Of a DNA stretch of 64,000 nucleotides, positions 1 to 64,000 are shown one piece after another; positions within the stretch are counted from its first letter, which is position 1; every line of letters begins with the position of its first letter. The notes under the pieces are model-generated. The model was not told the origin of the DNA, searched no databases, and saw only the letters and a list, made by a program, of their open reading frames with translations. The position numbers and the translations under genes are program-made. This stretch comes from Okamejei kenojei (lineage: Eukaryota): positions 35,464,001 through 35,528,000 of the forward strand of contig CM069133.1 of the NCBI GenBank assembly GCA_035221665.1. Reading direction: 5' to 3'.

Positions 1-727
1 CTAACACTGCACATCACCCTGAACACACCATCCCCACTGTGAAACATGGTGGTGGCAGCATCATGCTGTGGAGATGCTTTTCTTCAGCAGGGACAGGGAA
101 GCTGGTTAGAGTTGATGGGAAAATGGATGGAGCCAAATACAGAGCAATCTTGGAAGAAAACCAGTTAGAGTCTACAAAAGACTTGAGACTGGGGCGGAGG
201 TTCCAGCAGGACAACAACCCTAAACATACAGCCAGAGCTACAATGGAATGGTTTTGATCAAAGCATATTAATGTGTTAGAATGGCCCAGTCAAAGTCCAG
301 ACCTAAATCCAATTGAGAATCTCTGGCAAGACTTGAAAATTGCTGTTCAGAGACGCTCTCCATCCAATCTGACTGAGCTTGAGCTATTTTGCAAAGAGGA
401 ATGGGCAAAAATGTCAGTCTCTAGATCTAGATGTGCAAAGCTGGTAGAGACATACCACAAAAGACTTGCAGCTGTAATTGCAGCGAAAGGTGGTTCTACA
501 AAGTATTTACTCAGGGGGGCTGAATACTTTTGCACGCCACACTTTTCAGTTTTTTATTTGTAATAACATTTGGAAACCATGTATAATTTTCCTTCCACGT
601 CACAATTATGCACCACTTTGTGTTGGTCTATCACATAAAATCCCAATAAAGTACATTTACGTTTGTGGTTGTAACGTGGCAAAATGTGGAAAAGTACAAG
701 GGGTAAGAAAACTTTTGCAAGCCACTG
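1..727 (+). mobile_element. Tc1/mariner DNA transposon, 3' part (disrupted transposase C-terminus plus right TIR)
   Basis: ORFs 39-257 and 273-563 give [35 protein letters not shown] and [14 protein letters not shown] (Tc1 DD34E motifs), with a stop between them. The element ends ...CACTG at 727, followed by TA at 728-729. Confidence 0.95.
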
Positions 728-972
728 TATTCACTGGAATTTGGAAGGAAGAGAGGGAATCTCATAGAAACATATGAAATTCTTAAGGAATAAGACATGG
801 TAGATGCAGGAAACATGTTCCCCAAGTTGGGAGAGTCTAGAACTAAGGGTCACAGTTTAAGAATAAGGGGTAGGCCATTTGAGACTGAGATATGGAAACA
901 CATATTCACCCAGAGAGTTGTGAATCTGTACAATGCTCTGCCACAGGACGCAGTGGAGGTCAATTCACTGGA
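728..972 (+). mobile_element. CR1-type LINE ORF2 3' fragment, host of the Tc1 insertion
   Basis: Translates to DAGNMFPKLGESRTKGHSLRIRGRPF...FTQRVVNLYNALPQ, the CR1 C-terminal motif. Confidence 0.85.
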
Positions 973-2025
973 TCTCCGAGATTCTTCCCCTGGTCCGAGA
1001 TTATTCTGTCAGGGGAAAGATCCTCCCTGCATGTACACTCTCAAACTCAGTAAGAATTTGGCAATTTCACGTATGTCACCTCCCATTCACCTACGCTTTC
1101 GAGAACACAGTTCCGGACTGCACAATCTTCCAACAATCTCAATCAACCTGTCATTATTGGAACTGTTCAGTGCATCTTCACGCACTCGACAACAACTATA
1201 TTTGTATTAAACAAAACCCAAAATGCCGAAATAACTCAGCCGGTCAGGCACCATCTGTGGAGACAATGCAATATCTGTGGAGGCAGACGACCAGCGACGT
1301 TTCCTGTCGGGATTCTTATTCAGAACCATTGTATTAGCGGGAGGAGGGGGTGGAAATGAGAGGTGGGGCGGGACAAAGCCTAGCAAATGGTAGCTGGCTA
1401 CATATGAAGAGGGAGGTTTTGGTGATGGTAATCATTACTGTAGTTATGGAGGATTAAAGTTCTACTCATGTCTGTCGGTGAGGTTTCATCACCATTCAAT
1501 ATAATTGCAATAGACATCTTTACCCGCGTGCACAAATATTATCTTAATATAAATGAACAAATCGGAGCATTTCTGTTCTCTTCCATATCTGTCAATGGAT
1601 TAACAAAAACAAGTTGAGAAGCCGGGCGGTGGATCCCTGTGGCTTTCAGGAGAGGACCCGGCTTCGGTCGCGGACGATGACGGGCGCCGTCGGTCGAGGT
1701 AGCTGGCGCCATCGTTCGAGGAGGGGGCCGGCGGTGGGTGCCAGAGGTCGGACAAGCCCTCGTGAGTATAGGAGGTCGGACGGGCCGCGAGGGTGCCGGA
1801 TGCACCACAGAGAATAAAAGGAAATCTCGGCGTGCGGATCGAGGCGTACGGATCGAGGCGTGGGGATCCCGGCGTGCGGATCGAGGGGCGGGAACAAAGA
1901 GTAATTGGAGCCAAATTGAATACATTGTAACTTTGTCGGTGTGCTATAGGTGGCGACATTATCGTGTTGCACAACAAATAATTTCAGAGTGACACGTCCC
2001 ATGTGATATCAAAGTATCAAAGTAT

Positions 2026-2070
2026 CATTCATTCATTCATTCATTCATTCATTCATTCATTCATTCATTC
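2026..2070. repeat. (TTCA)n microsatellite
   Basis: Tandem ttca units. Confidence 0.95.
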
Positions 2071-2313
2071 AGAAGGGTGACCAAGATCTGTCAGAGACGT
2101 TTGAGGAGCAGACTAGACCTTGGTTTAACGTCCTGGTCATTGGAGACACCCTGGCTGTGGCGAAAAGGAAGCTACCCCCAAGACTCTGTATAGGGTCTTG
2201 GTTATACGGACGCGAGGCTCGGCTCGTTGAGCCCCAAGAGACGGGGTTTCCTGTTCCCCTCCTTCCCTCTACACCCTTGCTGTACTCTGCAGACTGTGGC
2301 GATGATTTCTTAC

Positions 2314-2442
2314 CAGGTGTGACCTGCAGCCGGAGCTCACGCTGGGACAGATGGATAAATGGGCTGTGGGGGGGGGGGGGGGGGGGGTCATTGTGAAGGT
2401 AACGGTACTCATCCGGTTTGTTGATCACCACCGGACGCAGTA
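2314..2442 (-). pseudogene. 3' remnant of a V2-type Ig V-set exon (SIGLEC15-like cluster), truncated 5' near a CR1 insertion
   Basis: VVINKPDEYRYLHNDPPPPPPHSPFIHLSQRELRLQVTP then G|GTAAG donor (GT at 2313-2312). Homologous to the ends of the other V2 exons. Confidence 0.8.
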
Positions 2443-2477
2443 CGGTTGTCAGATGTTGTTGAGGAGTAGGCAGTAGA

Positions 2478-2866
2478 ATGGTACAATACAAAATTCTTAA
2501 GGGGTTGGACAGGCTAGATGCAGGAAGATTGTTCCCGATGTTGTGGAAGTCCTGGACAAGCGGTCACAGTTTAAGGATAAGGGGAAAGTCTTTTAGGACC
2601 GAGATGAGAAAATCGTTTTTCACACAGAGAGTGGTGAATCTGTGGAATTCTCTGCCACAGAAGGTAGTTGAGGCCATTTCGTTGGCCATATTTAAGAGGG
2701 AGTTGGATGTGGCCCTTGTGGCTGAAGGGATCAGGGGGTATGGAGAGAAGGCAGGTACAGGATACTGAATTGGATGATCAGCCATGAACATATTGAATGG
2801 CGGTGCAGGCTCGAAGGGCCGAATGGCCTGCTCCTGCACCTAAATTCTATGTTTCTATGTTTCTAT
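2478..2866 (+). mobile_element. CR1-type LINE 3' end with (TTTCTATG)n tail
   Basis: YKILKGLDRLDAGRLFP...FTQRVVNLWNSLPQ...GYGEKAGTGY*, then the 3' UTR and a short tandem tail. Confidence 0.92.
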
Positions 2867-3056
2867 ATAGATTGAATGATTCAATGGCGGAATAGACTTG
2901 ATGGGCCGAATGGCCTAATTGTACTGCTATTCCTTAAGACCTTATCAGGCGAGTCTGCGTTCGCTATGCCCAGAGAGACAGTGTTTCCGGTTCCTGCTCC
3001 TCTCCCTCCCTCTCCACCCTCGCTGTGCACTGCAGAATGTGCTGATAGTTTCTTAC

Positions 3057-3457
3057 CGGCTGTGACCCGCAGGCGGAATTCACGCTGCGTCAGATGGATA
3101 AACCGCAGGTGTCCTATGGAGCTCTGGGTTGGGGGCCATACAGGGTGGAGGTAATCACGTTTCCTGATATACACCAGACACAAGTAGTCGTGACTGTCCT
3201 CCCCACTCAGCTGCTTTATCCTGGTTGAAGCGTTCCCTCCTCTGGGCCCCCGACCAGCTCGAACCGAGTTGCTGCGTTCTCTGCCGCCCAGGATCCATCA
3301 GCTTGTGGCCTGAACGCGACGATGTGCCCGTAGGGATCCTTCCTCATCCAAGTGACTTTGTGTATGGTGTGGTCGAGTGCAGGCGGTGGGAACACACAGG
3401 GTAACGTGGCCGAAGTCCCCTCAGTCCCAGTCACCACTGAGACATTCACGAGAGCAG
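3057..3457 (-). pseudogene. V2-type Ig V-set exon of SIGLEC15-like gene A, 1-bp frameshift
   Basis: Acceptor ttcactcag| at 3458 and donor G|GTAAGA. NVSVVTGTEGTSATLPCVF...VTWMRKDPY...RFELVG then (shift) NASTRIKQLSGEDSHDYLCLV...FRLRVTA. Length 401 nt is not a multiple of 3. Confidence 0.88.
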
Positions 3458-4559
3458 CTGAGTGAAGGACAAACAGCAGAAAGTAAGTGGGGCCTCGACC
3501 CGAAACGTAACCCATTCCTTCTTTCCAGAGACGCTGTCTGTCCCGCTGAGTTACTCCAGAATTTTGTATCTACCACCAGAATGTACCAGAGTATTGTGAA
3601 TTAATTGTTTTGTACCGACCTCTGCTCGGGGCTTGTAGGTGGCGGCGGCGACCAGTGTGGAGCTGGCAGTGATGATCCCCGGGAAGGTATGGAGTGTGCG
3701 CCGGGAACAGGGCAGATCAAGGATCGCTCCGGCAGCGCGTCACTGGGCTGGATAGAGCGCCTTTGGCAGTGAGGCACTGCATCAGCTCTGCCCTGGGTGT
3801 CAGAGAACGAACAACAGTGAACCCGCGCCTCTCCGGAATCCGCTGCTGTCCTGCACTGGGCTTGTTCAATGTGGTAAGCGGTGACCCGGCACCAGGCCCC
3901 GCCGCCGCCTATAGCACGCGGTACCTCTCTCAGCGAGTGTTGCATACACTCACCCGTTCCCAGTGCAAATGTCTGGCAGCGTGGACTGTTTAAATATACA
4001 GCACTCATATAGATTCATAACGCATCAGTTCTAGTAGTTCATGTTGATTGCCATTTGCCTCCGTTTGTCATATAAGCTTTCTAAGCATTTTCTATCAATG
4101 TACCTCCCCAAACAACATAACGTTTGCAATTACACGGGTCTCAACCAGTTACTCTGGTTGCTCGATCCAAAAAAAGTACCACCCGATGATCTCTAATTCT
4201 TGATTGCCCTAACCGAGGGGAAAAATATCATATGTATTCACGCTGTCTATTCGTTTCGTGATCTTATACGTTCTAACAATATTACCCTGTACTCCCAGTA
4301 CTGAAGGCCTTGAGCTGCCCAACCTCTCCCTCGAGTTCTGGAACATCCTTATCAATGACTGTATTCTTTCCAGCATATTGGCATCTTTCCTGTAGCAGAG
4401 TGATCGAAACTGCGTGGGATACTCCACGTGTGACCTCACCAACATATTATAAAACGGCACATTACAAACCGACGTCTATATTCAATGTTCCATATTATAT
4501 ATTCTAGCTTTACTATGCGCATCTCTTCAATACGTTTTTCTCACACCTTTAGCATTTTG

Positions 4560-4810
4560 GACTCTGGTCTTTGTCCAACCATCTGCCTATCTAATAACCT
4601 GCCTCAACTGTGTCAGCCTATTACGTACCAGGCTTTATCCTGCCCCTCATCTCTTCCAGCATTCTTTCCCCTCCTCCACAATCAGTCTGATGAAGGGTCC
4701 CGATCCTAAACGTCGTGTATCTATGTTATCGTAGGATAGCACATTACCCTTTGAGCTACGGCAGCATTCTGTGTCCTCTTTTGTAAAACAGTATCTGCTG
4801 TTCTATTATC
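4560..4810 (+). mobile_element. Penelope-derived terminal repeat with degenerate hammerhead motif
   Basis: CTGATGAAGGGTCCCGATCCTAAACGTC near 4686-4713. Same family as the repeats at 35742 and 56672. Confidence 0.55.
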
Positions 4811-5074
4811 TGTATTCAATGCCCTGCCTGTTGAATGCCAGTGAGCCAAAACCATTGTTTATCACAGTGTCTACATTTGACGCCACTTTCGGGGAGCTAT
4901 GTATTTGTACTGCAATGTATTTTTTTCTACATCAATCTCCATGCCCTATTCAATGTGGAAACCTCCCAAGCTGAAGAACTCCCATTCTTTAATACAAGCA
5001 GGTTCCAATGGGTTAAACAAAGCCACGCATCTGGATCTTTTCCAAGTGGATGATGCTCCTTCCTCCTTCACACA

Positions 5075-6928
5075 CAGTGTTAGTTTGTTAGTATCATTAT
5101 GAACATTTTAGTTAATTACTGTGTATTAGTATATATCATCAATATTAGTTCATTTCCCTTGAACTGGTTTAAATTTATTTAGTCAATTTTATATACACTC
5201 ACATTATCTCCTTCCCAGCTCCATGGGTTATTCATATTTGTAGCTTACATTAACAGATAATTAGTATTATTAAATTTGTTAGATTAATTGATTATTTATT
5301 ATTAACATGTAGTAATTGAAGATTTCCTTCAATCAACAACTTTATATACCAGTCCGTAATATCTAATTCCATTTCCCTCATTAATTCCCTCATTAATTAT
5401 GTATCTTCAACGTCCCCTTGGTTATCTTTAAGTTTTCCATTCAAGGTGAAACATGGACTGTATGCTCGAAAACACATTCCAGACAGATAAGCATATCTAG
5501 TAACTGTCTCGAAAAGTTCCGCCATCTTAATTAGAGCAAGATCTTGTATTAAAAAAGTTTAATCTTCATGCTTGTCTTCCTCTTCATCCTCTATTTCCTG
5601 TACGATATCTTGTGCGTAGTTAAAAGCCATTTCGGGGACCGCAAATGAGCGTTCGGTAACCTTATAAGTAATCTTCATTTTTGTAGGATAAACCACCCCA
5701 TATCTCACTTGGGATATTCCTTTCAAAATATTTCTTGTCTTTGTAAACAATATTCTTTTTTGGACGACTTCGCGAGGATAATCACGGAAAAGTCTAATAT
5801 TATCCCCAGAATATGTAAGATTCTCCCGTGAACAATCTTATTCAGTATATTTTCCAGTGAAGAAATGTCGAGGAATTTCACAATTATCTGTCTTGGGGGA
5901 GCATTTGTCCCTTTGGGAAAACGTCCAACCCGGTGAGCAACATCAATTCTTGGATTTTCCGGCAGTTAAACAACTTATTTAAGTAAGTCAGCAACGAAAG
6001 TAGGTGTATGAGATCTACGCCCCTCTCGTCCTTCCTTTACTCCTACAATTCTTAAATTCTGCCTTCTCGATCTCGCCTCCAAGTCCAAACACTTATCAGT
6101 CATTTTAACGAGTTGCTCCCCCTCAAATTTTTGTGCCTTTTTCAGATTCAATATTTCCAAAGACATCTCTTTCATTTCGCCCACCATGTCTTCCATCAGC
6201 TTATCAGACTTTTTCATGTTCTCATGCGTCTTGTCAAATTTCTTATTATAGTCTTTTTCCATTCGGGCACATTCTCCCGTAATTTTTTTATCAAGCTCCT
6301 TATACTGCTTGTTCAGCTCCTTTAACTCACCACAAGGAGTATCATTTTTATTATAAAGATTAAGCTCCATTTTCTCCAAAGACATATCTTTCATTTCGCC
6401 CACCATGTCTTCCATCAGCTTATCAGACTTTTTCATGTTCTCATGCGTCTTGTCAAATTTCTCATTATAGTCTTTTTCCATTCGGGCACATTCTCCCGTA
6501 AATTTTTTATCAAGCTCCTTATACTGCTTGTTCAGCTCCTTTAACTCACCACAAGGAGTATCATTTTTTATTATAAAGATTAAGCTCCATTTTCTCCAAT
6601 GTAGTATCATGTCCGCTAGCATTTGCTTCACCTCCTTCTCCTCTCCTTTTGTAGCCATTTCAGACACAAATCCTTGGGAGTAAGACTCTTCTTCAGAGCT
6701 TACTGCTGTCGTTTGCTGGAGTTCCCCAAACTTCCTGAAGCTTGATAGTAGCTTTCTTAGGTCCTTGTGATCGTTTCTCCTTGCTCATTTAAAACTCCCG
6801 TTAAACTCCAGTTCCGTTGAGTTTTGTTTTAAATCGGTCCTGTCTCTCAAAACAGCTTTTTCGCAATTTTAACGGGAGAGGAGCTCAATGCTACGACCTT
6901 ACAGCTTCATGGCCGCCCCCGGAAGTCC
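5075..6928 (-). mobile_element. L1-clade LINE 5' fragment: 5' UTR, disrupted ORF1 and inter-ORF spacer; no ORF2
   Basis: 5' end GGACTTCCGGGGGCGG. Coiled coil, then CLDLEARSRRQNLRIVGVKEG (L1 ORF1p RRM entry motif), then RYGVVYPTKMKITY (CTD). Confidence 0.88.
6156..6598 (-). repeat. Tandem duplication of about 219-220 bp (73 codons) in the L1 ORF1 coiled coil
   Basis: KNDTPCGELKELNKQYKELDKK...DMVGEMK occurs twice, nearly identical at DNA level. Confidence 0.95.
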
Positions 6929-8009
6929 TCATCCAGCAGGTTTTCTTGATATGCTTCTGAACTGTGTAGGAATGAACAGCAGTTGCTGGTTTACACCGAC
7001 GTTACACACACACAGCTGGAGTAGCTTAGCGAGTCAGACAGCATCTCTGGAGAGAAGAAATAGGTGACGTTTTGGGACGAGCCTCAAGACGAATCTGAAT
7101 AGCCTGACCGGAAACAATAGATACTATTTGCAGGAGTAGGCCATTCGGCCCTTCAAGCCAATACCGCCATTCAATGTGATCATGGCTGATCATCCAGAAT
7201 CGGTTCCCAGTTCCTGCCTTCTCCCCATATCCCCTGATATCTGCTACCTCACCTCATGAGTAACCTCTTGAATCTGAAGAAGGGCCTCGACCCGGAAAGT
7301 CGTCAATTCCTTTTCTCCAAAGTCGCTGTCTGACTCCCCGAGTTAGTCCAATGTTTGTGTTTGTCATCCTACTGCACTATCTACAATATCACATATTTTA
7401 GCATGATCATCCAATTTACTAGGTATGCCTTGCGCATTTTCATCCAATATCGTTGATACTGAATACCAACAACAATGGGTCCAGTGACAATCTCTAAAGC
7501 ACAATACTGGTCACATGCCTCCAGTCCAAGAGACAAACACAGACACCCTCTGCTGCCATCTATCAATACAACTATTCATCCAATTACCTTGCGCTCCATG
7601 GATCCCACTGATTTGACCTTCTACAGCAGCCTACGATGCGGATTATTATCAAATGCCTTGCTAAAGGCCATGTAGGTTTTGAATATGTTGCCGTTCTGAC
7701 CTTATCCAGGAACACATACACCCTATATCCCGCATCTCTGCACTGTGGATGGCTTGATAGTAAATATGCATCGTCTTTTCGCTGACTGGATAGCACGCAA
7801 CGAAAAAGCTTTTAATTGTACCTCGATACACGTGACAATAATAAACGAAACTAAATTCTGCTGCGGGATGGATTGCAAAGGGACTAAGTGCGGAACCGGC
7901 ACATCTAACATGGGGCCGAACAACATTTATTGATCATTCAGTGCCCTATAGAAACGTTTGGCCCGGGCTATCGGGGGGGCAATTACTGCCCCTAAGCATT
8001 GTTCCTCAC

Positions 8010-8396
8010 CTCTCACAGTCAGACATGTTGCAACCACAGCGTGAAGTGTTCCAATATTGAGTTCCACACGGCATCGATAACTAGAATCATCGCCTTCCCA
8101 GCTCAGTCGCTCCATCATTATCGAGGCATCCCTCTGCCTGAGGTTCCCCACGAATCTCAACCAACCCCTTCCTCTCACCGGCCTCACTTCTTCGCCGCTG
8201 CAGCGGTCAGGACTTAGATATGTGCAGTTAAACACAAGGTGGTCTCCCTCTGATTTCCTCCTGTACCACAACACGGAGCCTGTTAGGATGTGATCAGTGG
8301 GTGGGTGGGTGAATGTACACGGCAACATCGCGGACGTTCCTTCCGCGGCAGACACCTCATCAGCACCGGATATTATCCAACTCTTGTACGAAAAAG
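8010..8396 (-). CDS. V1 exon of gene A: SIGLEC15-like N-terminal V-set domain, open frame, acceptor uncertain
   Basis: WIISGADEVSAAEGTSAMLPCTFTHP...VLWY...VFNC...C...LRFVGNLRQRDASIMMERL..DDSSYRCRVEL parallels human Siglec-15 (AVLPCTFTHP, VFRC...C, RFRLLGN, YFCRVEF). Donor G|GTGAG; 387 nt. The position matching the V1a acceptor reads AA, next to an N gap. Confidence 0.85.
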
Positions 8397-8398
8397 TT

Positions 8399-8537
8399 NN
8401 NNNNNNNNNNNNNNNNNNNNNNNNNNNNNNNNNNNNNNNNNNNNNNNNNNNNNNNNNNNNNNNNNNNNNNNNNNNNNNNNNNNNNNNNNNNNNNNNNNNN
8501 NNNNNNNNNNNNNNNNNNNNNNNNNNNNNNNNNNNNN
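8399..8537. other. Assembly gap
   Basis: N run. Confidence 0.99.
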
Positions 8538-8539
8538 TC

Positions 8540-9115
8540 ATAAAGTGACACGTGGAAATAAACCCTTCGGCCCACACAGACTGACATGTTACATCTACAT
8601 TAATCACACCAGCCCGTGTTTGATCCATATCTATGCAAACATTGACTATCCACGTACCTCTAATTTTTTAACTTTGGGATAGTCCCAGTCTGAACTACCT
8701 CCTCTGGCAGCTTGTTCAATACAGCCACCAACCTTTGTGAAAATCTTGCTCCTCAGATTCCCATTAAATCTTTTTCCATTTCACCTTAAAGTTATGTTCT
8801 CTGGTGCTCGATTCACCTACTCGGGGCAAGAATATATGTACAATTACCCGATCAATTCCTCTCATGATTTTATACACCTCTATAAGTTCATCCCTCATTC
8901 TCCCAAACTCCAAGGAACAGTGTCCCAGCGTATTAAACTTCTCCCTAAATCTCAGACCCTCTAGTCCTGGCAACATCCGGGTCAACCTTCTCTGTACCCT
9001 TTCCAGTTCGACTACATATTCCCTAGAACATGATGCACAGAACTGAACACAACCCTCTAAATGCGACTTCACCAACGTCTTCTACAACTGCGACATGACG
9101 ACCCACATTCTATAT
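8540..9115 (-). mobile_element. CR1-type LINE 3' fragment
   Basis: VKSHLEGCVQF...LERVQRRLTRMLPGL...LIEVYKIMRGIDRV. Confidence 0.85.
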
Positions 9116-9734
9116 TTAATATAGAATAACATGGGAAGAGATTCGGATTGAGTCGGGGATGGAGCCACAAGTGGTGCCTCTAGGAACTACTGGTGCTTGT
9201 TTACAAAAGAAAGACACGAAATGCTGGAGTATCTTAGAGGGTTGGGCTGCATCTCAGAGTCAGTATGACGAAGGGTCCAGTGCGGAAACGTCAGCTTTTC
9301 ACGTTCTCCAGAGATGCTGGCTGACCCGCTGAGTTACTCCAGCAATGTGGACCTCCAATTAGATATAAGTTAGAGTCATAGAGTCATCGAGTCAGTGTGA
9401 AAACAGGCCCTTCGGCTTAACTTGCCCACACCCACCAACATGTTCCATCTACGCTAGACTCATTTGCCTGCGTTTGGCCCAACATTCCTCTTAATTATCG
9501 CCAGTACCCCGAATCCGTTAGTTTTTATTTTTAAATAAATGCCGTTTTTTTGCGTTAATAGACGATTCCGGGCCTTGGGCTATGTGCAAAATTCGCGGAA
9601 TTCCGTCAGTGTGGCAGATCAGTTAAAACAGAAAAAAAGGACAATCGCCCTCTTCATTTTCGACTGGCTCAGTGTAAGAGCAATGCAATCGCAGTCACAC
9701 AACCCGTCCCATGTACCCGCAAATCCGCAAGGGG

Positions 9735-10045
9735 AGGCACGATGGCGTAGAGGCAGAATTGCTACCTAACAGCGTCAGTGACACGAGTTCGATACGGGTG
9801 ATGTCTGTACGAAGTTTATATGATCTCCCCGTGACCTGCGTTGGTTTTAGAAACATCCCGTTTTCTCTGGGATCGCCGGTTTCCTCCCACTCTCCAAGAC
9901 GCCAAAGCGCACAGGTTTGTAGGCCAATTGGCTTGGTATAATAGTAAACCTGTCCCTATTGTGCAGGATAGTGTGAGTGGCCGGGGTGATCGCTGGTAGG
10001 CGCAGAATATGTGGACCGAATCGCCTGTTTCCGCGCTTTATTTCT
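9735..10045 (+). mobile_element. tRNA-derived V-SINE (HE1-like)
   Basis: A/B-box-like head (tggcgtagagg...gttcgatac), V-domain-like ccggtttcctcccac, and a LINE-derived tail. Confidence 0.75.
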
Positions 10046-10914
10046 TTAAAAAAAATCCATTCTTTCAGATACATCATTAGCTTACTTTAGAACGCACCAC
10101 TTAGCTCAGCCCCCCAATTCTACCTGGCCGTACTTTGCAAACCAGCCAGTCCCTGTGAGAAATAATGTTTCTGAGCAACAGTGTCGCAATTACCTTTATT
10201 CTATGACTCCAAGTTCTTGTTTTTCCACCAACGCGAACAACCTCACGGTGTTCTACTCACTTCACAATTTTCTATATCTCAATCACATCTCCTGACAACT
10301 TCCGCTTCCACCGCCATTAAATAAGATTGCTTCTGGCCTGCTTTTAGATCCTTCTCCCTACTCCCGCCGACATCGAGTATCATTTCACTCTCTTTCTTAT
10401 CATGTGCACCGCTCTAATTCATAAAAGGCCGGTTCCATGTGCAATCTCATCTTGCCGCCATGTGACCTACACGAAGATCTCACCACCAACTTCGAAGGGC
10501 ACTTAACGGCGGGCGATATCACAACCTTTCCCCCAAGGGAAGGACAGGATAGAGGGGGGGGGGTGCATCCGGACCGAGGAGGGTCGCCCGAAACCGAGAA
10601 GAGGCGTCAGAGTTCGTGGGGGGGAAGGGGGAGGGGGCATCCGATCGCCGGAGAGCCGAGGAAGGCTCAGATAGCGAGAGCCGCCGAGAACGGAGAGGAA
10701 GAGTAAAGCGCTGAGAACAAAGAGGGTGGGGAAGCGGCGGGAGGGTCGCCGAGAACGAAGAGGAACCTGGCGGGAGGGAGTCGTGCTGCTGCCAAGTGCG
10801 GCGGCAGGCAGTAGATAGGAATGTTTGGTAAACTTCTGTAACGTTGTCGGCGCCAAAATGTGGCGACACTTGGGTCCTGCGTGGGTGAGGACTGCTATAT
10901 GGATTTAGTTTCGT

Positions 10915-11238
10915 TTATTTTATTTTAGTTTAGCGGTGCAGCGCGGAAACAGGCCCTCCGACCAGCTCCGACCAGCTCCGACCAGCACCACTCCGCACCG
11001 ACCAGCGATCCCCGCACGTTAACACGACCCTACATACATTAAGGACAATTTTACATTTACACCAAGCCAATTAACCTACAAATTTGCACGTTTGGAGTGT
11101 GGGAGGAAACCGAAGATCTCGGAGAATGCCCACAGAGCTTTTGGGGAGAACGTGCAACTTTCTTCCAGGAAAGGACCCGTAGTCAGGATCGAACTCGGTC
11201 ACTGGCGATAGCTCGACCGCTACGCCACCGTGTCGCCC
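10915..11238 (-). mobile_element. V-SINE (HE1-like)
   Basis: Reverse-complement match to the same SINE (ccaagccaattaacctacaaa...ggagtgtgggaggaaacc...aggatcgaac). Confidence 0.78.
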
Positions 11239-11425
11239 GGGTTGTATGCAAAATATAGCATTTTACTGTACCTAGGTCCATGTGACAATAAAGCATAATT
11301 GAATCATTGAATCGGCAGGAGTTAAACAACAAACAGCAGGAGCACCGATAGAGCAGGAACCAGAACAGTGGGAGAGATGATGAGACAACAAGGACGAGCT
11401 AATCGGGTCAACACAAAACACTCAC

Positions 11426-11486
11426 TGAAACCCTGGACTGAGACGGAGAGCAGGACGGTACAGAGACAAACCCAGAGAGAGCACAT
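11426..11486 (-). CDS. Signal-peptide (leader) exon of SIGLEC15-like gene A
   Basis: ATG at 11486 gives MCSLWVCLCTVLLSVSVQGF then A|GTGAGT: 61 nt, phase 1, hydrophobic. Three paralogous copies occur elsewhere in the window. Confidence 0.85.
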
Positions 11487-11870
11487 TTCCAACACTTCAG
11501 TGTGGAGTCCACCTCATCCACTGCTGTGAGCTTCTTGCCGCTGAAATGCGGAACTTGCTCCAAGTATTTCTTCATTTCCTCCAAAAATATAAGGAACCGC
11601 TGTAAGTACTGATAATTAGTCATTTCAATCTGAGCAAGGTTAGGGTCATGAGCAAAAAAGAAAGTCATGGAGGAACTAATCGGGTTAAACTGTATCCGTG
11701 AAGGGACATTGACAGACAGCGTCTGAATAAAGAGGTCCTGACCCGACAGGTCGTCGGCCCATTCTCCTCCACAGGCGTTGCCTGAACCGCTGATCTTTTT
11801 CCTGCAATTTGGTTTTCGGACAAGATTCTGGATATGCATGTTCGTGTCCCCAGCATTATCGCCATGGAGC

Positions 11871-12618
11871 TGTAAATCCTGGCCAAAACAGAGCTAAAAT
11901 AAAGCAAAGGATTTATGCATCTACAGGGCCTGTTAGCCTTTCTCTGTTAGAAGCGTCAAACTGCAAGCTGGTGCTAGGAAGTCTAGGTCCCAGATCAATA
12001 TATCAGATAAGGAAGGTCCGGCTGTCTTAGCAATTGATAATATGTTTGAGGACTTTGCAGAAAAACTCTCTGTTCTAGATGCATGGGTTTGATGGATTAC
12101 TGGAAAGGGATTGTAAATAATGTAAATAATGTTGCAAGACAGTTGCCCAGCTGTTTGGTGATTGGCCGAAGTGTGAAGCCCTGGCTGAATTGTTTGTACT
12201 ACCGGGGTAAATGCTGCATTATTCAGTTAACGGACTTCCTTCCAGAAGCTTCTGGAGAAACATTGGTTTGGACTCTTTGTAATTTGGTTGGGGGACTATC
12301 AATAATACTTTAAGGTAATATGTGTAATTGGCTTGTAAACGGGAAACCCCTATGTAGTTCGGCCCTCATGGTTCGTTGACCTATAAAAGGTAGTCCCTAT
12401 TTGGATCGGTGTCGATCTTCTCGAAGGGCGCTTGCGACTCCGTGACCTTTGGTAGTGTCTCCTTGTACGAAGCTGAAGGGCTTGGCCAGGCAAGGATCGA
12501 ACCCGCGGTGGTTTAGGTATCGTACAGGTGGTTTGTTGTTCGTTCTGAAATAAAGTTTCGTTGTTCCAGTGCTTGACTCAGTGTTTTAACTGAACTAGGC
12601 TAAGGGGGGTAAGTTTTA
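11871..12618 (+). mobile_element. Solo LTR
   Basis: Starts TGTAA and ends TTTTA (degenerate CA). Flanked by the 5-bp direct repeat GGAGC (11866-11870, 12619-12623). TATAAAA near 12382 and AATAAA near 12549. Confidence 0.75.
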
Positions 12619-12864
12619 GGAGCATATTTACAGAGCGATGTATTGCAGGAACAGGCCTTCTAACGCGACATGTGTACATTGTGCCAACGGGTAGTCAGCG
12701 TGGTGACAAAGGAGTGTGGCATGCTCTGGTAGGATTAATTTGACCAATTCATATTAATCCCGCCTTAATCGAATTCAACCCATCAAAGGCTGTACCTCAT
12801 TCCAGGGTAGCTGTCATCTCATTGTGTTTCTAAAAATATTGCGGCTGTGAACTCTGTTTCTGGG

Positions 12865-13205
12865 TTTTCCAGTTTGTGTGAGGAAGTGAATGTAAAGAAT
12901 GAATCACCCGTTGTTACCCTGCAATACTAGCGACAGCAGGACCCAGCAATGACAATCCCACAGGCACGTGTTCACCAGCACCTTAGTGCTGTGACCTCAT
13001 TCCTCGCGGCTGTTTACTTCCAGACCCTGAAATGCAGAAGTTGTTTTCTACATTTGCTGCAGAAAGTTCAGGAGTTACAAAACTAACATTAATGTCTCAG
13101 TGAAAACACGAGGAAGAACAGCGAGCAAACTCATTCGTAGAATGTAAAAGAACAACACCAAATACTGCCTTCACGCCATCCCAATTGTAATACAGGGAGC
13201 ACTTT
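12865..13205. promoter_or_regulatory. Paralog-conserved upstream block with PU.1/ETS-IRF-like motif
   Basis: GAGGAAGTGAA at 12880-12890, plus ctgaaatgcagaagttg and catttgctgcagaa. Homologous to 56195-56530 and 58610-58940. Confidence 0.45.
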
Positions 13206-14334
13206 AGTGACACCAAGGGTGAATTATGCAAAAGTCTTCATTGTCTACTAAACTCAACCAGTGTGAGACGGATAGGACACAGCGAAGAGGAGCAAACAGT
13301 TGTATGTGGTGATATGTGAAGTAACACAGATATCTTTGCTTGTGTTTTAGCTATTCACAATCTGCATCAATGATGATGGAACCAATTGTTAAATCAGCGG
13401 CTCAGTAGATATTTCAATGCGATTCAGACAAGTTGGGGAAGCGGGCAAATGAATGACAGAAGCGGTGCAGACATATGACAGGGCGATGGAGCAACACTAA
13501 AAGAGAAACAGGGCAGCGAAAAACGACATCCAGCTCCTCGAGTTTGAACCAACCATCAACCACCCATTCACAATATGTATACATTCATTTAGTTTATCAT
13601 TGTTGTTACGTGTTTCGAGGTATAGTGAAAAGCTTTAAGGAATGATCCCAATCAGTTTATTACAGGCTGCATCTCACTCCCAGGTAACCGTCACCTCCGT
13701 TAGTTTCCCTGTATCCTGTTCCTTTGAATTGGCCCGGGAACAATTTTCCGCGGTCCCTTTCAACTTTCTGAGGAAAGAGCTACCTGAGTACCCCGCTCTT
13801 CACACCGGGACAGCGCATGCTCTCTCTGTAAATTTCCGGGGCCGGTTCTTTCTCTCATTGTGCCACATCTGACCGGTTGCCGCTCTTCATTGTGACAGAC
13901 GGGGCAAGACGCCACATTCTGAGAGCAATTAATGGACCCGGGTTCCCTCGCTAGCTTCCCCAGACCGCGGCTATCGTTGACGCCCATCCTTGAAGTTCAC
14001 GGATGTCTTAGTTTCCCCCCACCATTTAAATCCATCATAGGACTCGGATCTCTCATCCACATTAAACTTACAGGAGTCCACGCCAAGGGAAATGACTAGG
14101 TTTCCGGGAAAATGTCGCAAACTGTTTTGTACTATGGGAAAACAGAAATGAAACCGAATCGGGATATTAATAGCGATATATTTCTGAGAATTTGCCGCCA
14201 CAGCTTGGATTTCAATGCGGGCAGGGCGGGTGGCTGCGTAATGTGGCCAGAACACTGGACTCAGCCTCTGGCTATTAATATGAGCCGCGGTAATTATGTA
14301 ATAGCACCACCTGTGGCGATACATGGGACGACAA

Positions 14335-14945
14335 ATTGTATATCTTTATTATCATTTTTCTGAGTATTTGCATACCCAGAGGAAAACGAAAAAGCGTTTC
14401 TCAACCAGTGTCCATTCAGTGTGTGGTAAAAAATAAATAGAAATAGAGAATAAAAGTACTTATATGAGTTCCGATCGGCAGTGGCACGACAATGGCTCTG
14501 CTTCAGTGTGTCCAGGTTGGTGTTTGGTGCGCGATTCTTTGGCAGGGGGAAAAGTCCGTTTATCAGTCTAATTGCCTGCGGGAAGAAGCTGAGGAGCATC
14601 CTGCTGGTTTTGCAGCTGATGCTCCTGTACCTCTTCCCAGATGGCAGGATGGATAATATGTGATGCGATGGGTGGTATGGGTCTTTGATGATGGAGATGG
14701 CTCTGCTAATACATCTCTTCCTGTATATGTCCAGCAATAAAGGGAGTAGAGCACCAATAATCCTGCTGGCCGTCTTTACAATCCTGTCCAGTTGGTGCCG
14801 TTCGTACGCCTTGCAGCTCCCGAACCAGGAGGTGATGCCCTAGGTTAATGTGCTCTCGATTGTCCCCCTATAAAATGTTCTTAGGTGTGCAGTGGGGAGA
14901 CCTGCTTTCCGTAGTCTTCGGAGAGGGTGTAGTCGCTGCTGAAAT
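14335..14945 (-). mobile_element. Rex1/Babar-type LINE 3' end
   Basis: FYRGTIES, ITSWFG and IIKDPYHPSHHILSILPSGKRYRSI...SFFPQAIRLIN, followed by a 3' UTR. Confidence 0.9.
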
Positions 14946-15039
14946 GGTTGTCTTCAGGGGGGAGGGGAACAGCGTACTGGAGGAACATGGCCGGTCGACC
15001 CTCTGAAAAATTGTGGCGGGAGATGGATAAGAGACTAGA

Positions 15040-15315
15040 TATTAGAGATATATCGCAGAATCAGGCCCTTCGGCCCACCGATTCTGCACCGAGTGCACTA
15101 GCACACAAGGAACAATTACCATTTTTACCGAACCTAATTAGCCTGCAAATCTGTACGTCTTTGGAGTGCAGAGGAAACCAGAGCACCCGGAGAAAAAACA
15201 CGCGTTCACAGAAAAAAGTTCAGATTCCGCACAGACAACGCCATTGGTCAGAATCAAACCTGTGTCTCTGACGCTGGGAGTCAGGAACTCTACGGCTGCG
15301 TCACTGTGCTGCCCT
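15040..15315 (-). mobile_element. V-SINE (HE1-like)
   Basis: Reverse-strand match to the SINE body. Confidence 0.7.
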
Positions 15316-15639
15316 GAGACGTTCCCTGCAGGTCCAGACCCCTTTGCAGCTGACCTCAAAGGGTCATTACCCTCCGATGAACCTGCCTGGCCCGCTCCCC
15401 CATTTCCTCCCACATTTAGTGTTCATATCTAGTACTCTTCTGGCATCTCCATTCACAGCCAGCAGATAATATTGTGTCAGAAAGAACTGCAGATTATTTT
15501 TTAAATAGTCACAAAATGCTGGAGTAACTCAGCGAGACAGGTAGCATATCTGAAGATAAGGAATGGATGACGTCTTCAGATTGATGTCAGGGCAGCGGAC
15601 GTCTTCAGACTGATGTCAGGGACAGAAATAGAATGCAGT

Positions 15640-16030
15640 TGGACACAGTAAGATGGCAAGATGTGGTCAGTAGTGGGATCCTGTTGGTGGTGGCGATAAT
15701 GTCAGAGGATTATATGCTGCAATCGACGTCTGATGGGGTCAAAGGTGAGGACAAGGGGGACTATGTCCTTGTTGCGAATAGAGGAAGGGAGAGCAAGAGC
15801 GGAGCTGCGGGGTATCGAGGAGGCGCTATTGAGAAGAGGGGGATCCCCGTTTCCTAAAGAATGAGGACATCTCCGATGATCCAGTATGGAAAACATCATC
15901 CTGGACGCATATGCGGCTTATACGGGGGAACTGGGATTAGGGGATAGAGTCTTTACAAGAAGCCGAGTGGGAGGAAGTGTAGTCTAGATAGCTATGGGAG
16001 TCAGTAGATTTGTAGTAGACACTGACTCCC
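15640..16030 (-). mobile_element. Penelope-like element RT/linker fragment
   Basis: VYYKSTDSHSYLDYTSSHSASCKDSIP*SQF, matching the PLE post-RT motif YxKxTD...YLxYxSxH. Confidence 0.8.
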
Positions 16031-16994
16031 ATAGTACTGACTATTTTGTACTGACTGATTAGTACTGCTGTTCTTATAATGTTGCCAGCGCAACTTTCTG
16101 CACAACGACCTCGTATAATCGGCAACGTGTTGATGTTTGAGAGAAAAAGACCGGTTCGATCATGATTTGTCAAGTGTATCAATAGAATTTCATAGAAACA
16201 TAGAAAATATGTGCAGGAGGAGGCCATTCGGCCCATCGAGCCAGCACCGCCATTCATTGTGATCATGGCTGATGGACCCCAATCAATAACCCGTGCAAGC
16301 CTTCTCCCCATATCCCTTGATTCCACTAGCCCTTAGAGCTCCATATAACTATCTCTTAAATCCATCCAGTTACTTCTAATCCAATGATTTAATGATGCTT
16401 TATTGTCACAAGGACCTAGTTTAGCTACAGTGAAATTCTTTGTTTTTACATACGATACGCAGAGTGCGCAATGGTCGCCACGTATCTGGCGCCGAGAAAG
16501 TTACAAAAGTGCTAATTTCTTTGTTCTCGGCGCCCCCCCCCACCCCCACCCCCACCCCCTTGGCCGAGTCCATCTTTGTTGTTGACGGGGCCTCCCTTCA
16601 GCAATATATATAGGCATGGATCTGACCTTGATCTGCCTGAAATTAATTGCTGCAAGTTAACAAATTCAACAGGTCCTGACATTTTTTCACAACATCGCAA
16701 CAACTCAAGAAAATGGGAACAGAAGACAAGTTACACCGTCCAGCGTGTTATATAAAATTAATATAATAGTAAGATTAAACGAGAACTTACCAGTTCGAAG
16801 TTTGATCGTTATTTTATGAGGAGTTACGATGAGGGATTACGTGAAGAGCCCGCCTGGCGCTGGCAAACGGCATACTTCAAAGCAGCGGCATGAAAAACAC
16901 AGAACACAAAATAGCCGAAGTAACATAGTAAGGCTCATAATAGACTTAGAACTACCAGATGATCATTTATTTTATGAGGGTGGGGAGTGTAGGG

Positions 16995-17106
16995 CACGTA
17001 ATCCCTCATCGTAACTCCTCATAAAATAACGATCAAACTTCGAACTGGTAAGTTCTCGTTTAATCTTACTATTTTACTTCGGAGTCACGTGAGTGACTAC
17101 GTGAAG
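16995..17106. repeat. DIRS-A internal complementary region (ICR)
   Basis: Reverse complement of the left end joined to the reverse complement of the right end (...aatcttac-t-attttacttcggag...). Confidence 0.93.
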
Positions 17107-17340
17107 ATTTTAAAGCTTTCTGTGTTTTTTATGTCGTAGAATTAATCAGTACGACAGTCCGGCTAAGTAAATACATACATGAGAAACCAGACTAATTTTA
17201 GTTCTTTCCATAATTAATTTTTAATGGTTTAAAGAACATCATAATAACCCTCCTTATATCCGAGGGATCATTACAAGTGATAAAAGATATAAGTGACTAC
17301 ATAACTGATTATAGCAATCAATAGTAAACAAAGCAGGTGA

Positions 17341-18222
17341 CTATAGTGATCCCAACACCGCGTGGCCAAAGCTTGTCATAGTGTGAACAGGTTTATTGTA
17401 GAACTTTGAAAAAGTTTCTTCTTTACTCCACCCTGCGATTTTTAAAATATGCTCGAGCAGTACGTCCCGCACCTTCGCCGCGGACGTAGCTGCAGCCCTG
17501 GTGGAGTGAGATTTGAACACATCAGTGTCTACTCCTGCTAACAGTAACACCTGTTTCAACCACTTTGAGATAGTTTGAACTGAAGCTTTAGTGTGTGGTT
17601 TTTTATGCGTAATCATTAACGTTATTTCATTTCCTCGAAGAGTTTTGGTAACTTTTATATATTGGTTCAAATGTCTAACCACACATAAAGTAGGATCAAT
17701 AGGATAAGCTTGAAAGATTACCTTTGCTCCAGTTCTTCCTGGTCTGCTTTGTTTGATCAGATCGTAAACATAGAACACAATGTTATCTGTAGTCACATGC
17801 ATACAGTCTAAACGCAACATTTGTAAAGTTTGCACTCTTTGAGCTGAAACCAATGACATTAACATTATTAATTTGAATGTTAATCTTTCCAATGACAATC
17901 CTTCAATTGGAGTCCACTGTCTCAGTAAGGTAAGTACAATGCTCACATCCCAAATCTCTGTGTATCTAGGTTTGGGTGGATTAATGTTAAAGATTCCTTT
18001 CATGAATCTAGATATTAGTGGATGTGATCCAATTGATTTCTGGTCAGACATAAGTCCTAAATAAGATGATAAGGCACTGCGTGCTGTGTTAATGGCACTG
18101 TAACTTAAATGTTGCTCAAAATGCAATTTAGCAAGGAACTCCAATACATTTGCAATATTCACAGTATCATAAGAAATATTTGACTGTGTGCAAAATTCTT
18201 CCCATTTCTTAATATGTGTCAT
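17341..18222 (-). CDS. DIRS-A tyrosine recombinase (N-terminus frameshifted, extends to about 18310)
   Basis: Catalytic signature SAQR...HSTR...GW...KFY; N-terminal SYSAINTARSALS. Confidence 0.92.
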   Translation of the reverse strand: MTHIKKWEEFCTQSNISYDTVNIANVLEFLAKLHFEQHLSYSAINTARSALSSYLGLMSDQKSIGSHPLISRFMKGIFNINPPKPRYTEIWDVSIVLTLLRQWTPIEGLSLERLTFKLIMLMSLVSAQRVQTLQMLRLDCMHVTTDNIVFYVYDLIKQSRPGRTGAKVIFQAYPIDPTLCVVRHLNQYIKVTKTLRGNEITLMITHKKPHTKASVQTISKWLKQVLLLAGVDTDVFKSHSTRAAATSAAKVRDVLLEHILKIAGWSKEETFSKFYNKPVHTMTSFGHAVLGSL

Positions 18223-18303
18223 ATATTGTTTTTGTGTGTATTCTCGCCATAACTGTAACTTCCATAGTTTTGTCCGACAATCCCAGCTCCTGTAGTGGTC
18301 TGG

Positions 18304-19032
18304 TCAAAACCTGCAGATTAATAAATTCATATATGCATATAATGGATAAATTTCTTTGGTTACTGGATTAATCAAAATATCACTACAGTTAGGAATTGAC
18401 ATATATGGTTCTTTAATCATATTCAGCATTAATGGGAACCAAGATTGTGTTGGCCAATTTGGAACTACCAACAATCCTGTGGCAGAATCTTGTTCTATTT
18501 CCTTCAGACATTGCTGAACCAAAGCAAAAGGTGGAAAAGCATAAAAGAACATATTCCCCCAGTTCAATGAAAAAGCATCTACTGCTACTGCATCTGGATC
18601 GTGTTCCCAAGACACATATTTAGGCAATTGATGATTAAGCCTTGATGCAAACAAATCAATTTCTGGTAAACCAAATTGAGTTACAATATTCTTAAATATT
18701 GCTGGATTAAGCATCCATTCTGTGTTATCTTTAAATATCCTTGATCTTTTATCTGCCACCACATTGTCTTTACCTGGAATGTAGTTTGCTGAAATCCAAA
18801 TTTGGCGATCAATACACCATTGCCATATTTCATTGACCAGACAATCACATGATACTGATCTGACTCCCCCCATGTGATTAATATATGCAACAGCCGTTTT
18901 ATTGTCTAACAGTATTAATACATGTAGACCCTTTTTTGAACAGCAATATGCTTTTAGACCATAGAAAGCACCCAATAACTCTAAATAGTTATACCATAAG
19001 TTTGAAGAAACGTTTCTTCTTGGACTTTCCAT
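18304..19032 (-). pseudogene. DIRS-A RNase H plus adenine-methyltransferase-like domain (frameshifted continuation of RT)
   Basis: NYLELLG, LDNKTAVAYINHMGG, YIPGKDNVVADKRSR (RNase H); IDLFASRLN and YAFPPF (MT-like). Confidence 0.9.
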
Positions 19033-20150
19033 CTACCTCCACAACTGGAGGATGAATCTGTTGCCCCCCATCCGAGAGCACTAGCATCTGTTTGTAAAAC
19101 CATTTCAGGCTGTTTAATCAGAATGTTTTTAGCAGCTTGTGGGACATTGTTAACCCACCATTGTAATTCCAACAAATCTCCTTTTGTTAATTGCATAGGC
19201 CCATCAAAGTGGCCTGCCCTCTCTTTGAAAGCTCTTATTTTGTCCCTTTGAAGATTTTGATAATGTAATGGACCAAATTCTACTGCAGGAAATGCTGCTA
19301 CTAGTTTACCAATAGTTTTCGCTACTTCTCGGATGGAAGGATAAGGTTTGTGAAAGAGATTATTACAAGTCACCAAAATATCATCAACTTTATCTGTTGG
19401 TAAAGTTATTAACATAGTCTCTGAGTTAATTACAAACCCCAAATAGTTAATTGATTGTGCTGGCTGCAGCTGGGATTTAATTGGATGAATCAAGAACCCT
19501 AGCTCTTCAAACAAAGCTTTTGTAACTGAAACTGAATTCTCAGCTGACTCTTGATTATCATTAATGATTTGAATGTCATCGAAATAAGCCATAACGATGT
19601 GTTTTTGTGCTCTTAATTGGGCTAAAACTGGTTTCAACAGTTTCGTAAAGAGCCTGGGAGCTGAACTCAATCCATTTGGCAAAGCTTTAAACTGCCATAA
19701 TTGTCCCAGCCAATTAAATTTTAAGTACCTCCGGAAGAACTGATGTATTGGTACAGAATAATAGGCGTCTTTCAAATCAATCTTAGCCATATAACAACCT
19801 GCTGATATTAAAAATCTTGCAGTATTAAATGTTTTCCATTTTAAAATGTTTGTATTCTACAACTTATTTAGATCTGTAAGGTCCAGAATAATTCTGCAAC
19901 CACCATCTTTTTATGTCTTTTGAAATATATTAGACACAATTGATGCTCGTGTTCATAAGTTTTTTCAATAACCCCTTTTTCAGATAATTTGTCAATTTCC
20001 ACATTAATCTCTGCTTTTCCAATTGTAGTAAACACGAAAGCATAGGCAGGTTTATTCTGTACTGGAGGATTAACCCCTTCTTTAAATGTAATAGTGGCTC
20101 CTGAAACTGTTTGTAAAATAAATCGATCAGAAGTAACGGTAAGCCAGTCT
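18981..20150 (-). pseudogene. DIRS-A reverse transcriptase (frameshifted 5' of 19790)
   Basis: IDLKDAYYSVPI, LPNGLSSAPRLFTK, YFDD, YLGF and LQTDASALGWG. Confidence 0.92.
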
Positions 20151-20199
20151 TTATAAACTTTTGTAATCTCCTTCCACCTGGAGATTTATCCGCAGTTTC

Positions 20200-21405
20200 T
20201 TTAAGGATAGAACAAGTCTTCAATACCTCTCCATATGAGCGTGGTGGTCTCCTTCTCCCCGAGTACGGGTAAGCATTGGACTGTGCAGGACGATAATATT
20301 TCCTTGACATATTTCTGCCTCTATTTCCAAAATCAAATCCCCTTCTTGACGAAAAATACCTTTTTTGTCCAAAGACGAAAGGTTTCATGCAGCTAAAATA
20401 TTTAGCTTCTTCATCCAATTTTTAATTATTTAGGCAGATTTTCTCCAAACAGATAACCAGGAGCTTGAACACCACTTGCTCGGCACAGGCTTGCAAACCT
20501 TGGGTGAAATATGGGCCGAATAGCCATTTTCCTCATACAATTAATTTCACAGAAAGAATTGCACACTAGGCCCAAAATATCTTTTTGAATCTTATCCATC
20601 TCCCCATAAGCCGTAATGGCAGCAGAATTAATTTGAGGATTTTTTTAAAACCTCACTTCTTGAGCTCTCATACTTGGGGTCATGGATGCCCATATCAACG
20701 GATAAACCGTAGGCACTTCCAATGAGGCACAATTCCCTGTGCGTTAATATAATTCTGATGTTTCAATCATCACAGAATCATGAAGTTGGTGAGATACCAT
20801 ATATTAATGTTGGCAGCTAGGTTTTCTTCCATAGCCTCACCACTTCCTTCATATATAGCAAATTATTTTGCTATCCCAGGCACATTTGGCCTTTTCTTTT
20901 ATTTTGTGGTGTGCTTTCAAATGCAAATCACCACCAGCAGGGTCTGCCTTCTGCAGCCCTAAATCAATTGGGATTTCATCCCATGAGACTTCCTCCGGCC
21001 CAAATCCTGGGTCCGGAGTTCCAACTCCCAATCTGGCCCACAGCCTTATTCAGAATAATAAACCCCTCAGGGCTTTTTTGGGACCTTCTGGGTACTGTGA
21101 CCCTAGTCTCATGATTTTTTGGAGAACCTTCTCCATATGCTCCATTTTTAGCCACATAGTTTTATTATCTGGAGGACTTTCAGTATCAGAGTCATCAGAA
21201 CCACGGGCCTCTCAGATTTCTTTTACATTTTTAGGAGCATTTCTCTCCGTGGTTATAACTTCTGGAGAATCTAGAACTCGCTAACGGGTAGATCAGCGGC
21301 CACCGGTATCGGAACCGGATCCGCACTAGCTTTTTGTCCCGTATTTTTATTTTCACCCCGGGAAGATCTTTTTTACCCGCGAATTTTCTTTGCCGATTTC
21401 TCCAT
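20200..21405 (-). pseudogene. DIRS-A gag-like ORF1, heavily disrupted
   Basis: Lies 5' of RT. Short fragments resemble DIRS-B gag. Confidence 0.65.
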
Positions 21406-21939
21406 TTCTTTCATTAATCTGTGCTAAAACAGCACGTTAACGTGACTCTGACTATAATTTTACTTTTACTTTTACTGCTGGACCCACCCAGCGTACGCTA
21501 AAGAACGTCCCGACTTTGCCTCACTTACCTGCGGGTCCGTTCCGACCGCTGCGAGGAGCTGCGCCTTACTGCAGCTCCTCCTTCTGCCGTCAGCGTCGAC
21601 GTAATGCCGTTTGCCAGCGTGAGGCGGGCTCTTCACGTAGTCACTCACGTGACTCCGAAGTAAAATTGTTATTTTATGTGTAGTGCTCCCCACGGGAACA
21701 TTGGTGTAGAAGATTATTCACCACACTTCCTTTTCTCTGTTTCCTGTTATTTAATCACCGGGCCTATTCTGTAGAGGCGTACATGTCCCTTACGACCCTA
21801 TTCTTAGTTATATAGCCACAGACAAAAAGTGCACTTTATTTTAATATTACACGTAAACTTTCCCACAAAATCAACGTTCCCCTTTCTTTTGTGCTTTCCA
21901 GTCGTTCTCCACTGGGTCCGGAAATGTAGTTGAAGCCAG

Positions 21940-22130
21940 TTAATTGGCTATATTTAAGAGGGAGTTAGATGTGGCCCTTGTGGCTAAAGGGATCAGGGGG
22001 TATGGAGAGAAGGCAGTTACAGGATACTGAGTTGGATGATCAGCCATGATCATGTTGAATGGCGGTGCAGGCTCGAAGGGCCGAATGGCCTACTCCTGCA
22101 CTTATTTTCTATGTTTCTATGTTTCTATGT
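21940..22130 (+). mobile_element. CR1 3' end with (TTTCTATG)n tail
   Basis: Near-identical to 2685-2866. Confidence 0.88.
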
Positions 22131-22667
22131 CCTTGAATGTAGGGAAAACAATATTCATACCTCTGGGGTGTAAGATGCCAAAGCTAAATATGAGGTGCCG
22201 TTTCTGCAATCTGGGGTTGGTCACACAATGAGGTATCGCCGCTCCTACAGAACCCCCCCCCCCCAATGTTATTTATACTGACGACCGACCGAAGATTCAG
22301 ACACAAATTATAGACAGACCATCCCCTGCCCCAGAATTAGATCCCAGCCTGCCGCTATCTGCTGGCTATTCATTGCTGCTGGCACAACCCTCCCCCCCCC
22401 CCAATCCTCAAATATCCCACCGTTACCCCAACCCAAATATCTCTCGGTCTGGAACCCACTCCTCTATGTTACTGTTGAAGTCAGGCACACGGACATCTAA
22501 TTGTAATGCCCTTGCCTAATCCCCATGAGGTGTAGCTTTGAAACTGCAGATCTGTTCCCCAGTTGTTCGAACATTGACTCATCTCTCTCTCTCTCTCTCC
22601 CCCCCCCCCCCCTCTCTCTCTCTCTTTCTTTTCCTTTCTCTCGCTTTCTCTCTCTCTCTCTCTGTAA

Positions 22668-23053
22668 TTTTTTCGTACAATGGTTGGACAATATCCGATG
22701 CTGATGAGGTGTCTGCCGTGGAAGGGGCCTCCGCTGTGTTGCGTGTACATTCACCCACCCACCCACGGATCACATCCTCACCGGCTCCGTGCTGTGGCAC
22801 AAGATAAATTCCGGGGCTGAGAACGTTGTTTTTAACTGTACACATCCCGGCCCCGCACGCTCCCGGTGCGTTGAGGTGACACAGAAAGCCAGAGGGAGTC
22901 GATTCAGATTCGCAGGGAACCTCACACAGAGGGATGTCTCAATAATGGGAGAGCGACTATGCCGGGAGGACGATGGTGCTAGGTATCGGTGCCAAGTGGA
23001 CCTCAATATTGGACCATTTCACACTGTGGTTCCAACACGCCTGACTGTGAGAT
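22668..23053 (+). pseudogene. V1 exon of gene B (SIGLEC15-like V-set), frameshifted, acceptor AG reads AA
   Basis: WTISDADEVSAVEGASAVL (shift) CTFTHP...VLWHK...VFNCTHPG...RC...RFRFAGNLTQRDVSI...YRCQVDL...RLTVR|GTGAG. 386 nt, preceded by a (CT)n/poly-C tract. Confidence 0.88.
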
Positions 23054-23629
23054 GTGAGAAACAATGCTTAAATGCTGTAGCTGTGCTCAGATCGCACGGG
23101 TCAAACGCTTCCCTGACACGCTGATGATCAATAAATGTTGATCAAGCACGTCAAGGTGTCAAAGCGCCGGATCCCCCTCTTACTCCCTTTCCAGTGAATC
23201 CCGCTGCACAATGTTAAACTACAAATTAACCTACAAACCTCTACGTGTTGGAGTGTAGGAGGTAACAGGAGCATCCGGGGAAACCCAACGCGGTCACGGG
23301 AGAATTAAAACATTCATATAGACAGCACCCCTTGTCAGCACCGAACCCGGGACCCTGGCGCTGTGATACAGCAACTCTACCCGTGCACCACCGTGCCGCC
23401 CTTAAATAATGAATCTTATGGACATTATAGAAAAATGACTACGGGAGGGACAGAACTAGCTGCTGGACACCCCATGAAACAGGCGCTAATCGTTTGATAG
23501 AGAGGGGGAGGGAATTCTATTTTTGATGGCAGAGAACACATTGCAGTGGTCTTAGAGATCACTATTCAGGGATGGTCCAATGGGGCCTAATGGTTGCAGC
23601 TGAGAAGCAAGAAGCTGCTCACTTAAGAT

Positions 23630-24588
23630 ACATAGACAGAAACATAGAAAAATAGGTGCAGGAGTAGGCCACACGGCTCTTCAAGCCAGCACTGCCATTC
23701 AATATGATCATGGCTGATCATCCACAATCAGCACCCCGTTCCTTCTTTTTTCCCCATATCCCTTGATTCCTTTAGCCCTAAGAGCAAAATCTAACTCTCT
23801 CCTAAAAACCTCTAGTGCATTGGCCTCCATTGCCTTCTGTGGCAGAGAATTCAACAGTTTCACAACTCTCGGGGTGAAAAAGGTTTTCCTTATTTCAGTC
23901 CTAAATAGCGTAAGCATTCATCTTAAACTGTGACCCCTTGGTTCTGGCATACCCCAACATCGGTAAAATTTTTCCTGTATCTAGCCTGTTCAATCCCGTA
24001 AGAATGTTTTTAAATGTTTGTATAAGATCCCCTCTCAACTTCTCTTAACTTAATTGCTACGAAATACAAGCCCAATCAACCCATTCTTTTCTCATATGTC
24101 CGTCCCGCCATCCCGGGAATTAACCTGGTGAACCTGCACAGCACTACTTCAATAGCAAGAATGTCCTTCCTCAAATTAGGAGACCAAAACTGCAAAGAAC
24201 ACCCCAGGTGTGGCCTCACCGGGGCCCTGTACAACGGCAGTATGACCTCTTTGCGCCTAAACTCAAATCCTCTCTCAATGAAGGTCAACATGCCATTAGC
24301 TTTCTTCACTCCCTGCTGTACCTGCATGCTTACTTTCAGTGACTGGTGTACAAACACACCCAGGTCTCGTTGCACCTAACCATTTCCTAATCTGACACCA
24401 TTCAGAGAATAATCTGCCTTCCTGTTGTTGCTACCAAAGTGAACAACCTCACATTTGTCCACATTTGGTTGCATCTGCCATCATTTGTCCACTCACCCAT
24501 CATATCCAAGTCTCATAGCATCCTCCCCGTTGCTCACACTGCCACCCAGCTTTGTATCATCCGCAAACTTGGAGACGTTACATATAAT
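23630..24588 (-). mobile_element. CR1-type LINE, 3' part (split by DIRS-B)
   Basis: QRDLGVFVH...KKANGML...PLYRAPVRPHL...RFTRLIPGM, with 3' UTR and tail. Confidence 0.9.
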
Positions 24589-25087
24589 TGTAAGATTAAA
24601 TGAGAACTTACCAGTTCGAAGTTTGATCTGTATTTTATGAGGAGTTACGATGAGGGATTACGTGAAGACCCCGTCCAGCACGCATGCGCGACATTTCTTC
24701 AAAGCAGCGGTGTGGATTCACAGAAAACACAACAATTGAAATAAATATAGTAAAGAAAAAATAAGAACTTAATTACCAGTTGATCTGTATAATAGAGGTT
24801 GGGAGCGGAGGGCACGTAATCCCTCATCGTAACTCCTCATAAAATACAGATCAAACTTCGAACTGGTAGGTTCTCATTTAATCTTACTATTTTACTTTGG
24901 AGTCACGTGAGTGACTACGTGAAGACTTCAAAGCTCTGTGAATCCGAACCGTGTACCAGCTCATGCTTCACTCACTGCCTGAAGACCTTAGAGGGAGGAA
25001 GCATGTTATACAATCAACAATAACCTGTTTGTGAACAATAAAGGTTTATTAATGATAACAAAAAACAGAGAGCTGCCCCGGCTTAAA

Positions 25088-26073
25088 TTAAATATTAGCT
25101 GCAGACTCTAAAATTCTGTCTGCAAATGTAGCAGGTTCCGCCAGCGGCTTATTATAAAACCTTTGGAAAGTTCTTTCCGAGGACCATCCTGCTCTGGCCA
25201 AAAATATGGTCCATAGGCACATCCATTCGCCTAGCCGCCGACGTAGATGCAGCCCTGGTGGAATGAGATTTGTAAACATTAGTATCGACTCCCGCGGACT
25301 TAAGCACCTGCTTGAGCCATCTTGAAATGGTTTGGCTCGTCACCTGACCATGAGGCTTCTTGTGGCTTATCCATAAGGCTTTTTCTCTCCCTCTTAAGTT
25401 ATATGTTGTGTCTATGTAATTGGCGAGATGGGTCTTGGCACACAACCGTGGGTCAGGTGAATATGCCCGGAACTCCATTACTGGAGGCGTGGTACCTGGT
25501 CTAGTTTGTTTGACCAGTCCCTGAATGTGAAATGTGATACAGTCCAATGACTCTGTCATGCTGTCCAGCCTCAGAAGGTGGAGGGACTGTACCCTTTGAG
25601 CTGACACTAGTGCCATGAGCATGACTGATTTCAGTGTAAGTTGTTCCAGCGTGAGTGACCTGGGTGGTGGCCATCTCCTAAGGTACGTCAGTACAATGCT
25701 GACATCCCAGATCTGAGTGTACCTAGGCCTAGGGGAATTGGTGTTAAAAATGCCCCTCATGATTTTGAGCACTAGTGGATGGGACCCCAAAGTCAGTTGT
25801 CCTGCTGCTGGAACCAAATAAGCTGACAACGCACTCCTGGCTGTATTAATGGCTGTAGCTGAGTCGTTCCCGATGTAATCCAACCAGAAACTCCACAACA
25901 CTGGTGGCTGTAGCTGTAGTGTAGGTAGTTCCTGTTTTGGAGCAATACCGTTCCCATTTTCTTATGTTGGTCAGGTATTGTCTCCTGGTGGACTCCCGGT
26001 GGGATGCGGTCATCATGTTGATGGCGTCCTCAGACAGTCCCAGGCCCAGAAGAGGTCTTTTTAGAATATGCAA
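25088..26073 (-). pseudogene. DIRS-B tyrosine recombinase (frameshifted)
   Basis: AINTARSALS, SAQR, HSTR, AGWSSERTFQRFY, spread over three ORF pieces. Confidence 0.92.
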
Positions 26074-27264
26074 GCCAGGAGATTGACTCTGTCATGGCAC
26101 GGGTGACTATTGCCTGACACTGGGTGGATTAATAACTCTCGACTGCTGGGGAATTCCAACGGTGTTTCAAACAGCCATGTCGAAGGCCACTGGGAACCAT
26201 GGCTGTGTAGGCCAGTCCGGTATTATCAAGATTTCTGAAGTGGAATCCAATTGAATCTTGCGTAATACCCGACTGATGAGGCAGAAGGGAGGAAAAGCAT
26301 AAATTTTCCCCCAATGCAGCGAGAATGCATCAACTGCTGCTGCCTCAAGGTCTGGTTCCCAAGCGACATACGTTGGTACCTGGTGATTCAGCCTGGATGC
26401 AAATAGATCGATATCTGGTGTGCCATATTGCTTTGTAATTTCAGCAAATATTTTGGGATTTAACATCCATTCGATATTATCATTGAATCTGCGTGACCTG
26501 GTGTCTGCCACTGTATTTTGCTTACCTGGTAGGTAAGTTGCTGATAACCAAATATGTCTTTCAACACACCATTGCCAGATTAGGTTGGCCAAATTGTCAC
26601 ACGATATCGACTTTACACCACCCATGTGGTTGATATAAGCCACCACCGTGGTATTATCTAATTGCAAACGGACATGTGCATGATGCGTATTAGATGAATA
26701 TGCTTTTAACCCATAAAACGCACCCAACATTTCTAAGTAGTTGATACCCCGTGTCTGTAGGCAAGATGATTCAAATTTAGTCCATCTGCCCCCTGTGCTG
26801 GATTGCATGTTAGTTGCTCCCCAGCCCAAAGCACTGGCATCCGTTTGAATGGTTAATACTGGGTTGGTGATTATTATGGGACTGGAGATGAGCCTTACTT
26901 TCCTTGCCCACCATTGTAACTCTGGAATGGATTCAGCAGTTAAACTCATAGCTCGGTCAAAGTGACCTGAGTTTTGCTTTAGTGCATGCACTTTTGCTCT
27001 TTGCAAATTTTGATAGTGCAAAGGCCCAAATTGTACAGCTGGAAAAGCTGCTACCATTTTGCCAATAACTCTGGCTACCTCCCGTATGGTTGGCTGATGT
27101 TTATTCATGAGTTCGTTGCATGATATTGCCAATTCTGATGCTTTCCCCTTCGGCAGAGTTACAATCATGCGAACAGTATCAATCGTAAATCCAAGATAGT
27201 CCATGGCAGTGGACGGTTGTAAAATTGGATTTATCTGGATGTATGACAAACCCCAAAGTTTCAA
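26060..27264 (-). pseudogene. DIRS-B RT C-terminus, RNase H and MT-like domain
   Basis: QTDASALGWG, NYLEMLG, LDNTTVVAYINHMGG, IDLFASRLN, YAFPPF. Confidence 0.92.
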
Positions 27265-27993
27265 ACAAACGTTTGGTGGCTGCTACTGCCAAAATGGCTG
27301 TCTCCAAGGTTTTCCCTACTATTAAAACGTCGTCTAAATAAGCCATGACTATATGCTTTTGTTCCCTCAATAATGCCAAGGCAGGTTTTAAGATTTTAGT
27401 GAACAGCCTTGGAGCGGAGGTTAGCCCATTTGGTAAGGCTTTAAATTGCCATAGCTGTTTCATCCAGATAAATTGTAAGTATTTACGATGCTCCTTGTGT
27501 ATGGGTACTGAGTAGTAGGCATCTTTTAAATCAATGCTTGCTAGAAAGTACCCTCTAGAAACCAACAGTCTGGCTGTTTCAAAAGTATCCATCTTGAAAT
27601 GTATATACCTGACAGACTTGTTTAAAGTAGTTAAGTCAATGATGATGCGACGTCCACCATCTTTTTTGATTTTAGTGAAAATATTGGACACAAATTCCAA
27701 AGGTTCATGTTTTGTTCTTTCAATGACACCTTTTGCTTGTAACCTCATCAGTTCAGCTTGACTCTCTTGTTTCTCTTTGACTGAGAGGGTGAATACCCTT
27801 TGGGGTATATGCTGAACTGGCGGAATGTTTTCATGAACAAAGTCAATTTTTGTAGCCATGAACGCTGCTGAGTATATACTTGTCTTTAGTGATGGATTCC
27901 CATGCATCCAAAAACAAGTGCAATCTCCACCCTGTTAGTATAGAGCCCCTACTGCACATATGCTGAGAGGGACCAGACCCACCTACCTCCATG
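27179..27993 (-). pseudogene. DIRS-B reverse transcriptase (frameshifted)
   Basis: KKDGGRRIIIDL, IDLKDAYYSVPI, LPNGLTSAPRLFTK, YLDD. Confidence 0.93.
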
Positions 27994-27994
27994 G

Positions 27995-29234
27995 TTATTG
28001 GTGCTTCTTCTGCCTCTTCGCTGGGCGGTGAGGCGTCTGCTGGGCTGTACAGGGTTGATGTTGATGTTGATGTTGTTGGGGGTGGCGCATTTTCCATGGG
28101 GTCCGCTCTGGGCCCTGGCCTAAAAAAGGCTTACGGGGAATGGTTGCGGACCCCGAGCTTTCACCAGTCCCATAGTGTGGTCGACGACTGGTGGACGCCA
28201 TGGGTACTGCCGCCTGGGTTTGTTAGGTCTGCTCGGTCCCAAACCTGCCCTCACGAGACCAAAGGTCTTGGATTCTTCCTCTAGGTCTTTCACCTTTTTT
28301 GGAAGGTGTTTCCCAAAGAGCAGAATAGGAGGTTCTGAACCCGGTGTTTTGCAAAGTCCCGCAAATTTAGGGTTGAGGGCAGGCTTGATGATTTCCTTCC
28401 GTAAATTGTTTATTTCATATTTAGTGGTGCACAGCAGAGCTAATGTGTCTTGCTGATTTGTGGAGATGTCCACACCATCAATGGACCGAGCATATGATGT
28501 TATTCCTGCAGTTAGTAATTTAAGGATTTTGTGGAGCTTCAACTCCAGGTTCCTGATGTTCTGCCCCAAATGTCCCCAAATCTGGCTGTTTACAGCTGGT
28601 ACATTCAATGATGTACAATTTACTGGGGCTGTATATTGTTCAAGAGCCTCATTGACCACCTGTTCTTGTAGGGGTTTTGAGGACAGGTGGTTAATGCTGG
28701 CTGAAAGTTTCCGGCTCTAACGGTCGACCCGCTTGTGGAATGGCCACGTAGCGGTTGACCACACCCAGCAGCTCTTCCTGATCCTGTACACCCTGCGTAC
28801 TCCCGACATATTCAGCCAGTGTCCCTTCTTCTTGACCAGCCCAGACCTGGTCGCCAATGCTGCCTTCAAAAGAAGGTGAAAGCAATGGCCAGTGCCGTAA
28901 AGGGCACTGCGGGAGTGCTTGAGCTCCCTTGGCGAGTCTGCTGCTGCTCTCTCAGCAGGTCTCGCTGGAGCAATTGCTCCATAAGCCGTTCCATGCGGCT
29001 TAGGCGGCTGCCTGTGTCGCTCTTGAACGGTGTGGCATGTTCATCCGAATCGTCGGACACTACCGCCCGGTTCTGGCTGCAGGTACCTCCAGACCGCTGC
29101 TCAGGCAGCACGAGCGGTGCTGGGCTCGGCTTGGTAGTTATACCCGCCGCCTCTTGCCCCCCCTCCAAAGAGCATTCCTCAACGGAGGACGAACGGGGGC
29201 GAGCTGCAGACTTCTTTCCTCTGGTCTTGCTCAT
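27995..29234 (-). pseudogene. DIRS-B gag-like ORF1 (frameshifted)
   Basis: ORF pieces 28866-29234, 28691-28885, 28120-28659 and 27995-28201. Motifs PVNCTSLNVPAVNSQIW, LRKEIIKPAL and LLFG. Confidence 0.8.
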
Positions 29235-29432
29235 TCTTTCTGAAAACAAGCCAACCACAGAGAAAAAGATACACGGCCACGGTAAAACTTACCTGTCGGC
29301 CCGACTTTTCAATGTGTAGCGGGAGCGCCTTGAACTCCCGTTGGTCGCGGGTGCACTGCATGAACGCTAATGTCGCGCATGCGTGCTGGACGGGGTCTTC
29401 ACGTAGTCACTCACGTGACTCCGAAGTAAAAT

Positions 29433-30795
29433 TCCCTGATCTAAATCGTTAATATATTTTGTAAATAACTGGGGTCCCAGCACCGAGCCTTGCAGCACCC
29501 CACTGGTCACTGCCTGCCATTCTGAAAACGACCAATTAATTCCTACACTTTGCTTCCTGTCTGCCAACCAGTTCTCTATCCATGTCGATACTCTACCCCC
29601 CATAACATGTGCTCTAAGTTTGCACACTAAACGCTTGTGTGCGACCTTGTCAAAGGCTTTTTGAAAGTCCAGATATACCACATCCACTGGCTCTCCCTTA
29701 TCCATTCTACTTGTTACATCCTCAAAAATTCCAGAAAATTATTCCGCTAAATCCATGCTGACTTTGACCGATCCTGTCACTGCTTTCCAAATGCGCTGCT
29801 ATTGCATCTTTAATAATCGACTTCAGCATCTTCCCCACTACTGACGTGAGGCTAACTGGTCTATAATTCCCTGTTTTATCTCTCCCTCCTTTCTTAAAAA
29901 GTAGTGTAACATCAGCAACCCCCCAGTCCACAAGAACTGATCCTATCGAGAGAACATTGCAAAATTATCAACAATGCATCCATGATTTCTAGGGCCATCC
30001 CTTTGAGTTCTCTGGGATGCGGACCATCAGGCTCTGGGAATGTATCTGCCTTCAGGCCCAACAGTTTACATAACGCAATTTCCTGACTAATGTGGATTCC
30101 CTTCAGTTCCTCCCTCCCACTAGATCATCTGCCCCCTATTATGTCTAGGGGATTGTTTGTGTCTTCCTTGGCGAAGCAAAACCAAACTACACTTTTAACT
30201 GTTCTACCATTTCCTTATTTCCTAATATAAATGTACCTGTCTCTGATTGCAAGGGACCAACATTTGTCTTCACTGATGTTTTCCTCTTCACATATGTAAT
30301 GAAGCGTTTACAGTCAGTTTTTATATTCCCCGCAAGCTTTCTTTCGTGCTCTATTTTCCCCCTCTGAATTAACCCATTTGACCTCCTCCGTTGAATTCTA
30401 AATTTCTCCCATTCCTCCGGTTTGCTGCTTCCTCTCGCAAATTTATATGCCTCTTCCTTGAATTTAACACTATCCTTCATTTGCCACGATAGCCAGGGTT
30501 GAGCCGTCTTCCCCGTTTTCTTTTTACGCCAGGTTGGGAAGAACAAATGTAATTCATCTATGTGATCTTTAAATCTTTGCCATTGCATCTCCACCGTCAC
30601 TCTTTAAGTATCGTTTGCCAGTCTATCCCAGCCAATCCCCCTCACACCGCCAATGTCTCCTTTCTTTAAGTTCAAGACCCTAGTCTGTGAATTAACCGTG
30701 TCGCTCACCATCATAATGCAGAATTCCATCATATTATGGTCACTATTGCCCAAGCGGCAAAGCGCAATAAGACTGCTAACTAATCCTTCATCACA
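29433..30795 (-). mobile_element. CR1-type LINE, 5' part (split by DIRS-B)
   Basis: FKKGGRDKTGNYRPVSLTSVVGK, VDVVYLDFQKAFDKV, GVLQGSVLGPQLF. Confidence 0.92.
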
Positions 30796-31736
30796 GTGTG
30801 AGGGATAAAGTGATTAAACCTCATTAAAGAAAGGAGTTTTAAAGAGAATTCAAACAGAGAGGGGCTGGAGAGAGGATTCTGACACAGCAGTGTCTGAAGG
30901 TTGCCAGACCCATCCTTGAGTCCTTGAGTAGGAAGTGATAGCATTGTATAGCGGTAGAAGGGAGTGATGTAGAGAGATCCCTATCAGTGGAAGGGAGTGA
31001 TAGATGGGACCCTTGTCACTATAGCTTAGCTTTAGTACTGATATAGGAGAACTGAGAGGGTTCACTAGAAGGTGAGTAAAACTAGGGTAGGTCATGAGCA
31101 ACTGAGCATGCTTAATAGAATAAATGAATATTACAACACACCCCTGGTTAAGAAATTGCTCATTACCATGAACATGTTTGAACATGCAATGTATGATATG
31201 GGAGGTGCGAGGGGATGTACGGTGGGATGTACCTACAGATTGTGCACCTCCGACCCTGATTGGAGAAGGTCCGGAGGGGAGGTTGAATGTAAGATTCTGC
31301 GTATAAAGGGGGATGATTTCTCTGGCGTCGGTGTGTCTCGAGTTGGAGAGGCACCCGGTCTGCAGACTTGTAAAATAAAGAATCTCTTGCTTCCAGGATT
31401 TAGTGTTTGAGCATTAATTGTGAGCATAAAGGGTATCTCACCAACACAATACCCAGTCTAGGATGGCCTGCCCACTAGTCGTTTTTTTCTACATATTGGC
31501 TTAAAAAACTATCCCGTATACATTCGAGGAAATGTTACTCCCCAGCGTTGTAACCAATTTGGTTAGCCCAATCTATATGTAGATTGTGTAGAACTTATTG
31601 GGGTTATTCTAAGGGCACCTAAATCTGAACTGGAATTAGACGAACAAACTTGCATGGAGATGGTGGAGACTTGCTAGAATGTTAACACAATTCGCCCACA
31701 GACGCTGATACATTCCGGTGTCTGTCCTTCCCTCAG

Positions 31737-32110
31737 CTTCCGGCGGGAATGTCTCAGTGGTGACTGCGACTGAAGGGGTTTCGGCCATATTATCATGTGT
31801 GTTCCCACCGCTTCCGCTCACTCCGTCCCTCTCGCGGTCACATGGACGAGGAAGGATCCCTACCGATACATCGTCACGTTCAGGCCGCAAGCCGATGAAT
31901 CCTGGGCGGCGGAGAACGGAGCAACTCGGTTCGAGCTGATCCGCAACCCAGAGCGGGGAAACGCTTCAACCAGGATAAAGCAGCTAAGTGTGGAGAACAG
32001 TCACGACTACCCGTGTCTGGTGCAGAGCAGGAAACCGCATGCAAAATACCTTTATAATATACCTTTTATTCATCAGTACCAGCGTGAGCTCCTGCTGCGG
32101 GTCACACCCG
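31737..32110 (+). pseudogene. V2 exon of gene B, 1-bp frameshift
   Basis: Acceptor ttccctcag| and donor G|GTAAGA. NVSVVTATEGVSAILSCVF (shift) VTWTRKDPY...RFELI...NASTRIKQL...YPCLV...LLRVTP; 374 nt. Confidence 0.88.
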
Positions 32111-32329
32111 GTAAGAAACCATCGCCAAATTATGCAGTTTACAGCGAGGGTGTAGAGAGCGGGAGGAGAGCAGGAACAGAACACCCGCTCGTAATGTTGA
32201 AGATCAGGGACCTGGGGGATGGGATCTCGGCTGCCACACGCAGCAGTAACTACATTGACCTGGACTTGTTAAACCAATGTGTAGTCTGCTCCGCAAATTG
32301 TTATGAAAGATCTCGGTCAACCATTGAAA

Positions 32330-33450
32330 ACTGAACCTCATAGTGAAGCATGGAATAGCAGAACACAATACAAAGGCTAGAGGGCTTAGGTTGCAGGCGA
32401 AATAGGCAAAGTTTAAATGAGGTGTGCGGGGCAAGTTGTTTTACATAGGGAGTGGTGGGTGCCTAGAACGCGCTGGCAGTTACGTTGGTGGCGTTTAAGA
32501 GGCTTTTAGATAGGCACTTGGATATGCAGGAAATAGGATGGTACGAATCGTGCGTGCAGACAAACGAGATTAGTTTTACTTGGCATAATACGTGGTACAG
32601 ACATTGTGGGCCGAAGGGCCGGTTCATGTGCTCCAATTTCCTATGTTCTATGTTCAGCGTGGATTTATGCAAGATATGATGAGTAGAATTGATGAAGGCT
32701 AATTGATGTAGGGGGTTTGGATTTTCAGAAGGATTTCGGTCAAGTCCCGCATGGGAGATTGGTCACCAATCTGAAATCCGGAGTAGTCAGACGTAGGGAA
32801 CCTTGCGACCGTGATTGAAAATTGGTTCTCGGACGAGATGGCAAGTTGGGAATAAACGCATCTCTCGCAGGTTGAACAATTGTGGCCAATGGGATACCAT
32901 AGCGTGCAATGCCGCGGCCCCATTTAGTCCCTAAATGTATTAGTATTTCGACTGAATGTTGAAATGACGCATTTGCAATCTGACGGATAAAAATAGAGAC
33001 GGTGAGACTCTGGGTGGGTAGCATGATGTAAATAAGGTTCAGTGAGTATGGGCAGGCCGGAGGGTGGGTGGGAACGCGGCAGATGGAACGCGGCACACAT
33101 AACAGCTTTTCACTGTACCTATGTACCACGTGATAATAAACTAAATTAAATTAAATTAATAATGAGATTAAATGTGAAGTATGCCACATGGGTGAACGAG
33201 GTGGAAAAGCAGAGTATTTGTTAACTATGAGAAGTTGGGGCACCGTTGATGATCAGTGCGATCTGGCAGTGTGTGCATATTCCACTGAAGGCCGACGGGC
33301 CGATGTACAAGAGAACTGAACTGCTCTGGTTAGTTAATTTGTATTAGGAGATTATTTGTGTACGTCAATAAAAATCTCTTAACACTGTGTAATTATATGG
33401 GGTCTGGGTAAGGTTCCACCTGCAGAACTGAGGGCAGCGTTGTCCTTTTT
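32330..33450 (+). mobile_element. Degraded CR1-type LINE fragments
   Basis: 3' end with ctatgtt tail near 32640, followed by decayed RT sequence (ggattttcagaagg.., tgcagaactg..). Confidence 0.6.
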
Positions 33451-34544
33451 AAAGCAAATTGATGAATAAATAATCAACACACTCCCCACATGGGTCCACC
33501 TATCACTTGTCAGGCTTTGCCCCGCCCCGAATCACTTCCCGCTTTCTCTCCTCAATGGCTTTTCTCCGGGCTGCATCTTCGACCCGTCCTCGTGGCCTAC
33601 CAGCGGGCCTGGAGCGGCGTTTCCTGATGGGACCGGCCGGAACGTCGGCTTCGACGGCGGCTCAGCGCTGGAGCGCTATCGCGGAGCGGAGCGGGCGATG
33701 CCTTGCCTGGGTCGCTGCGCTGGAGCTCCGGTGAGCTGAGGACCGCCGACAAAAATCATCGCGAGAGGATTCTCCCGACGCCGGAGCACCATCACCCGGC
33801 GAGAACGGCCTGGAACATCGGGCCGCCGTGGAGGCAACCGCGGAGGCCTCAATGGGCCCGACTATGGGTGGACACGGGATGGGGACTGGACATTGTGCCT
33901 TCCCGCATAATGGGAACCATTGTGGGGGGATGTTTTTGTATGTTTCAATCTCTTTATCATTGTTATGTCTGTATTCTCTTTTTTCTGTGCTGCATTGGGA
34001 AGAAGCATTTCACTACACCAATTGGTGTATATGACCAATTAAATAACCTTTGAACCGATGAATTATAGAGAGACGTATTACGAATACAGCCCCCCCTCCC
34101 AACACGCCGAAGGATATGAGGAATTTTTTAGCCATAGGGTGGCGAATCTGTGGACTTCATTGCCACGGAAGGCTGTGGAGGCCAAATCAATGGATATTTT
34201 TACGATTTGTGTGAGGAAGGAAATGTAAAAATTGAATAACCCGCTGTTATCGAGCAATGAGAGCACCCTGTCACCCTGCAATGAAAGGCAAAACTACAGG
34301 CATTTCGTCAGAGATAGCTCAGTTGCTGCTTCTTCATGTTTTTGTTTATTTCTGAGAAAGAAATGCAACAGTTGATATCGTCATTTGTTGGCCAATGTTC
34401 AGGCAGCGCTAAACCACAACAATGATTTGGACAAGTTGGGCTGTAGGGCCTGTGTCCACACTGTATCACTCTATCTATAACTCTAAGATGTCTATTGACA
34501 CAACAAAAAAAGACATGCGGGAGTGTTGGTCAAGATGTTCTCCA

Positions 34545-34790
34545 ACATCTCTGGAGAACATGGATAGGTGACGTTTCACAGAGTGCTGGAGTAACTCAGC
34601 GGGTCAGGCAGCATCTCTGGAGAACATGGATAGGTGACGTTTCACAGAGTGCTGAAGTAACTCAGCGGATCAGACAGCATCTCTGGAGAACATGCATAGG
34701 TGACGTTTCACAGGTAACTCAGCGGGCGAGGCAGCATCTCTGTAGACCATGGATAGGTGATGTTTTTGGTCGGGACCCTTCTTCAGTGTG
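34545..34790. repeat. Tandem array of about 66-bp Penelope-derived units
   Basis: tggataggtgacgtttcacagagtgctggagtaactcagcgg... recurs at 34561, 34627, 34693 and 34750. Paralogous array at 60365-60580. Confidence 0.88.
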
Positions 34791-35741
34791 GAAATGACAA
34801 TTATACAGTTTAGTTGAGAGATTCAGCGCAGAAACACGCCGAGTCCGACACAAAGTAGAGACACTTTTACATTTACAGCAAGAAAATTAACCTACCAACT
34901 TTTGTGTCTCTGGAGAGTGGAAGGAAACCAAAGATCATGGGAAAAAGCGTACAAATCTGTACAGACAGCACCCGTAGTCTGGCTCGAACTTTGCGCTCTG
35001 GCACTGTAAGCGTTGTATAAGGCAACAACGCTGCAGCACCTAATCGCCCATGAATAATCACCGAGACAGGAATTAAACTTCACAGCATTAATGTCATCCT
35101 CTACCATGGGCAGAAATCCTGGGGGGACGGGGGCACGCCCCCCTCCATGTTTTGAAAGGTGGGAGACAATCCCCTCCCCCCATGTTTTGTAATCCAGATT
35201 TTGAAATACGGTGAAAAAATATATATTAAAATCTCCGCTTTCCGCGAGACAGTAGGTGTTGTCACTGTTAAGCGCTTGTTAAATGTCGCTATTAACATCG
35301 ATTTAACACGACGTGTCACCAATTGTGTTTTGACCATCAAGTATCACTGAAGGTTTTCACGGAGAATTTCATAAAACTGTCCAATGCGGGTACAGTTACC
35401 ATTTGAACTAATTGGATGAATTGGTGGATGAGAAAATTTTAAACGAGTTAAATGGGTCAGGTATTAATGTCCGGTCGAACGGTTTTCCAGGCTGGCTTGC
35501 AGATAAGTCCCTCATTCAGGTCACTCAGGTTATTTAGTATTTTCCCATCTCTCTCTCTCTCCCCTCCATGTTTGGTTCTGTTTGCCTTTATTTTCTTCTG
35601 TTTTATTTGTTTAAGTGCTATTTATCACATTATAGCTTTTGAAAGATTCAATCGGGTATTAGACGCTTTCTAACGGCTGAATCGTCCCATTAGCGGGGCC
35701 TTTCATCGCCCAGTCACCAACCAGGACAGCTCCCGAAAGTA

Positions 35742-35975
35742 GACTGAAGTGCTGGAAAAACTCAGCGGGTGAGGCAGCATCTATGGAGCGAAGGAATAGG
35801 TGACGTTTCGGGTCGAGACCCTTCCTCAGATTTCGTCTGAGGAAGGGTCTGAAGAAGGGTCTCGACCCGAAATGTCACCTATTCCTTCGCTCCATAGATG
35901 CTGCCTCACCCGCTGAGTTTCTCCAGCATTATTCTCTACCTCCGATTTTTCCAGCATATGCAGTTCTTTCTTAAA
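35742..35975. mobile_element. Divergent inverted pair of hammerhead-motif Penelope-derived repeats
   Basis: Minus copy CTGAGGA-AGGGTCTCGACCC-GAAACGTC at 35829-35802. Plus copy CTGAAGA-AGGGTCTCGACCC-GAAATGTC at 35849-35876. Arms nearly perfectly complementary. Confidence 0.75.
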
Positions 35976-36029
35976 CAGGTCAGCTTCCGATATTACCGTG
36001 CACAGGGCCCACGGCCGAAGCCTCCAAAA

Positions 36030-36033
<4 letters not shown>

Positions 36034-36072
<39 letters not shown>

Positions 36073-36128
36073 CGCAGGCGCCTGTGCATGAGTGTGTGTG
36101 TGTGTGCGCGCGGGCATGCGCGTGCGCG
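36034..36128. repeat. (TG)n/(CG)n alternating purine-pyrimidine microsatellite
   Basis: Directly visible. Confidence 0.95.
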
Positions 36129-36905
36129 GGACTACCAAGGAATTTTGCCCCCCGTGTTTTGATAGCAATTTCCGCCTCTGTAACCTCTACTATTTAATTG
36201 ACAAAGATTAACACAGTCCTGCATTGTCATTTTTTACCTTCTATATCTCTCGTTTCCCCTTCACTTTCAGTCTGAAGAAGGGTCTCGACCCGAGACATCA
36301 CCTATTCCTTTTCTCCAGAGTTCCGACTGGCCCGCGGAGACACTCCAGTTTTTGTGACCAGCTGCAGTGTATCACTTTTCACGAGGCTGTACATGAGATT
36401 TTTGCAATTGACAATACTAATTGCGTTTCCCATCTCTTTCCCTCATCTAACGTGTTGTTCAGAAACGCCCACGGGTCCCTTTGTCATTTTCTCACGACCT
36501 AATATCTCACCTTTTCACAAATGCTCAGTTTGTATTTCGTCCATCGCTGTGGATAACCTGACATTATACCATGTTATCTATCTTTTCCCAACTATTCCTT
36601 CAGCTGGTCCACATCCCGCTGAATCCTCGTTACTTCTGCTGCGATCTCAACGTCTCACCTAGTCCATTATCATCAGCAAACCCGGGACGTACATTGGCAT
36701 AGTTCCCAAACTCCCTGTGTCTCTCTGCTACATCGAGGAACGCATTGGAGCTTTTTTTTCTTGCACCCGAGCAGGTAGCTAATTTCATTAATTTTATCAT
36801 CTATCTCCCAAATACTTTGGACCATCTCTAGCACCTCTCTCCCATTTCATGATCTGCACCTCTCCCTCTCCCCTCCCTCTCCCGCTCCATCTCATTATCT
36901 CTCCC

Positions 36906-37311
36906 NNNNNNNNNNNNNNNNNNNNNNNNNNNNNNNNNNNNNNNNNNNNNNNNNNNNNNNNNNNNNNNNNNNNNNNNNNNNNNNNNNNNNNNNNNNNNNN
37001 NNNNNNNNNNNNNNNNNNNNNNNNNNNNNNNNNNNNNNNNNNNNNNNNNNNNNNNNNNNNNNNNNNNNNNNNNNNNNNNNCTCTNNNNNNNNNNNNNNNN
37101 NNNNNNNNNNNNNNNNNNNNNNNNNNNNNNNNNNNNNNNNNNNNNNNNNNNNNNNNNNNNNNNNNNNNNNNNNNNNNNNNNNNNNNNNNNNNNNNNNNNN
37201 NNNNNNNNNNNNNNNNNNNNNNNNNNNNNNNNNNNNNNNNNNNNNNNNNNNNNNNNNNNNNNNNNNNNNNNNNNNNNNNNNNNNNNNNNNNNNNNNNNNN
37301 NNNNNNNNNNN
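36906..37311. other. Assembly gap
   Basis: N run. The paralog has a C/CT-rich tract at about 61655-61760. Confidence 0.99.
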
Positions 37312-37821
37312 NTTTATTTGCTGGATTATTGCGTTAATGTGCCCATAACATTGCAGCAAGTACGACATTCTTTGTTCCCTTCCTGGTGCGAATGACATAT
37401 AAACACTCCTGACTCCTGCCCATCCAGCCATTCTGCCCTTCATTTCCACTTCTGATACCCGCCCACTCCCGGTAACCATTCGGCTCACTATAAGACACCC
37501 AATGCCAATGACCAGCAGTTGGGCCGCAGCCTTTTACACCTTGGTAAATCATGTTAACGTGGACACCTCTGAAAGGTCGTGAGAGTACCTGTCTGCGGCA
37601 ATCTCTCCGGCAGAGGGAGTCTCGAGGGATAATGGGCTCGGCATCTGAATACAGCAGAAAATGCTGGATGGACAGGCAGCATTTGTGAAAGGAATGGATC
37701 GCCGTTTCGGGTCGGGACCCTTCTTCAGACGTATTATGGTATTACGGACGAGGAAACTGAATAAGTAAGGGTGGCGAGACAAACCCTGGCCAGCGACAGA
37801 TGAGTTCAGGTACGAGGATTT

Positions 37822-38814
37822 ATACATCAATGATTTGGATGAAGGGTTTCGAAGTAACATTAGCAAATTTGCAGATGACACAAAGCTGTGTGGCAGTGTG
37901 ATGTTGGAGGAGGATGCTATGAGAATGCAGGGGGACTTGGACAGGTTGGGGAAGTGGGCAGATGCATGGCAGATTAAGTTTAATGTGGAGAAATGTGAGG
38001 TTATCCACTTTGGTATAAAAAACAGGAAGGCAAATTACTATCTAAATGGCGTCAAGTTGGGAATAGAGGAAGTACATCGGGATCTGGAGGTCCTTGTTCA
38101 TCAGTTATATGAAAGTAAGCATGCATGTACAACAGGCAGTGAAGAAAGCGAATATCATGTTGGCCTTTATAACAAGAGGAGTTGAGTATAGGAGCAAATA
38201 GGCCCTTCTGCAGTTGTACAGGGCCCCTAATTTGCGGTGAGACCACACCTGGAGTATTGCGTGCAGTTTTGTTCCCCTAATTTGAAGAAGGACATTCTTG
38301 CTATTGAGGGAGTGCAGCGTGGGGTTACAAGGTTAATTCCCGGGATGGCGGGACTGTCATATGCTGATAGAATGGAGCGGCTGGGCTTGTACACTCTGGA
38401 GTTTAGAAGGATGAGATGGGATCTTATTGAAACATATAAGATTGTTAAGGGGTTGGACACGCTAGAGGCAGGAAACTTGTTCCCGATGTTGTGGGAATCC
38501 AGAACCAGGGGCCACAGTTTAAGAATAACGGGTAAGCCATTTAGAACGGAGACGAGAAAACACTTTTTCTCAAAGAGAGTTGTGAGCCTGTGGAATTCTC
38601 TGCATCAGAGGGTGGTGGAGGCCGGTTATCTGGATACTTTCAAGAGAGAGCTAGATAGGGCTCTGAAAGATAGCGGAGTCAGGGGATATGGGGAGAAGGT
38701 AGAAACGGGGTACTGATTGGGGATGATCAGCCATGATCACATTGACTGTCGGTGCTGGCACGAAGGGCCGAATGGCCTACTCCTGCACCTATTGTCCATT
38801 GTCTATTGTCTATT
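37822..38814 (+). mobile_element. 5'-truncated CR1-type LINE with 5-bp TSD (GATTT) and (TATTGTC)n tail
   Basis: ISKFADDTKL, RPHLEYCVQF and GYGEKVETGY*. GATTT at 37817-37821 and 38815-38819. Empty site in the paralog near 62800. Confidence 0.93.
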
Positions 38815-39645
38815 GATTTGTTCGGTACGTAGGTATAGATCAATTTCAAATATGGGTTAAATGCACGGGGGGAATGTACAGAGTAAAACGCTGCACTGCT
38901 AAGTACATTGACATGCAGAGATATCTTGTTAAGAAGCAAGTCCCCAGCCCTTTGAAAGCGGCAGGACATGGGCATAGCGTTGAGGAACGATTAAGACGTT
39001 TAGAATGGATGTGGTGGACTTCACGTGGAGACGTAAGAAACGGCAGATGCTGGAATCTGTTTCTCCCACGATCGCACCAGAGATGGAAACGAGACAAAAT
39101 GGTGTCGGCTGAAGAGAGAAAAGGAGTGAAGTGTAATGGATATCGATGGAAAGAGATGGGGCTTGGAAAGGGGAGCGGGATAGTTGAGGAAACAGATTCC
39201 AGCATCTGTCGTTTCTTACGATTCTTGCAATGTCTGCAAGTGAATGAAGTCCAGAACACCCATTCTAAACGTCTCAATCCTCCCTCAAATCTATGCCCAT
39301 GTCATCTGGGGGTGAAAATGTGCCGCCACTTTATGAGAGCTAAGGATTTGCATCCCAAGATCCCTCTGCAATTCAATGTCCTTAAGAGTTCTGCATTTAA
39401 CTATATATTTTCCACCCGTGTATTCAATCCCGTATTTGAAATTGATCTATATCCTGCTATATTCCCGTACAACCTTCCTCCTACCCACAACATTTCCAAT
39501 GTGTGTGTCATCTGCAAACTTATGAATCAGCCCACTGGACATTCAATCCAAACGCCGGGAGAACTGCACGAGTGGGGAAATATCAGGAAAGATAACGAAA
39601 AATCACAACAAAGACGAGGTAATCGTGTCCCCAGAAACCACTTCC

Positions 39646-39704
39646 TGTAACCCCGGACTGAGACAGAGAGCAGGACGGTGGAGCGAAACTCGGAGAGAGC
39701 GCAT
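39646..39704 (-). pseudogene. Orphan leader exon copy D (frameshift, donor lost)
   Basis: ATGCGCTCTCTCCGAGTTTCGCTCCACCGTCCTGCTCTCTGTCTCAGTCCGGGG is homologous to 11426-11486, with a 2-bp deletion. Confidence 0.75.
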
Positions 39705-41109
39705 CGCAAACACTTCAGTATGGTGTCCTCCTCATCCACTGCTGTTAACTTGTTGATACTGAAGTAGGTCAAGTATTTCATCATTTCGTATAAAATGAAA
39801 CACCGCGAGGGGTGCACTTGAGGATTGACAGGAAGGCATTTCCCTCTGAGTAATGTTGGCTGCGAGTCACCCTGCACAGAAACATGCTCCTCGGCCCAGC
39901 ACATGAATGGCTCTCATCGGATCTCCGTCTCGTTTAATCCCATTTACCAGCACTCAGTGACATTGGAGCAGATTTAGGCTATTTGGCCCATCGATCTATT
40001 TTTATCCTATCAACCCCATTTTCCTACCTTCTACCCGTAACCTTTGACGTCCACACAATTCAAATACCTATCCACCTCCTCTTTAAAAACACCCAATGAC
40101 GTCCTCCACAGCCGTCTGTGGCAATGGATTCCATAGGTTCGCCACCCTCTGGCTAAATAAATTCCTCTAAATACCTGGTTTCGTAACCTTCGGCGCCTTG
40201 GTAATTCTAGTGAGCACACTGCAGCGACTGCTTCCGGGTTGTGAGACTGCTCGTCTACACCACCCCCACAGTTAGTGCACTCCAATTTCCAAATACACTC
40301 CAAGTGATTGGTGCTCTCTTGATATCCTCCAAGCGCCTTACTCCTCAACTTAAAACCACGACGTCTACTTGGCAAAAAATGTTCCTATCCTTTACCCTCT
40401 CCATGACCTGACTAATATCGTCTACCTATAGCTTCACCCCCCCCCGGAATGGAGGGACAACCATATGATGAAAGAATGGGTCGACCGGGCTTGCATTCAC
40501 TGGAATTTGGAAGGAATATGGCCCAGTTATCCCTATCAAGAGCAATCCTGATGAACACACCACTCCGAACCACAGCATTATAAAGTCGGTGAGTGTAACG
40601 GAAGCTGCTGGGCAGAGTGTGGATGAAGGAGTTGTTTACAAGTGTAATAGTCCACTTGTGCGGATGTGGTCAGACTGGCCCAGGAAGTTGCAAACAACAC
40701 TTCTGATGGGGCCTCGTGCTGGTGAAGCAAGATATATGTAGTGGGGGACAACCTCCTTGAGAGAAAGTTTCCACTCTTTCCTTGTGCTTCTCAGGTATTC
40801 AATCCTACATGTGACCCATTTCCTGTTCAATGTTTGTTTGTCGACAGCTAGGTTAACCCGAATGCTATGGGCACAAGGATTTGTGTTTATTCAAACATCA
40901 TTTACAGCAGCTGCGTCATTTAATGTATTTTTTTAGTATCGTTTTGTTTGGATTAGAAATACGGCAATAGAAAAGGATTCTCGGCCCACCGAATCCATGC
41001 CGACCAGCGATCACCCATATACTAGTTCTATCCTACATTCTAGGGACAATTTACAGAAGCGAATCAATCTACAAACCCGCAAGCCTCTGGAATGTGGGAG
41101 GAGGAACTC

Positions 41110-43045
41110 GACCACAAGATGATACATTTTAATCTGCAATTTGAGAGGGAGAAGGCGTAATCGGATGTGTCAGTAATGGAGCTGTGCAAAGGGGTCTACA
41201 GAGGTATGAGGGATGAGCTGGCCAAAGTTCACTGGAAAGGACCACAGCAGGGATGGTGGTGGAATAGCAATGGCAGGAATTTCTGGTAATAATCCGGAGG
41301 ATCTTTTTATTCCAAAGAGAAAGAAAGATTCTAGGGCAACAAAGAGGCGACCATGGCTGATAAGGGAAGTCAAGGACAGAATAAAACTAAAAGAGAATGC
41401 GTATTATATAGCAAAGATTAGTAGTAAGCCAGGGGATTGGGATGCTTTTAAAGAACAACATAAGGTAATTAAAAAGGCAATATGGGAAGAAAAGATGAAA
41501 CACGAAGGAAAGCTAGCCAATAATAATAAAACATAGGATAGCAAGGTTTTTTTTCAGTTATGTAAAGAGTAACAAAGGCAAGATGGAAGTTTTGCGGCTG
41601 GAGAATGATGCAGGAGATGTTAAAATGGGGAATAAAGAAATGGCAGGGGAGTTGAATAACTTTTTTGTATCAGTCTTCACAGTGGAGGACACCAGCAACG
41701 TGCCTGAAATTCAAGAGCGTCAGGGGTTGGAAGTCATTATTCGGGAGAAGATGCTTGGGAAGCTGAAAGGGCTGAAGGTGGATAGGTCACCTGGACCAGG
41801 TTGACTGCACTCTAGGGGTCTGAAAGAGGTGGCTTTATAGATTGTGGACGCATTGACAATGATATTTCCAGAATCCCTAGAGACAGAAGAGGTCCCGGAT
41901 GATTGGAAAAATGCCAATATTAGCCCGCTGCGCAAGAGGGAGCAAATCAGAATAGTGGGGACAATAGGCCGTTAGTCAGTTATTAACCTGGATAACAGGT
42001 TGGCTGGATGGCAGAAGATGAAGAGTGGCAATGAAGGTGCCTTTTTGTGGTTGGCTGCCAGTGACTAGCAGAGTTCCACAGGAGTCGATGCAGGAGCTGC
42101 TACTCTTCACGTTATATATTCAATTATTTGGACGAAGGGTTTGAAGGGTTTGTGGCCAGGTTTGTGGATGATACGAAAATATGTGGAAGAGTAGGTAGTG
42201 TAGATAATTTAGGGACTCCGCAGAAGGACCTGGACAGGTTGGGGGAGTTGGCAGAGAAGTGGCAGATGGAATACCGCGTATCAAATTGTGGAGTCAAGCA
42301 TTTTGGTAGTAAGAATAAAAGCGTAGACTATTTACTAAATGGGGAAAGAATCCAAAAACTGCAGGATTCCCAAAAAGTTAATCTGCAAGTAGAATCGGTA
42401 GTAAAGAAAGCAAACTCAACGCTCACATTTTTTTTCAGGAGAGCTTGTATACAAAAATAGGGATGTAATGCCGAGGCTCTATAAGGCGCTGGTAAGGCCG
42501 TATTTGGAATATTGTGAATAATTTTGGTCCCCATATCTGAGGAAGGATGTGCTGGCTCGGGAGAATGTAATGAGGAGGTTTACAAGCATGAACCCAGAAA
42601 TGAGCATGTTTGATGAGCGTTTGACGGCACTGGGCCTGTACCTGCAGGAGATTAGAAGAATGATGGGGGACCTAATTGAAACTGTATGTAATAGTGAAAG
42701 GCTTGGATAGAGTGGATGTGGAGAGGGTGTTTTCACTAGCGGGAGAGTCTAGGATTAGAGGTCATAGCATCATAAATGAAGGACGTTCTTTTAGGAATGA
42801 AATGGGGAGAAATGTCTTTATTCAGAAGGTGGTGAGTGTGTGACTCTTTTCCCCAGAAGGCTGTAGAGGATAAGTCAGTGGATGTTTTTAAGGCAGAGAT
42901 GGATTGATTCTTGAACAGTATAGGTGTCAGAGGTTTTGGGGAAAGGCGGGAGAATGGGATTAGGAGAGAGATATATCAGCCATGGCGGAGTAGGCTTGAT
43001 GGGCCGAATGGCCTAATTCTCCTCCTATCACTTATAACCTTATGA
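41110..43045 (+). mobile_element. Degraded CR1-type LINE with internal deletions
   Basis: PWLIREVKDRIKLKE, LKGLKVDRSPGP and RFVDDTKI, with 3' UTR. Confidence 0.88.
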
Positions 43046-43489
43046 CTTTATGAAACTGGAGCACACGGAGACAGCCACACGATCACAAGGAGTGCAACAA
43101 TATCCGTACAGGCAGTACCCGTGGTCACGATCAAACCCAGATATCGGGTGTTGTAAGGCAAAACATCTACCGTTACGTCACTGTACCGCCCATGTTCATT
43201 TAGTTGTGTCCCATCGTCTCATTAATCCAAGAACATTGTTCCCTTCTCTAGTTCGCCGGCGAGCCATGTTTATGAAGGCTACGTTCAATCAGTGATGGGA
43301 TTGATCTTGCTGCAGGCAGAGTTCCGGACGTTCCTCTTCTTGTAAGAGAGCGTCAGGCCAATGCTCTCCTCAATTACCTCCACCGTTCCTGGGTGATCTC
43401 CGATCTGCGCCACGTGGTATATTTCCCATTCGGCTGGAATCGGTGAGAGCGAACTAGAGAATTGTGAGTCGGCGAAATGCTCTGCCTCA

Positions 43490-43695
43490 GAGGGAGCTGG
43501 AGGCTGGTTATCTGGATGCTTTCAAGAGAGAGCTAGACAGAGCTTTTAAAGGGAGCAGAGTCAAGGGAAATGGGGAGAAGGCAGTAACGGGGTACTGATT
43601 GTGGATGCTCAGTCATGATCACATTGAATGGCGGTGCTGGCACGAGGGGGCCGAATGGCTTACTCCTGTACTTATTGTCTAATGTCTATTGTCTA
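43490..43695 (+). mobile_element. CR1 3' end
   Basis: Similar to 38610-38814. Confidence 0.85.
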
Positions 43696-44417
43696 TCTCC
43701 AAATAAAGGAAACCAATAAATGTTAGGTAAGTGAATTTAACAACCATTTTAGTCATGTTGTTATCTTTTCAATCTAAACGAATTAATTGATTACAAATGC
43801 TTCAGATTAACAATAGCGCGACCTAAATTTCCTTATCGCCTTCGTATGACTCGCCTCTATTCCCCCCACACCGCCACCCCCCCCCCCACCTTCCCCTCCC
43901 AAGCTATTCCTTTGCTGGAATATTTAGTATACAACCAAGGAACATCTAAGAAAATATATTAAACACGCTGGTGCAATTGATTCGTCTTGAAGATATGATA
44001 GTGCCGCACCAAGGCACCGACCGATTACAGGAGTTTTATTCGGGTGGAAACCGGCCCAGCGAGTCCGTGCTGACCAGCTTTCATCCATACACTAGTTCTA
44101 TCCTACACACGACGGACAATTTACAGAAACCTCAGGGTGGGGGTGGAAATCGAAGAACCCGGAGGAAACCCACGCGTTCACAGGGGGGGGGGTCAAAACT
44201 CCACACGGGGAATACCGGTAGTCGAGATCGTACCGGATCTCTGGCGCTGCGAGGCATCAACTGTCCTATTGCTACACATTATTGGCGATATTTGCCCGAG
44301 GGAACCGGAAGCCCTCAATTACTTTCAACGGCTCACGCAGCTTCTCTGGACGACCTGGGTAGCTGACATTTCGGGTCGGAAATCTTCCGCTCCTTTCTCT
44401 TGCTCATATTGAAGGGT

Positions 44418-44472
<55 letters not shown>
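44418..44472. repeat. Poly-G run
   Basis: More than 50 consecutive G; possibly an artefact. Confidence 0.9.
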
Positions 44473-44473
<1 letters not shown>

Positions 44474-44784
44474 GTCTACTACGCTCCCTATCTCCATCCT
44501 GTACATCATCTCATCATTGATTGACCGTCCTACTAGAATGGTGTCATCTCAAAACTGGTAGATGAAATAGAGCAGAGTTTGTCCGCACAACCGCGACTAT
44601 CTGGAGAATAGTAGGGGACTGCGAATACATCCTTGCGGGACACCTGTGTTGAGAGTTATTGTGGAGGTTGTTTTGTCGCCTATCTTCGTTGCTTGTGGTC
44701 CACGGGTCAGAACGTGGAAGTTCCAGTGACAGAGGGGGAACTGTCACTGGACCCCAACTTCAGAAGTTTGAAGAAGAGTTTGGG

Positions 44785-45000
44785 GCGGCACAGTGGTGCA
44801 ACACTGGAGTTGCTGCCTTACAGCGCCAGAGACCCATGTTCAATCCTGTCTTTGCATGCTGTCAGTACGGTGTTTGTATGTTCTCCCTGTGACCGCGTGG
44901 GTTTCCTCCGATGTGCAGGATAGTGCTAATACCGGGTTCACTGGTCGGCGGCGACGCGGTGGGCCGCAGGGTCTGTTTCCACGCGATATCTCTGAAGCAT
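44785..45000 (+). mobile_element. V-SINE (HE1-like), internally deleted
   Basis: ggcacagtggtgcaac...gttgctgccttacagcgccagagacc..gttcaatcct..gttctccctgtgaccgcgtgggtttcctcc. Confidence 0.8.
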
Positions 45001-46722
45001 AAGGTCTGGTTGGGACAGGTACATGGATTTACACGGGATTAGTGATTTGAGTTTGATTGGAATTTGCTTTGTTAGTTTGTGGGTCAACGTTTGTTAACAC
45101 ACCAAGACCCACATTTTCGTAATATCTGATAAACGGAGGCTCCGGGTTTGTGTGTTCCTTTGAACGCTCCCTTTAAACACTAAGGATCCGTATTCCCATA
45201 GTACCTGATCAGCCTGGGAAACACAAACTACAAAGATTGAGAGACTTATGGGTCAATGGGTAAAAAAGATTTAGAAGGATAATGGGTCAAACGCAGGCAA
45301 ATGGGTCCAAATTAGGTGGGGCATCTAGGGCAACATCAACGAGTGGGGCCGAAAGGCCTGTTTGCATGTTCTATGACTCTAAAAGAAGGCACCAACTTGT
45401 CAAATTGAGCTCCATTCTGTGCTGTTCTGCCTGTGACCGGGAGGATTTTCTCCAGGTGCCCCGGTTTCTACCCACATCCCAAGACCGTGCGGGTCTGTAG
45501 ACCAATTGGCCTTTGTCTATTTTACCTAGTGTACAGGGAGTGGACGAGTTGGGATAACATAGGACTCGTGTGACCGGGTTATCTATGGTGGATGTGGATT
45601 CTGTGAACCGAAGGAGTTTCCATGCTATATCACTAAACTAAGATCAAGTACTGCGGTGATTGGCCGGAGAATGGCGGGGAGTGGACAGAGAGAGATTTGT
45701 GCAAGATAACAGGTAACAAAGAAACAGAACTGGAGATGAGTCAAATGTTCGGTGTGGCCATGGACCCAATGGGCCGAATGGTCCTTTGGCAATGTTACAA
45801 GCATTTCAGAACGCCATTGAATTGAAAGAAAACCTCCAATTAAAGCAAACCAAATAATGATTGTATAGCTGAATTTAATGACCATTTTACACGCTGATCC
45901 ATTTTGTTCTTCCATTCAAATATATTGAGAAATTTGTACATATACAAAATTAAGCATACTGAATTCAAAATTAAAGTTATGTTCTCTATGCAATGCATAC
46001 GTGAATTTAATTAGCATTTTCGATTTATAGCTCATCCATTAAAATTTACTTCGACGTTTGTAGATATTTTAAATAAAGTAAACTGCATTAAAAATATGGC
46101 TGTGTTTCCTGTGTGCTAAATGCATCATTTGAGTTTTATAAGCAGAGCATTTCGAAGAAATGTCTAGAAAAAAGTTAATCAGGATACAGTGGTTGGCACA
46201 GCAGGAGGGTTTGGGCATGCTTCTGGAGTCAACGTCTCAGAGAATTGTACAGAAGAAATTGAGCCTTCAGACACACATGTCGATATGAACATCTTTGTCT
46301 GTGTACATGAATCCCGTTTGCCCAATTAGATCCATATCCTTCCGACTTGTAATAAGGGGGATCTACTGATGCCGGTGTTTACAAAAGATAGACACGATGT
46401 GCTTGCGTAACTCAGCGGACCCATTCAGCAACTCTGTCGGACATGGATAGGTGACGCTTCGTGCCCGGTCCCCTTCTAACCAACTGAGAAATTGCAGCAC
46501 TTTGTCTATCCTTTCAACCTTTCCCTAATTAAATGCCTGTTCATGCGTCTAAACGTCCATCGTACATGTTGGTGTACCTCGTCTTGACCCCTTTGTTTCC
46601 TGGCATATTCCAGATATCAAACCCTCTCAGTGTACATAACTTTCCCTTTGAAGTTGAAGTACTGCATTTTATTATATTACACACAGATTAAAAGCGAGTC
46701 GGAGAATTAATATGATTGACAC

Positions 46723-46852
46723 CCAAAGGTCGACAAAATCAGCCAGACCGCAAAAGCAGGTGGGATCGGCGAACTTCATTGAGAGGCAGGTTATATTGCA
46801 GTCGGAAAACTGGTCTGCTCAGCTTCCTCGGGTGGATCAGTCTCCACGCTCG
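46723..46852 (-). pseudogene. Possible degenerate stalk/transmembrane exon of gene C
   Basis: Acceptor tcttgttgtgtccgcag|. Phase-1 read SVETDPPEEAEQTSFPTAI*, then hydrophobic IPPAFAVWLILSTF. In-frame stops present. Confidence 0.3.
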
Positions 46853-47409
46853 CTGCGGACACAACAAGACCAATTAAAACAAGCCTCGGTAATTTGTACC
46901 ACAAGACCATTTCTGGCATCTCCATTCACAGCCGTCATTTAAATCTGTGAAGAGATTCGGACGGAGATTTGAACTGAATTCTCCAGAGCAGAGACGTTAT
47001 TGTAAATGTCAGCGTTTGACAACTAAATTTGAGGTGGACTTCAATATGCGAAACAGGTGATTAACTTAACAGGGGACACGTATATTGGTCGTTGTGTTGA
47101 CAGTGAGGAGGATTGCCTGACCTGCAGCAAGGTATTGGTATTAGTATCGTCACCTGGACACAGATACGAGGAAAAAAACGTTGTTTCGTGTGTCATCCAG
47201 ACAAATTATTCCATAGACCCAAACCGTGCAGAATATAGTCTGACAGAGAAAGGGCAGAGGGCAAGAGCTCCATCAACGTAGACTGGAGGATCGGGAATAC
47301 ATTCTTATCTTTTGAGGGATTTCTCAAAGCGTCTGAGCGGGTAAGAAACGGTTCTTCCATCTGTAGGTACATGATGTACCTGAACCATGTGTTTCCAACG
47401 AGACAGGGG

Positions 47410-47635
47410 TACCACCGTTGCGTAGTTGTTGAGATGCTGCTCTGCAGCCCAGAGTCCCTGGTTCGATCCTGATTACGGGTGGTGTCTGTGCGCATTTTCC
47501 ACGTACTCCCCGTGGCCGCATGGTTTTTGTTCCTCCCATATCCCAAAGACGTGCGCGTTTGTAGGATAATTGTCCTCTGCAAACGCCCCTCTAGTGCAGG
47601 ATAGAACTAGTGCATGGATGATCGATGGTTGGCGC
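47410..47635 (+). mobile_element. V-SINE (HE1-like)
   Basis: B-box ggttcgatcct and SINE body. Confidence 0.7.
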
Positions 47636-49141
47636 GGCCTAGAAAGCCTCACATTTTTCTATCACACCCCAAAGGCCATTGCGTTTATATTCCAGGCATA
47701 AAAACGCAATATTACATACCTGAGTTTGTCACGGTAGAAGATAACACACATCACTGAAAGGAAAAGGGTTTTCAATCCTAGAGGGATCTACAGGATCAGA
47801 ACCATGTAACTGTGTGATTGAGGAGAGAGTGAGAGAGGTCAGAGTGGTCACTGGGAAAGGGGAGCGATCGACAATGTACAAATGGTGTTTGCTTATCTAA
47901 GATCACCTCTCATTCTCCACACTCTGGAGAATATAGGTCTAATCTGCTCGAGGAAATAACAGACTGCTGACAGCGCTCAGGAAGTCAGGCAACTCTAGAA
48001 GGAAATCCAAATATGCCGTTTTGTCCAGTTTTGAGGCAAGGTCTCGATATGAATTGTCATTCGCCAATTTCCTTCCAGACATGCTACCTGGCCTATCGAG
48101 TTCCTCCAGTAGCTTTTTTCCTGCTCAATGTCCCTGTCTCCGGTCCACTCAATGTCCCCTCAATGATCTACTCAATGATCTTCAATCAACCTGCCCTTCC
48201 GGGAAACAGTGACGGAAACTTTACCGTACTCGCTCCCCACTAATCGTGGCTTTATTGTAGTTAAGAAGAGCAAAGTCCGACCAAGTACTGCTGGCGAGGT
48301 CTCACTAGATCCTTACATAACTGCGGTGAAATATCTCAAGCCTTGAATATAAATCCTCTCTGGATAAAACCTGAACAACTATTGCCTTTCTCGACCCTTC
48401 CACACCAGAACCACCCTTGATTGTCATGAGAACAAGCACACTCGGGTCCTTTTGAACATCCACAGCACCCAATCTCTCACAATTTAATAAACACTGTTTT
48501 TTATGTTCATTCAACCGTGTGGATAATTTGCCACATTTTATTCCACATTATGCTCCCACCCGCTTAATCAGCTTGTCCACCTTCCCCGAATCTCCGCGTC
48601 CTCCTGCCCTCTCACAGTCCCGCGGCATCACCATCATCGTCAGACCTGACAATTCCCCCCCCCCCCCCCCCCCCCTCCCCACCTTCAATCAACTCACTGA
48701 TGCAGATTATGAATAGCTGAGACCAAGAACCAATCTCTGAAGTACCTCGCCAGCCGCATACTCTCAACATGACAGAGATCCAGATATTTCATTATACATT
48801 CTGCTCGACAACTGCTTCACGATCCCCGGCAGTGCGTTGACTTAATGCCGCCTTTTCGCATCTGGTTCCCCAAACTCCTGGCTGGGACCCAACCTAGATC
48901 CTTCTGAGAATCCATACGTATCACAGCACCCTGTTTCCTCTTAGGCATTCAACTCCTCACCTCGCCAAAGGACTCCAATAGATTGATCAGCTATGGTTGA
49001 CTTTTCTCTGGAGTTGTATCTGACCCTCCTGATGCGAGGCTGCGCCCACTGAGTCCTGAGAGACAGGGTTTCCTGTGCCTGCTCTCCTCCCTCCCTCTGC
49101 ACCTCCGTTTTACACGGCAGAATGTGGCGATGGTTTCTTAC

Positions 49142-49573
49142 CTGGTGTGACCCGCAGCGGGTACTCACACTGGTACTGATGGGTGTACGGGGGGGGGGGG
49201 GGGGGGGGGGGGGGGGGTGTACGCTGTTCCTCAACTTTTCGTGGATGTACTTTCTCGGATCGTAGTTTTCCCGGTTTGCTGATCTCCACCAGACACAGGT
49301 AGCCGTGACTGTCCTCCACACTCAGCTGCCTTATCCTGGTTGAGGCGTTTCCAAGCTTTGGGTCCCCGACCAGCTCGAACCGAGTTGTTCCGTTCACCGC
49401 CGCCCAGGATCCATCAGCTTGGGGTCTGAACGTGACGATGTGTCGGTAGGGATCCTTCCTCATCCATGTGACCGTGAGGACGCTGCGGTGATACTGTGAT
49501 TGCCGATACACACATGGTAACGTGGCCGAAGCCCACTCAGTCCCAGTCACCACTGAGACATTCCAGTCGGGAT
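49142..49573 (-). CDS. V2 exon of gene C: Ig V-set domain, open frame with poly-Pro in the FG loop
   Basis: Acceptor tttcctcag| and donor G|GTAAGA; 432 nt, phase 1-1. SATLPCVY...VTWMRKDPY...RFELVGDPKLGNASTRIRQLSVEDSHGYLCLVE...PLRVTP. Confidence 0.85.
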
Positions 49574-49999
49574 CTGAGGAAAGGACAGACACCGGAACGT
49601 ATCAGCGCTCTGTGGGTGAATCATCTTGAACCGACCTCTCCCTGTGGGAGTAGGTGGAGTCGGTGCCCAGTGTGGAGCTGACAGTGACGGTCCCAGGGAA
49701 GGTTGGTCAGAGGGCGCAGGGGACAGGACGCATTCAAGGATCTGGTCGCCGCTGAAGGCTCGGCTCTCGCTCGGCGCTGCTCTGAGCGACAGCGAACCCG
49801 CGCCTACCCGGATCCCAACATTGTTTTCCACGGGGAATATTCAATGTGTGAAGCGGTGAAGTCCACACCGAGAGGGAGACCCGCCCACACGAGGTTGGGC
49901 ACCGGGCACCTCCTTTACCACTGGACACCTCGCTTTCCATTGTTAGTTGGAGAACAAATCCAACAAGGGGAACACTAAGGAATTTGATTTGTAAATTAG

Positions 50000-50480
50000 G
50001 CAATGTATTAGCCAATAGAAGCAAGGCTGCTCTGGGAGAGCGGCAGTGAGGGAACGGCCTTGTGAGTAAAGTGTGAGTCTTTGGCTCGAGAGTCTTCAGC
50101 GAGGGGGCTGAGGAGAGGAGACTACCCAAAAAGCTGGAGGTGACGAGACGCGGTGAACGCATGAAGGGGAAGATGAGACAGTGTGATGCTTGCAGAATGT
50201 GTGAGCCCGGAGACACCGATGGAGCCTCTAGCTGCTACAACTGTGGCAAGTGCATCCAGGTTCAGCTCCTGAAGGACCGTGTTGGGGCACTGGAGAAGCA
50301 GCTGGATGACATCTGGGCCATCCGGGACCTACCGTGAGGTGGTTACGTAGAGTATACGGGAAGAACGAAGGTGTGCGACCGAGAGAAAGGGTGGTAACCG
50401 GAGTGCAGGAGACCCAGGTGGCTGTGCCTAATGAAAACAGGTAAGCCCCCTTGGGAACTGTCGTGGGAGACGACACTTCC
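50000..50480 (+). mobile_element. CR1-type LINE 5' end / ORF1 fragment (zinc finger plus leucine zipper)
   Basis: MRQCDACRMCE...YNCGKCIQVQLLKDRVGALEKQLDDI: CxxC...CxxC followed by heptad leucines. Confidence 0.75.
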
Positions 50481-50735
50481 AGTCTCCCAGGCAGTAGAGA
50501 GAACTGCGCTGAATCTTTGCAACTCTCTGCGCCAAAACGTGTACTGCCAAGATGACGTCTGCTACATGATTTTTCAGGGTTGTCTGCAAAACAAAGTATT
50601 TCACTGTACCTAGGTACGTGTGAGAATTCAGTATTATTGAATTGAACCATCAACATATATTGATCAGTATTGTACCGGGGGAACCCGCGGTCCGTGAGCT
50701 CTGGGGCAGCGACAGTCTCTGAACATTGTTCTCAC

Positions 50736-51106
50736 CTTCCACAGTCAGCCGCGTTGGAATCACAAATTGAAAATACCCAACACTGAGTTCCAGGAAGCAC
50801 CGGTACTTATCACTGTCCTCCCGTCTCAGTGGCTCCACCATTATCGAGGCATCTCTCTCTCTGAGGTTCCCCACGAATTTGAACCGACCTCCTCCGGCCT
50901 TCTGTCACTTCATCGCATCGGGGGCGGCCGGGACCCGTATATGTGCACTTAAACACAAGGCTATGAGGCCTTGATGACACCTTGTGCCACAGCACGGAGC
51001 CGGTGAGGTTGTGATCAATGCCTGGGTGGGTGAATGTACACGGCAACACAGCGGAGGCCCCTTCCACGGCAGAACCTCATCAGCACTGGATATTGTCCAA
51101 TCATTG
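50736..51106 (-). pseudogene. V1b exon of gene C (SIGLEC15-like V-set), two frameshifts; 5' end in gap
   Basis: WTISSADEV (shift) EGASAVLPCTFTHP...VFKCTY...RCDEVT (shift) VGNLRERDASIMVE...YRCFLEL...RLTVE then G|GTGAG. Confidence 0.88.
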
Positions 51107-51289
51107 NNNNNNNNNNNNNNNNNNNNNNNNNNNNNNNNNNNNNNNNNNNNNNNNNNNNNNNNNNNNNNNNNNNNNNNNNNNNNNNNNNNNNNNNNNNNNN
51201 NNNNNNNNNNNNNNNNNNNNNNNNNNNNNNNNNNNNNNNNNNNNNNNNNNNNNNNNNNNNNNNNNNNNNNNNNNNNNNNNNNNNNNNNN
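51107..51289. other. Assembly gap
   Basis: N run. Confidence 0.99.
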
Positions 51290-51698
51290 ATTGGAACGAG
51301 TACAGGTGTGAGGTTCCAAATCCACACTGTCCCTGGGTGGTTGTCACAACCGATGTTTTCAGAATCACCAACACGGGGACTGGGATATAATCAACTGTTC
51401 GTGGATGTGTAATCACGCCTTTTCGGCGGGTCAGTTAGTTTTTATAATGTTGCTGATTTATTTACATTCCGGGGAGGAGAAATGTTTGGACATTTTGCAG
51501 GACCGAGGACGGAGATGGATTCTGGGGATTCTCTCACTGTCACATAATGGATTCACAGTGGCGACGGCCATTCGTTCCATCGGTTCTATGCTAACTCCAT
51601 GTTACATCAATCCAGCCAGTCGGACTTGTTCTCCATATTCTCAACAGACAGCCCTGCAACTTACTTTCACATACCGTCGGTTAAATTTGCCGGTCTCC

Positions 51699-51731
<33 letters not shown>

Positions 51732-51937
51732 ACCCCCCCCCCCCCCCCCCTCTCCCGCCGCCGGCACCGCGTCCCATTGGAACCGCTCCCTGTGAGGACT
51801 CACGTCCCCCAGCAACACACTGATTCCTTGGCCAATCACCTCGATGCTGTATCGTCATATCTTCTCTGTCCACCAATGGGAACAACCTCCCTGTACGCAA
51901 TGTTAAATCCCTCCATTAGATCTCCTCCCGACCTCAC

Positions 51938-52300
51938 CCACAGATTCAAATTTCCCAACACTGAACTCCAAGCGGCACCTACAGCTATCACTGTCCTCCC
52001 TTCTCAGTGGCTCCACCATTATCGAGGCAGCTCCTTCTCTGAGGTTCCCAACGAATTTGAACCGACCTCCTCCGGCCTTCTGTGTCACTTCATCGCATCG
52101 GGGGCGGCCGGGACCGGCATATGTGCAGTTAAACACAAGGCTGTGAGGCCTTGATGGCAACTTGTTGTACCGCAGCACGGAGCCGGTGAGGATGCGATCA
52201 GTGGGCAGGTGGGTGAATGTACACGGCAACACAGCGGGGGCTCCTTTCATGGCAGACTCCGCATCCGCACCGGATATTGTCCAACCATGGTACGCAACGT
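51938..52300 (-). pseudogene. V1a exon of gene C (SIGLEC15-like V-set): open frame, G-strand truncated, core W>R and Y>C
   Basis: Acceptor ctctttccag|. DVAYHGWTISGADAES...AVLPCTFTH...VLRYN...VFNCTY...RFKFVGNL...SCRCRLEFSVGKFESV then G|GTGAGG; 363 nt. Confidence 0.85.
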
Positions 52301-52356
52301 CTGGAAAGAGAGAGAAAGAGAGAGGGTGAGAGAGAGAGTTGAGAGAGAGAGAGAGT

Positions 52357-52402
<46 letters not shown>

Positions 52403-52417
52403 AGGGGGTAGGGGGTA

Positions 52418-52563
52418 NNNNNNNNNNNNNNNNNNNNNNNNNNNNNNNNNNNNNNNNNNNNNNNNNNNNNNNNNNNNNNNNNNNNNNNNNNNNNNNNNNN
52501 NNNNNNNNNNNNNNNNNNNNNNNNNNNNNNNNNNNNNNNNNNNNNNNNNNNNNNNNNNNNNNN
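52418..52563. other. Assembly gap within a GA/poly-G tract
   Basis: N run flanked by poly-G and (GA)n. Confidence 0.99.
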
Positions 52564-52571
52564 NGGGGTGT

Positions 52572-52627
<56 letters not shown>

Positions 52628-53532
52628 GGGAGAGGTAAATATTGGAACAAGTATAGGTGTGGATTTCCAAATCCACACTGTCCCCGGGGTGTTGTCACAA
52701 GCGATGCCCTCAGATGTCTGTGGGATAGACACATCAACAGGGGAACTGGGTTACAGGCTGGGATATAATCAACTGTTCATGGGTGTGTGATTCTCGTCTG
52801 TTCCCCGGGTCAGTTGGTTTTTATAATGTTGCTGATTTACTTTCTGGGGAGGGGAAATGTTTGGACATTTTGCAGGACAGGAGACGGAGATGGATTATTG
52901 GGATTCCCTCACTGTCACATAATAGATGCACAGTGGAGACGGCCGTTCAGCCCATCGGTTCGATTATGGCTCCCTGCGATGACTCGTGTCTCCCAGAAAC
53001 AAACGTGTTTCTTTGGCCAATCACCCCCATTCTCTATCGTCATCTCTTTTCTGTCCACCAACGAGAACAACCTCCCTGTAAACAATGTTAAATCCCTCCA
53101 TTAGATCTTCTCCCAACAGTGTTACGAGCTGGAAACCAGTCGGTCCTTCCAGCTCGCACCACCGACGATAACATCGCGGCTGCTCTGCTGTTAATTCTCT
53201 CTCCATATCCCCGCCTGCTTTCTGTCACCTTGCCCCCTCTTGCTTATCGAGAGTCTCACTGTTTTATGAATGGTGGTCTCCATATGCATATTCTTCCATC
53301 TCAGCCGTCCCCAGATAACCTTCACCAAGGGCTCGCTTGGTCAAGAGGGCGCCTCGCCACCAACTTCTGAAGGACACAGATATGGACAATATCGCCACAT
53401 TCTCCACACGTCCCACCCCTTTGAGCCAAAGTACGAACAGCTGGAGTGCGGAGAGAATGGGAAACGGAACATTGGTTGAGATGACGAGACCAAGGGGAGA
53501 TAACAAAGAGGGTCAACAAAAAAAACTCCTAC

Positions 53533-53593
53533 TGTGACCGTGGACGGAGACGGAGAGCAGGATGGTGCAGAGACAAACCCAGAGAGATCACAT
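53533..53593 (-). pseudogene. Leader exon of gene C with a nonsense second codon
   Basis: ATG TGA TCT CTC TGG GTT TGT CTC...CAC A|GTAGG; 61 nt, matching the gene A leader. Confidence 0.85.
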
Positions 53594-53642
53594 CGCCAAC
53601 ACTTCAGTGTGGAGACTACCTCACCCACTTCTGCGAGCTTCT

Positions 53643-54865
53643 TTTTTTTTGTTGTTTTTTTTATTTGTTTATTTTTGTTAGAAATAAGTACCTAATACAT
53701 ACTTAAATATTTCCATTCTTGTACAACTTCATACTTTTGATTTAATAATAAAAGAACAGTGAGAGAAAAAATAAATAAAGAGTGTCGGAATAGATAGTCA
53801 AGCGAGTAGAAACAGAAAGTAAAAGAAATAAAGGACAGAGATGAGAAGTTAAAAGATTGAAAGAAAAGGAGAAAGTAAAGAAAATAAAGATTAGGAGAGA
53901 TCTACCTATCTCGTATTTTTGCCCATCCATCACCCGGTTCTAAACCATTTAGTTTCTAAGGTTATGTCATGTTGCAACATATGCTTGTAAAAAGTTGATA
54001 AAGGGAGACTAAATCTTTAAGAATAGGTCCATTTTGCCTAGTAGGAGGGATCTCATTTCTTCAAACTATCCATTGTTGATAAAACGTATATCCATTGGGA
54101 AAGAATAGGAATTAAAACGATGGGAGATATGTATGAAATGGAAAAACTTTTATCATTCCGACAATTACAACTAAAATATAATTTTAAAAGTAATCAATAT
54201 TTCAAATATCTTCAAATTCAAGATTATTTGAAAAAATATATACAAAGATATCAAACTTTAACTCCAGATTTATTGGAGGAAGGAATAAATAGAACGGCAG
54301 AATCAAGCAATTTAATATCTATCTTATATAATACGATTCTAAATATAGAAATACCAACGACAATTAGAAGGGACTGGGAACAAGAGTTATTGATAAAAAT
54401 TCTGAATGATAGATGGGAAAAAAAATTATTATATGTAAATAAATGTTCAATGAATGTAAGATATAACCTAATTCAATTTAAAATTTTACATAGATTATAT
54501 TATTCGAAAACTAGACTGAATAAAATATTTTCAAATGTTTTTCCCATCTGCGACAAATGTCTAATTCAAAATGCCACTATAGCACACTCCTTTGTCTCTT
54601 GTACAAAACTGTATAAATTTTGGAATTAAATGTTTGGAATTTTTACAAAACTATTTAACACAAAATTGAACCCCAATACAGAACTGATTATCTTTGGATC
54701 AATGGAAGAGGGAAGTAAACTAACTATATTCCAAGAAGCTTTTCTTAATTACGGTCTAATAACAGCAAAATAACATACTCAAATTTTGGAAAAACGTACC
54801 GACACCAACATTCAAAATGTGGATTTCAAGCATGTCTGAAATGCCACATCTTGAAGAAATGAGAT
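53643..54865 (-). mobile_element. 5'-truncated, 5'-inverted L1 insertion with TSD
   Basis: Poly-T, 3' UTR and ORF2 tail on the minus strand (53643-54064). The preceding ORF2 segment (LIQFKILHRLY, CDKC...H...C) is on the plus strand (54065-54865). TSD ttctgcgagcttct / ttctgtgggcttct. Confidence 0.9.
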
Positions 54866-54907
54866 TCTGTGGGCTTCTTGATGCGGAACAGGCTCGAAGT
54901 GTTTCTT

Positions 54908-54916
54908 CACTTCCTG
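54908..54916 (-). promoter_or_regulatory. ETS/PU.1-type site (CAGGAAGTG) in the displaced proximal promoter of gene C
   Basis: Homologous position to GAGGAAATG near 11574-11582, upstream of the gene A leader. Confidence 0.35.
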
Positions 54917-54934
54917 TAAAAAGTTAAGAGATAG

Positions 54935-56172
54935 TCATAAAGTCATAGAGTCATAGCCATAGAGTGATACAGTGTGGAAACAGGCCATTCGGCCCAACTT
55001 GCCCACACCGGCCAACATGTCCCAGCTCCATGTGCCCTAGCTGCCTGCGCTTGCTCGACATCCCTCCAAACCTGTCTTATCCACTTGCATGTCTAACTGT
55101 TTCTGAAAACGATGGGATTGTCCCAGTGTCAACTACCTCATCTGGCAGCTTTCCCCACCAACCCACCACCCTTTATGTGAAAACGCTAACCCTCAGACTC
55201 CTCTTTAATCTTTTCCCCTTCACTTTGAACCTATGTCCTCTGGTCCTCAATTTCCATACTCTGGGCAAGAGTTTATGTGCAATTTTCCGATATATTCCTC
55301 TCCTGCGCGTGAAGGAATAGAGACCCAGCCGACTCAACCTCTCCCTATACCTCACACCCGCTAGTCATCCTCGTAAATCTTCTCAGAACCTTTTCAAGCT
55401 TGACAATATATTTCCTGTAACATGGTGCCCAGAACTGAATAAAATACTCGGTCTCATCAACGTCTTATACAACTGCAACATGACCTGCCAACTTCTATAC
55501 TCTGATTGATGAAGGCCGTGCCAATAGCCTGGTTGACCAACTTATCTACCTGCGACTCACCTTCAAGGAACCATACACCTGGATTCCTATATCCCCCTGC
55601 TCTACAACACTACACAAAGGCCTGCCATTCACTGCATAGGTCCTGCCATTGTTAGATGTCCCGAAATGCAACACCTCACACTTCTCTGTATTAAATTCCA
55701 TCAATCACTCCTCAGTCCACCTGGGTAATCGATCCAGAACCTGCTGCAATTTTTCACAACCCTTTTGACTCTCTGCAAAACCACCCACTTTTGTATCATC
55801 GGCAAACTTGCTAATCTAGCCCTTATGTTCTCACCCAAATCATCGATGTAGATGATAAACTGTTACTTGCCTAAAACCGAACACTGAGGCACACCACTGG
55901 TCACTGGCCTCCAGTCCGAGAAGCTACCTTCCACATTCACACTCTGCTTCCTTCCTTAGAGCAAATTTGCTATCCATTCAGCTACCTCTTCTTGGACCCC
56001 ATGCGATCTAACCTTCCAGAGCAGCCGACCATGCGGAACCTTGTCAAATGCCTTATTGAAATCCATGCATACAACACTAACAGCTCTGCCTTATCAACCT
56101 CTTTGGTCACGTCTTCAAAACACTCAATCAGGTTTGCGAGACACGACCTCCCACGTGCAAAACCATGCTGAC
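54935..56172 (-). mobile_element. CR1-type LINE 3' fragment
   Basis: QHGFARGRSCLANLIE and RTRGHRFKVKG, with a (CTATGACT)n-like tail. Confidence 0.85.
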
Positions 56173-59100
56173 ATTGGGGGTAGCAAATGGTGAATACAGT
56201 TTGTATGAGGAAGTGAATCAACGAGTTTTGCACAATTTGCTAACCCAATGTCAGCGGAAGCTGAACTCTGCAACGATAACCCCACAGTCACCTCTTCACC
56301 AACAGCTAGGTTGTTTGTCTCTCGCGGTTTTCTGTCCTTGAACCTGAAATGCAGAAGTTGCTCTTATCATTTGCTGCAGAATGTTCAGACACCGCTAAAC
56401 AACAACACTGACATTCATGACTCATAGGAAGCAGGAGGCAGAGTTGAGGGCGAAGTCATTCTAGGAATGTGCGGCACAGCAGCAAACTTGGCCCCAAGGG
56501 AATCCTGCCTTGACTATAGGGGAGCACTGCAATGAACATCGGGGGCAAAGGATCCAAAAATGTATTGAGATTATATGGAAATTATTGTGCAATGTTTGTT
56601 TGGAAGCAGCCAGTTTAAACTGAATCCCGTAATATCATACGTCTCCCAGCATCAGGGCATGTCAACTCTTTTTTTTTAAAGAAGGAACTGCAGATGCTGG
56701 AGAATCGAGGGTACACAAAAAGCTGGAGAAACTCAGCGGGTGCAGCAGCATCTAAGGAGCGAAGGAGATAGGCGACGTTTCGGGTCGAGACCCTTCTTCA
56801 GACTCCCATGTCACTCTTTGTTTCGTTGTGTCCCAATCACGTTAAACCAGATTTCCGGCAACCTTGCTGACATCTCCAGTCCTCCATAGAACAATGGAAC
56901 TAGAGGCCGGGGTGCGATCGGGCAGCAAAGGGCGGGATGTGCGTCTTTCCGCAAACAAAGACCCGGGCCCTCACCGACCGCCGGTAGACTCCAATGGTCA
57001 TCCGAAATCTCCTCCCCAATGCCTGGGTGCCCTCTGCTATCGATAAGATCTCACGAGTGTTTAACTGTCGCATGCACCATGACAACAATGACATTATTGC
57101 TGCAACTTTATAGGCCCACTAAATGCAAGAACAAAACTGCAACTTTGAGGTAAGTTATCAGTTAATCTTCTAAACCAAACCACAGTAATAGAACCTCAGT
57201 GCAAATTTCTTCGTGTTTCGACCCGGGTGTCATCTTGTGGCTTGGGTGCAGAGTGTGGTTCAGACGCGTTTTGGTTGAGGACGGCCTGATTGCAATCGTG
57301 TAAAGTTCTTTGATGGTCAGCACGCATCAGCATCAAGGCCAACACCATCAAGATGTGCAACAGGTTCTTCCCGCTGGCTGCTGGAATGTTGAACACACTG
57401 TTGCCCCCGAACGCGCACACGCACACGCACCTCATCTAAATCACACCTCTGCTCTGCACTGACACCTTACATCTATATGAACTACTACGTACCCTGAACC
57501 TCAACGCCGTGAGGAACGACATTTAGTTCAAATGTATACTTACATGTTCAAATGACAAATACATTATTATTAATATATTATTTATTATTTCGCATCCTAC
57601 CCAGTACGGTAAATGTACAGTAGCCATTTAATCTACAAACACGCAGGTCTTTGGAGTGAGGGAGGAAATCGGAACCTCCGGAGAAAACCCATGCAACACA
57701 GTAGAACGCGCAAATTCCGTACAGACAGCACCTGAGGTCAGAGTCGAACCCGGGTCTGTGCCGCTGTAATGCTGACCTCCATCGTACTGTATCTACTATA
57801 AGATCTTTGACAAAACTCCCACGCGGTTGGCAGGTCCAAAAATGTTCGAACCACTGGGATCGAAGGGAAGTTTCAAAATAAACCTCAAATTGTCTAGCAA
57901 CATGACCTCCCAACTTCTATAACCTGATTGATGAAGACCAAGGTGCCAAACGCCTAGTTGACCACCTTATCTTCCTGCGACTCACCTTCAAGGAACCAAA
58001 CACCTGGATTCCTAGATCCCTCTGCTCTACAACACTACACAGAGGCCTACTATTCACTGCCTTTGTTAGACGTCACGAAATGCAACACCTCACACTTCTC
58101 TGCATTAAATTCCATCAATCATTCCACAGCCCACCTGGGTAATCGATCCAGAACCTGCTGCAATCTTTCACAACCATCTTAACTATCTGCAAAACCACCC
58201 ACTTTTGTATCAATAGCTAACTTGATAATCTTGCCCTGTATGTTCTCAAACAAATCATTGATGTATATGACAAACGGTAACGGGCCCAACACCGAACCGT
58301 GATGCACACCACTATTCACGGGCCTCCAGTCCGAGAAGCAACCTTTCACATTCACACACTTCTTCCTTCCATGGTGCCAATTTACTATCAATTCAACTAT
58401 ATCTCCTTGGATCCCATGCGATCTAACCTTCCAGAGCAGACGACCATGCGGAACCTTGTCAAATGCCTTACTGAAATCCATGAATACAACATCTACAGCC
58501 CTGCCCTCATCGACATTTTGGCCACGTCTTCAAAAACCTCAAACCTGTTTGCGAGACACGACCTCCCATGTGCAAAACCATGCTGACATTGGGGTTAGCA
58601 AATGGTGAGTAAAGTTTGTACGAGGAAGTGAATCAAAGAGTTTTTCACCATTTGCTACCCCCAATGTGAGCGGAAGGTAAACTCTGCAAAGATAACCCCG
58701 CGGTCACTCTTCACCAACAGCTCGGGTGTTTCTCGCTCGCGGTTTTCTTTCCCTGACCCTGAAATGCAGAATTTGCTCTTATCATTTGCTGCAGAAGGTT
58801 CAAACACCGCTAAACAACAACACTGACATTCATGACTCATAGTTCGCAGGAGGCAGAGCAGTGGGCAAATTCATTCCAGGAATGAGCGGCACAGCATCAA
58901 TCTTCGCCCCAAGGGAATCCTACCTTGACTATAGGGAAGCACTGCAATGAACGTCGGGGGCAAAGGATCCAACAATCCATTGGGATTATATGAAAATTAT
59001 TTTGCAATGTTTGTTTGGAAGCAGCCAGTTTAAACTGAATCTCGGAATATCATATGTCTCCCAGCATCAGGGCCATTTCAACTCTTTGTTTATTTGTGTC

Positions 59101-59615
59101 CCAATCTCGTTTAACCAGATTTCCGGCAACCTCGCCGACATATCCAGTCGCCCATAGAACAATGCAACTAGAGGCCGGGGTTTGATCGGGCAGCAAGGGG
59201 CGTGATCTGCTTCTTTACCGCAAACAAAGACCCGGGCACTCACCGACCGCCGGTAGTCCAATGGTCATTCCCATCCGAAATCTCCCCCCCCCCCCCCCCC
59301 TCCCCAAATTCCTGGATGCCCTCTGCTATCAACAAGAACTCACGAGTATTTAACTGTCGCAAGCACCATGACAACAATGACATTGTTGCTGCAACTATAC
59401 AGGCCCACTAAATGCAAGTTTGAGGTAAGTTGTCAGTTGTTCTTGTAAACCAAACCATAGCAGTGCAAGCCACAGTAATGGAACCTCAGTGCAAAGTTCT
59501 TCGTGTTTCGACCCGGAGGTCGGCTTGTGGTCCGGGTGCTGAGTGTGGTTCAGCAGCGTGATGGTTGAGGACGGCCTGATTGCATTCGTGTAAAGTTATT
59601 TGATGGACAGCACGC
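55475..59615. repeat. Tandem segmental duplication (about 55475-57325 vs 57898-59615)
   Basis: Collinear CR1 fragment, ETS-motif block and unique sequence occur twice. Confidence 0.92.
56672..56806 (-). mobile_element. About 135-bp hammerhead-motif retroposon with A-tail and about 14-bp TSD
   Basis: CTGAAGA-AGGGTCTCGACCC-GAAACGTC at 56801-56774. Flanks catgtcaactcttt / catgtca-ctcttt. Absent at the paralogous site near 59075. Confidence 0.8.
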
Positions 59616-62149
59616 AAATATAAAAGACTTTCACTGTACCTCGATATATGTGGCAATAACAAAGTAAAGTAAAGTAAATTATCTAAGAAGCTGTTCTTTA
59701 AACATCCGATCAGGTTCGCATGCCCTGCATCTTCCTCTTGGTACTAGCAGTGAGATAAGAGAGTGAGCAGGGTGATGTTGTATTTGATGACATTAGCTGC
59801 ATTGTTGAGCCCAGGGTTCATGTGGACCCTTCATGCTGTTCCGTATTTCGCTGTTCATGGCTTCCGGCATCTACAGGGAGATCGCTGACGCTGCATTCTT
59901 CGAAAAAGACAAAGGCTAGGGCAATTTGAGCAACAATATAGTGAGACGTATTATGAATACAGGCCATCCAACCCTCCGAAGGAGTTGTGGAATTTATTTA
60001 GTCATAGGGAGGAGAATCTGTGGACTTCATTGCCACGGAAGGTTGTGGAGGCCAAATCAATGGATATTTTTACGCTTTGTGTGAGGAACTAAATGAAAAA
60101 ATTGAATAGCTCTCTGTCATCCTTCCATGTGAGCACCCTGTCACCCTGCGATGAAAGACAAAACTACAGAGGCAGCTCAGTTGCTGCTTCCTTATATTTT
60201 TGTTTATTTCTGAGCAAGAAAGGCAGCAGTTGATTTCTTCATTTGTTGCCCAATGTTCAGGCAGCACTAAACCACAACAACGATTTGGGCAGGTTGGGCT
60301 GTAGGGCATGTTTCCACACTGTATCACTCGAGGACTGATGACTGTTGATGCAACAGAAAAAAAGACATGCTGGAGTAACTGAGCGGGTCAGGCAGCATCT
60401 CTGGAGAACATGGAATGGTGACGTTTCACAGAGTGCTGGAGTAACTCAGCGGATCAGGCAGCATCTCTGGAGAACAGGGAATGATGACGTTGCACAGATT
60501 GCTGGAGTAACTCAGCGGGTCGGGTAGCATCTCTGTAGAACATGGATAGGTGATGTTTCTGGTCGTGACCCTTCTTCAGTGTGAAGATGATAATGATACA
60601 GTTTAGTTGAGAGATGCAGCGCGGAGACAGGCCGAGTCCGCACCGAGCAGCGATCTCTGCACATAACACTCTGCGACACAAACTAGGGACGATTTTAACT
60701 TTATACCAAGCCAATTAACCTACCAATTTGTATGTCTGGAGTGTGGGAGGAAACCAAAGATCTTGGGGAAAAAACACGGGGTCACGGGGAGAACGTACAA
60801 ACTCCGTACAGACTTTACCCGTAGTCTTGGAACTCGGGGCTCTGGCGCTGTGAGCGTTGTATAAGGCAACAACACTGCACCACCGTACCGTCCTGCAGTA
60901 ACCACCGTGCCAGGAATTAAAACTTCACAGCATAAATGTTCTCCTCTACTAATTTATTGACAAAGATTAACACAGTACTGCATTGTCATTTGTACCTTCT
61001 GTATCTCTCGTTTCCATTTCCCTTCAATTTCGGCCCGAAGAAGGGTCTCGACCCAAAACATCATCAATTCCGTGTCTCTAGAAATGCTGATGGACCCGCG
61101 GAGATACTCCAGCTATTTGTGTCCTGCTGCAGTGTATCAATTTCACTAGTCTATACATGAGATGTTTGCAATTGACAATACTAATTGCGTTTCCCACCTC
61201 TTTCCCTCGTCTAACGTCTTGTGGGTCCCTTTATGAATCCTCACGACCTAATCTCTCACCTTTTCACAAATTCTCAGTTTTGGTTCCGTCCATCGCTGTG
61301 GATAACCTGACAGTATACCATGTTATCTATCTTTTCCCAACTATTCTCTCAGCTTGTCCACATCCCGCTGAATCCTCGTTACTACTGCTGCGATCTCAAC
61401 GTCTCACCTAGTCCATTGTCATCAGCAAACCTGGGACGTACATTGACATGTTGGGGGGGGGGCATTGACACCATTCCCAAACTCCCCCCTGTCTCTCTCT
61501 CGCTGCTACATCGAGGAACGCACTGGAGCTTTTTTTCTTGCACCCGAGCAGCTCGCCAATTTCATTACTTTTATCATCTATCTCCACCTGTTCCCAAATA
61601 CATTGGATCATCTCTGGCACCTCTCTCCCATTTCATGATCTAACCATTTCCTTAACCCATCACCCCCCTGCCCCCGCCCCCCGCCTCCGTCCCCCCCCAC
61701 CCCCCCTCTCCCCCCCCCCCCCCCCCTCCCTCTCTCTCTCTCTCTCTCTCCCTCTCTCTCGTATTTATTTGCTGGGTTATTGCGTTAATGTGGCCACAAA
61801 ATTGAAGCAAGTACGAATTTCGTTGTTCCCTTCCTGGTGCGAATGACATATGAACACTCCTGACTCTTGCCCATCCAGCCATTCTGCTCTTCATTCACCC
61901 TTCGGATTCCCGTCCACTCCCAGTAACCTGTCACCCACTTGCCGACCGAGCGTCTCACCGAGTGTCGTCAAACCTGGCAACCATGTTCATCTCTGTTCAG
62001 CTCCACTGGCACTGAGTGAACTATATGCGCGGACCGCAGCTCTCTGTCCTCCGGACCCACCACGTCGCTTCCCCACATTCTTCCCCCTAAAGGTAATATT
62101 TCACAATCATCAGCATTGAATTAACACCGGTGGCCATCCTCCAAACACC

Positions 62150-62331
62150 TCCCACTCTCCCTCCCCCTTTCTGTCTCTCTCTTCCTCCCTTGCCTCCTTC
62201 CCTCCCTTGCCTCCTTCCCTCCCTCCCTCCCTCCCTCCCTCCCTCGCTCCCTCTCTCCATCCCTTCATCTCTCCCTCCCTCCCTCTCTCCGTCATTCCCT
62301 CTTTCCCTCCCTCCCTCTCTTCTTCCCTCCC
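62150..62331. repeat. (CCCT)n-like polypyrimidine low-complexity tract
   Basis: Directly visible. Confidence 0.9.
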
Positions 62332-63648
62332 AGGTTAGACGAGTTTAGATGAATCGCCTTCCATCACAGTGAGGAATGTGGAGGAGTCACTGTGGTGGAT
62401 GTTCATGTTAACATGAATTGTCTGTGTTTTGTTGCTTTCTTTTGGTATGAATGTATGGCAAATCAAATTTCTCGTATGTTGCAAATCATACTTGGCTAAC
62501 AAATTATCATTATAATTATGATTAAGATTATGATGGAGCCAGACAGCCATTCAGCATCAAAAACTACCCTTCGGCCCACCATGTGCATGCTGACCGTCAG
62601 ATACCAGCAATTGGGCCGTAGCCTTTTACACCTTGGTAAATCATGTTCACATGTACCGTGAGAGTACCCGTCTGCACTACTCTCTCCGGCAGAGGGAGTT
62701 TCGAGGGATAATGGGTCCGGCATGTGAATACAACAGAAAGTGCTGGAGGGACAGGCAGCATTTGTGAAAGGAATGGTTCGGCATTTCGGGTCGGTACGAG
62801 GATTTGTTGGTAGATAGGTATAGATCAGTTTCAAATATGGATTAAATACACGGGGGGAAAGTACAGAGTAAAACGCAGGACACCGAAGAACATTGACTTG
62901 CAGAGGTATCTTGTTGGGAAGCAAATCCTCAGCCCTCTGAAAGCGGCAGGACATGGGCATAGTGTTGAGGAACGATTGAGACGTTTAGAATGGAAGTGGT
63001 GGACTTCACGTGGAGACGTAAGAAACTGCAGATGCTGGATTTTGTTTCTCCCACGATCCCACCAGAGATGGTAACGAGACAAAATGGCGTAAGCTGAAGA
63101 GAGAAAATTAGTGAAGTGTAAATTCACAGGGAGGGATATCGATGGAAAAAGATATGGCTGGGAAAGGGGAGCGGGATAGTGGGAGAAACAGATTTTAGCA
63201 TCTGCAGCTTCTTGCAATGTATTCAAGGGAATGACGTCCAACATACCCATTCTAAACGTCTCAATCTTGCCTCAAATCTATGCCCATGTCATTTGGGGGT
63301 GAAAATGTGCCGCCACTTCCAGAGAAGCTAAGATTTGCATCCCAAGATCCCCTCTGCAAATCATTGTTCTTAAGATTCTTCTGCATTAACTCTGTGCTTT
63401 CCACCCAGTGTTTCTCAAACATAAATTTGAAACTGGAATCCACATGCTGCTATATATTCCCTTACAACCGACCTCCTATCCACAACACTCCAATGTTGCG
63501 TGGTCAATCTGCAAACTTAATGAATCAGCCCACTGGACATATCCAATCCAAACCTCGGGAGAACTACACGAGAGGGGGAAATATCAGGAAAGAAAACGAA
63601 AAATCAAAACAAAGACGCGGTAATCGTGTCACCCAGAAACCACGTTAC

Positions 63649-63709
63649 CTGAAAACCCCGACTGAGACGGAGATCAGGAAGGTGCAGAGTAAACCCAGAT
63701 AGAGCGCAT
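63649..63709 (-). pseudogene. Orphan leader exon copy E (frameshifted as assembled)
   Basis: ATGCGCTCTATCTGGGTTTACTCTGCACCTTCCTGATCTCCGTCTCAGTC...CAG|GTAACG, homologous to the other leaders. Confidence 0.72.
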
Positions 63710-64000
63710 CACACCCAACACTTCAGTGTGGTGTCCTCCTCACCCACTTCTGTTAAATTTGTTGATACTGAAGTCGGTCAAGTATTTCATAATTTCGTAA
63801 TAATGGAACACCGATGGTGTTTGCACTTCAGCTTGTCATGGGTCTGCGAGTCCCCTGCTACAGAAACATCTCCTCGGCCCAGCACATGATTCTTCTCATC
63901 GATCCACAACTCGGTTTAATTTCCATTTACCACCTAGCACTCAGTGGACATAGGACAGAATTTAGGACTGACGCCCCCCCATCAGTCCCCTCTGCCATTT

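Follow-up and report, generated by a model that had tools for sequence, protein, structure and literature searches.

Decayed duplicates within a cluster of Siglec-15-like tandem-V genes in the skate Okamejei kenojei

In the usual view, Siglec-15 is a conserved Siglec of the activating kind, built from a V domain plus a C2 domain. A stretch of 64,000 nucleotides from Okamejei kenojei (contig CM069133.1, here C3, positions 35,464,001–35,528,000; the window) carries exons in which a Siglec-15-like V-set domain, V1, is followed by another V-set domain, V2. The locus raises the questions of whether the copies in the window are still genes, what kind of receptor their relatives encode, and how the family stands to Siglec-15. 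An initial annotation of the DNA described three leader–V–V units (A, B, and C) and two orphan leaders, and proposed a lineage-specific multigene family possibly related to the skate MDIRs (modular-domain immune-type receptors).

Exons of the window and their decay

Six-frame translation and self-comparison place four leader-like, four V1, and three V2 exons within the window, at the positions initially annotated (Table 1). All four leaders lie on the minus strand. The donors are in phase 1, as had been noted, and all three V2 exons have an AG acceptor. The VFxC...C cysteine pair is present in every V1 exon, although in unit A it lies a few residues out of place, and the arginine of strand F is retained in two of the four. 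The V1 exon of unit A and the V2 exon of unit C exceed the Pfam V-set cut-off, with human Siglec-15 as the top PDB match of each (E 1.8e-11 and 1.5e-7, respectively). Given the Pfam scores and an exon order repeated in ten units on the contig, the V1 and V2 exons are far above chance.

The units differ in several points from their first description. For unit B, the 11 kb upstream contain no leader, and unit C comprises two V1 exons together with a transmembrane (TM) exon and a tail exon, the last two lying outside the boundaries first drawn. Position 2314, given as the end of unit A, marks the end not of its V2 exon but of an incomplete duplicate of the V2 3′ end. The two orphan leaders are present, but both are frameshifted.

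Table 1. Features of the window and their condition (positions count from the first nucleotide of the window)
Feature	Position	Strand	Condition
Unit A leader exon	11426..11486	-	intact, phase 1 donor
Unit A V1 exon	8010..8397	-	Siglec-15-like, Arg kept; homologous acceptor without AG, adjoins masked N
Unit A V2 exon	3057..3457	-	1-nt deletion near 3236
Partial V2 3′-end duplicate	2314..2400	-	paralog E has one too
Unit B V1 exon	22668..23053	+	AA at acceptor; 1 nt deleted near 22741; Arg to Gln
Unit B V2 exon	31737..32110	+	1-nt deletion near 31823
Unit C leader exon	53533..53593	-	codon 2 is a stop
Unit C first V1 exon	51938..52300	-	open frame; core Trp to Arg; G strand deleted
Unit C second V1 exon	50736..51106	-	two frameshifts; masked 5′ end
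Unit C V2 exon	49142..49573	-	+1 base near 49271, compensated by poly-C run
Unit C transmembrane exon, lysine (activating) type	47720..47817	-	acceptor lost; in-frame stop at 47790
Unit C short cytoplasmic exon	46791..46852	-	
Orphan leader	39645..39704	-	frameshifted
Orphan leader	63650..63709	-	frameshifted

None of the three units encodes an intact membrane receptor; all are decayed duplicates (pseudogenes), a condition that the initial annotation missed. Unit A copies a paralog, E (C3:35.577–35.588 Mb), in inverted orientation, with 86–93% identity in blocks. It lacks a TM exon: in place of the 6 kb of E that hold this exon, A has 2 kb of repeats. At the site homologous to the V1 acceptor AG is absent, the preceding base lying in masked N and another acceptor being possible, and in V2 the frame is broken where an A run has slipped by 1 nt. 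No RNA record was listed as containing the V1 exon of unit A, and three same-label runs aligned to unit A gave mainly repeats. Unit B copies a second paralog, D, which is itself broken, and no match to a TM exon was found for the unit. Two DIRS-like retrotransposons lie around and inside it. In unit C, the V2 frame is open only because an additional base happens to be offset by a 30-nt C run, and this V2 was rejected as an intact exon on that account.

Many frameshifts in the window are slips of 1–2 nt in runs. The same sort of slip is seen here in a V+C2 gene (C3:44.63 Mb) that is intact in Amblyraja; some of the window frameshifts may therefore have arisen in assembly. That question leaves the stops, the changed acceptors, and the absent exons untouched.

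Relation of V1 to Siglec-15, and the V1–V2 junction

By profile, modeled fold, and residues, V1 reads as a Siglec-15-like domain, in agreement with the first assignment. A profile of the family scores human Siglec-15 at 82 bits among PDB entries, and the next single V domains reach at most 36. Scores of 33 bits for CD33 and 29 bits for NKp30, against 82, argue that V1 is not a CD33-type domain and that NKp30 is not the closest relative, as does, for NKp30, the presence of two V domains. In a fold search with a model of the closest Amblyraja relative (pLDDT 83.7), a structural test that bears on V1 only, Siglec-15 (7zoz) heads the ranking of 48,161 chains (Z 17.6; 119 aligned, rmsd 2.1), and the runner-up has a Z of 15.5.

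Residues were scored against features of Siglec-15 given in an excerpt of PMC10264397. The cysteines of the B–F disulfide (C64–C142) are found in 83 and 88 of 90 V1 domains, and those of the extra pair (C95–C104) in 89 and 87. The A-strand tryptophan (W44) is kept in 79 of the 90 and the F-strand arginine (R143) in 68, leaving 22 that lack it; phenylalanine occupies the Y154 column in 66, and the Y87 column is unconserved. V2 is a different V domain, as first thought. It carries the F-strand arginine in 0 of 109 cases and groups with V2′ of the sister subfamily described below.

Trees recover V1 and V2 as separate clades, each firm (99–100). They contain no shark NKp30, keep CD33-like rows apart from V1, and weakly place V1 with bony-vertebrate Siglec-15-like domains (support 81; 72 after removal of 32 of 89 rows); in a more careful run the V1 clade was disturbed by a long outgroup placed within it. 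A Siglec-15 profile gives V1 44–98 bits and outgroups 24–63, ranges that overlap.

The lysine-bearing TM helix of the family resembles that of Siglec-15 (PLGxK in gull), with the lysine in the same position. This residue, which in Siglec-15 serves DAP12 or DAP10, is found in 30 of 52 chosen records and in the broken TM exon of unit C. Its role in Siglec-15 is treated in an excerpt of PMC7226832, which also reports that zebrafish Siglec-15 binds the tested glycans poorly.

Where Siglec-15 has one V and then one C2 domain, V2 here comes straight after V1. A C2 match was found in none of 105 relatives, in none of the leader–V1–V2–TM (subfamily I) loci across 661 kb, and nowhere between V1 and V2 in the window units, as the initial annotation had it. 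V1 directly abuts V2 in all records having both among the 105 relatives, isoforms included. A 171-nt contig (run X3, depth 2.7) joins the end of V1 to V2 at exact GT/AG sites; it covers 3355–3459 and continues with 63 loose letters, the 30 shown being those of window positions 8012–8041 at the V1 end. The junction, seen in this single contig from a run guessed to be RNA, is a precise phase-1 V1–V2 splice without C2. The V2 part of the contig matches the letters of paralog E, which is intact.

Intact paralogs and relatives in cartilaginous fishes

Searches of the same genome find at least 12 V1 and at least 11 V2 places on C3 between 30.9 and 35.6 Mb, and in ten units V1 is followed by V2 on one strand within 11 kb. 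The family is multi-copy, in contrast to the single-copy SIGLEC15, and the cluster shows birth and death, as first suggested. Two paralogs of the lysine type have open spliced frames with AG/GT sites. So does one paralog of the ITIM type, whose helix is neutral and whose tail is made of two exons with TYASI and a last one with VIYAAV (checked by eye); a fourth paralog is open as far as the TM exon, its tail being cut. The intact paralogs that carry the arginine include E, of the lysine type, and the ITIM-type gene, at C3:34.21–34.25 Mb. Genes of a likely activating type and of a likely inhibitory type are thus both intact near the window on C3, and the existence of the two types is a further point that the initial annotation had missed.

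A sister subfamily with the layout V1′–V2′(1–3)–C2–TM lies at C3 35.82 and 44.7–44.9 Mb, and the V+C2 gene mentioned above has the arginine and a neutral helix, and is without the extra cysteine pair. When gull Siglec-15 was used as a query and 100 candidates were scored, the five top matches all fell among C3 exons of the cluster, sister, and V+C2 loci, and no clearly canonical SIGLEC15 gene was seen among the candidates from this genome. The CD33/CD22-like V exons of the genome are on contigs other than C3. SIGLEC15 of tetrapods adjoins SLC14A and EPG5. In Okamejei SLC14A is on C1, where the 200 kb examined to one side of it contain no V match, and ATP synthase alpha lies at C1:169.9 Mb among NELFA-type genes. 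In the flanks of the C3 clusters, 148 of 366 candidate frames yielded nothing beyond domains of mobile elements and a single weak, stray match. A search for the DAP10 family found no match, a null result that is uninformative because the exons are tiny.

Two protein searches returned 45 and 90 matches, all from skates, rays, and sharks. Identity to proteins of the skate Amblyraja radiata is 80–97% (80% for V1 and 97% for a neighboring gene), in keeping with the cartilaginous fish host first supposed. Contrary to what had been proposed, the family is not lineage-specific, since the same layout occurs in skates, rays, and sharks. A profile search of 1.84 billion representatives, of which the best 150 were inspected and 20 of these named, finds the V–V–C2 sister subfamily in the chimaera Callorhinchus and in Heptranchias, Mobula, and Narcine. 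The same search returned lungfish, gar, characin, and salamander records with several Siglec-15-like V domains, so that the view of tandem V domains as foreign to Siglecs was too strong.

Most of the relatives are gene models produced automatically, and each isoform counts as a record of its own. They read leader–V1–V2–TM with a lysine in the TM segment, or with a neutral helix and an ITIM-like tail; (V1–V2)2, V1–V2–V2–V2, and single-V layouts also occur among the 105 records. In 52 hand-chosen TM-bearing records the helix carries lysine in 30 and is neutral in 22. On an ectodomain tree of these 52, the two types interleave by lineage, requiring 10 changes (a raw count, without shuffled comparison), and each TM/tail type is similar across sharks and rays, a pattern that fits repeated duplication or gene conversion. 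Like ectodomains joined either to a charged TM segment or to a tyrosine-motif tail, within one cluster, point to a paired activating/inhibitory receptor family.

Among paralog pairs, dN/dS is at least 1 in 10 of 15 for V2 versus 0 of 10 for V1, a set that includes broken copies, and the F–G loop of V2 is very variable. Positive selection is not claimed, because the best pair gives a Fisher p of 0.07.

A putative paired receptor family and alternative readings

The window is probably best explained as holding broken duplicates within a cluster of Siglec-15-related leader–V1–V2–TM genes without C2, likely paired immune receptors whose signal would be set by the TM exon and tail. The intact genes most likely encode paired leukocyte receptors; we infer the functional steps and the cell type from sequence. 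V1 is predicted to bind sialylated glycans through its F-strand arginine, as R143 does in Siglec-15, and V2 may be a spacer or a second, faster-changing binding surface. Members with the lysine helix would recruit a DAP12/DAP10-type adaptor, leading to activation, and in those with the neutral helix the TYASI and VxYAAV tyrosine motifs would recruit SHP-type phosphatases, leading to inhibition. Repeated duplication or gene conversion may hold the ectodomains of both types alike. Descent from the Siglec-15 lineage is most likely, and the family may have arisen from a V–V–C2 form through loss of C2.

Siglec-15 itself (human 7zoz; bird, frog, and fish records P0161, P0169, and P0186) shares with the family the B–F and C′–C″ cysteine pairs, the F-strand arginine, the A-strand tryptophan, and a TM lysine in the same setting. 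The elasmobranch family differs in having a second V domain instead of C2 and many copies, in the neutral helix of about two-fifths of TM-bearing records, many with ITIM-like tails, and in a G–G′ loop three residues shorter, with no equivalent of Y87. It should not be filed as SIGLEC15, since the definition as a single V+C2 gene does not apply. The paired CD33-related Siglecs, Siglec-5/14 and 11/16, likewise comprise activating and inhibitory members with like ectodomains, but the V domain here is of the Siglec-15 type (F-strand Cys–Arg) and not of the CD33 type. Tandem V domains are shared with human Siglec-12, which has two. The records from lungfish, gar, characin, and salamander have tandem Siglec-15-type V domains like the family, and those of salamander carry ITIM-like tails; none has the V2 type, and these arrays look like separate duplications because their V domains pair within lineage on the tree.

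It is unlikely that the family kept its ancestry and paired signaling while abandoning sialic acid, with V1 and V2 turned to protein or other ligands and the arginine kept as a structural leftover. The 22 V1 domains without arginine, the lost Y87 column, and a V2 that has no arginine, a variable F–G loop, and the higher dN/dS would all suit such a shift. Nevertheless, the arginine, the tryptophan, and the G-strand aromatic are each present in about three-quarters or more of V1 domains in sharks and rays alike, and the dN/dS contrast draws on broken copies and a best pair short of significance. Quite improbable is the proposal that unit A is live, as a membrane-bound or secreted V1–V2 protein, with its lesions being assembly errors. 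Its V2 frameshift is indeed a slip in an A run, with a similar slip in a conserved neighbor; of the 30 V1 letters shown for the junction contig, all 30 agree with A and 29 with E; and the nearest Amblyraja record likewise ends without a TM helix. However, the TM exon was lost through a multi-kilobase structural difference, the V1 acceptor is damaged too, and the V2 part of the contig has E's letters at all three listed sites, its five differences equaling the A–E count.

Skate MDIRs were reportedly described by Cannon in 2006. According to an excerpt of PMC3031540, they are multigene activating and inhibitory Ig receptors that resemble CD300, TREM, and pIgR, and CD300-type domains carry a second disulfide from strand C, with the motif WC...C. 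That motif is absent from all 105 family records, so that the suggested link to MDIRs, judged by motif and compared by description only, finds no backing. It is very improbable indeed that these are MDIR/CD300/pIgR-like or NKp30-like receptors whose likeness to Siglec-15 arose by convergence among V domains. Some database names read "polymeric immunoglobulin receptor-like," NKp30 is the second PDB match of V1, a J-like FGxG ends some shark V1 domains, and deep tree support is weak. Yet none of the 45 and 90 protein matches is named MDIR, Siglec-15 is ahead by both sequence and fold, and the sister subfamily retains a Siglec-15-type C2 domain.

With the preferred reading of Siglec-15-related paired receptors, a wider and more tentative scheme is possible. 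Cartilaginous fishes may lack a canonical single V–C2–lysine SIGLEC15, Siglec-15 being represented there by a large, roughly 420-million-year-old family of paired sialic-acid receptors with ITIM members; the single activating SIGLEC15 of tetrapods would then be what is left of an ancestral paired system that runs parallel to the CD33-related Siglecs and is independent of them. If true, an elasmobranch-wide paired family built on a Siglec-15 V domain, with inhibitory members and no C2, would revise ideas of sialic-acid sensing in early jawed vertebrates. The window's own three copies are only decayed duplicates, but the family supplies concrete genes with which to test how sharks and rays tell self glycans from non-self ones.

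In the literature searched the family is so far undescribed; subscription journals and bioRxiv supplements lie outside that coverage, and a prior description there is possible. An excerpt of PMC8455134 holds one generic passage only, and a bamboo-shark single-cell paper with its supplements and a review of fish immunity do not mention the family. The gene models are already public, under scattered names. The database names (pIgR-like, JAM-like, Siglec-10/12, A33-like) are misleading, and the ESM Atlas returns generic V-set clusters.

C2-bearing and multi-V relatives

A sister subfamily of the main leader-V1-V2-TM receptors, with the layout V1'-V2'(n)-C2-TM, lies on the contig that carries the window (see table), and most of its V1' domains are missing the extra cysteine pair. 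Callorhinchus also has this subfamily, among the matches listed in a protein profile search. A separate Siglec-15-like V+C2 gene keeps the arginine and has a neutral helix and no extra cysteine pair; the Okamejei kenojei copy contains a 1-nt slip, and its Amblyraja counterpart is intact.

Among the matches listed in the profile search, multi-V Siglec-15-like records occur in lungfish (with up to 7 V domains), gar and characins, and salamander records combine a V-V layout with ITIM-like tails (protein records P0050, P0077, P0080, P0081, P0100 and P0104).

Features located on contig CM069133.1 (C3) of the Okamejei kenojei assembly (G000)
Feature	Position	Strand	Content
DIRS-like retrotransposon 1	window 16761-21700	minus	reverse transcriptase and tyrosine-recombinase-like frames, terminal inverted repeats
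DIRS-like retrotransposon 2	window 24582-29400	minus	as element 1
Tc1-type fragment	window 1-560		
Inhibitory-type paralog	G000:C3:34646373-34646456		Arg in helix
V1'-V2'(n)-C2-TM subfamily	G000:C3:35.82 Mb and 44.69-44.87 Mb		
Siglec-15-like gene	G000:C3:44629000-44633900		V+C2

An altered paralog and further V exons

In the inhibitory-type paralog with a helix arginine, the tail ends ahead of the tyrosine motifs; this could represent a switch of sign or decay.

A Siglec-15 query matched, at about 30% identity, many more V exons on contigs C42, C206, C229, C34, C384 and others. The single exon examined has a CD33/CD22-like look, which suggests that the genome holds another large cluster of Siglecs. 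A pair of nearly identical V exons of TIM-like type lies at G000:C11:41976418 and 42031282.

Mononucleotide runs in the window

The window holds six C or G runs of at least 20 nt, which may reflect slippage or an assembly artefact; two of them sit at the same spot within the V2 3' end.

Follow-up and report, generated by a model that had tools for sequence, protein, structure and literature searches.

Organization of the 49142 gene

The window, the whole stretch of 64,000 nucleotides analysed here, is part of contig C3 in the 2.76-Gb genome of Okamejei kenojei and carries genes and gene fragments of an Ig-like receptor family, the annotated relatives of which are laid out as leader, V1, V2, TM and tail. 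The V2 exon at 49142..49573 on the minus strand belongs to an activating-type pseudogene, hereafter the 49142 gene. It encodes a V-set Ig domain (Pfam V-set, E 1.8e-10), consists of 432 nt that are open from end to end, has AG/GT ends and is 88-90% identical to the paralogs L008-L011. The leader exon (53531..53593, minus strand) has a TGA at codon 2. Two tandem V1 exons at 50737-52301 are both broken: exon a (51939..52301, minus strand) has its core Trp changed to Arg and has lost the G strand together with the splice donor, and exon b (50737..51105, minus strand) has deletions of one and two nucleotides plus a stop in the shifted part. The TM exon (47722..47814, minus strand), of the activating type with a Lys, is disabled by a change of its acceptor from AG to AA, a 2-nt deletion and a TGG-to-TAG change at 47788-47790. 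Because of the leader stop, the two broken V1 exons and the damaged TM exon, the 49142 gene cannot make a receptor.

The FG segment of this V2 (49188..49292, minus strand) comprises 35 codons, equal to the 27 ancestral codons plus 24 nt as judged by alignment to L008-L010, its position being taken from the P0008 model. One G is added at 49270..49272 (GG to GGG, minus strand), which, by alignment of the paralogs, moves some 17 codons of the loop out of their ancestral frame; the extra base is kept in the contigs X2 and X3. At 49189..49217 (minus strand) a run of 29 C stands in place of CCCGCC inside the conserved His-Pro-Pro codons, restoring the frame with a net gain of 24 nt, and the X3 contig spans this tract with an 18-letter gap. 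The motif NYDPRKYIH, which the earlier note had read in a shifted frame of this copy, is found as described, but that frame is the ancestral frame of the 27-aa loop, because it aligns with NYDPIKYID of P0007 and with L008-L010. With the 49142 V2 as query, 14 shorter relatives were retrieved, and the shifted loop was present in none of the 12 new ones.

The comparison with other contigs, which are assembled contigs and not raw reads, covered the TM-to-V2 part of the gene. X3 comes from another sample and study, whereas X1 and X2 are possibly from the assembly's own sample. In the TM exon, X1 and X2 are identical to the assembly, and X3 has the same 2-nt deletion and no change listed at the stop, with one of its 13 differences undisplayed. 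Over window 47650-48597, X3 represents a divergent haplotype with 13 substitutions and 33 gap letters in about 950 nt. The X20 pieces over V2 look like paralogs.

Other V2 copies in the window

The four sequences reported in the earlier note as V2 exons are all V2-derived, but none of them is intact: besides the 49142 exon with its added G and its tract, the copies at 3057 and 31737 have 1-nt deletions, and that at 2314 is a remnant. The V2 exon at 3057..3457 (minus strand) has lost one nucleotide near 3243, upstream of the loop, compared to its intact sister L002 (92% identical). The same gene has an open-frame V1 exon at 8011..8397 (minus strand) and a leader at 11424-11486; no TM exon was detected for it. 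The sequence at 2314..2445 (minus strand) is the 3' remnant of a V2 with a tract of 20 C, from which the 5' two-thirds are missing and which has CGT (Arg) at the expected Cys codon. Its place corresponds to the intron between V2 and TM in L002, the intact sister gene, where the same remnant is present with 26 C; a further one, with 25 C, is found in L012. On the plus strand, the V2 exon at 31737..32110, which has lost one nucleotide in its BC region, upstream of the loop, belongs to a short-loop lineage together with L007 and Leucoraja P0026, and exon reading placed a frameshifted V1 exon upstream of it at 22670..23052 (plus strand).

Elsewhere on contig C3, L004 (C3:35369817-35370095) is a V2 exon truncated within the FG loop; it lies in inverted orientation in the region of the first intron of L003. 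The window also contains two decayed copies, at 17341-19856 and 25152-29319, with ORFs that combine reverse-transcriptase-like and tyrosine-recombinase-like motifs, a pairing that we take to be DIRS-type retrotransposon-like. Another ORF of 269 aa, at 5975-6784, is LINE ORF1-like by eye and has an internal tandem duplication.

An elasmobranch family of paired Ig-like receptors

All 73 homologs from the V2 search are from sharks or rays, as are the best 120 of 141 matches of the profile search. The four annotated proteins closest to the V2 exons come from the skates Amblyraja and Leucoraja, with identities of 70-76%, and the annotated names among the matches listed are "uncharacterized", "Siglec-15-like", "pIgR-like" and similar. 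With the ITIM consensus applied to the tails, ITIM-like motifs were found in 24 of the 73 homologs and a Lys-bearing TM motif in 25, whereas both occur together in 0/73. The genome of Okamejei kenojei encodes activating (Lys-TM) and ITIM-like types alike, and contig C3 holds 11 near-full V2 copies, with lesions in most genes. Altogether, the V1-V2 proteins form an elasmobranch family of paired Ig-like receptors that is clustered and includes pseudogenes. The receptors would signal through their TM and tail types, the TM Lys being read as an adaptor contact after Siglec-15, as described in PMC10264397.

The best solved relative of the full protein is human Siglec-15 (PDB 7zoz, E 4.7e-8), with the match lying over V1. 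An Arg directly follows the F-strand Cys in 42 of 51 V1 domains and is also seen in the alignment to 7zoz; moreover, V1 has an apparent extra Cys pair in the C'-C'' region (C50 and C60) that is nearly invariant in alignment A1. This conserved Arg and the likeness to Siglec-15 suggest that V1 may bind sialic acid. The V2 domain, which lacks the Arg that V1 carries after the F-strand Cys, is a Pfam V-set domain with CD276 and pIgR, not Ig or TCR, as its best solved relatives. Its G strand reads QxExxLxV, without a J-type FGxG/WGxG, and is encoded in the same exon as the rest of the V domain. In the model of the relative P0008 (mean pLDDT 86.6), residues 220-242 lie between strands F and G, which is the CDR3 position. 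According to the model and a fold search, V1 and V2 are tandem V domains, and their architecture includes no C1 domain. A J-like FGxGxGT motif, which batoid V1 domains do not have, is present in the G strand of some shark V1 domains (among them P0004, P0006 and P0049) and may be relevant to the origins of VJ-type domains.

A second, related multi-V family is represented by L069 (G000:C3:35821674-35826187) and L026-L030 (C3:44.69-44.87 Mb), in which a divergent V1 of the Siglec-15-like kind is combined with several domains resembling V2; P0106 and P0115, its annotated relatives, each have four V domains and a C-terminal Ig domain, and the tail of P0115 has Tyr motifs. Contig C30 carries the V exons L032, L033 and L037, two of them near-identical, which we take, by eye and from their motif, to be butyrophilin/B7-like. 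An IgNAR-like gene was considered as an identity and rejected. We found no paper describing the V1-V2 family or its loop; most subscription journals lay outside the search, and a prior description is possible.

The FG loop of V2 is hypervariable in batoids

The earlier note had counted 16 (31737), 25 (3057), 25 (2314) and 35 (49142) residues from the F-strand Cys to the (F/Y)(I/T)H motif, and these counts were reproduced. Across the family, the segment from the F-strand Cys to QxE spans 9-32 aa in batoid V2, with 12 lengths among 44 distinct domains, whereas it is 14 aa in 27 of 31 shark domains, a count that includes domain 1 of P0010, whose "length 5" is a parsing error and was counted as non-14. 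This survey left out five N-terminally cut domains and two with no parsable loop. Among parsable proteins only, further shark domains have 13-18 aa and four Narcine domains 15, 27, 28 and 28. By contrast, the Trp-to-Cys distance of V2 is constant in 31/31 batoid and 27/27 shark domains, and the FG segment of V1 is 14 aa in 51/51 domains.

Per alignment column, the batoid domains have an entropy of 2.14 bits for FG, compared to 1.26 for BC and 0.61 for the framework. Since the entropy is far higher in FG than in the framework, uniform variability across the domain is ruled out; the variability also reaches beyond FG, because the BC loop is variable too. The loop core is rich in Tyr, Asp, Lys and Arg, and Pro-Pro-aromatic-x-His is conserved at the loop base. 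In shark V2, the loop tip varies at near-fixed length. Several length classes are common to Okamejei kenojei and other skates (L003 with P0036, L007 with P0026, and L008-L010 with P0007 and P0012) and therefore represent old paralog lineages, not fast switches; the tree is a quick tree only, in which 48 of 82 inner branches are open. For 7 paralogous V2 exons, the surrounding 800 nt contained no RSS-like element, and a scan of the window gave 4 weak matches, none near a V2 exon, in line with the earlier reading that an RSS is absent. The proposal of germline diversification focused on the CDR3-equivalent loop also holds, and it extends batoid-wide, with fixed-length controls and an excess of amino-acid change.

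Amino-acid replacement in the FG loop

The substitution test used five close, alignable paralogs, two of them broken and another, L009, belonging to a gene whose V1 has a stop. Nonsynonymous changes per site amount to 0.44 in FG versus 0.17 in the framework (Fisher p 1e-4; 0.002 without L011). Counted as changes, 24 are nonsynonymous and 1 is synonymous in FG; for the framework, the numbers are 35 and 12, respectively (Fisher p 0.026, or 0.19 when L011 is left out). A codon model for FG gave an LRT p of 0.005 with L011 and, without it, an omega of 6.5 with an LRT p of 0.019. The MG+F3X4 model gave a 2dL of 2.5, which is not significant, and a count-based binomial test for omega above 1 gave p values of 0.05-0.23. 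Thus, when dN/dS is compared along the domain in these five paralogs, as the earlier note had proposed, the replacement excess in FG stands, whereas an omega above 1 depends on the model. The framework omega is about 1.3, not below 1, and therefore relaxed constraint or gene conversion may contribute. Diversifying selection on the FG loop, with an omega of about 6, is likely, though model-dependent and not established. The L011 gene (C3:34.71-34.72 Mb) has many single-base indels in V1, V2 and TM, which point either to decay of the copy or to poor polishing of the assembly there.

Poly-C tracts are confined to dead sequence

The two poly-C tracts described earlier in the window, seen as G-runs on the forward strand, have the lengths and places given for them (20 nt at 2368-2387 and 29 nt at 49189-49217). 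Such tracts occur in one of the 11 near-full V2 copies, that of the 49142 gene, and in all three intronic remnants; they are absent from the 5 unshifted open-frame copies of V2 and from all 107 annotated V2 domains. This region (C3:35.36-35.62 Mb) is rich in long G/C runs, of which 34 of at least 15 nt were counted in 257,128 bases, compared to no A/T run; six other stretches gave 12 long G/C versus 1 long A/T run in 149,500 bases. Even at this density, about 360 nt of loop would be predicted to hold 0.04 tracts, whereas two are present (P about 0.0008), which means that the position calls for an explanation. It is accounted for by the His-Pro-Pro codons (CAC CCG CCG) at the loop end, which are kept in most batoid members and act as a C-rich seed. 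Just after V2, an intronic C-run also differs among paralogs, with 10, 15 and 19 nt in L008, L010 and L011, respectively.

The listed X1 and X2 contigs stop short of the 49142 tract, and X2 keeps the extra G. Over 48885-49300, the X3 contig differs by three substitutions and 18 un-itemised gap letters, with the added G kept. The gap seems to point to a tract of about 11 C, in frame (+6) if it lies wholly in the run, a length that comes from a single contig and from a comparison method that calls most gaps at repeats false. The tract is thus probably real and variable in length, whereas the exact length of 29 is uncertain.

The suggestion that the tract sets or compensates the frame applies to the 49142 exon, where the C-run restores the frame at net +24, but among the remnant tracts only one of three is in frame and two are not. 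The chance that both versions of the 49142 loop (+24 and +6) would be in frame is about 1/9; three of all five tract-bearing sequences are in frame, for which a hand calculation gives about 0.2 by chance. Slippage was likewise well founded as far as tract length is concerned, since paralogs differ and X3 is apparently 18 nt shorter, but it is seen only in DNA unable to make a receptor. The location of the tracts in dead copies, the mixed frames of the remnants and the variable intronic C-run together make a pattern of neutral slippage, and the one point that counts against it is the in-frame state of both versions of the 49142 loop.

Comparison with known receptor systems

Paired receptor families include the CD33-related Siglecs, KIR, LILR, SIRP, CD300, the teleost NITR and the CEACAM family of Xenopus (PMC5112662). 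The V1-V2 family shares with these clustered paralogs, near-identical ectodomains with opposite signalling modules, many pseudogenes and fast-evolving binding loops. It differs in that the main variation, of 9-32 aa, lies at the CDR3 position of the membrane-proximal domain and is restricted to batoids. The MDIRs of clearnose skate likewise form a multigene family with both activating and inhibitory V-domain receptors, but PMC3031540 describes them as CD300/TREM/pIgR-like; the two families are set apart by this description, and no MDIR-named protein is among the matches listed.

Compared to Siglec-15, with the features of the latter taken from PMC10264397, the V1-V2 receptors are alike in the V1 match, the Arg after the F-strand Cys, the putative C'-C'' Cys pair and the positive TM of the activating forms. 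However, the second domain of Siglec-15 is C2-set, whereas here it is a V-set domain without the Arg and with a variable loop. The V1-V2 family, unlike Siglec-15, is multigenic and has ITIM-like counterparts, and its sialic-acid binding is a prediction. The elasmobranch UrIg/UrIg2 and NCR3, described as non-rearranging VJ in PMC12227049, similarly have the whole V domain including the G strand in one germline exon with no RSS. UrIg differs by having VJ and C1 domains (PMC12227049), compared to two V domains and no C1 in the V1-V2 family. The word Siglec does not occur in PMC12227049.

The top match of the fold search was JAML (PDB 3mj6/3mj7, E 8e-16), which also has two tandem V-set domains; with 15-16% identity and a TM-score of 0.35, the likeness is in architecture only. 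In contrast to Ig and TCR V genes, V2 has no RSS, has its G strand in the same exon, lacks a J motif and is closest to CD276 and pIgR. Homopolymer phase-variation (contingency) loci have their runs in otherwise intact genes. The 49142 exon resembles them in that its coding sequence contains a long C/G run, the length of which may vary, but its gene is disabled in several other exons (leader, V1 and TM).

Proposed evolution of the family and of its tracts

The account that we favour, and hold to be quite probable as a whole, joins germline paired receptors and a batoid-specific diversification of the FG loop with poly-C tracts as a product of decay. A cluster of germline-encoded paired receptors, with either a Lys-TM or a TM followed by an ITIM-like tail, would evolve by birth and death. 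In batoids, the FG segment of V2 would have grown beyond the 14 aa or so of the shark state and would have come to differ between paralogs through in-frame indels and fast amino-acid replacement, the indels coming from ordinary slippage followed by filtering for frame. The V2 loop is most likely a ligand-contact surface under pathogen pressure, exerted by microbes that would bind the inhibitory forms or mimic their ligands, and V1 would read sialic acid through the conserved Arg. In live copies, the seed CAC CCG CCG would be held in check by its two G interruptions; after a copy dies or turns intronic, a G would be lost and the run would grow by slippage, like the G/C runs region-wide.

Other origins of the tract-bearing loop have to be weighed against this account. 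It is quite unlikely that the frameshift was compensated in a live gene, i.e. that the added G rewrote about 17 codons, the C-run restored the frame and the gene died later. The assembly exon, open from end to end at net +24, fits such a history, as does the X3 contig, which keeps the added G, is 18 nt shorter and is in frame if its gap lies wholly in the run. However, a shifted-frame or poly-Pro loop is present in none of 107 annotated V2 domains, two of the three remnant tracts are out of frame, and the X3 gap is un-itemised, gaps at repeats being mostly false. Moreover, exon b of V1 in the same gene is also net in-frame (-1 and -2) and yet contains a stop; therefore, chance compensation happens. 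We give hardly any credence to the slippage switch raised in the earlier note, in which tract length would turn a receptor on and off, or set its loop length, between alleles or cells. The tract does seem real and variable in length, and tracts are over-represented in the loop, but in the host gene the leader carries a stop, both V1 exons are broken and the TM exon is damaged in three ways, and the TM damage is also present in other runs. The other tracts are intronic, and none is found in an open-frame gene or copy or in an annotated relative. The switch is thus largely refuted for these copies, and the poly-C tracts do not switch a working receptor. There is a slim chance that tracts and frameshifts alike are assembly errors, as long homopolymers are error-prone, X1 and X2 stop short of the tract and L011 has many single-base indels; against this, independent contigs show the added G and the TM lesions as well, both stops are substitutions, and the seed explains the site. 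The exact length of 29 may still be wrong, but a pure assembly artefact, which the earlier note had named as a possible refutation, is improbable, with X2 and X3 keeping the added G and X3 spanning the tract.

As for the loop itself, its length and sequence might have drifted because constraint was relaxed, without being selected for new binding. The framework omega of about 1.3, the many pseudogenes, the tiny synonymous counts in FG (1-2) and the model-dependent significance are compatible with such a tolerant loop. We nevertheless regard it as unlikely, as FG exceeds the framework 2.3- to 2.6-fold in amino-acid change per site without a rise in synonymous change, the shark loop keeps a near-fixed length while its tip varies, and the Pro-Pro-aromatic-x-His at the loop base is conserved. 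Germline-joined V-D-J occurs in some shark Ig genes, and the CDR3 position, the length spread and the Tyr/Asp/Lys/Arg-rich core could recall a fossil RAG joint of that kind. This origin is very improbable, given that there is no RSS near V2, that the relatives of V2 are CD276 and pIgR, and that neither a J motif nor a C1 domain is found.

A bolder version would see a batoid germline "repertoire" of antibody-like CDR3 loops, with new loops made wholesale by paired frameshifts. Taken together, the two halves are a poor prospect; the repertoire half alone is likelier than the frameshift half, at somewhat less than an even chance. If this version were true, the 49142 copy would be a snapshot in which the loop was rewritten by the added G and regained its frame through slippage at His-Pro-Pro before the gene was lost, the frame being held in both sampled alleles, and V1 would read sialic acid while V2 reads a variable ligand.

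On the favoured account of paired receptors with decaying tracts, the striking poly-C tracts of this genome call for caution, as they mark dead sequence. The catalogue of innate receptors of cartilaginous fish is still poor, and an elasmobranch-wide, Siglec-15-like paired family is automatically mis-named in annotation. The short loop of sharks and the long loop of batoids, with V1 as an internal control, provide a clean comparison, which lets one ask how a non-rearranging V domain gains a CDR3-like surface, and under what driver.

Follow-up and report, generated by a model that had tools for sequence, protein, structure and literature searches.

Results

A recent insertion at a duplicated target site

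The window, i.e. the whole stretch of 64,000 nucleotides that was analysed, contains a local duplication (55475-57326 versus 57897-59616), the two parts of which are 87% and 81% identical. The first copy carries a minus-strand insert that bears a hammerhead core, and the features of the locus are given in Table 1. The initial annotation had described a unit of about 135 bp on the minus strand, flanked by a direct repeat of about 14 bp and missing from the duplicated copy near 59075. These three points were confirmed: the insert has the length proposed, the repeat is of 14 bp on the left and 13 bp on the right, and the paralogous segment presents the target only once.

Table 1 Features of the locus. 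Positions are those of the window; relative positions count from the C of the hammerhead core, 56801, which is set to 0.
Feature	Position	Strand	Basis or remark
Target-site duplication (TSD), left copy, 14 bp	56658..56671	+	sequence; single copy at the empty ortholog
A-run of 9 at the 3′ end of the insert	56669..56677	-	4 templated by the parent, 2 additional, 3 belonging to the target
Inserted unit (from a young autonomous Penelope-like element: the pseudo-LTR end with the hammerhead, and the tail of 33 nt)	56672..56806, 135 bp	-	131-nt exact match to L196:5150-5280; 45,976 exact 32-mer core copies in the genome
Penelope tail between two 3′-end clusters (putative RT starts, one near +92 = 56709, the other near +127 = 56674)	56674..56708	-	of 125 3′ ends, 80 are short, 44 are long and 1 is intermediate
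Minimal type I hammerhead core with an additional A, a stem II of 4 bp (56782-56793) and a palindromic stem III that lacks a loop	56774..56801	-	predicted cut after 56774; sequence, motif count versus shuffles
5′ boundary: AGT of the parent element (putative transcription start 56804) after two untemplated G's	56802..56806	-	parent has CC there; 57/125 copies start at -5..+3
TSD, right copy, 13 bp, minus one A	56807..56819	+	contigs of both organism-A runs cross without gaps
Empty target site in the paralogous segment, one copy	59074..59087	+	sequence comparison

The site was also compared in a second organism. In the two runs of organism B, one contig of 1022 nt, which is ~95-97% like the first duplicate copy, joins 56664 straight to 56813; the orthologous site is therefore empty. 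In the two runs of organism A, the window's own, contigs span both junctions of the insert. The empty paralog, the empty ortholog and the contigs across both junctions together establish that the insertion is real and recent. The order of events proposed earlier, with the insertion after the duplication, agrees with the absence of the unit from the paralog, and the empty ortholog in the second organism adds support.

The parent element

The copies that extend upstream of the unit have in common a pyrimidine-rich UTR and a GIY-YIG frame. A protein search led to L196, a full-length partial tandem made of a 5′ pseudo-LTR (pLTR) with the tail, a short leader, an open frame of 1197 codons and a 3′ pLTR without the tail. 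The pLTR repeats of L196, of 898 bp, are 99.8% identical. The frame matched the RVT_1 (E = 5e-6) and GIY-YIG (E = 4e-3) domains, both below the Pfam curated cut-offs, and its translation contains a C-x4-C-x2-C linker, which fits the CX2-5CxxC motif before GIY-YIG. This linker marks the Neptune and Nematis clades (available text of PMC8557442). The parent element presents the characters of EN+ Penelope-like elements (PLEs), i.e. an RT with a C-terminal GIY-YIG, partial-tandem pLTRs, inverted 5′ copies, a tail of 30-40 nt and a TSD of variable length.

The insert corresponds to the 5′ pLTR and tail of L196 over 131/131 nt, the only additional bases being two G's at its 5′ end and two A's at its 3′ end. 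Haplotypes were common to short and extended copies, with zero mismatches in 27/47 versus 25/40, and in this comparison no variant private to the short copies was found. The exact match, together with the same variants in short and extended copies, indicates that the unit is part of an autonomous element and not a separate SINE. By its sequence the insert is a solo Penelope leader insert, derived from a young and intact family, probably of the Neptune/Nematis type by its linker motif. At its distal site L196 has four templated A's; a T-rich target end could therefore prime and slip there, which would give an occasional A-run.

The copies in the genome and their ends

An exact 38-mer of the unit is found 34,660 times, and an exact 32-mer 45,976 times, in the genome of 2.76 Gb. 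The repeats appear similar to those known from skates and rays. The first DNA search had pointed to a fixed GGGAG start, but it favours rare words. For this reason 125 copies were taken as an unbiased set from the first matches listed on contig C1; a few of them are duplicates inside larger repeats (L045/L107; L111/L113). The 5′ ends of these copies lie at -5..+3 in 57 cases, further upstream in 43, at +4..+24 in 17, at +25..+31 in 6 and beyond in 2. The main cluster is ~8 nt wide; it is abrupt on its upstream side, where 10 ends fall at -4 and 2 at -5, and trails off downstream. Per nucleotide and per copy at risk, the frequency of ends is 0.069 at -4..+3 versus 0.0013-0.0025 upstream of -10. 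Random 5′ ends, which the initial annotation had named as a sign of ordinary truncated insertions, are thus not what the copies exhibit.

The 3′ ends are bimodal (Table 1), and the 33-nt gap separating the two clusters, the first near +92 and the second near +127, is the Penelope tail. Head-to-head inverted pairs account for 31/125 copies. Among the 83 non-inverted copies, 37 have a TSD of at least 8 bp (median 13), compared to a mean of 1.0 for shuffled flanks. Target-primed insertion with a TSD, as proposed, is in agreement with these values and with the 14-bp duplication at the locus. Regarding the marks by which a family was to be recognised genome-wide, the TSD was recovered in this set, the picture for the 5′ end was mixed, with 57/125 copies in the cluster at -5..+3 and 43/125 running on upstream into the 3′ UTR and GIY-YIG ORF of the element, and an A-tail is not general. 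In the same way, the A-run end described at the locus exists, but only two of its nine A's are extra, and a run of 5 or more was found in only 6/44 long copies.

The GGGAG 5′ end was rejected as a fixed end. It is carried by most of the 30 loci of the first search, as a result of search bias, and is not fixed in the 125 copies, where the G's come from the target, from pieces of the element or from untemplated addition. Between the TSD and the element there are mostly 0-3 extra nucleotides, and of the 11 unbiased copies in which the TSD is clear and additional bases are present, only 3 end in G. By hand count, a G precedes solo inserts in 36/100 cases at position -3 (p = 0.055) and in 44/100 at position -2 (p = 0.003), which is a modest excess.

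The initial annotation regarded the unit as an independent SINE-like family. A SINE-like or retrozyme-like family of this kind, in which the solo units would carry the promoter and the RT-binding fold and act as the main templates, is very unlikely. It would account for the fact that solo units are the majority and keep the 5′ boundary, that the long ones keep a body-tail helix (94% paired in 28 copies, without covariation above shuffles), and that only 113 exact leader copies are present to feed ~46,000 inserts; moreover, non-autonomous PLE derivatives are known (MRC1, available text of PMC8557442; retrozymes, available text of bioRxiv 10.64898/2026.07.22.740005). It does not agree, however, with the lack of a private haplotype in the short copies, the 100% identity to an intact element, the upstream extension of 43/125 copies or the rarity of the A-tail. 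Furthermore, the protein of the anole element requires for binding an RNA region downstream of the start sites, which solo units lack (available text of PMC11167929). Recurrent rearranged junctions, considered as possible SINE masters, were rejected since their common flanks identify them as passengers in other, larger repeats. Solo copies may nevertheless be used as templates at a low rate.

The hammerhead core

A Penelope-type minimal hammerhead with its core about 5 nt from the 5′ end had been proposed, and the core indeed starts 5 nt inside the 5′ end of the insert. In the hammerhead search, the strict minimal motif had 3 matches in the window versus 0 in each of 20 shuffles; Rfam returned no hammerhead match in 50000-64000. 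The catalytic core, the extra nucleotide, the G10.1-C11.1 pair and the palindromic stem III of the minimal type I definition (available text of PMC4209133) are all present. Helix I is of only 2 bp, compared to the 4-5 bp of this definition; its third pair is unpaired in 24/28 copies, and its pairing probability in the monomer is predicted to be near 0. For stem II, the 5 bp and 2-nt loop of the first description are better replaced by 4 bp and a loop of 4 nt; this stem is 89% paired in 28 copies. In these 28 copies no covariation above shuffles was found for the folds, and the monomer is predicted to fold otherwise than as a hammerhead.

None of the 125 copies has its 5′ end at the predicted cut (+28), and no signs of cleavage were seen in the inserts. 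A ribozyme-defined 5′ end was rejected on this count. With 5′ ends that are not random and yet do not fall on the cut, the unit cannot be called ribozyme-defined, and the sequences point to the hammerhead being, most likely, an uncut passenger of the element.

The 5′ boundary could also result from processing of the RNA, either at a 3′ splice site (the pyrimidine tract and CAG just before the core) or by hammerhead cleavage. We consider this origin extremely unlikely. An acceptor-like sequence is present, and in D. virilis an intron ends at helix I (available text of PMC4209133), but the copies present no common upstream exon and mostly 0-3 extra nucleotides before the element, no donor-to-acceptor junction was found among the 41 parsed, and the ends nearest to the cut are 6 within +25..+31, of which 4 belong to inverted pairs. 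In L196, the pyrimidine tract ending in CAG lies at L196:5120-5152, and the leader closes with a donor-like site (L196:5311-5319); the two would frame an exon of 161 nt, and no spliced junction of this frame was found in the genomic copies. Self-splicing from the donor-like site of the leader to the acceptor-like site was likewise rejected, no such junction having been found.

Tandem loci and their junctions

Loci were selected by the leader motif after the tail. We examined 88 leader-bearing loci, which comprise 43 short direct tandems (42 and L270), 40 long copies and 5 others; the junction sets drawn from them are small and were selected by the exact leader motif. L271 and L282 were removed, being the same loci as L270 and L281. 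The junction analysis was done without L281 (no anchor) and L306, and the Fisher tests without L333 (mis-parsed); L322, L324, L346 and L352 fall outside both junction classes and L314 outside the long-copy count.

For most of the tandems, the end of the last (downstream) unit is close to +92 or +127; in the tandems the preceding (upstream) unit ends 184-673 nt downstream, inside the leader or ORF. The RT therefore appears to have begun internally on a continuing RNA, copied 5′-ward and then jumped downstream. Some tandem junctions repeat two or three times. Two classes of junctions were distinguished. Untemplated inserts occur at 11/14 junctions at -7..+5 versus 4/22 further upstream (p = 5e-4), and microhomology (1-4 nt) at 1/14 versus 17/22 (p = 8e-5). 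Six of the 11 inserts at -7..+5 end in G (p = 0.03) and several are A-rich. Such bases are those expected if the RT jumped end to end, from a capped 5′ terminus to a 3′ terminus with an oligo-A tail. Among 198 loci there were five direct pairs, some of them redundant, and none was clearly a host-flank jump, the sample being too small. In L274 the two passes of the tandem both end at -42/-43, where the junction contains one additional G; this may be a minor start site.

These junctions bear on the view that the inserts are ordinary 5′-truncated Penelope insertions, in which the RT, working on long read-through RNAs from the 3′ pLTR, would stall or be trimmed close to the hammerhead or to the pyrimidine tract, where the RNA itself would not end. 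By hand count, only 1/32 ORF-bearing long copies that reach +7 stops at -5..+7, versus 55/100 at -4..+3 in the unbiased set; the boundary is therefore not a simple intrinsic stall. The sharp upstream edge of the boundary and its junctions, which show untemplated inserts and not microhomology, likewise argue against truncation. In its favour, 43/125 copies are classical variably truncated insertions, the third pass of L285 stops at -4 when its earlier passes had reached -33, and a helix is predicted between the 5′ end and the end of the tail (z = -1.1, not significant). Taken together, we judge truncation to be an unlikely origin of the boundary.

Discussion

A proposed model for the solo leader inserts

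The leader is identical to that of an element with RT and GIY-YIG, the 3′ ends form two clusters, the 5′ boundary lies at about -4, the TSD is of 14 bp and the tandems have their cDNA start at +92/+127. The insert is the 5′ leader of an autonomous Penelope-like element, and we propose that it was probably written by an RT that began within the element's RNA and reached the end of its template at the capped 5′ end. In this model, an internal Pol II promoter would produce a capped RNA starting at about -3, in what we take to be an initiator-like context. A promoter and a transcription start internal to the pLTR were reported for Penelope (PMC2377424) and for Chlamys-3 (available text of PMC8557442). 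The protein of the element would then nick the target DNA and prime at +92 or +127 and, at this locus, the T-rich target end would slip on the four templated A's. The RT would copy 96-131 nt to the cap and might add G's. The short cDNA would usually be linked to the target, giving a solo insert, and on occasion would fold back or jump to the RNA's 3′ end, and the hammerhead would be carried along uncut.

In retroviruses and LTR elements, minus-strand strong-stop DNA is primed near the 5′ end of the RNA and extended as a short cDNA to the cap, and a strand transfer follows. A comparable cycle can be put forward tentatively, as a possibility with somewhat less than an even chance: the RT, primed by the target in the 5′ leader, would copy ~100-130 nt to the cap and transfer to that RNA's own 3′ pseudo-LTR, and these steps could be repeated. 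The likeness is an analogy and not a membership, since here the primer would be nicked chromosomal DNA and not a tRNA, and the short product would integrate directly. If true, the cycle would explain the solo leaders (no jump), the head-to-head pairs and the canonical partial tandems, and the short retrozyme-like tandems would come from a jump to an RNA that had ended too early and carried an oligo-A tail, or to a microhomology; neither ribozyme cleavage nor a covalent RNA circle would be needed. The full-length copies could arise either via the jump or from read-through tandem RNA. In the openly accessible main papers on template jump, template switch or strong-stop in Penelope, we found none proposing this cycle. 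Template jumps were mentioned for ORF inserts (PMC3846280), and circular templates were proposed (available text of PMC4209133).

Comparison with known systems

The family resembles the EN+ Neptune/Nematis-type elements, as far as described in the available text of PMC8557442, by its single ORF with RT and C-terminal GIY-YIG, the CX2-5CxxC linker, the partial-tandem pLTRs, the head-to-head inverted copies, the 30-40-nt tail and the hammerhead in the pLTR. It differs from them by a very high number of young copies, mostly solo leaders of 100-135 bp, by a helix I of 2 bp and by the position of the frame, with no ATG in the hammerhead core and the first Met ~36 nt after the tail.

For PAc, a Poseidon element of Anolis carolinensis, the RT was found to start in vitro at two internal sites, one on either side of the tail, with uncut RNA as the substrate (available text of PMC11167929). 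The two putative start sites around the tail, the probably uncleaved template and the lack of ends at the hammerhead cut are the same here. The work on PAc is in vitro and proposes a multi-copy mRNA. Its available main text discusses no solo leaders, copying to the cap or template jumps, and a 5′ pile-up may appear in its Fig. S2, which deals with genomic ends.

The minimal hammerheads of metazoan PLEs have in common with the present one the core, the extra nucleotide before stem II, the G10.1-C11.1 pair and the palindromic 15.2-16.2; helix I is of 4-5 bp in these and of 2 bp here, as in the D. virilis variant, and stem II is of 4 bp here (available text of PMC4209133). In the same source such motifs are mostly single and "probably related to truncated PLEs". 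With the non-LTR retrozymes (available text of bioRxiv 10.64898/2026.07.22.740005) the family shares an origin from the pLTR of a PLE, and the 43 short tandems resemble their newborn arrays of 2-4 units. The tandem junctions lie here, however, at the putative RNA 5′ end or at microhomologies and not at the ribozyme cut, and the locus is a monomer, where a retrozyme has at least two consecutive hammerhead units.

The element itself is ordinary, and solo Penelope hammerhead motifs were described before. The ~46,000 young copies constitute a very large natural record of how a Penelope element copies itself. Their junctions bring support from within a genome for internal RT initiation, hitherto known mostly from in vitro work on a single element. 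They also point to a capped RNA end and to template jumps as the source of solo leaders and retrozyme-like tandems. As L196 is intact and full-length, the model is directly testable; as the ortholog is empty, inserts of this kind are clean presence/absence markers.

Related repeats in the window and in the genome

The window (1-64000) contains 22 more matches to the unit, at 67-87% identity (95% for one short match), so that related leaders occur every few kb. Two arms of an older subfamily, a short one and a long one, form a head-to-head pair at 35734-35975, and the strict hammerhead motif is present in both. At 34543-34786 and 60360-60579, with similar flanks in both places, arrays of 66-bp units repeat the segment from about +20 to +86 of an older hammerhead subfamily; they resemble tandems left by old template jumps and carried within another repeat. 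On the minus strand, each half of the duplication contains one broken reverse-transcriptase frame (55982-56239 and 58179-58529), presumably CR1/L2-like by their motifs. For the remaining duplicated segment, relatives were seen only on contig C3.

Elsewhere in the genome, L222, L224, L228, L236 and L237, as well as L209, L212 and L214, are rearranged inserts within two other multi-copy repeats, which have since amplified them. In L019:1470-1510 the end of the ORF is fused to the hammerhead via a direct repeat of 6 nt, the 3′ UTR being deleted, and L013:1290-1610 presents the piece -4..+30 as three short repeats inside an inverted pair. Finally, at C5:64991487-64995481 (L296, L297) two leader motifs are 3,962 bp apart, probably in a full tandem dimer and a candidate source locus.
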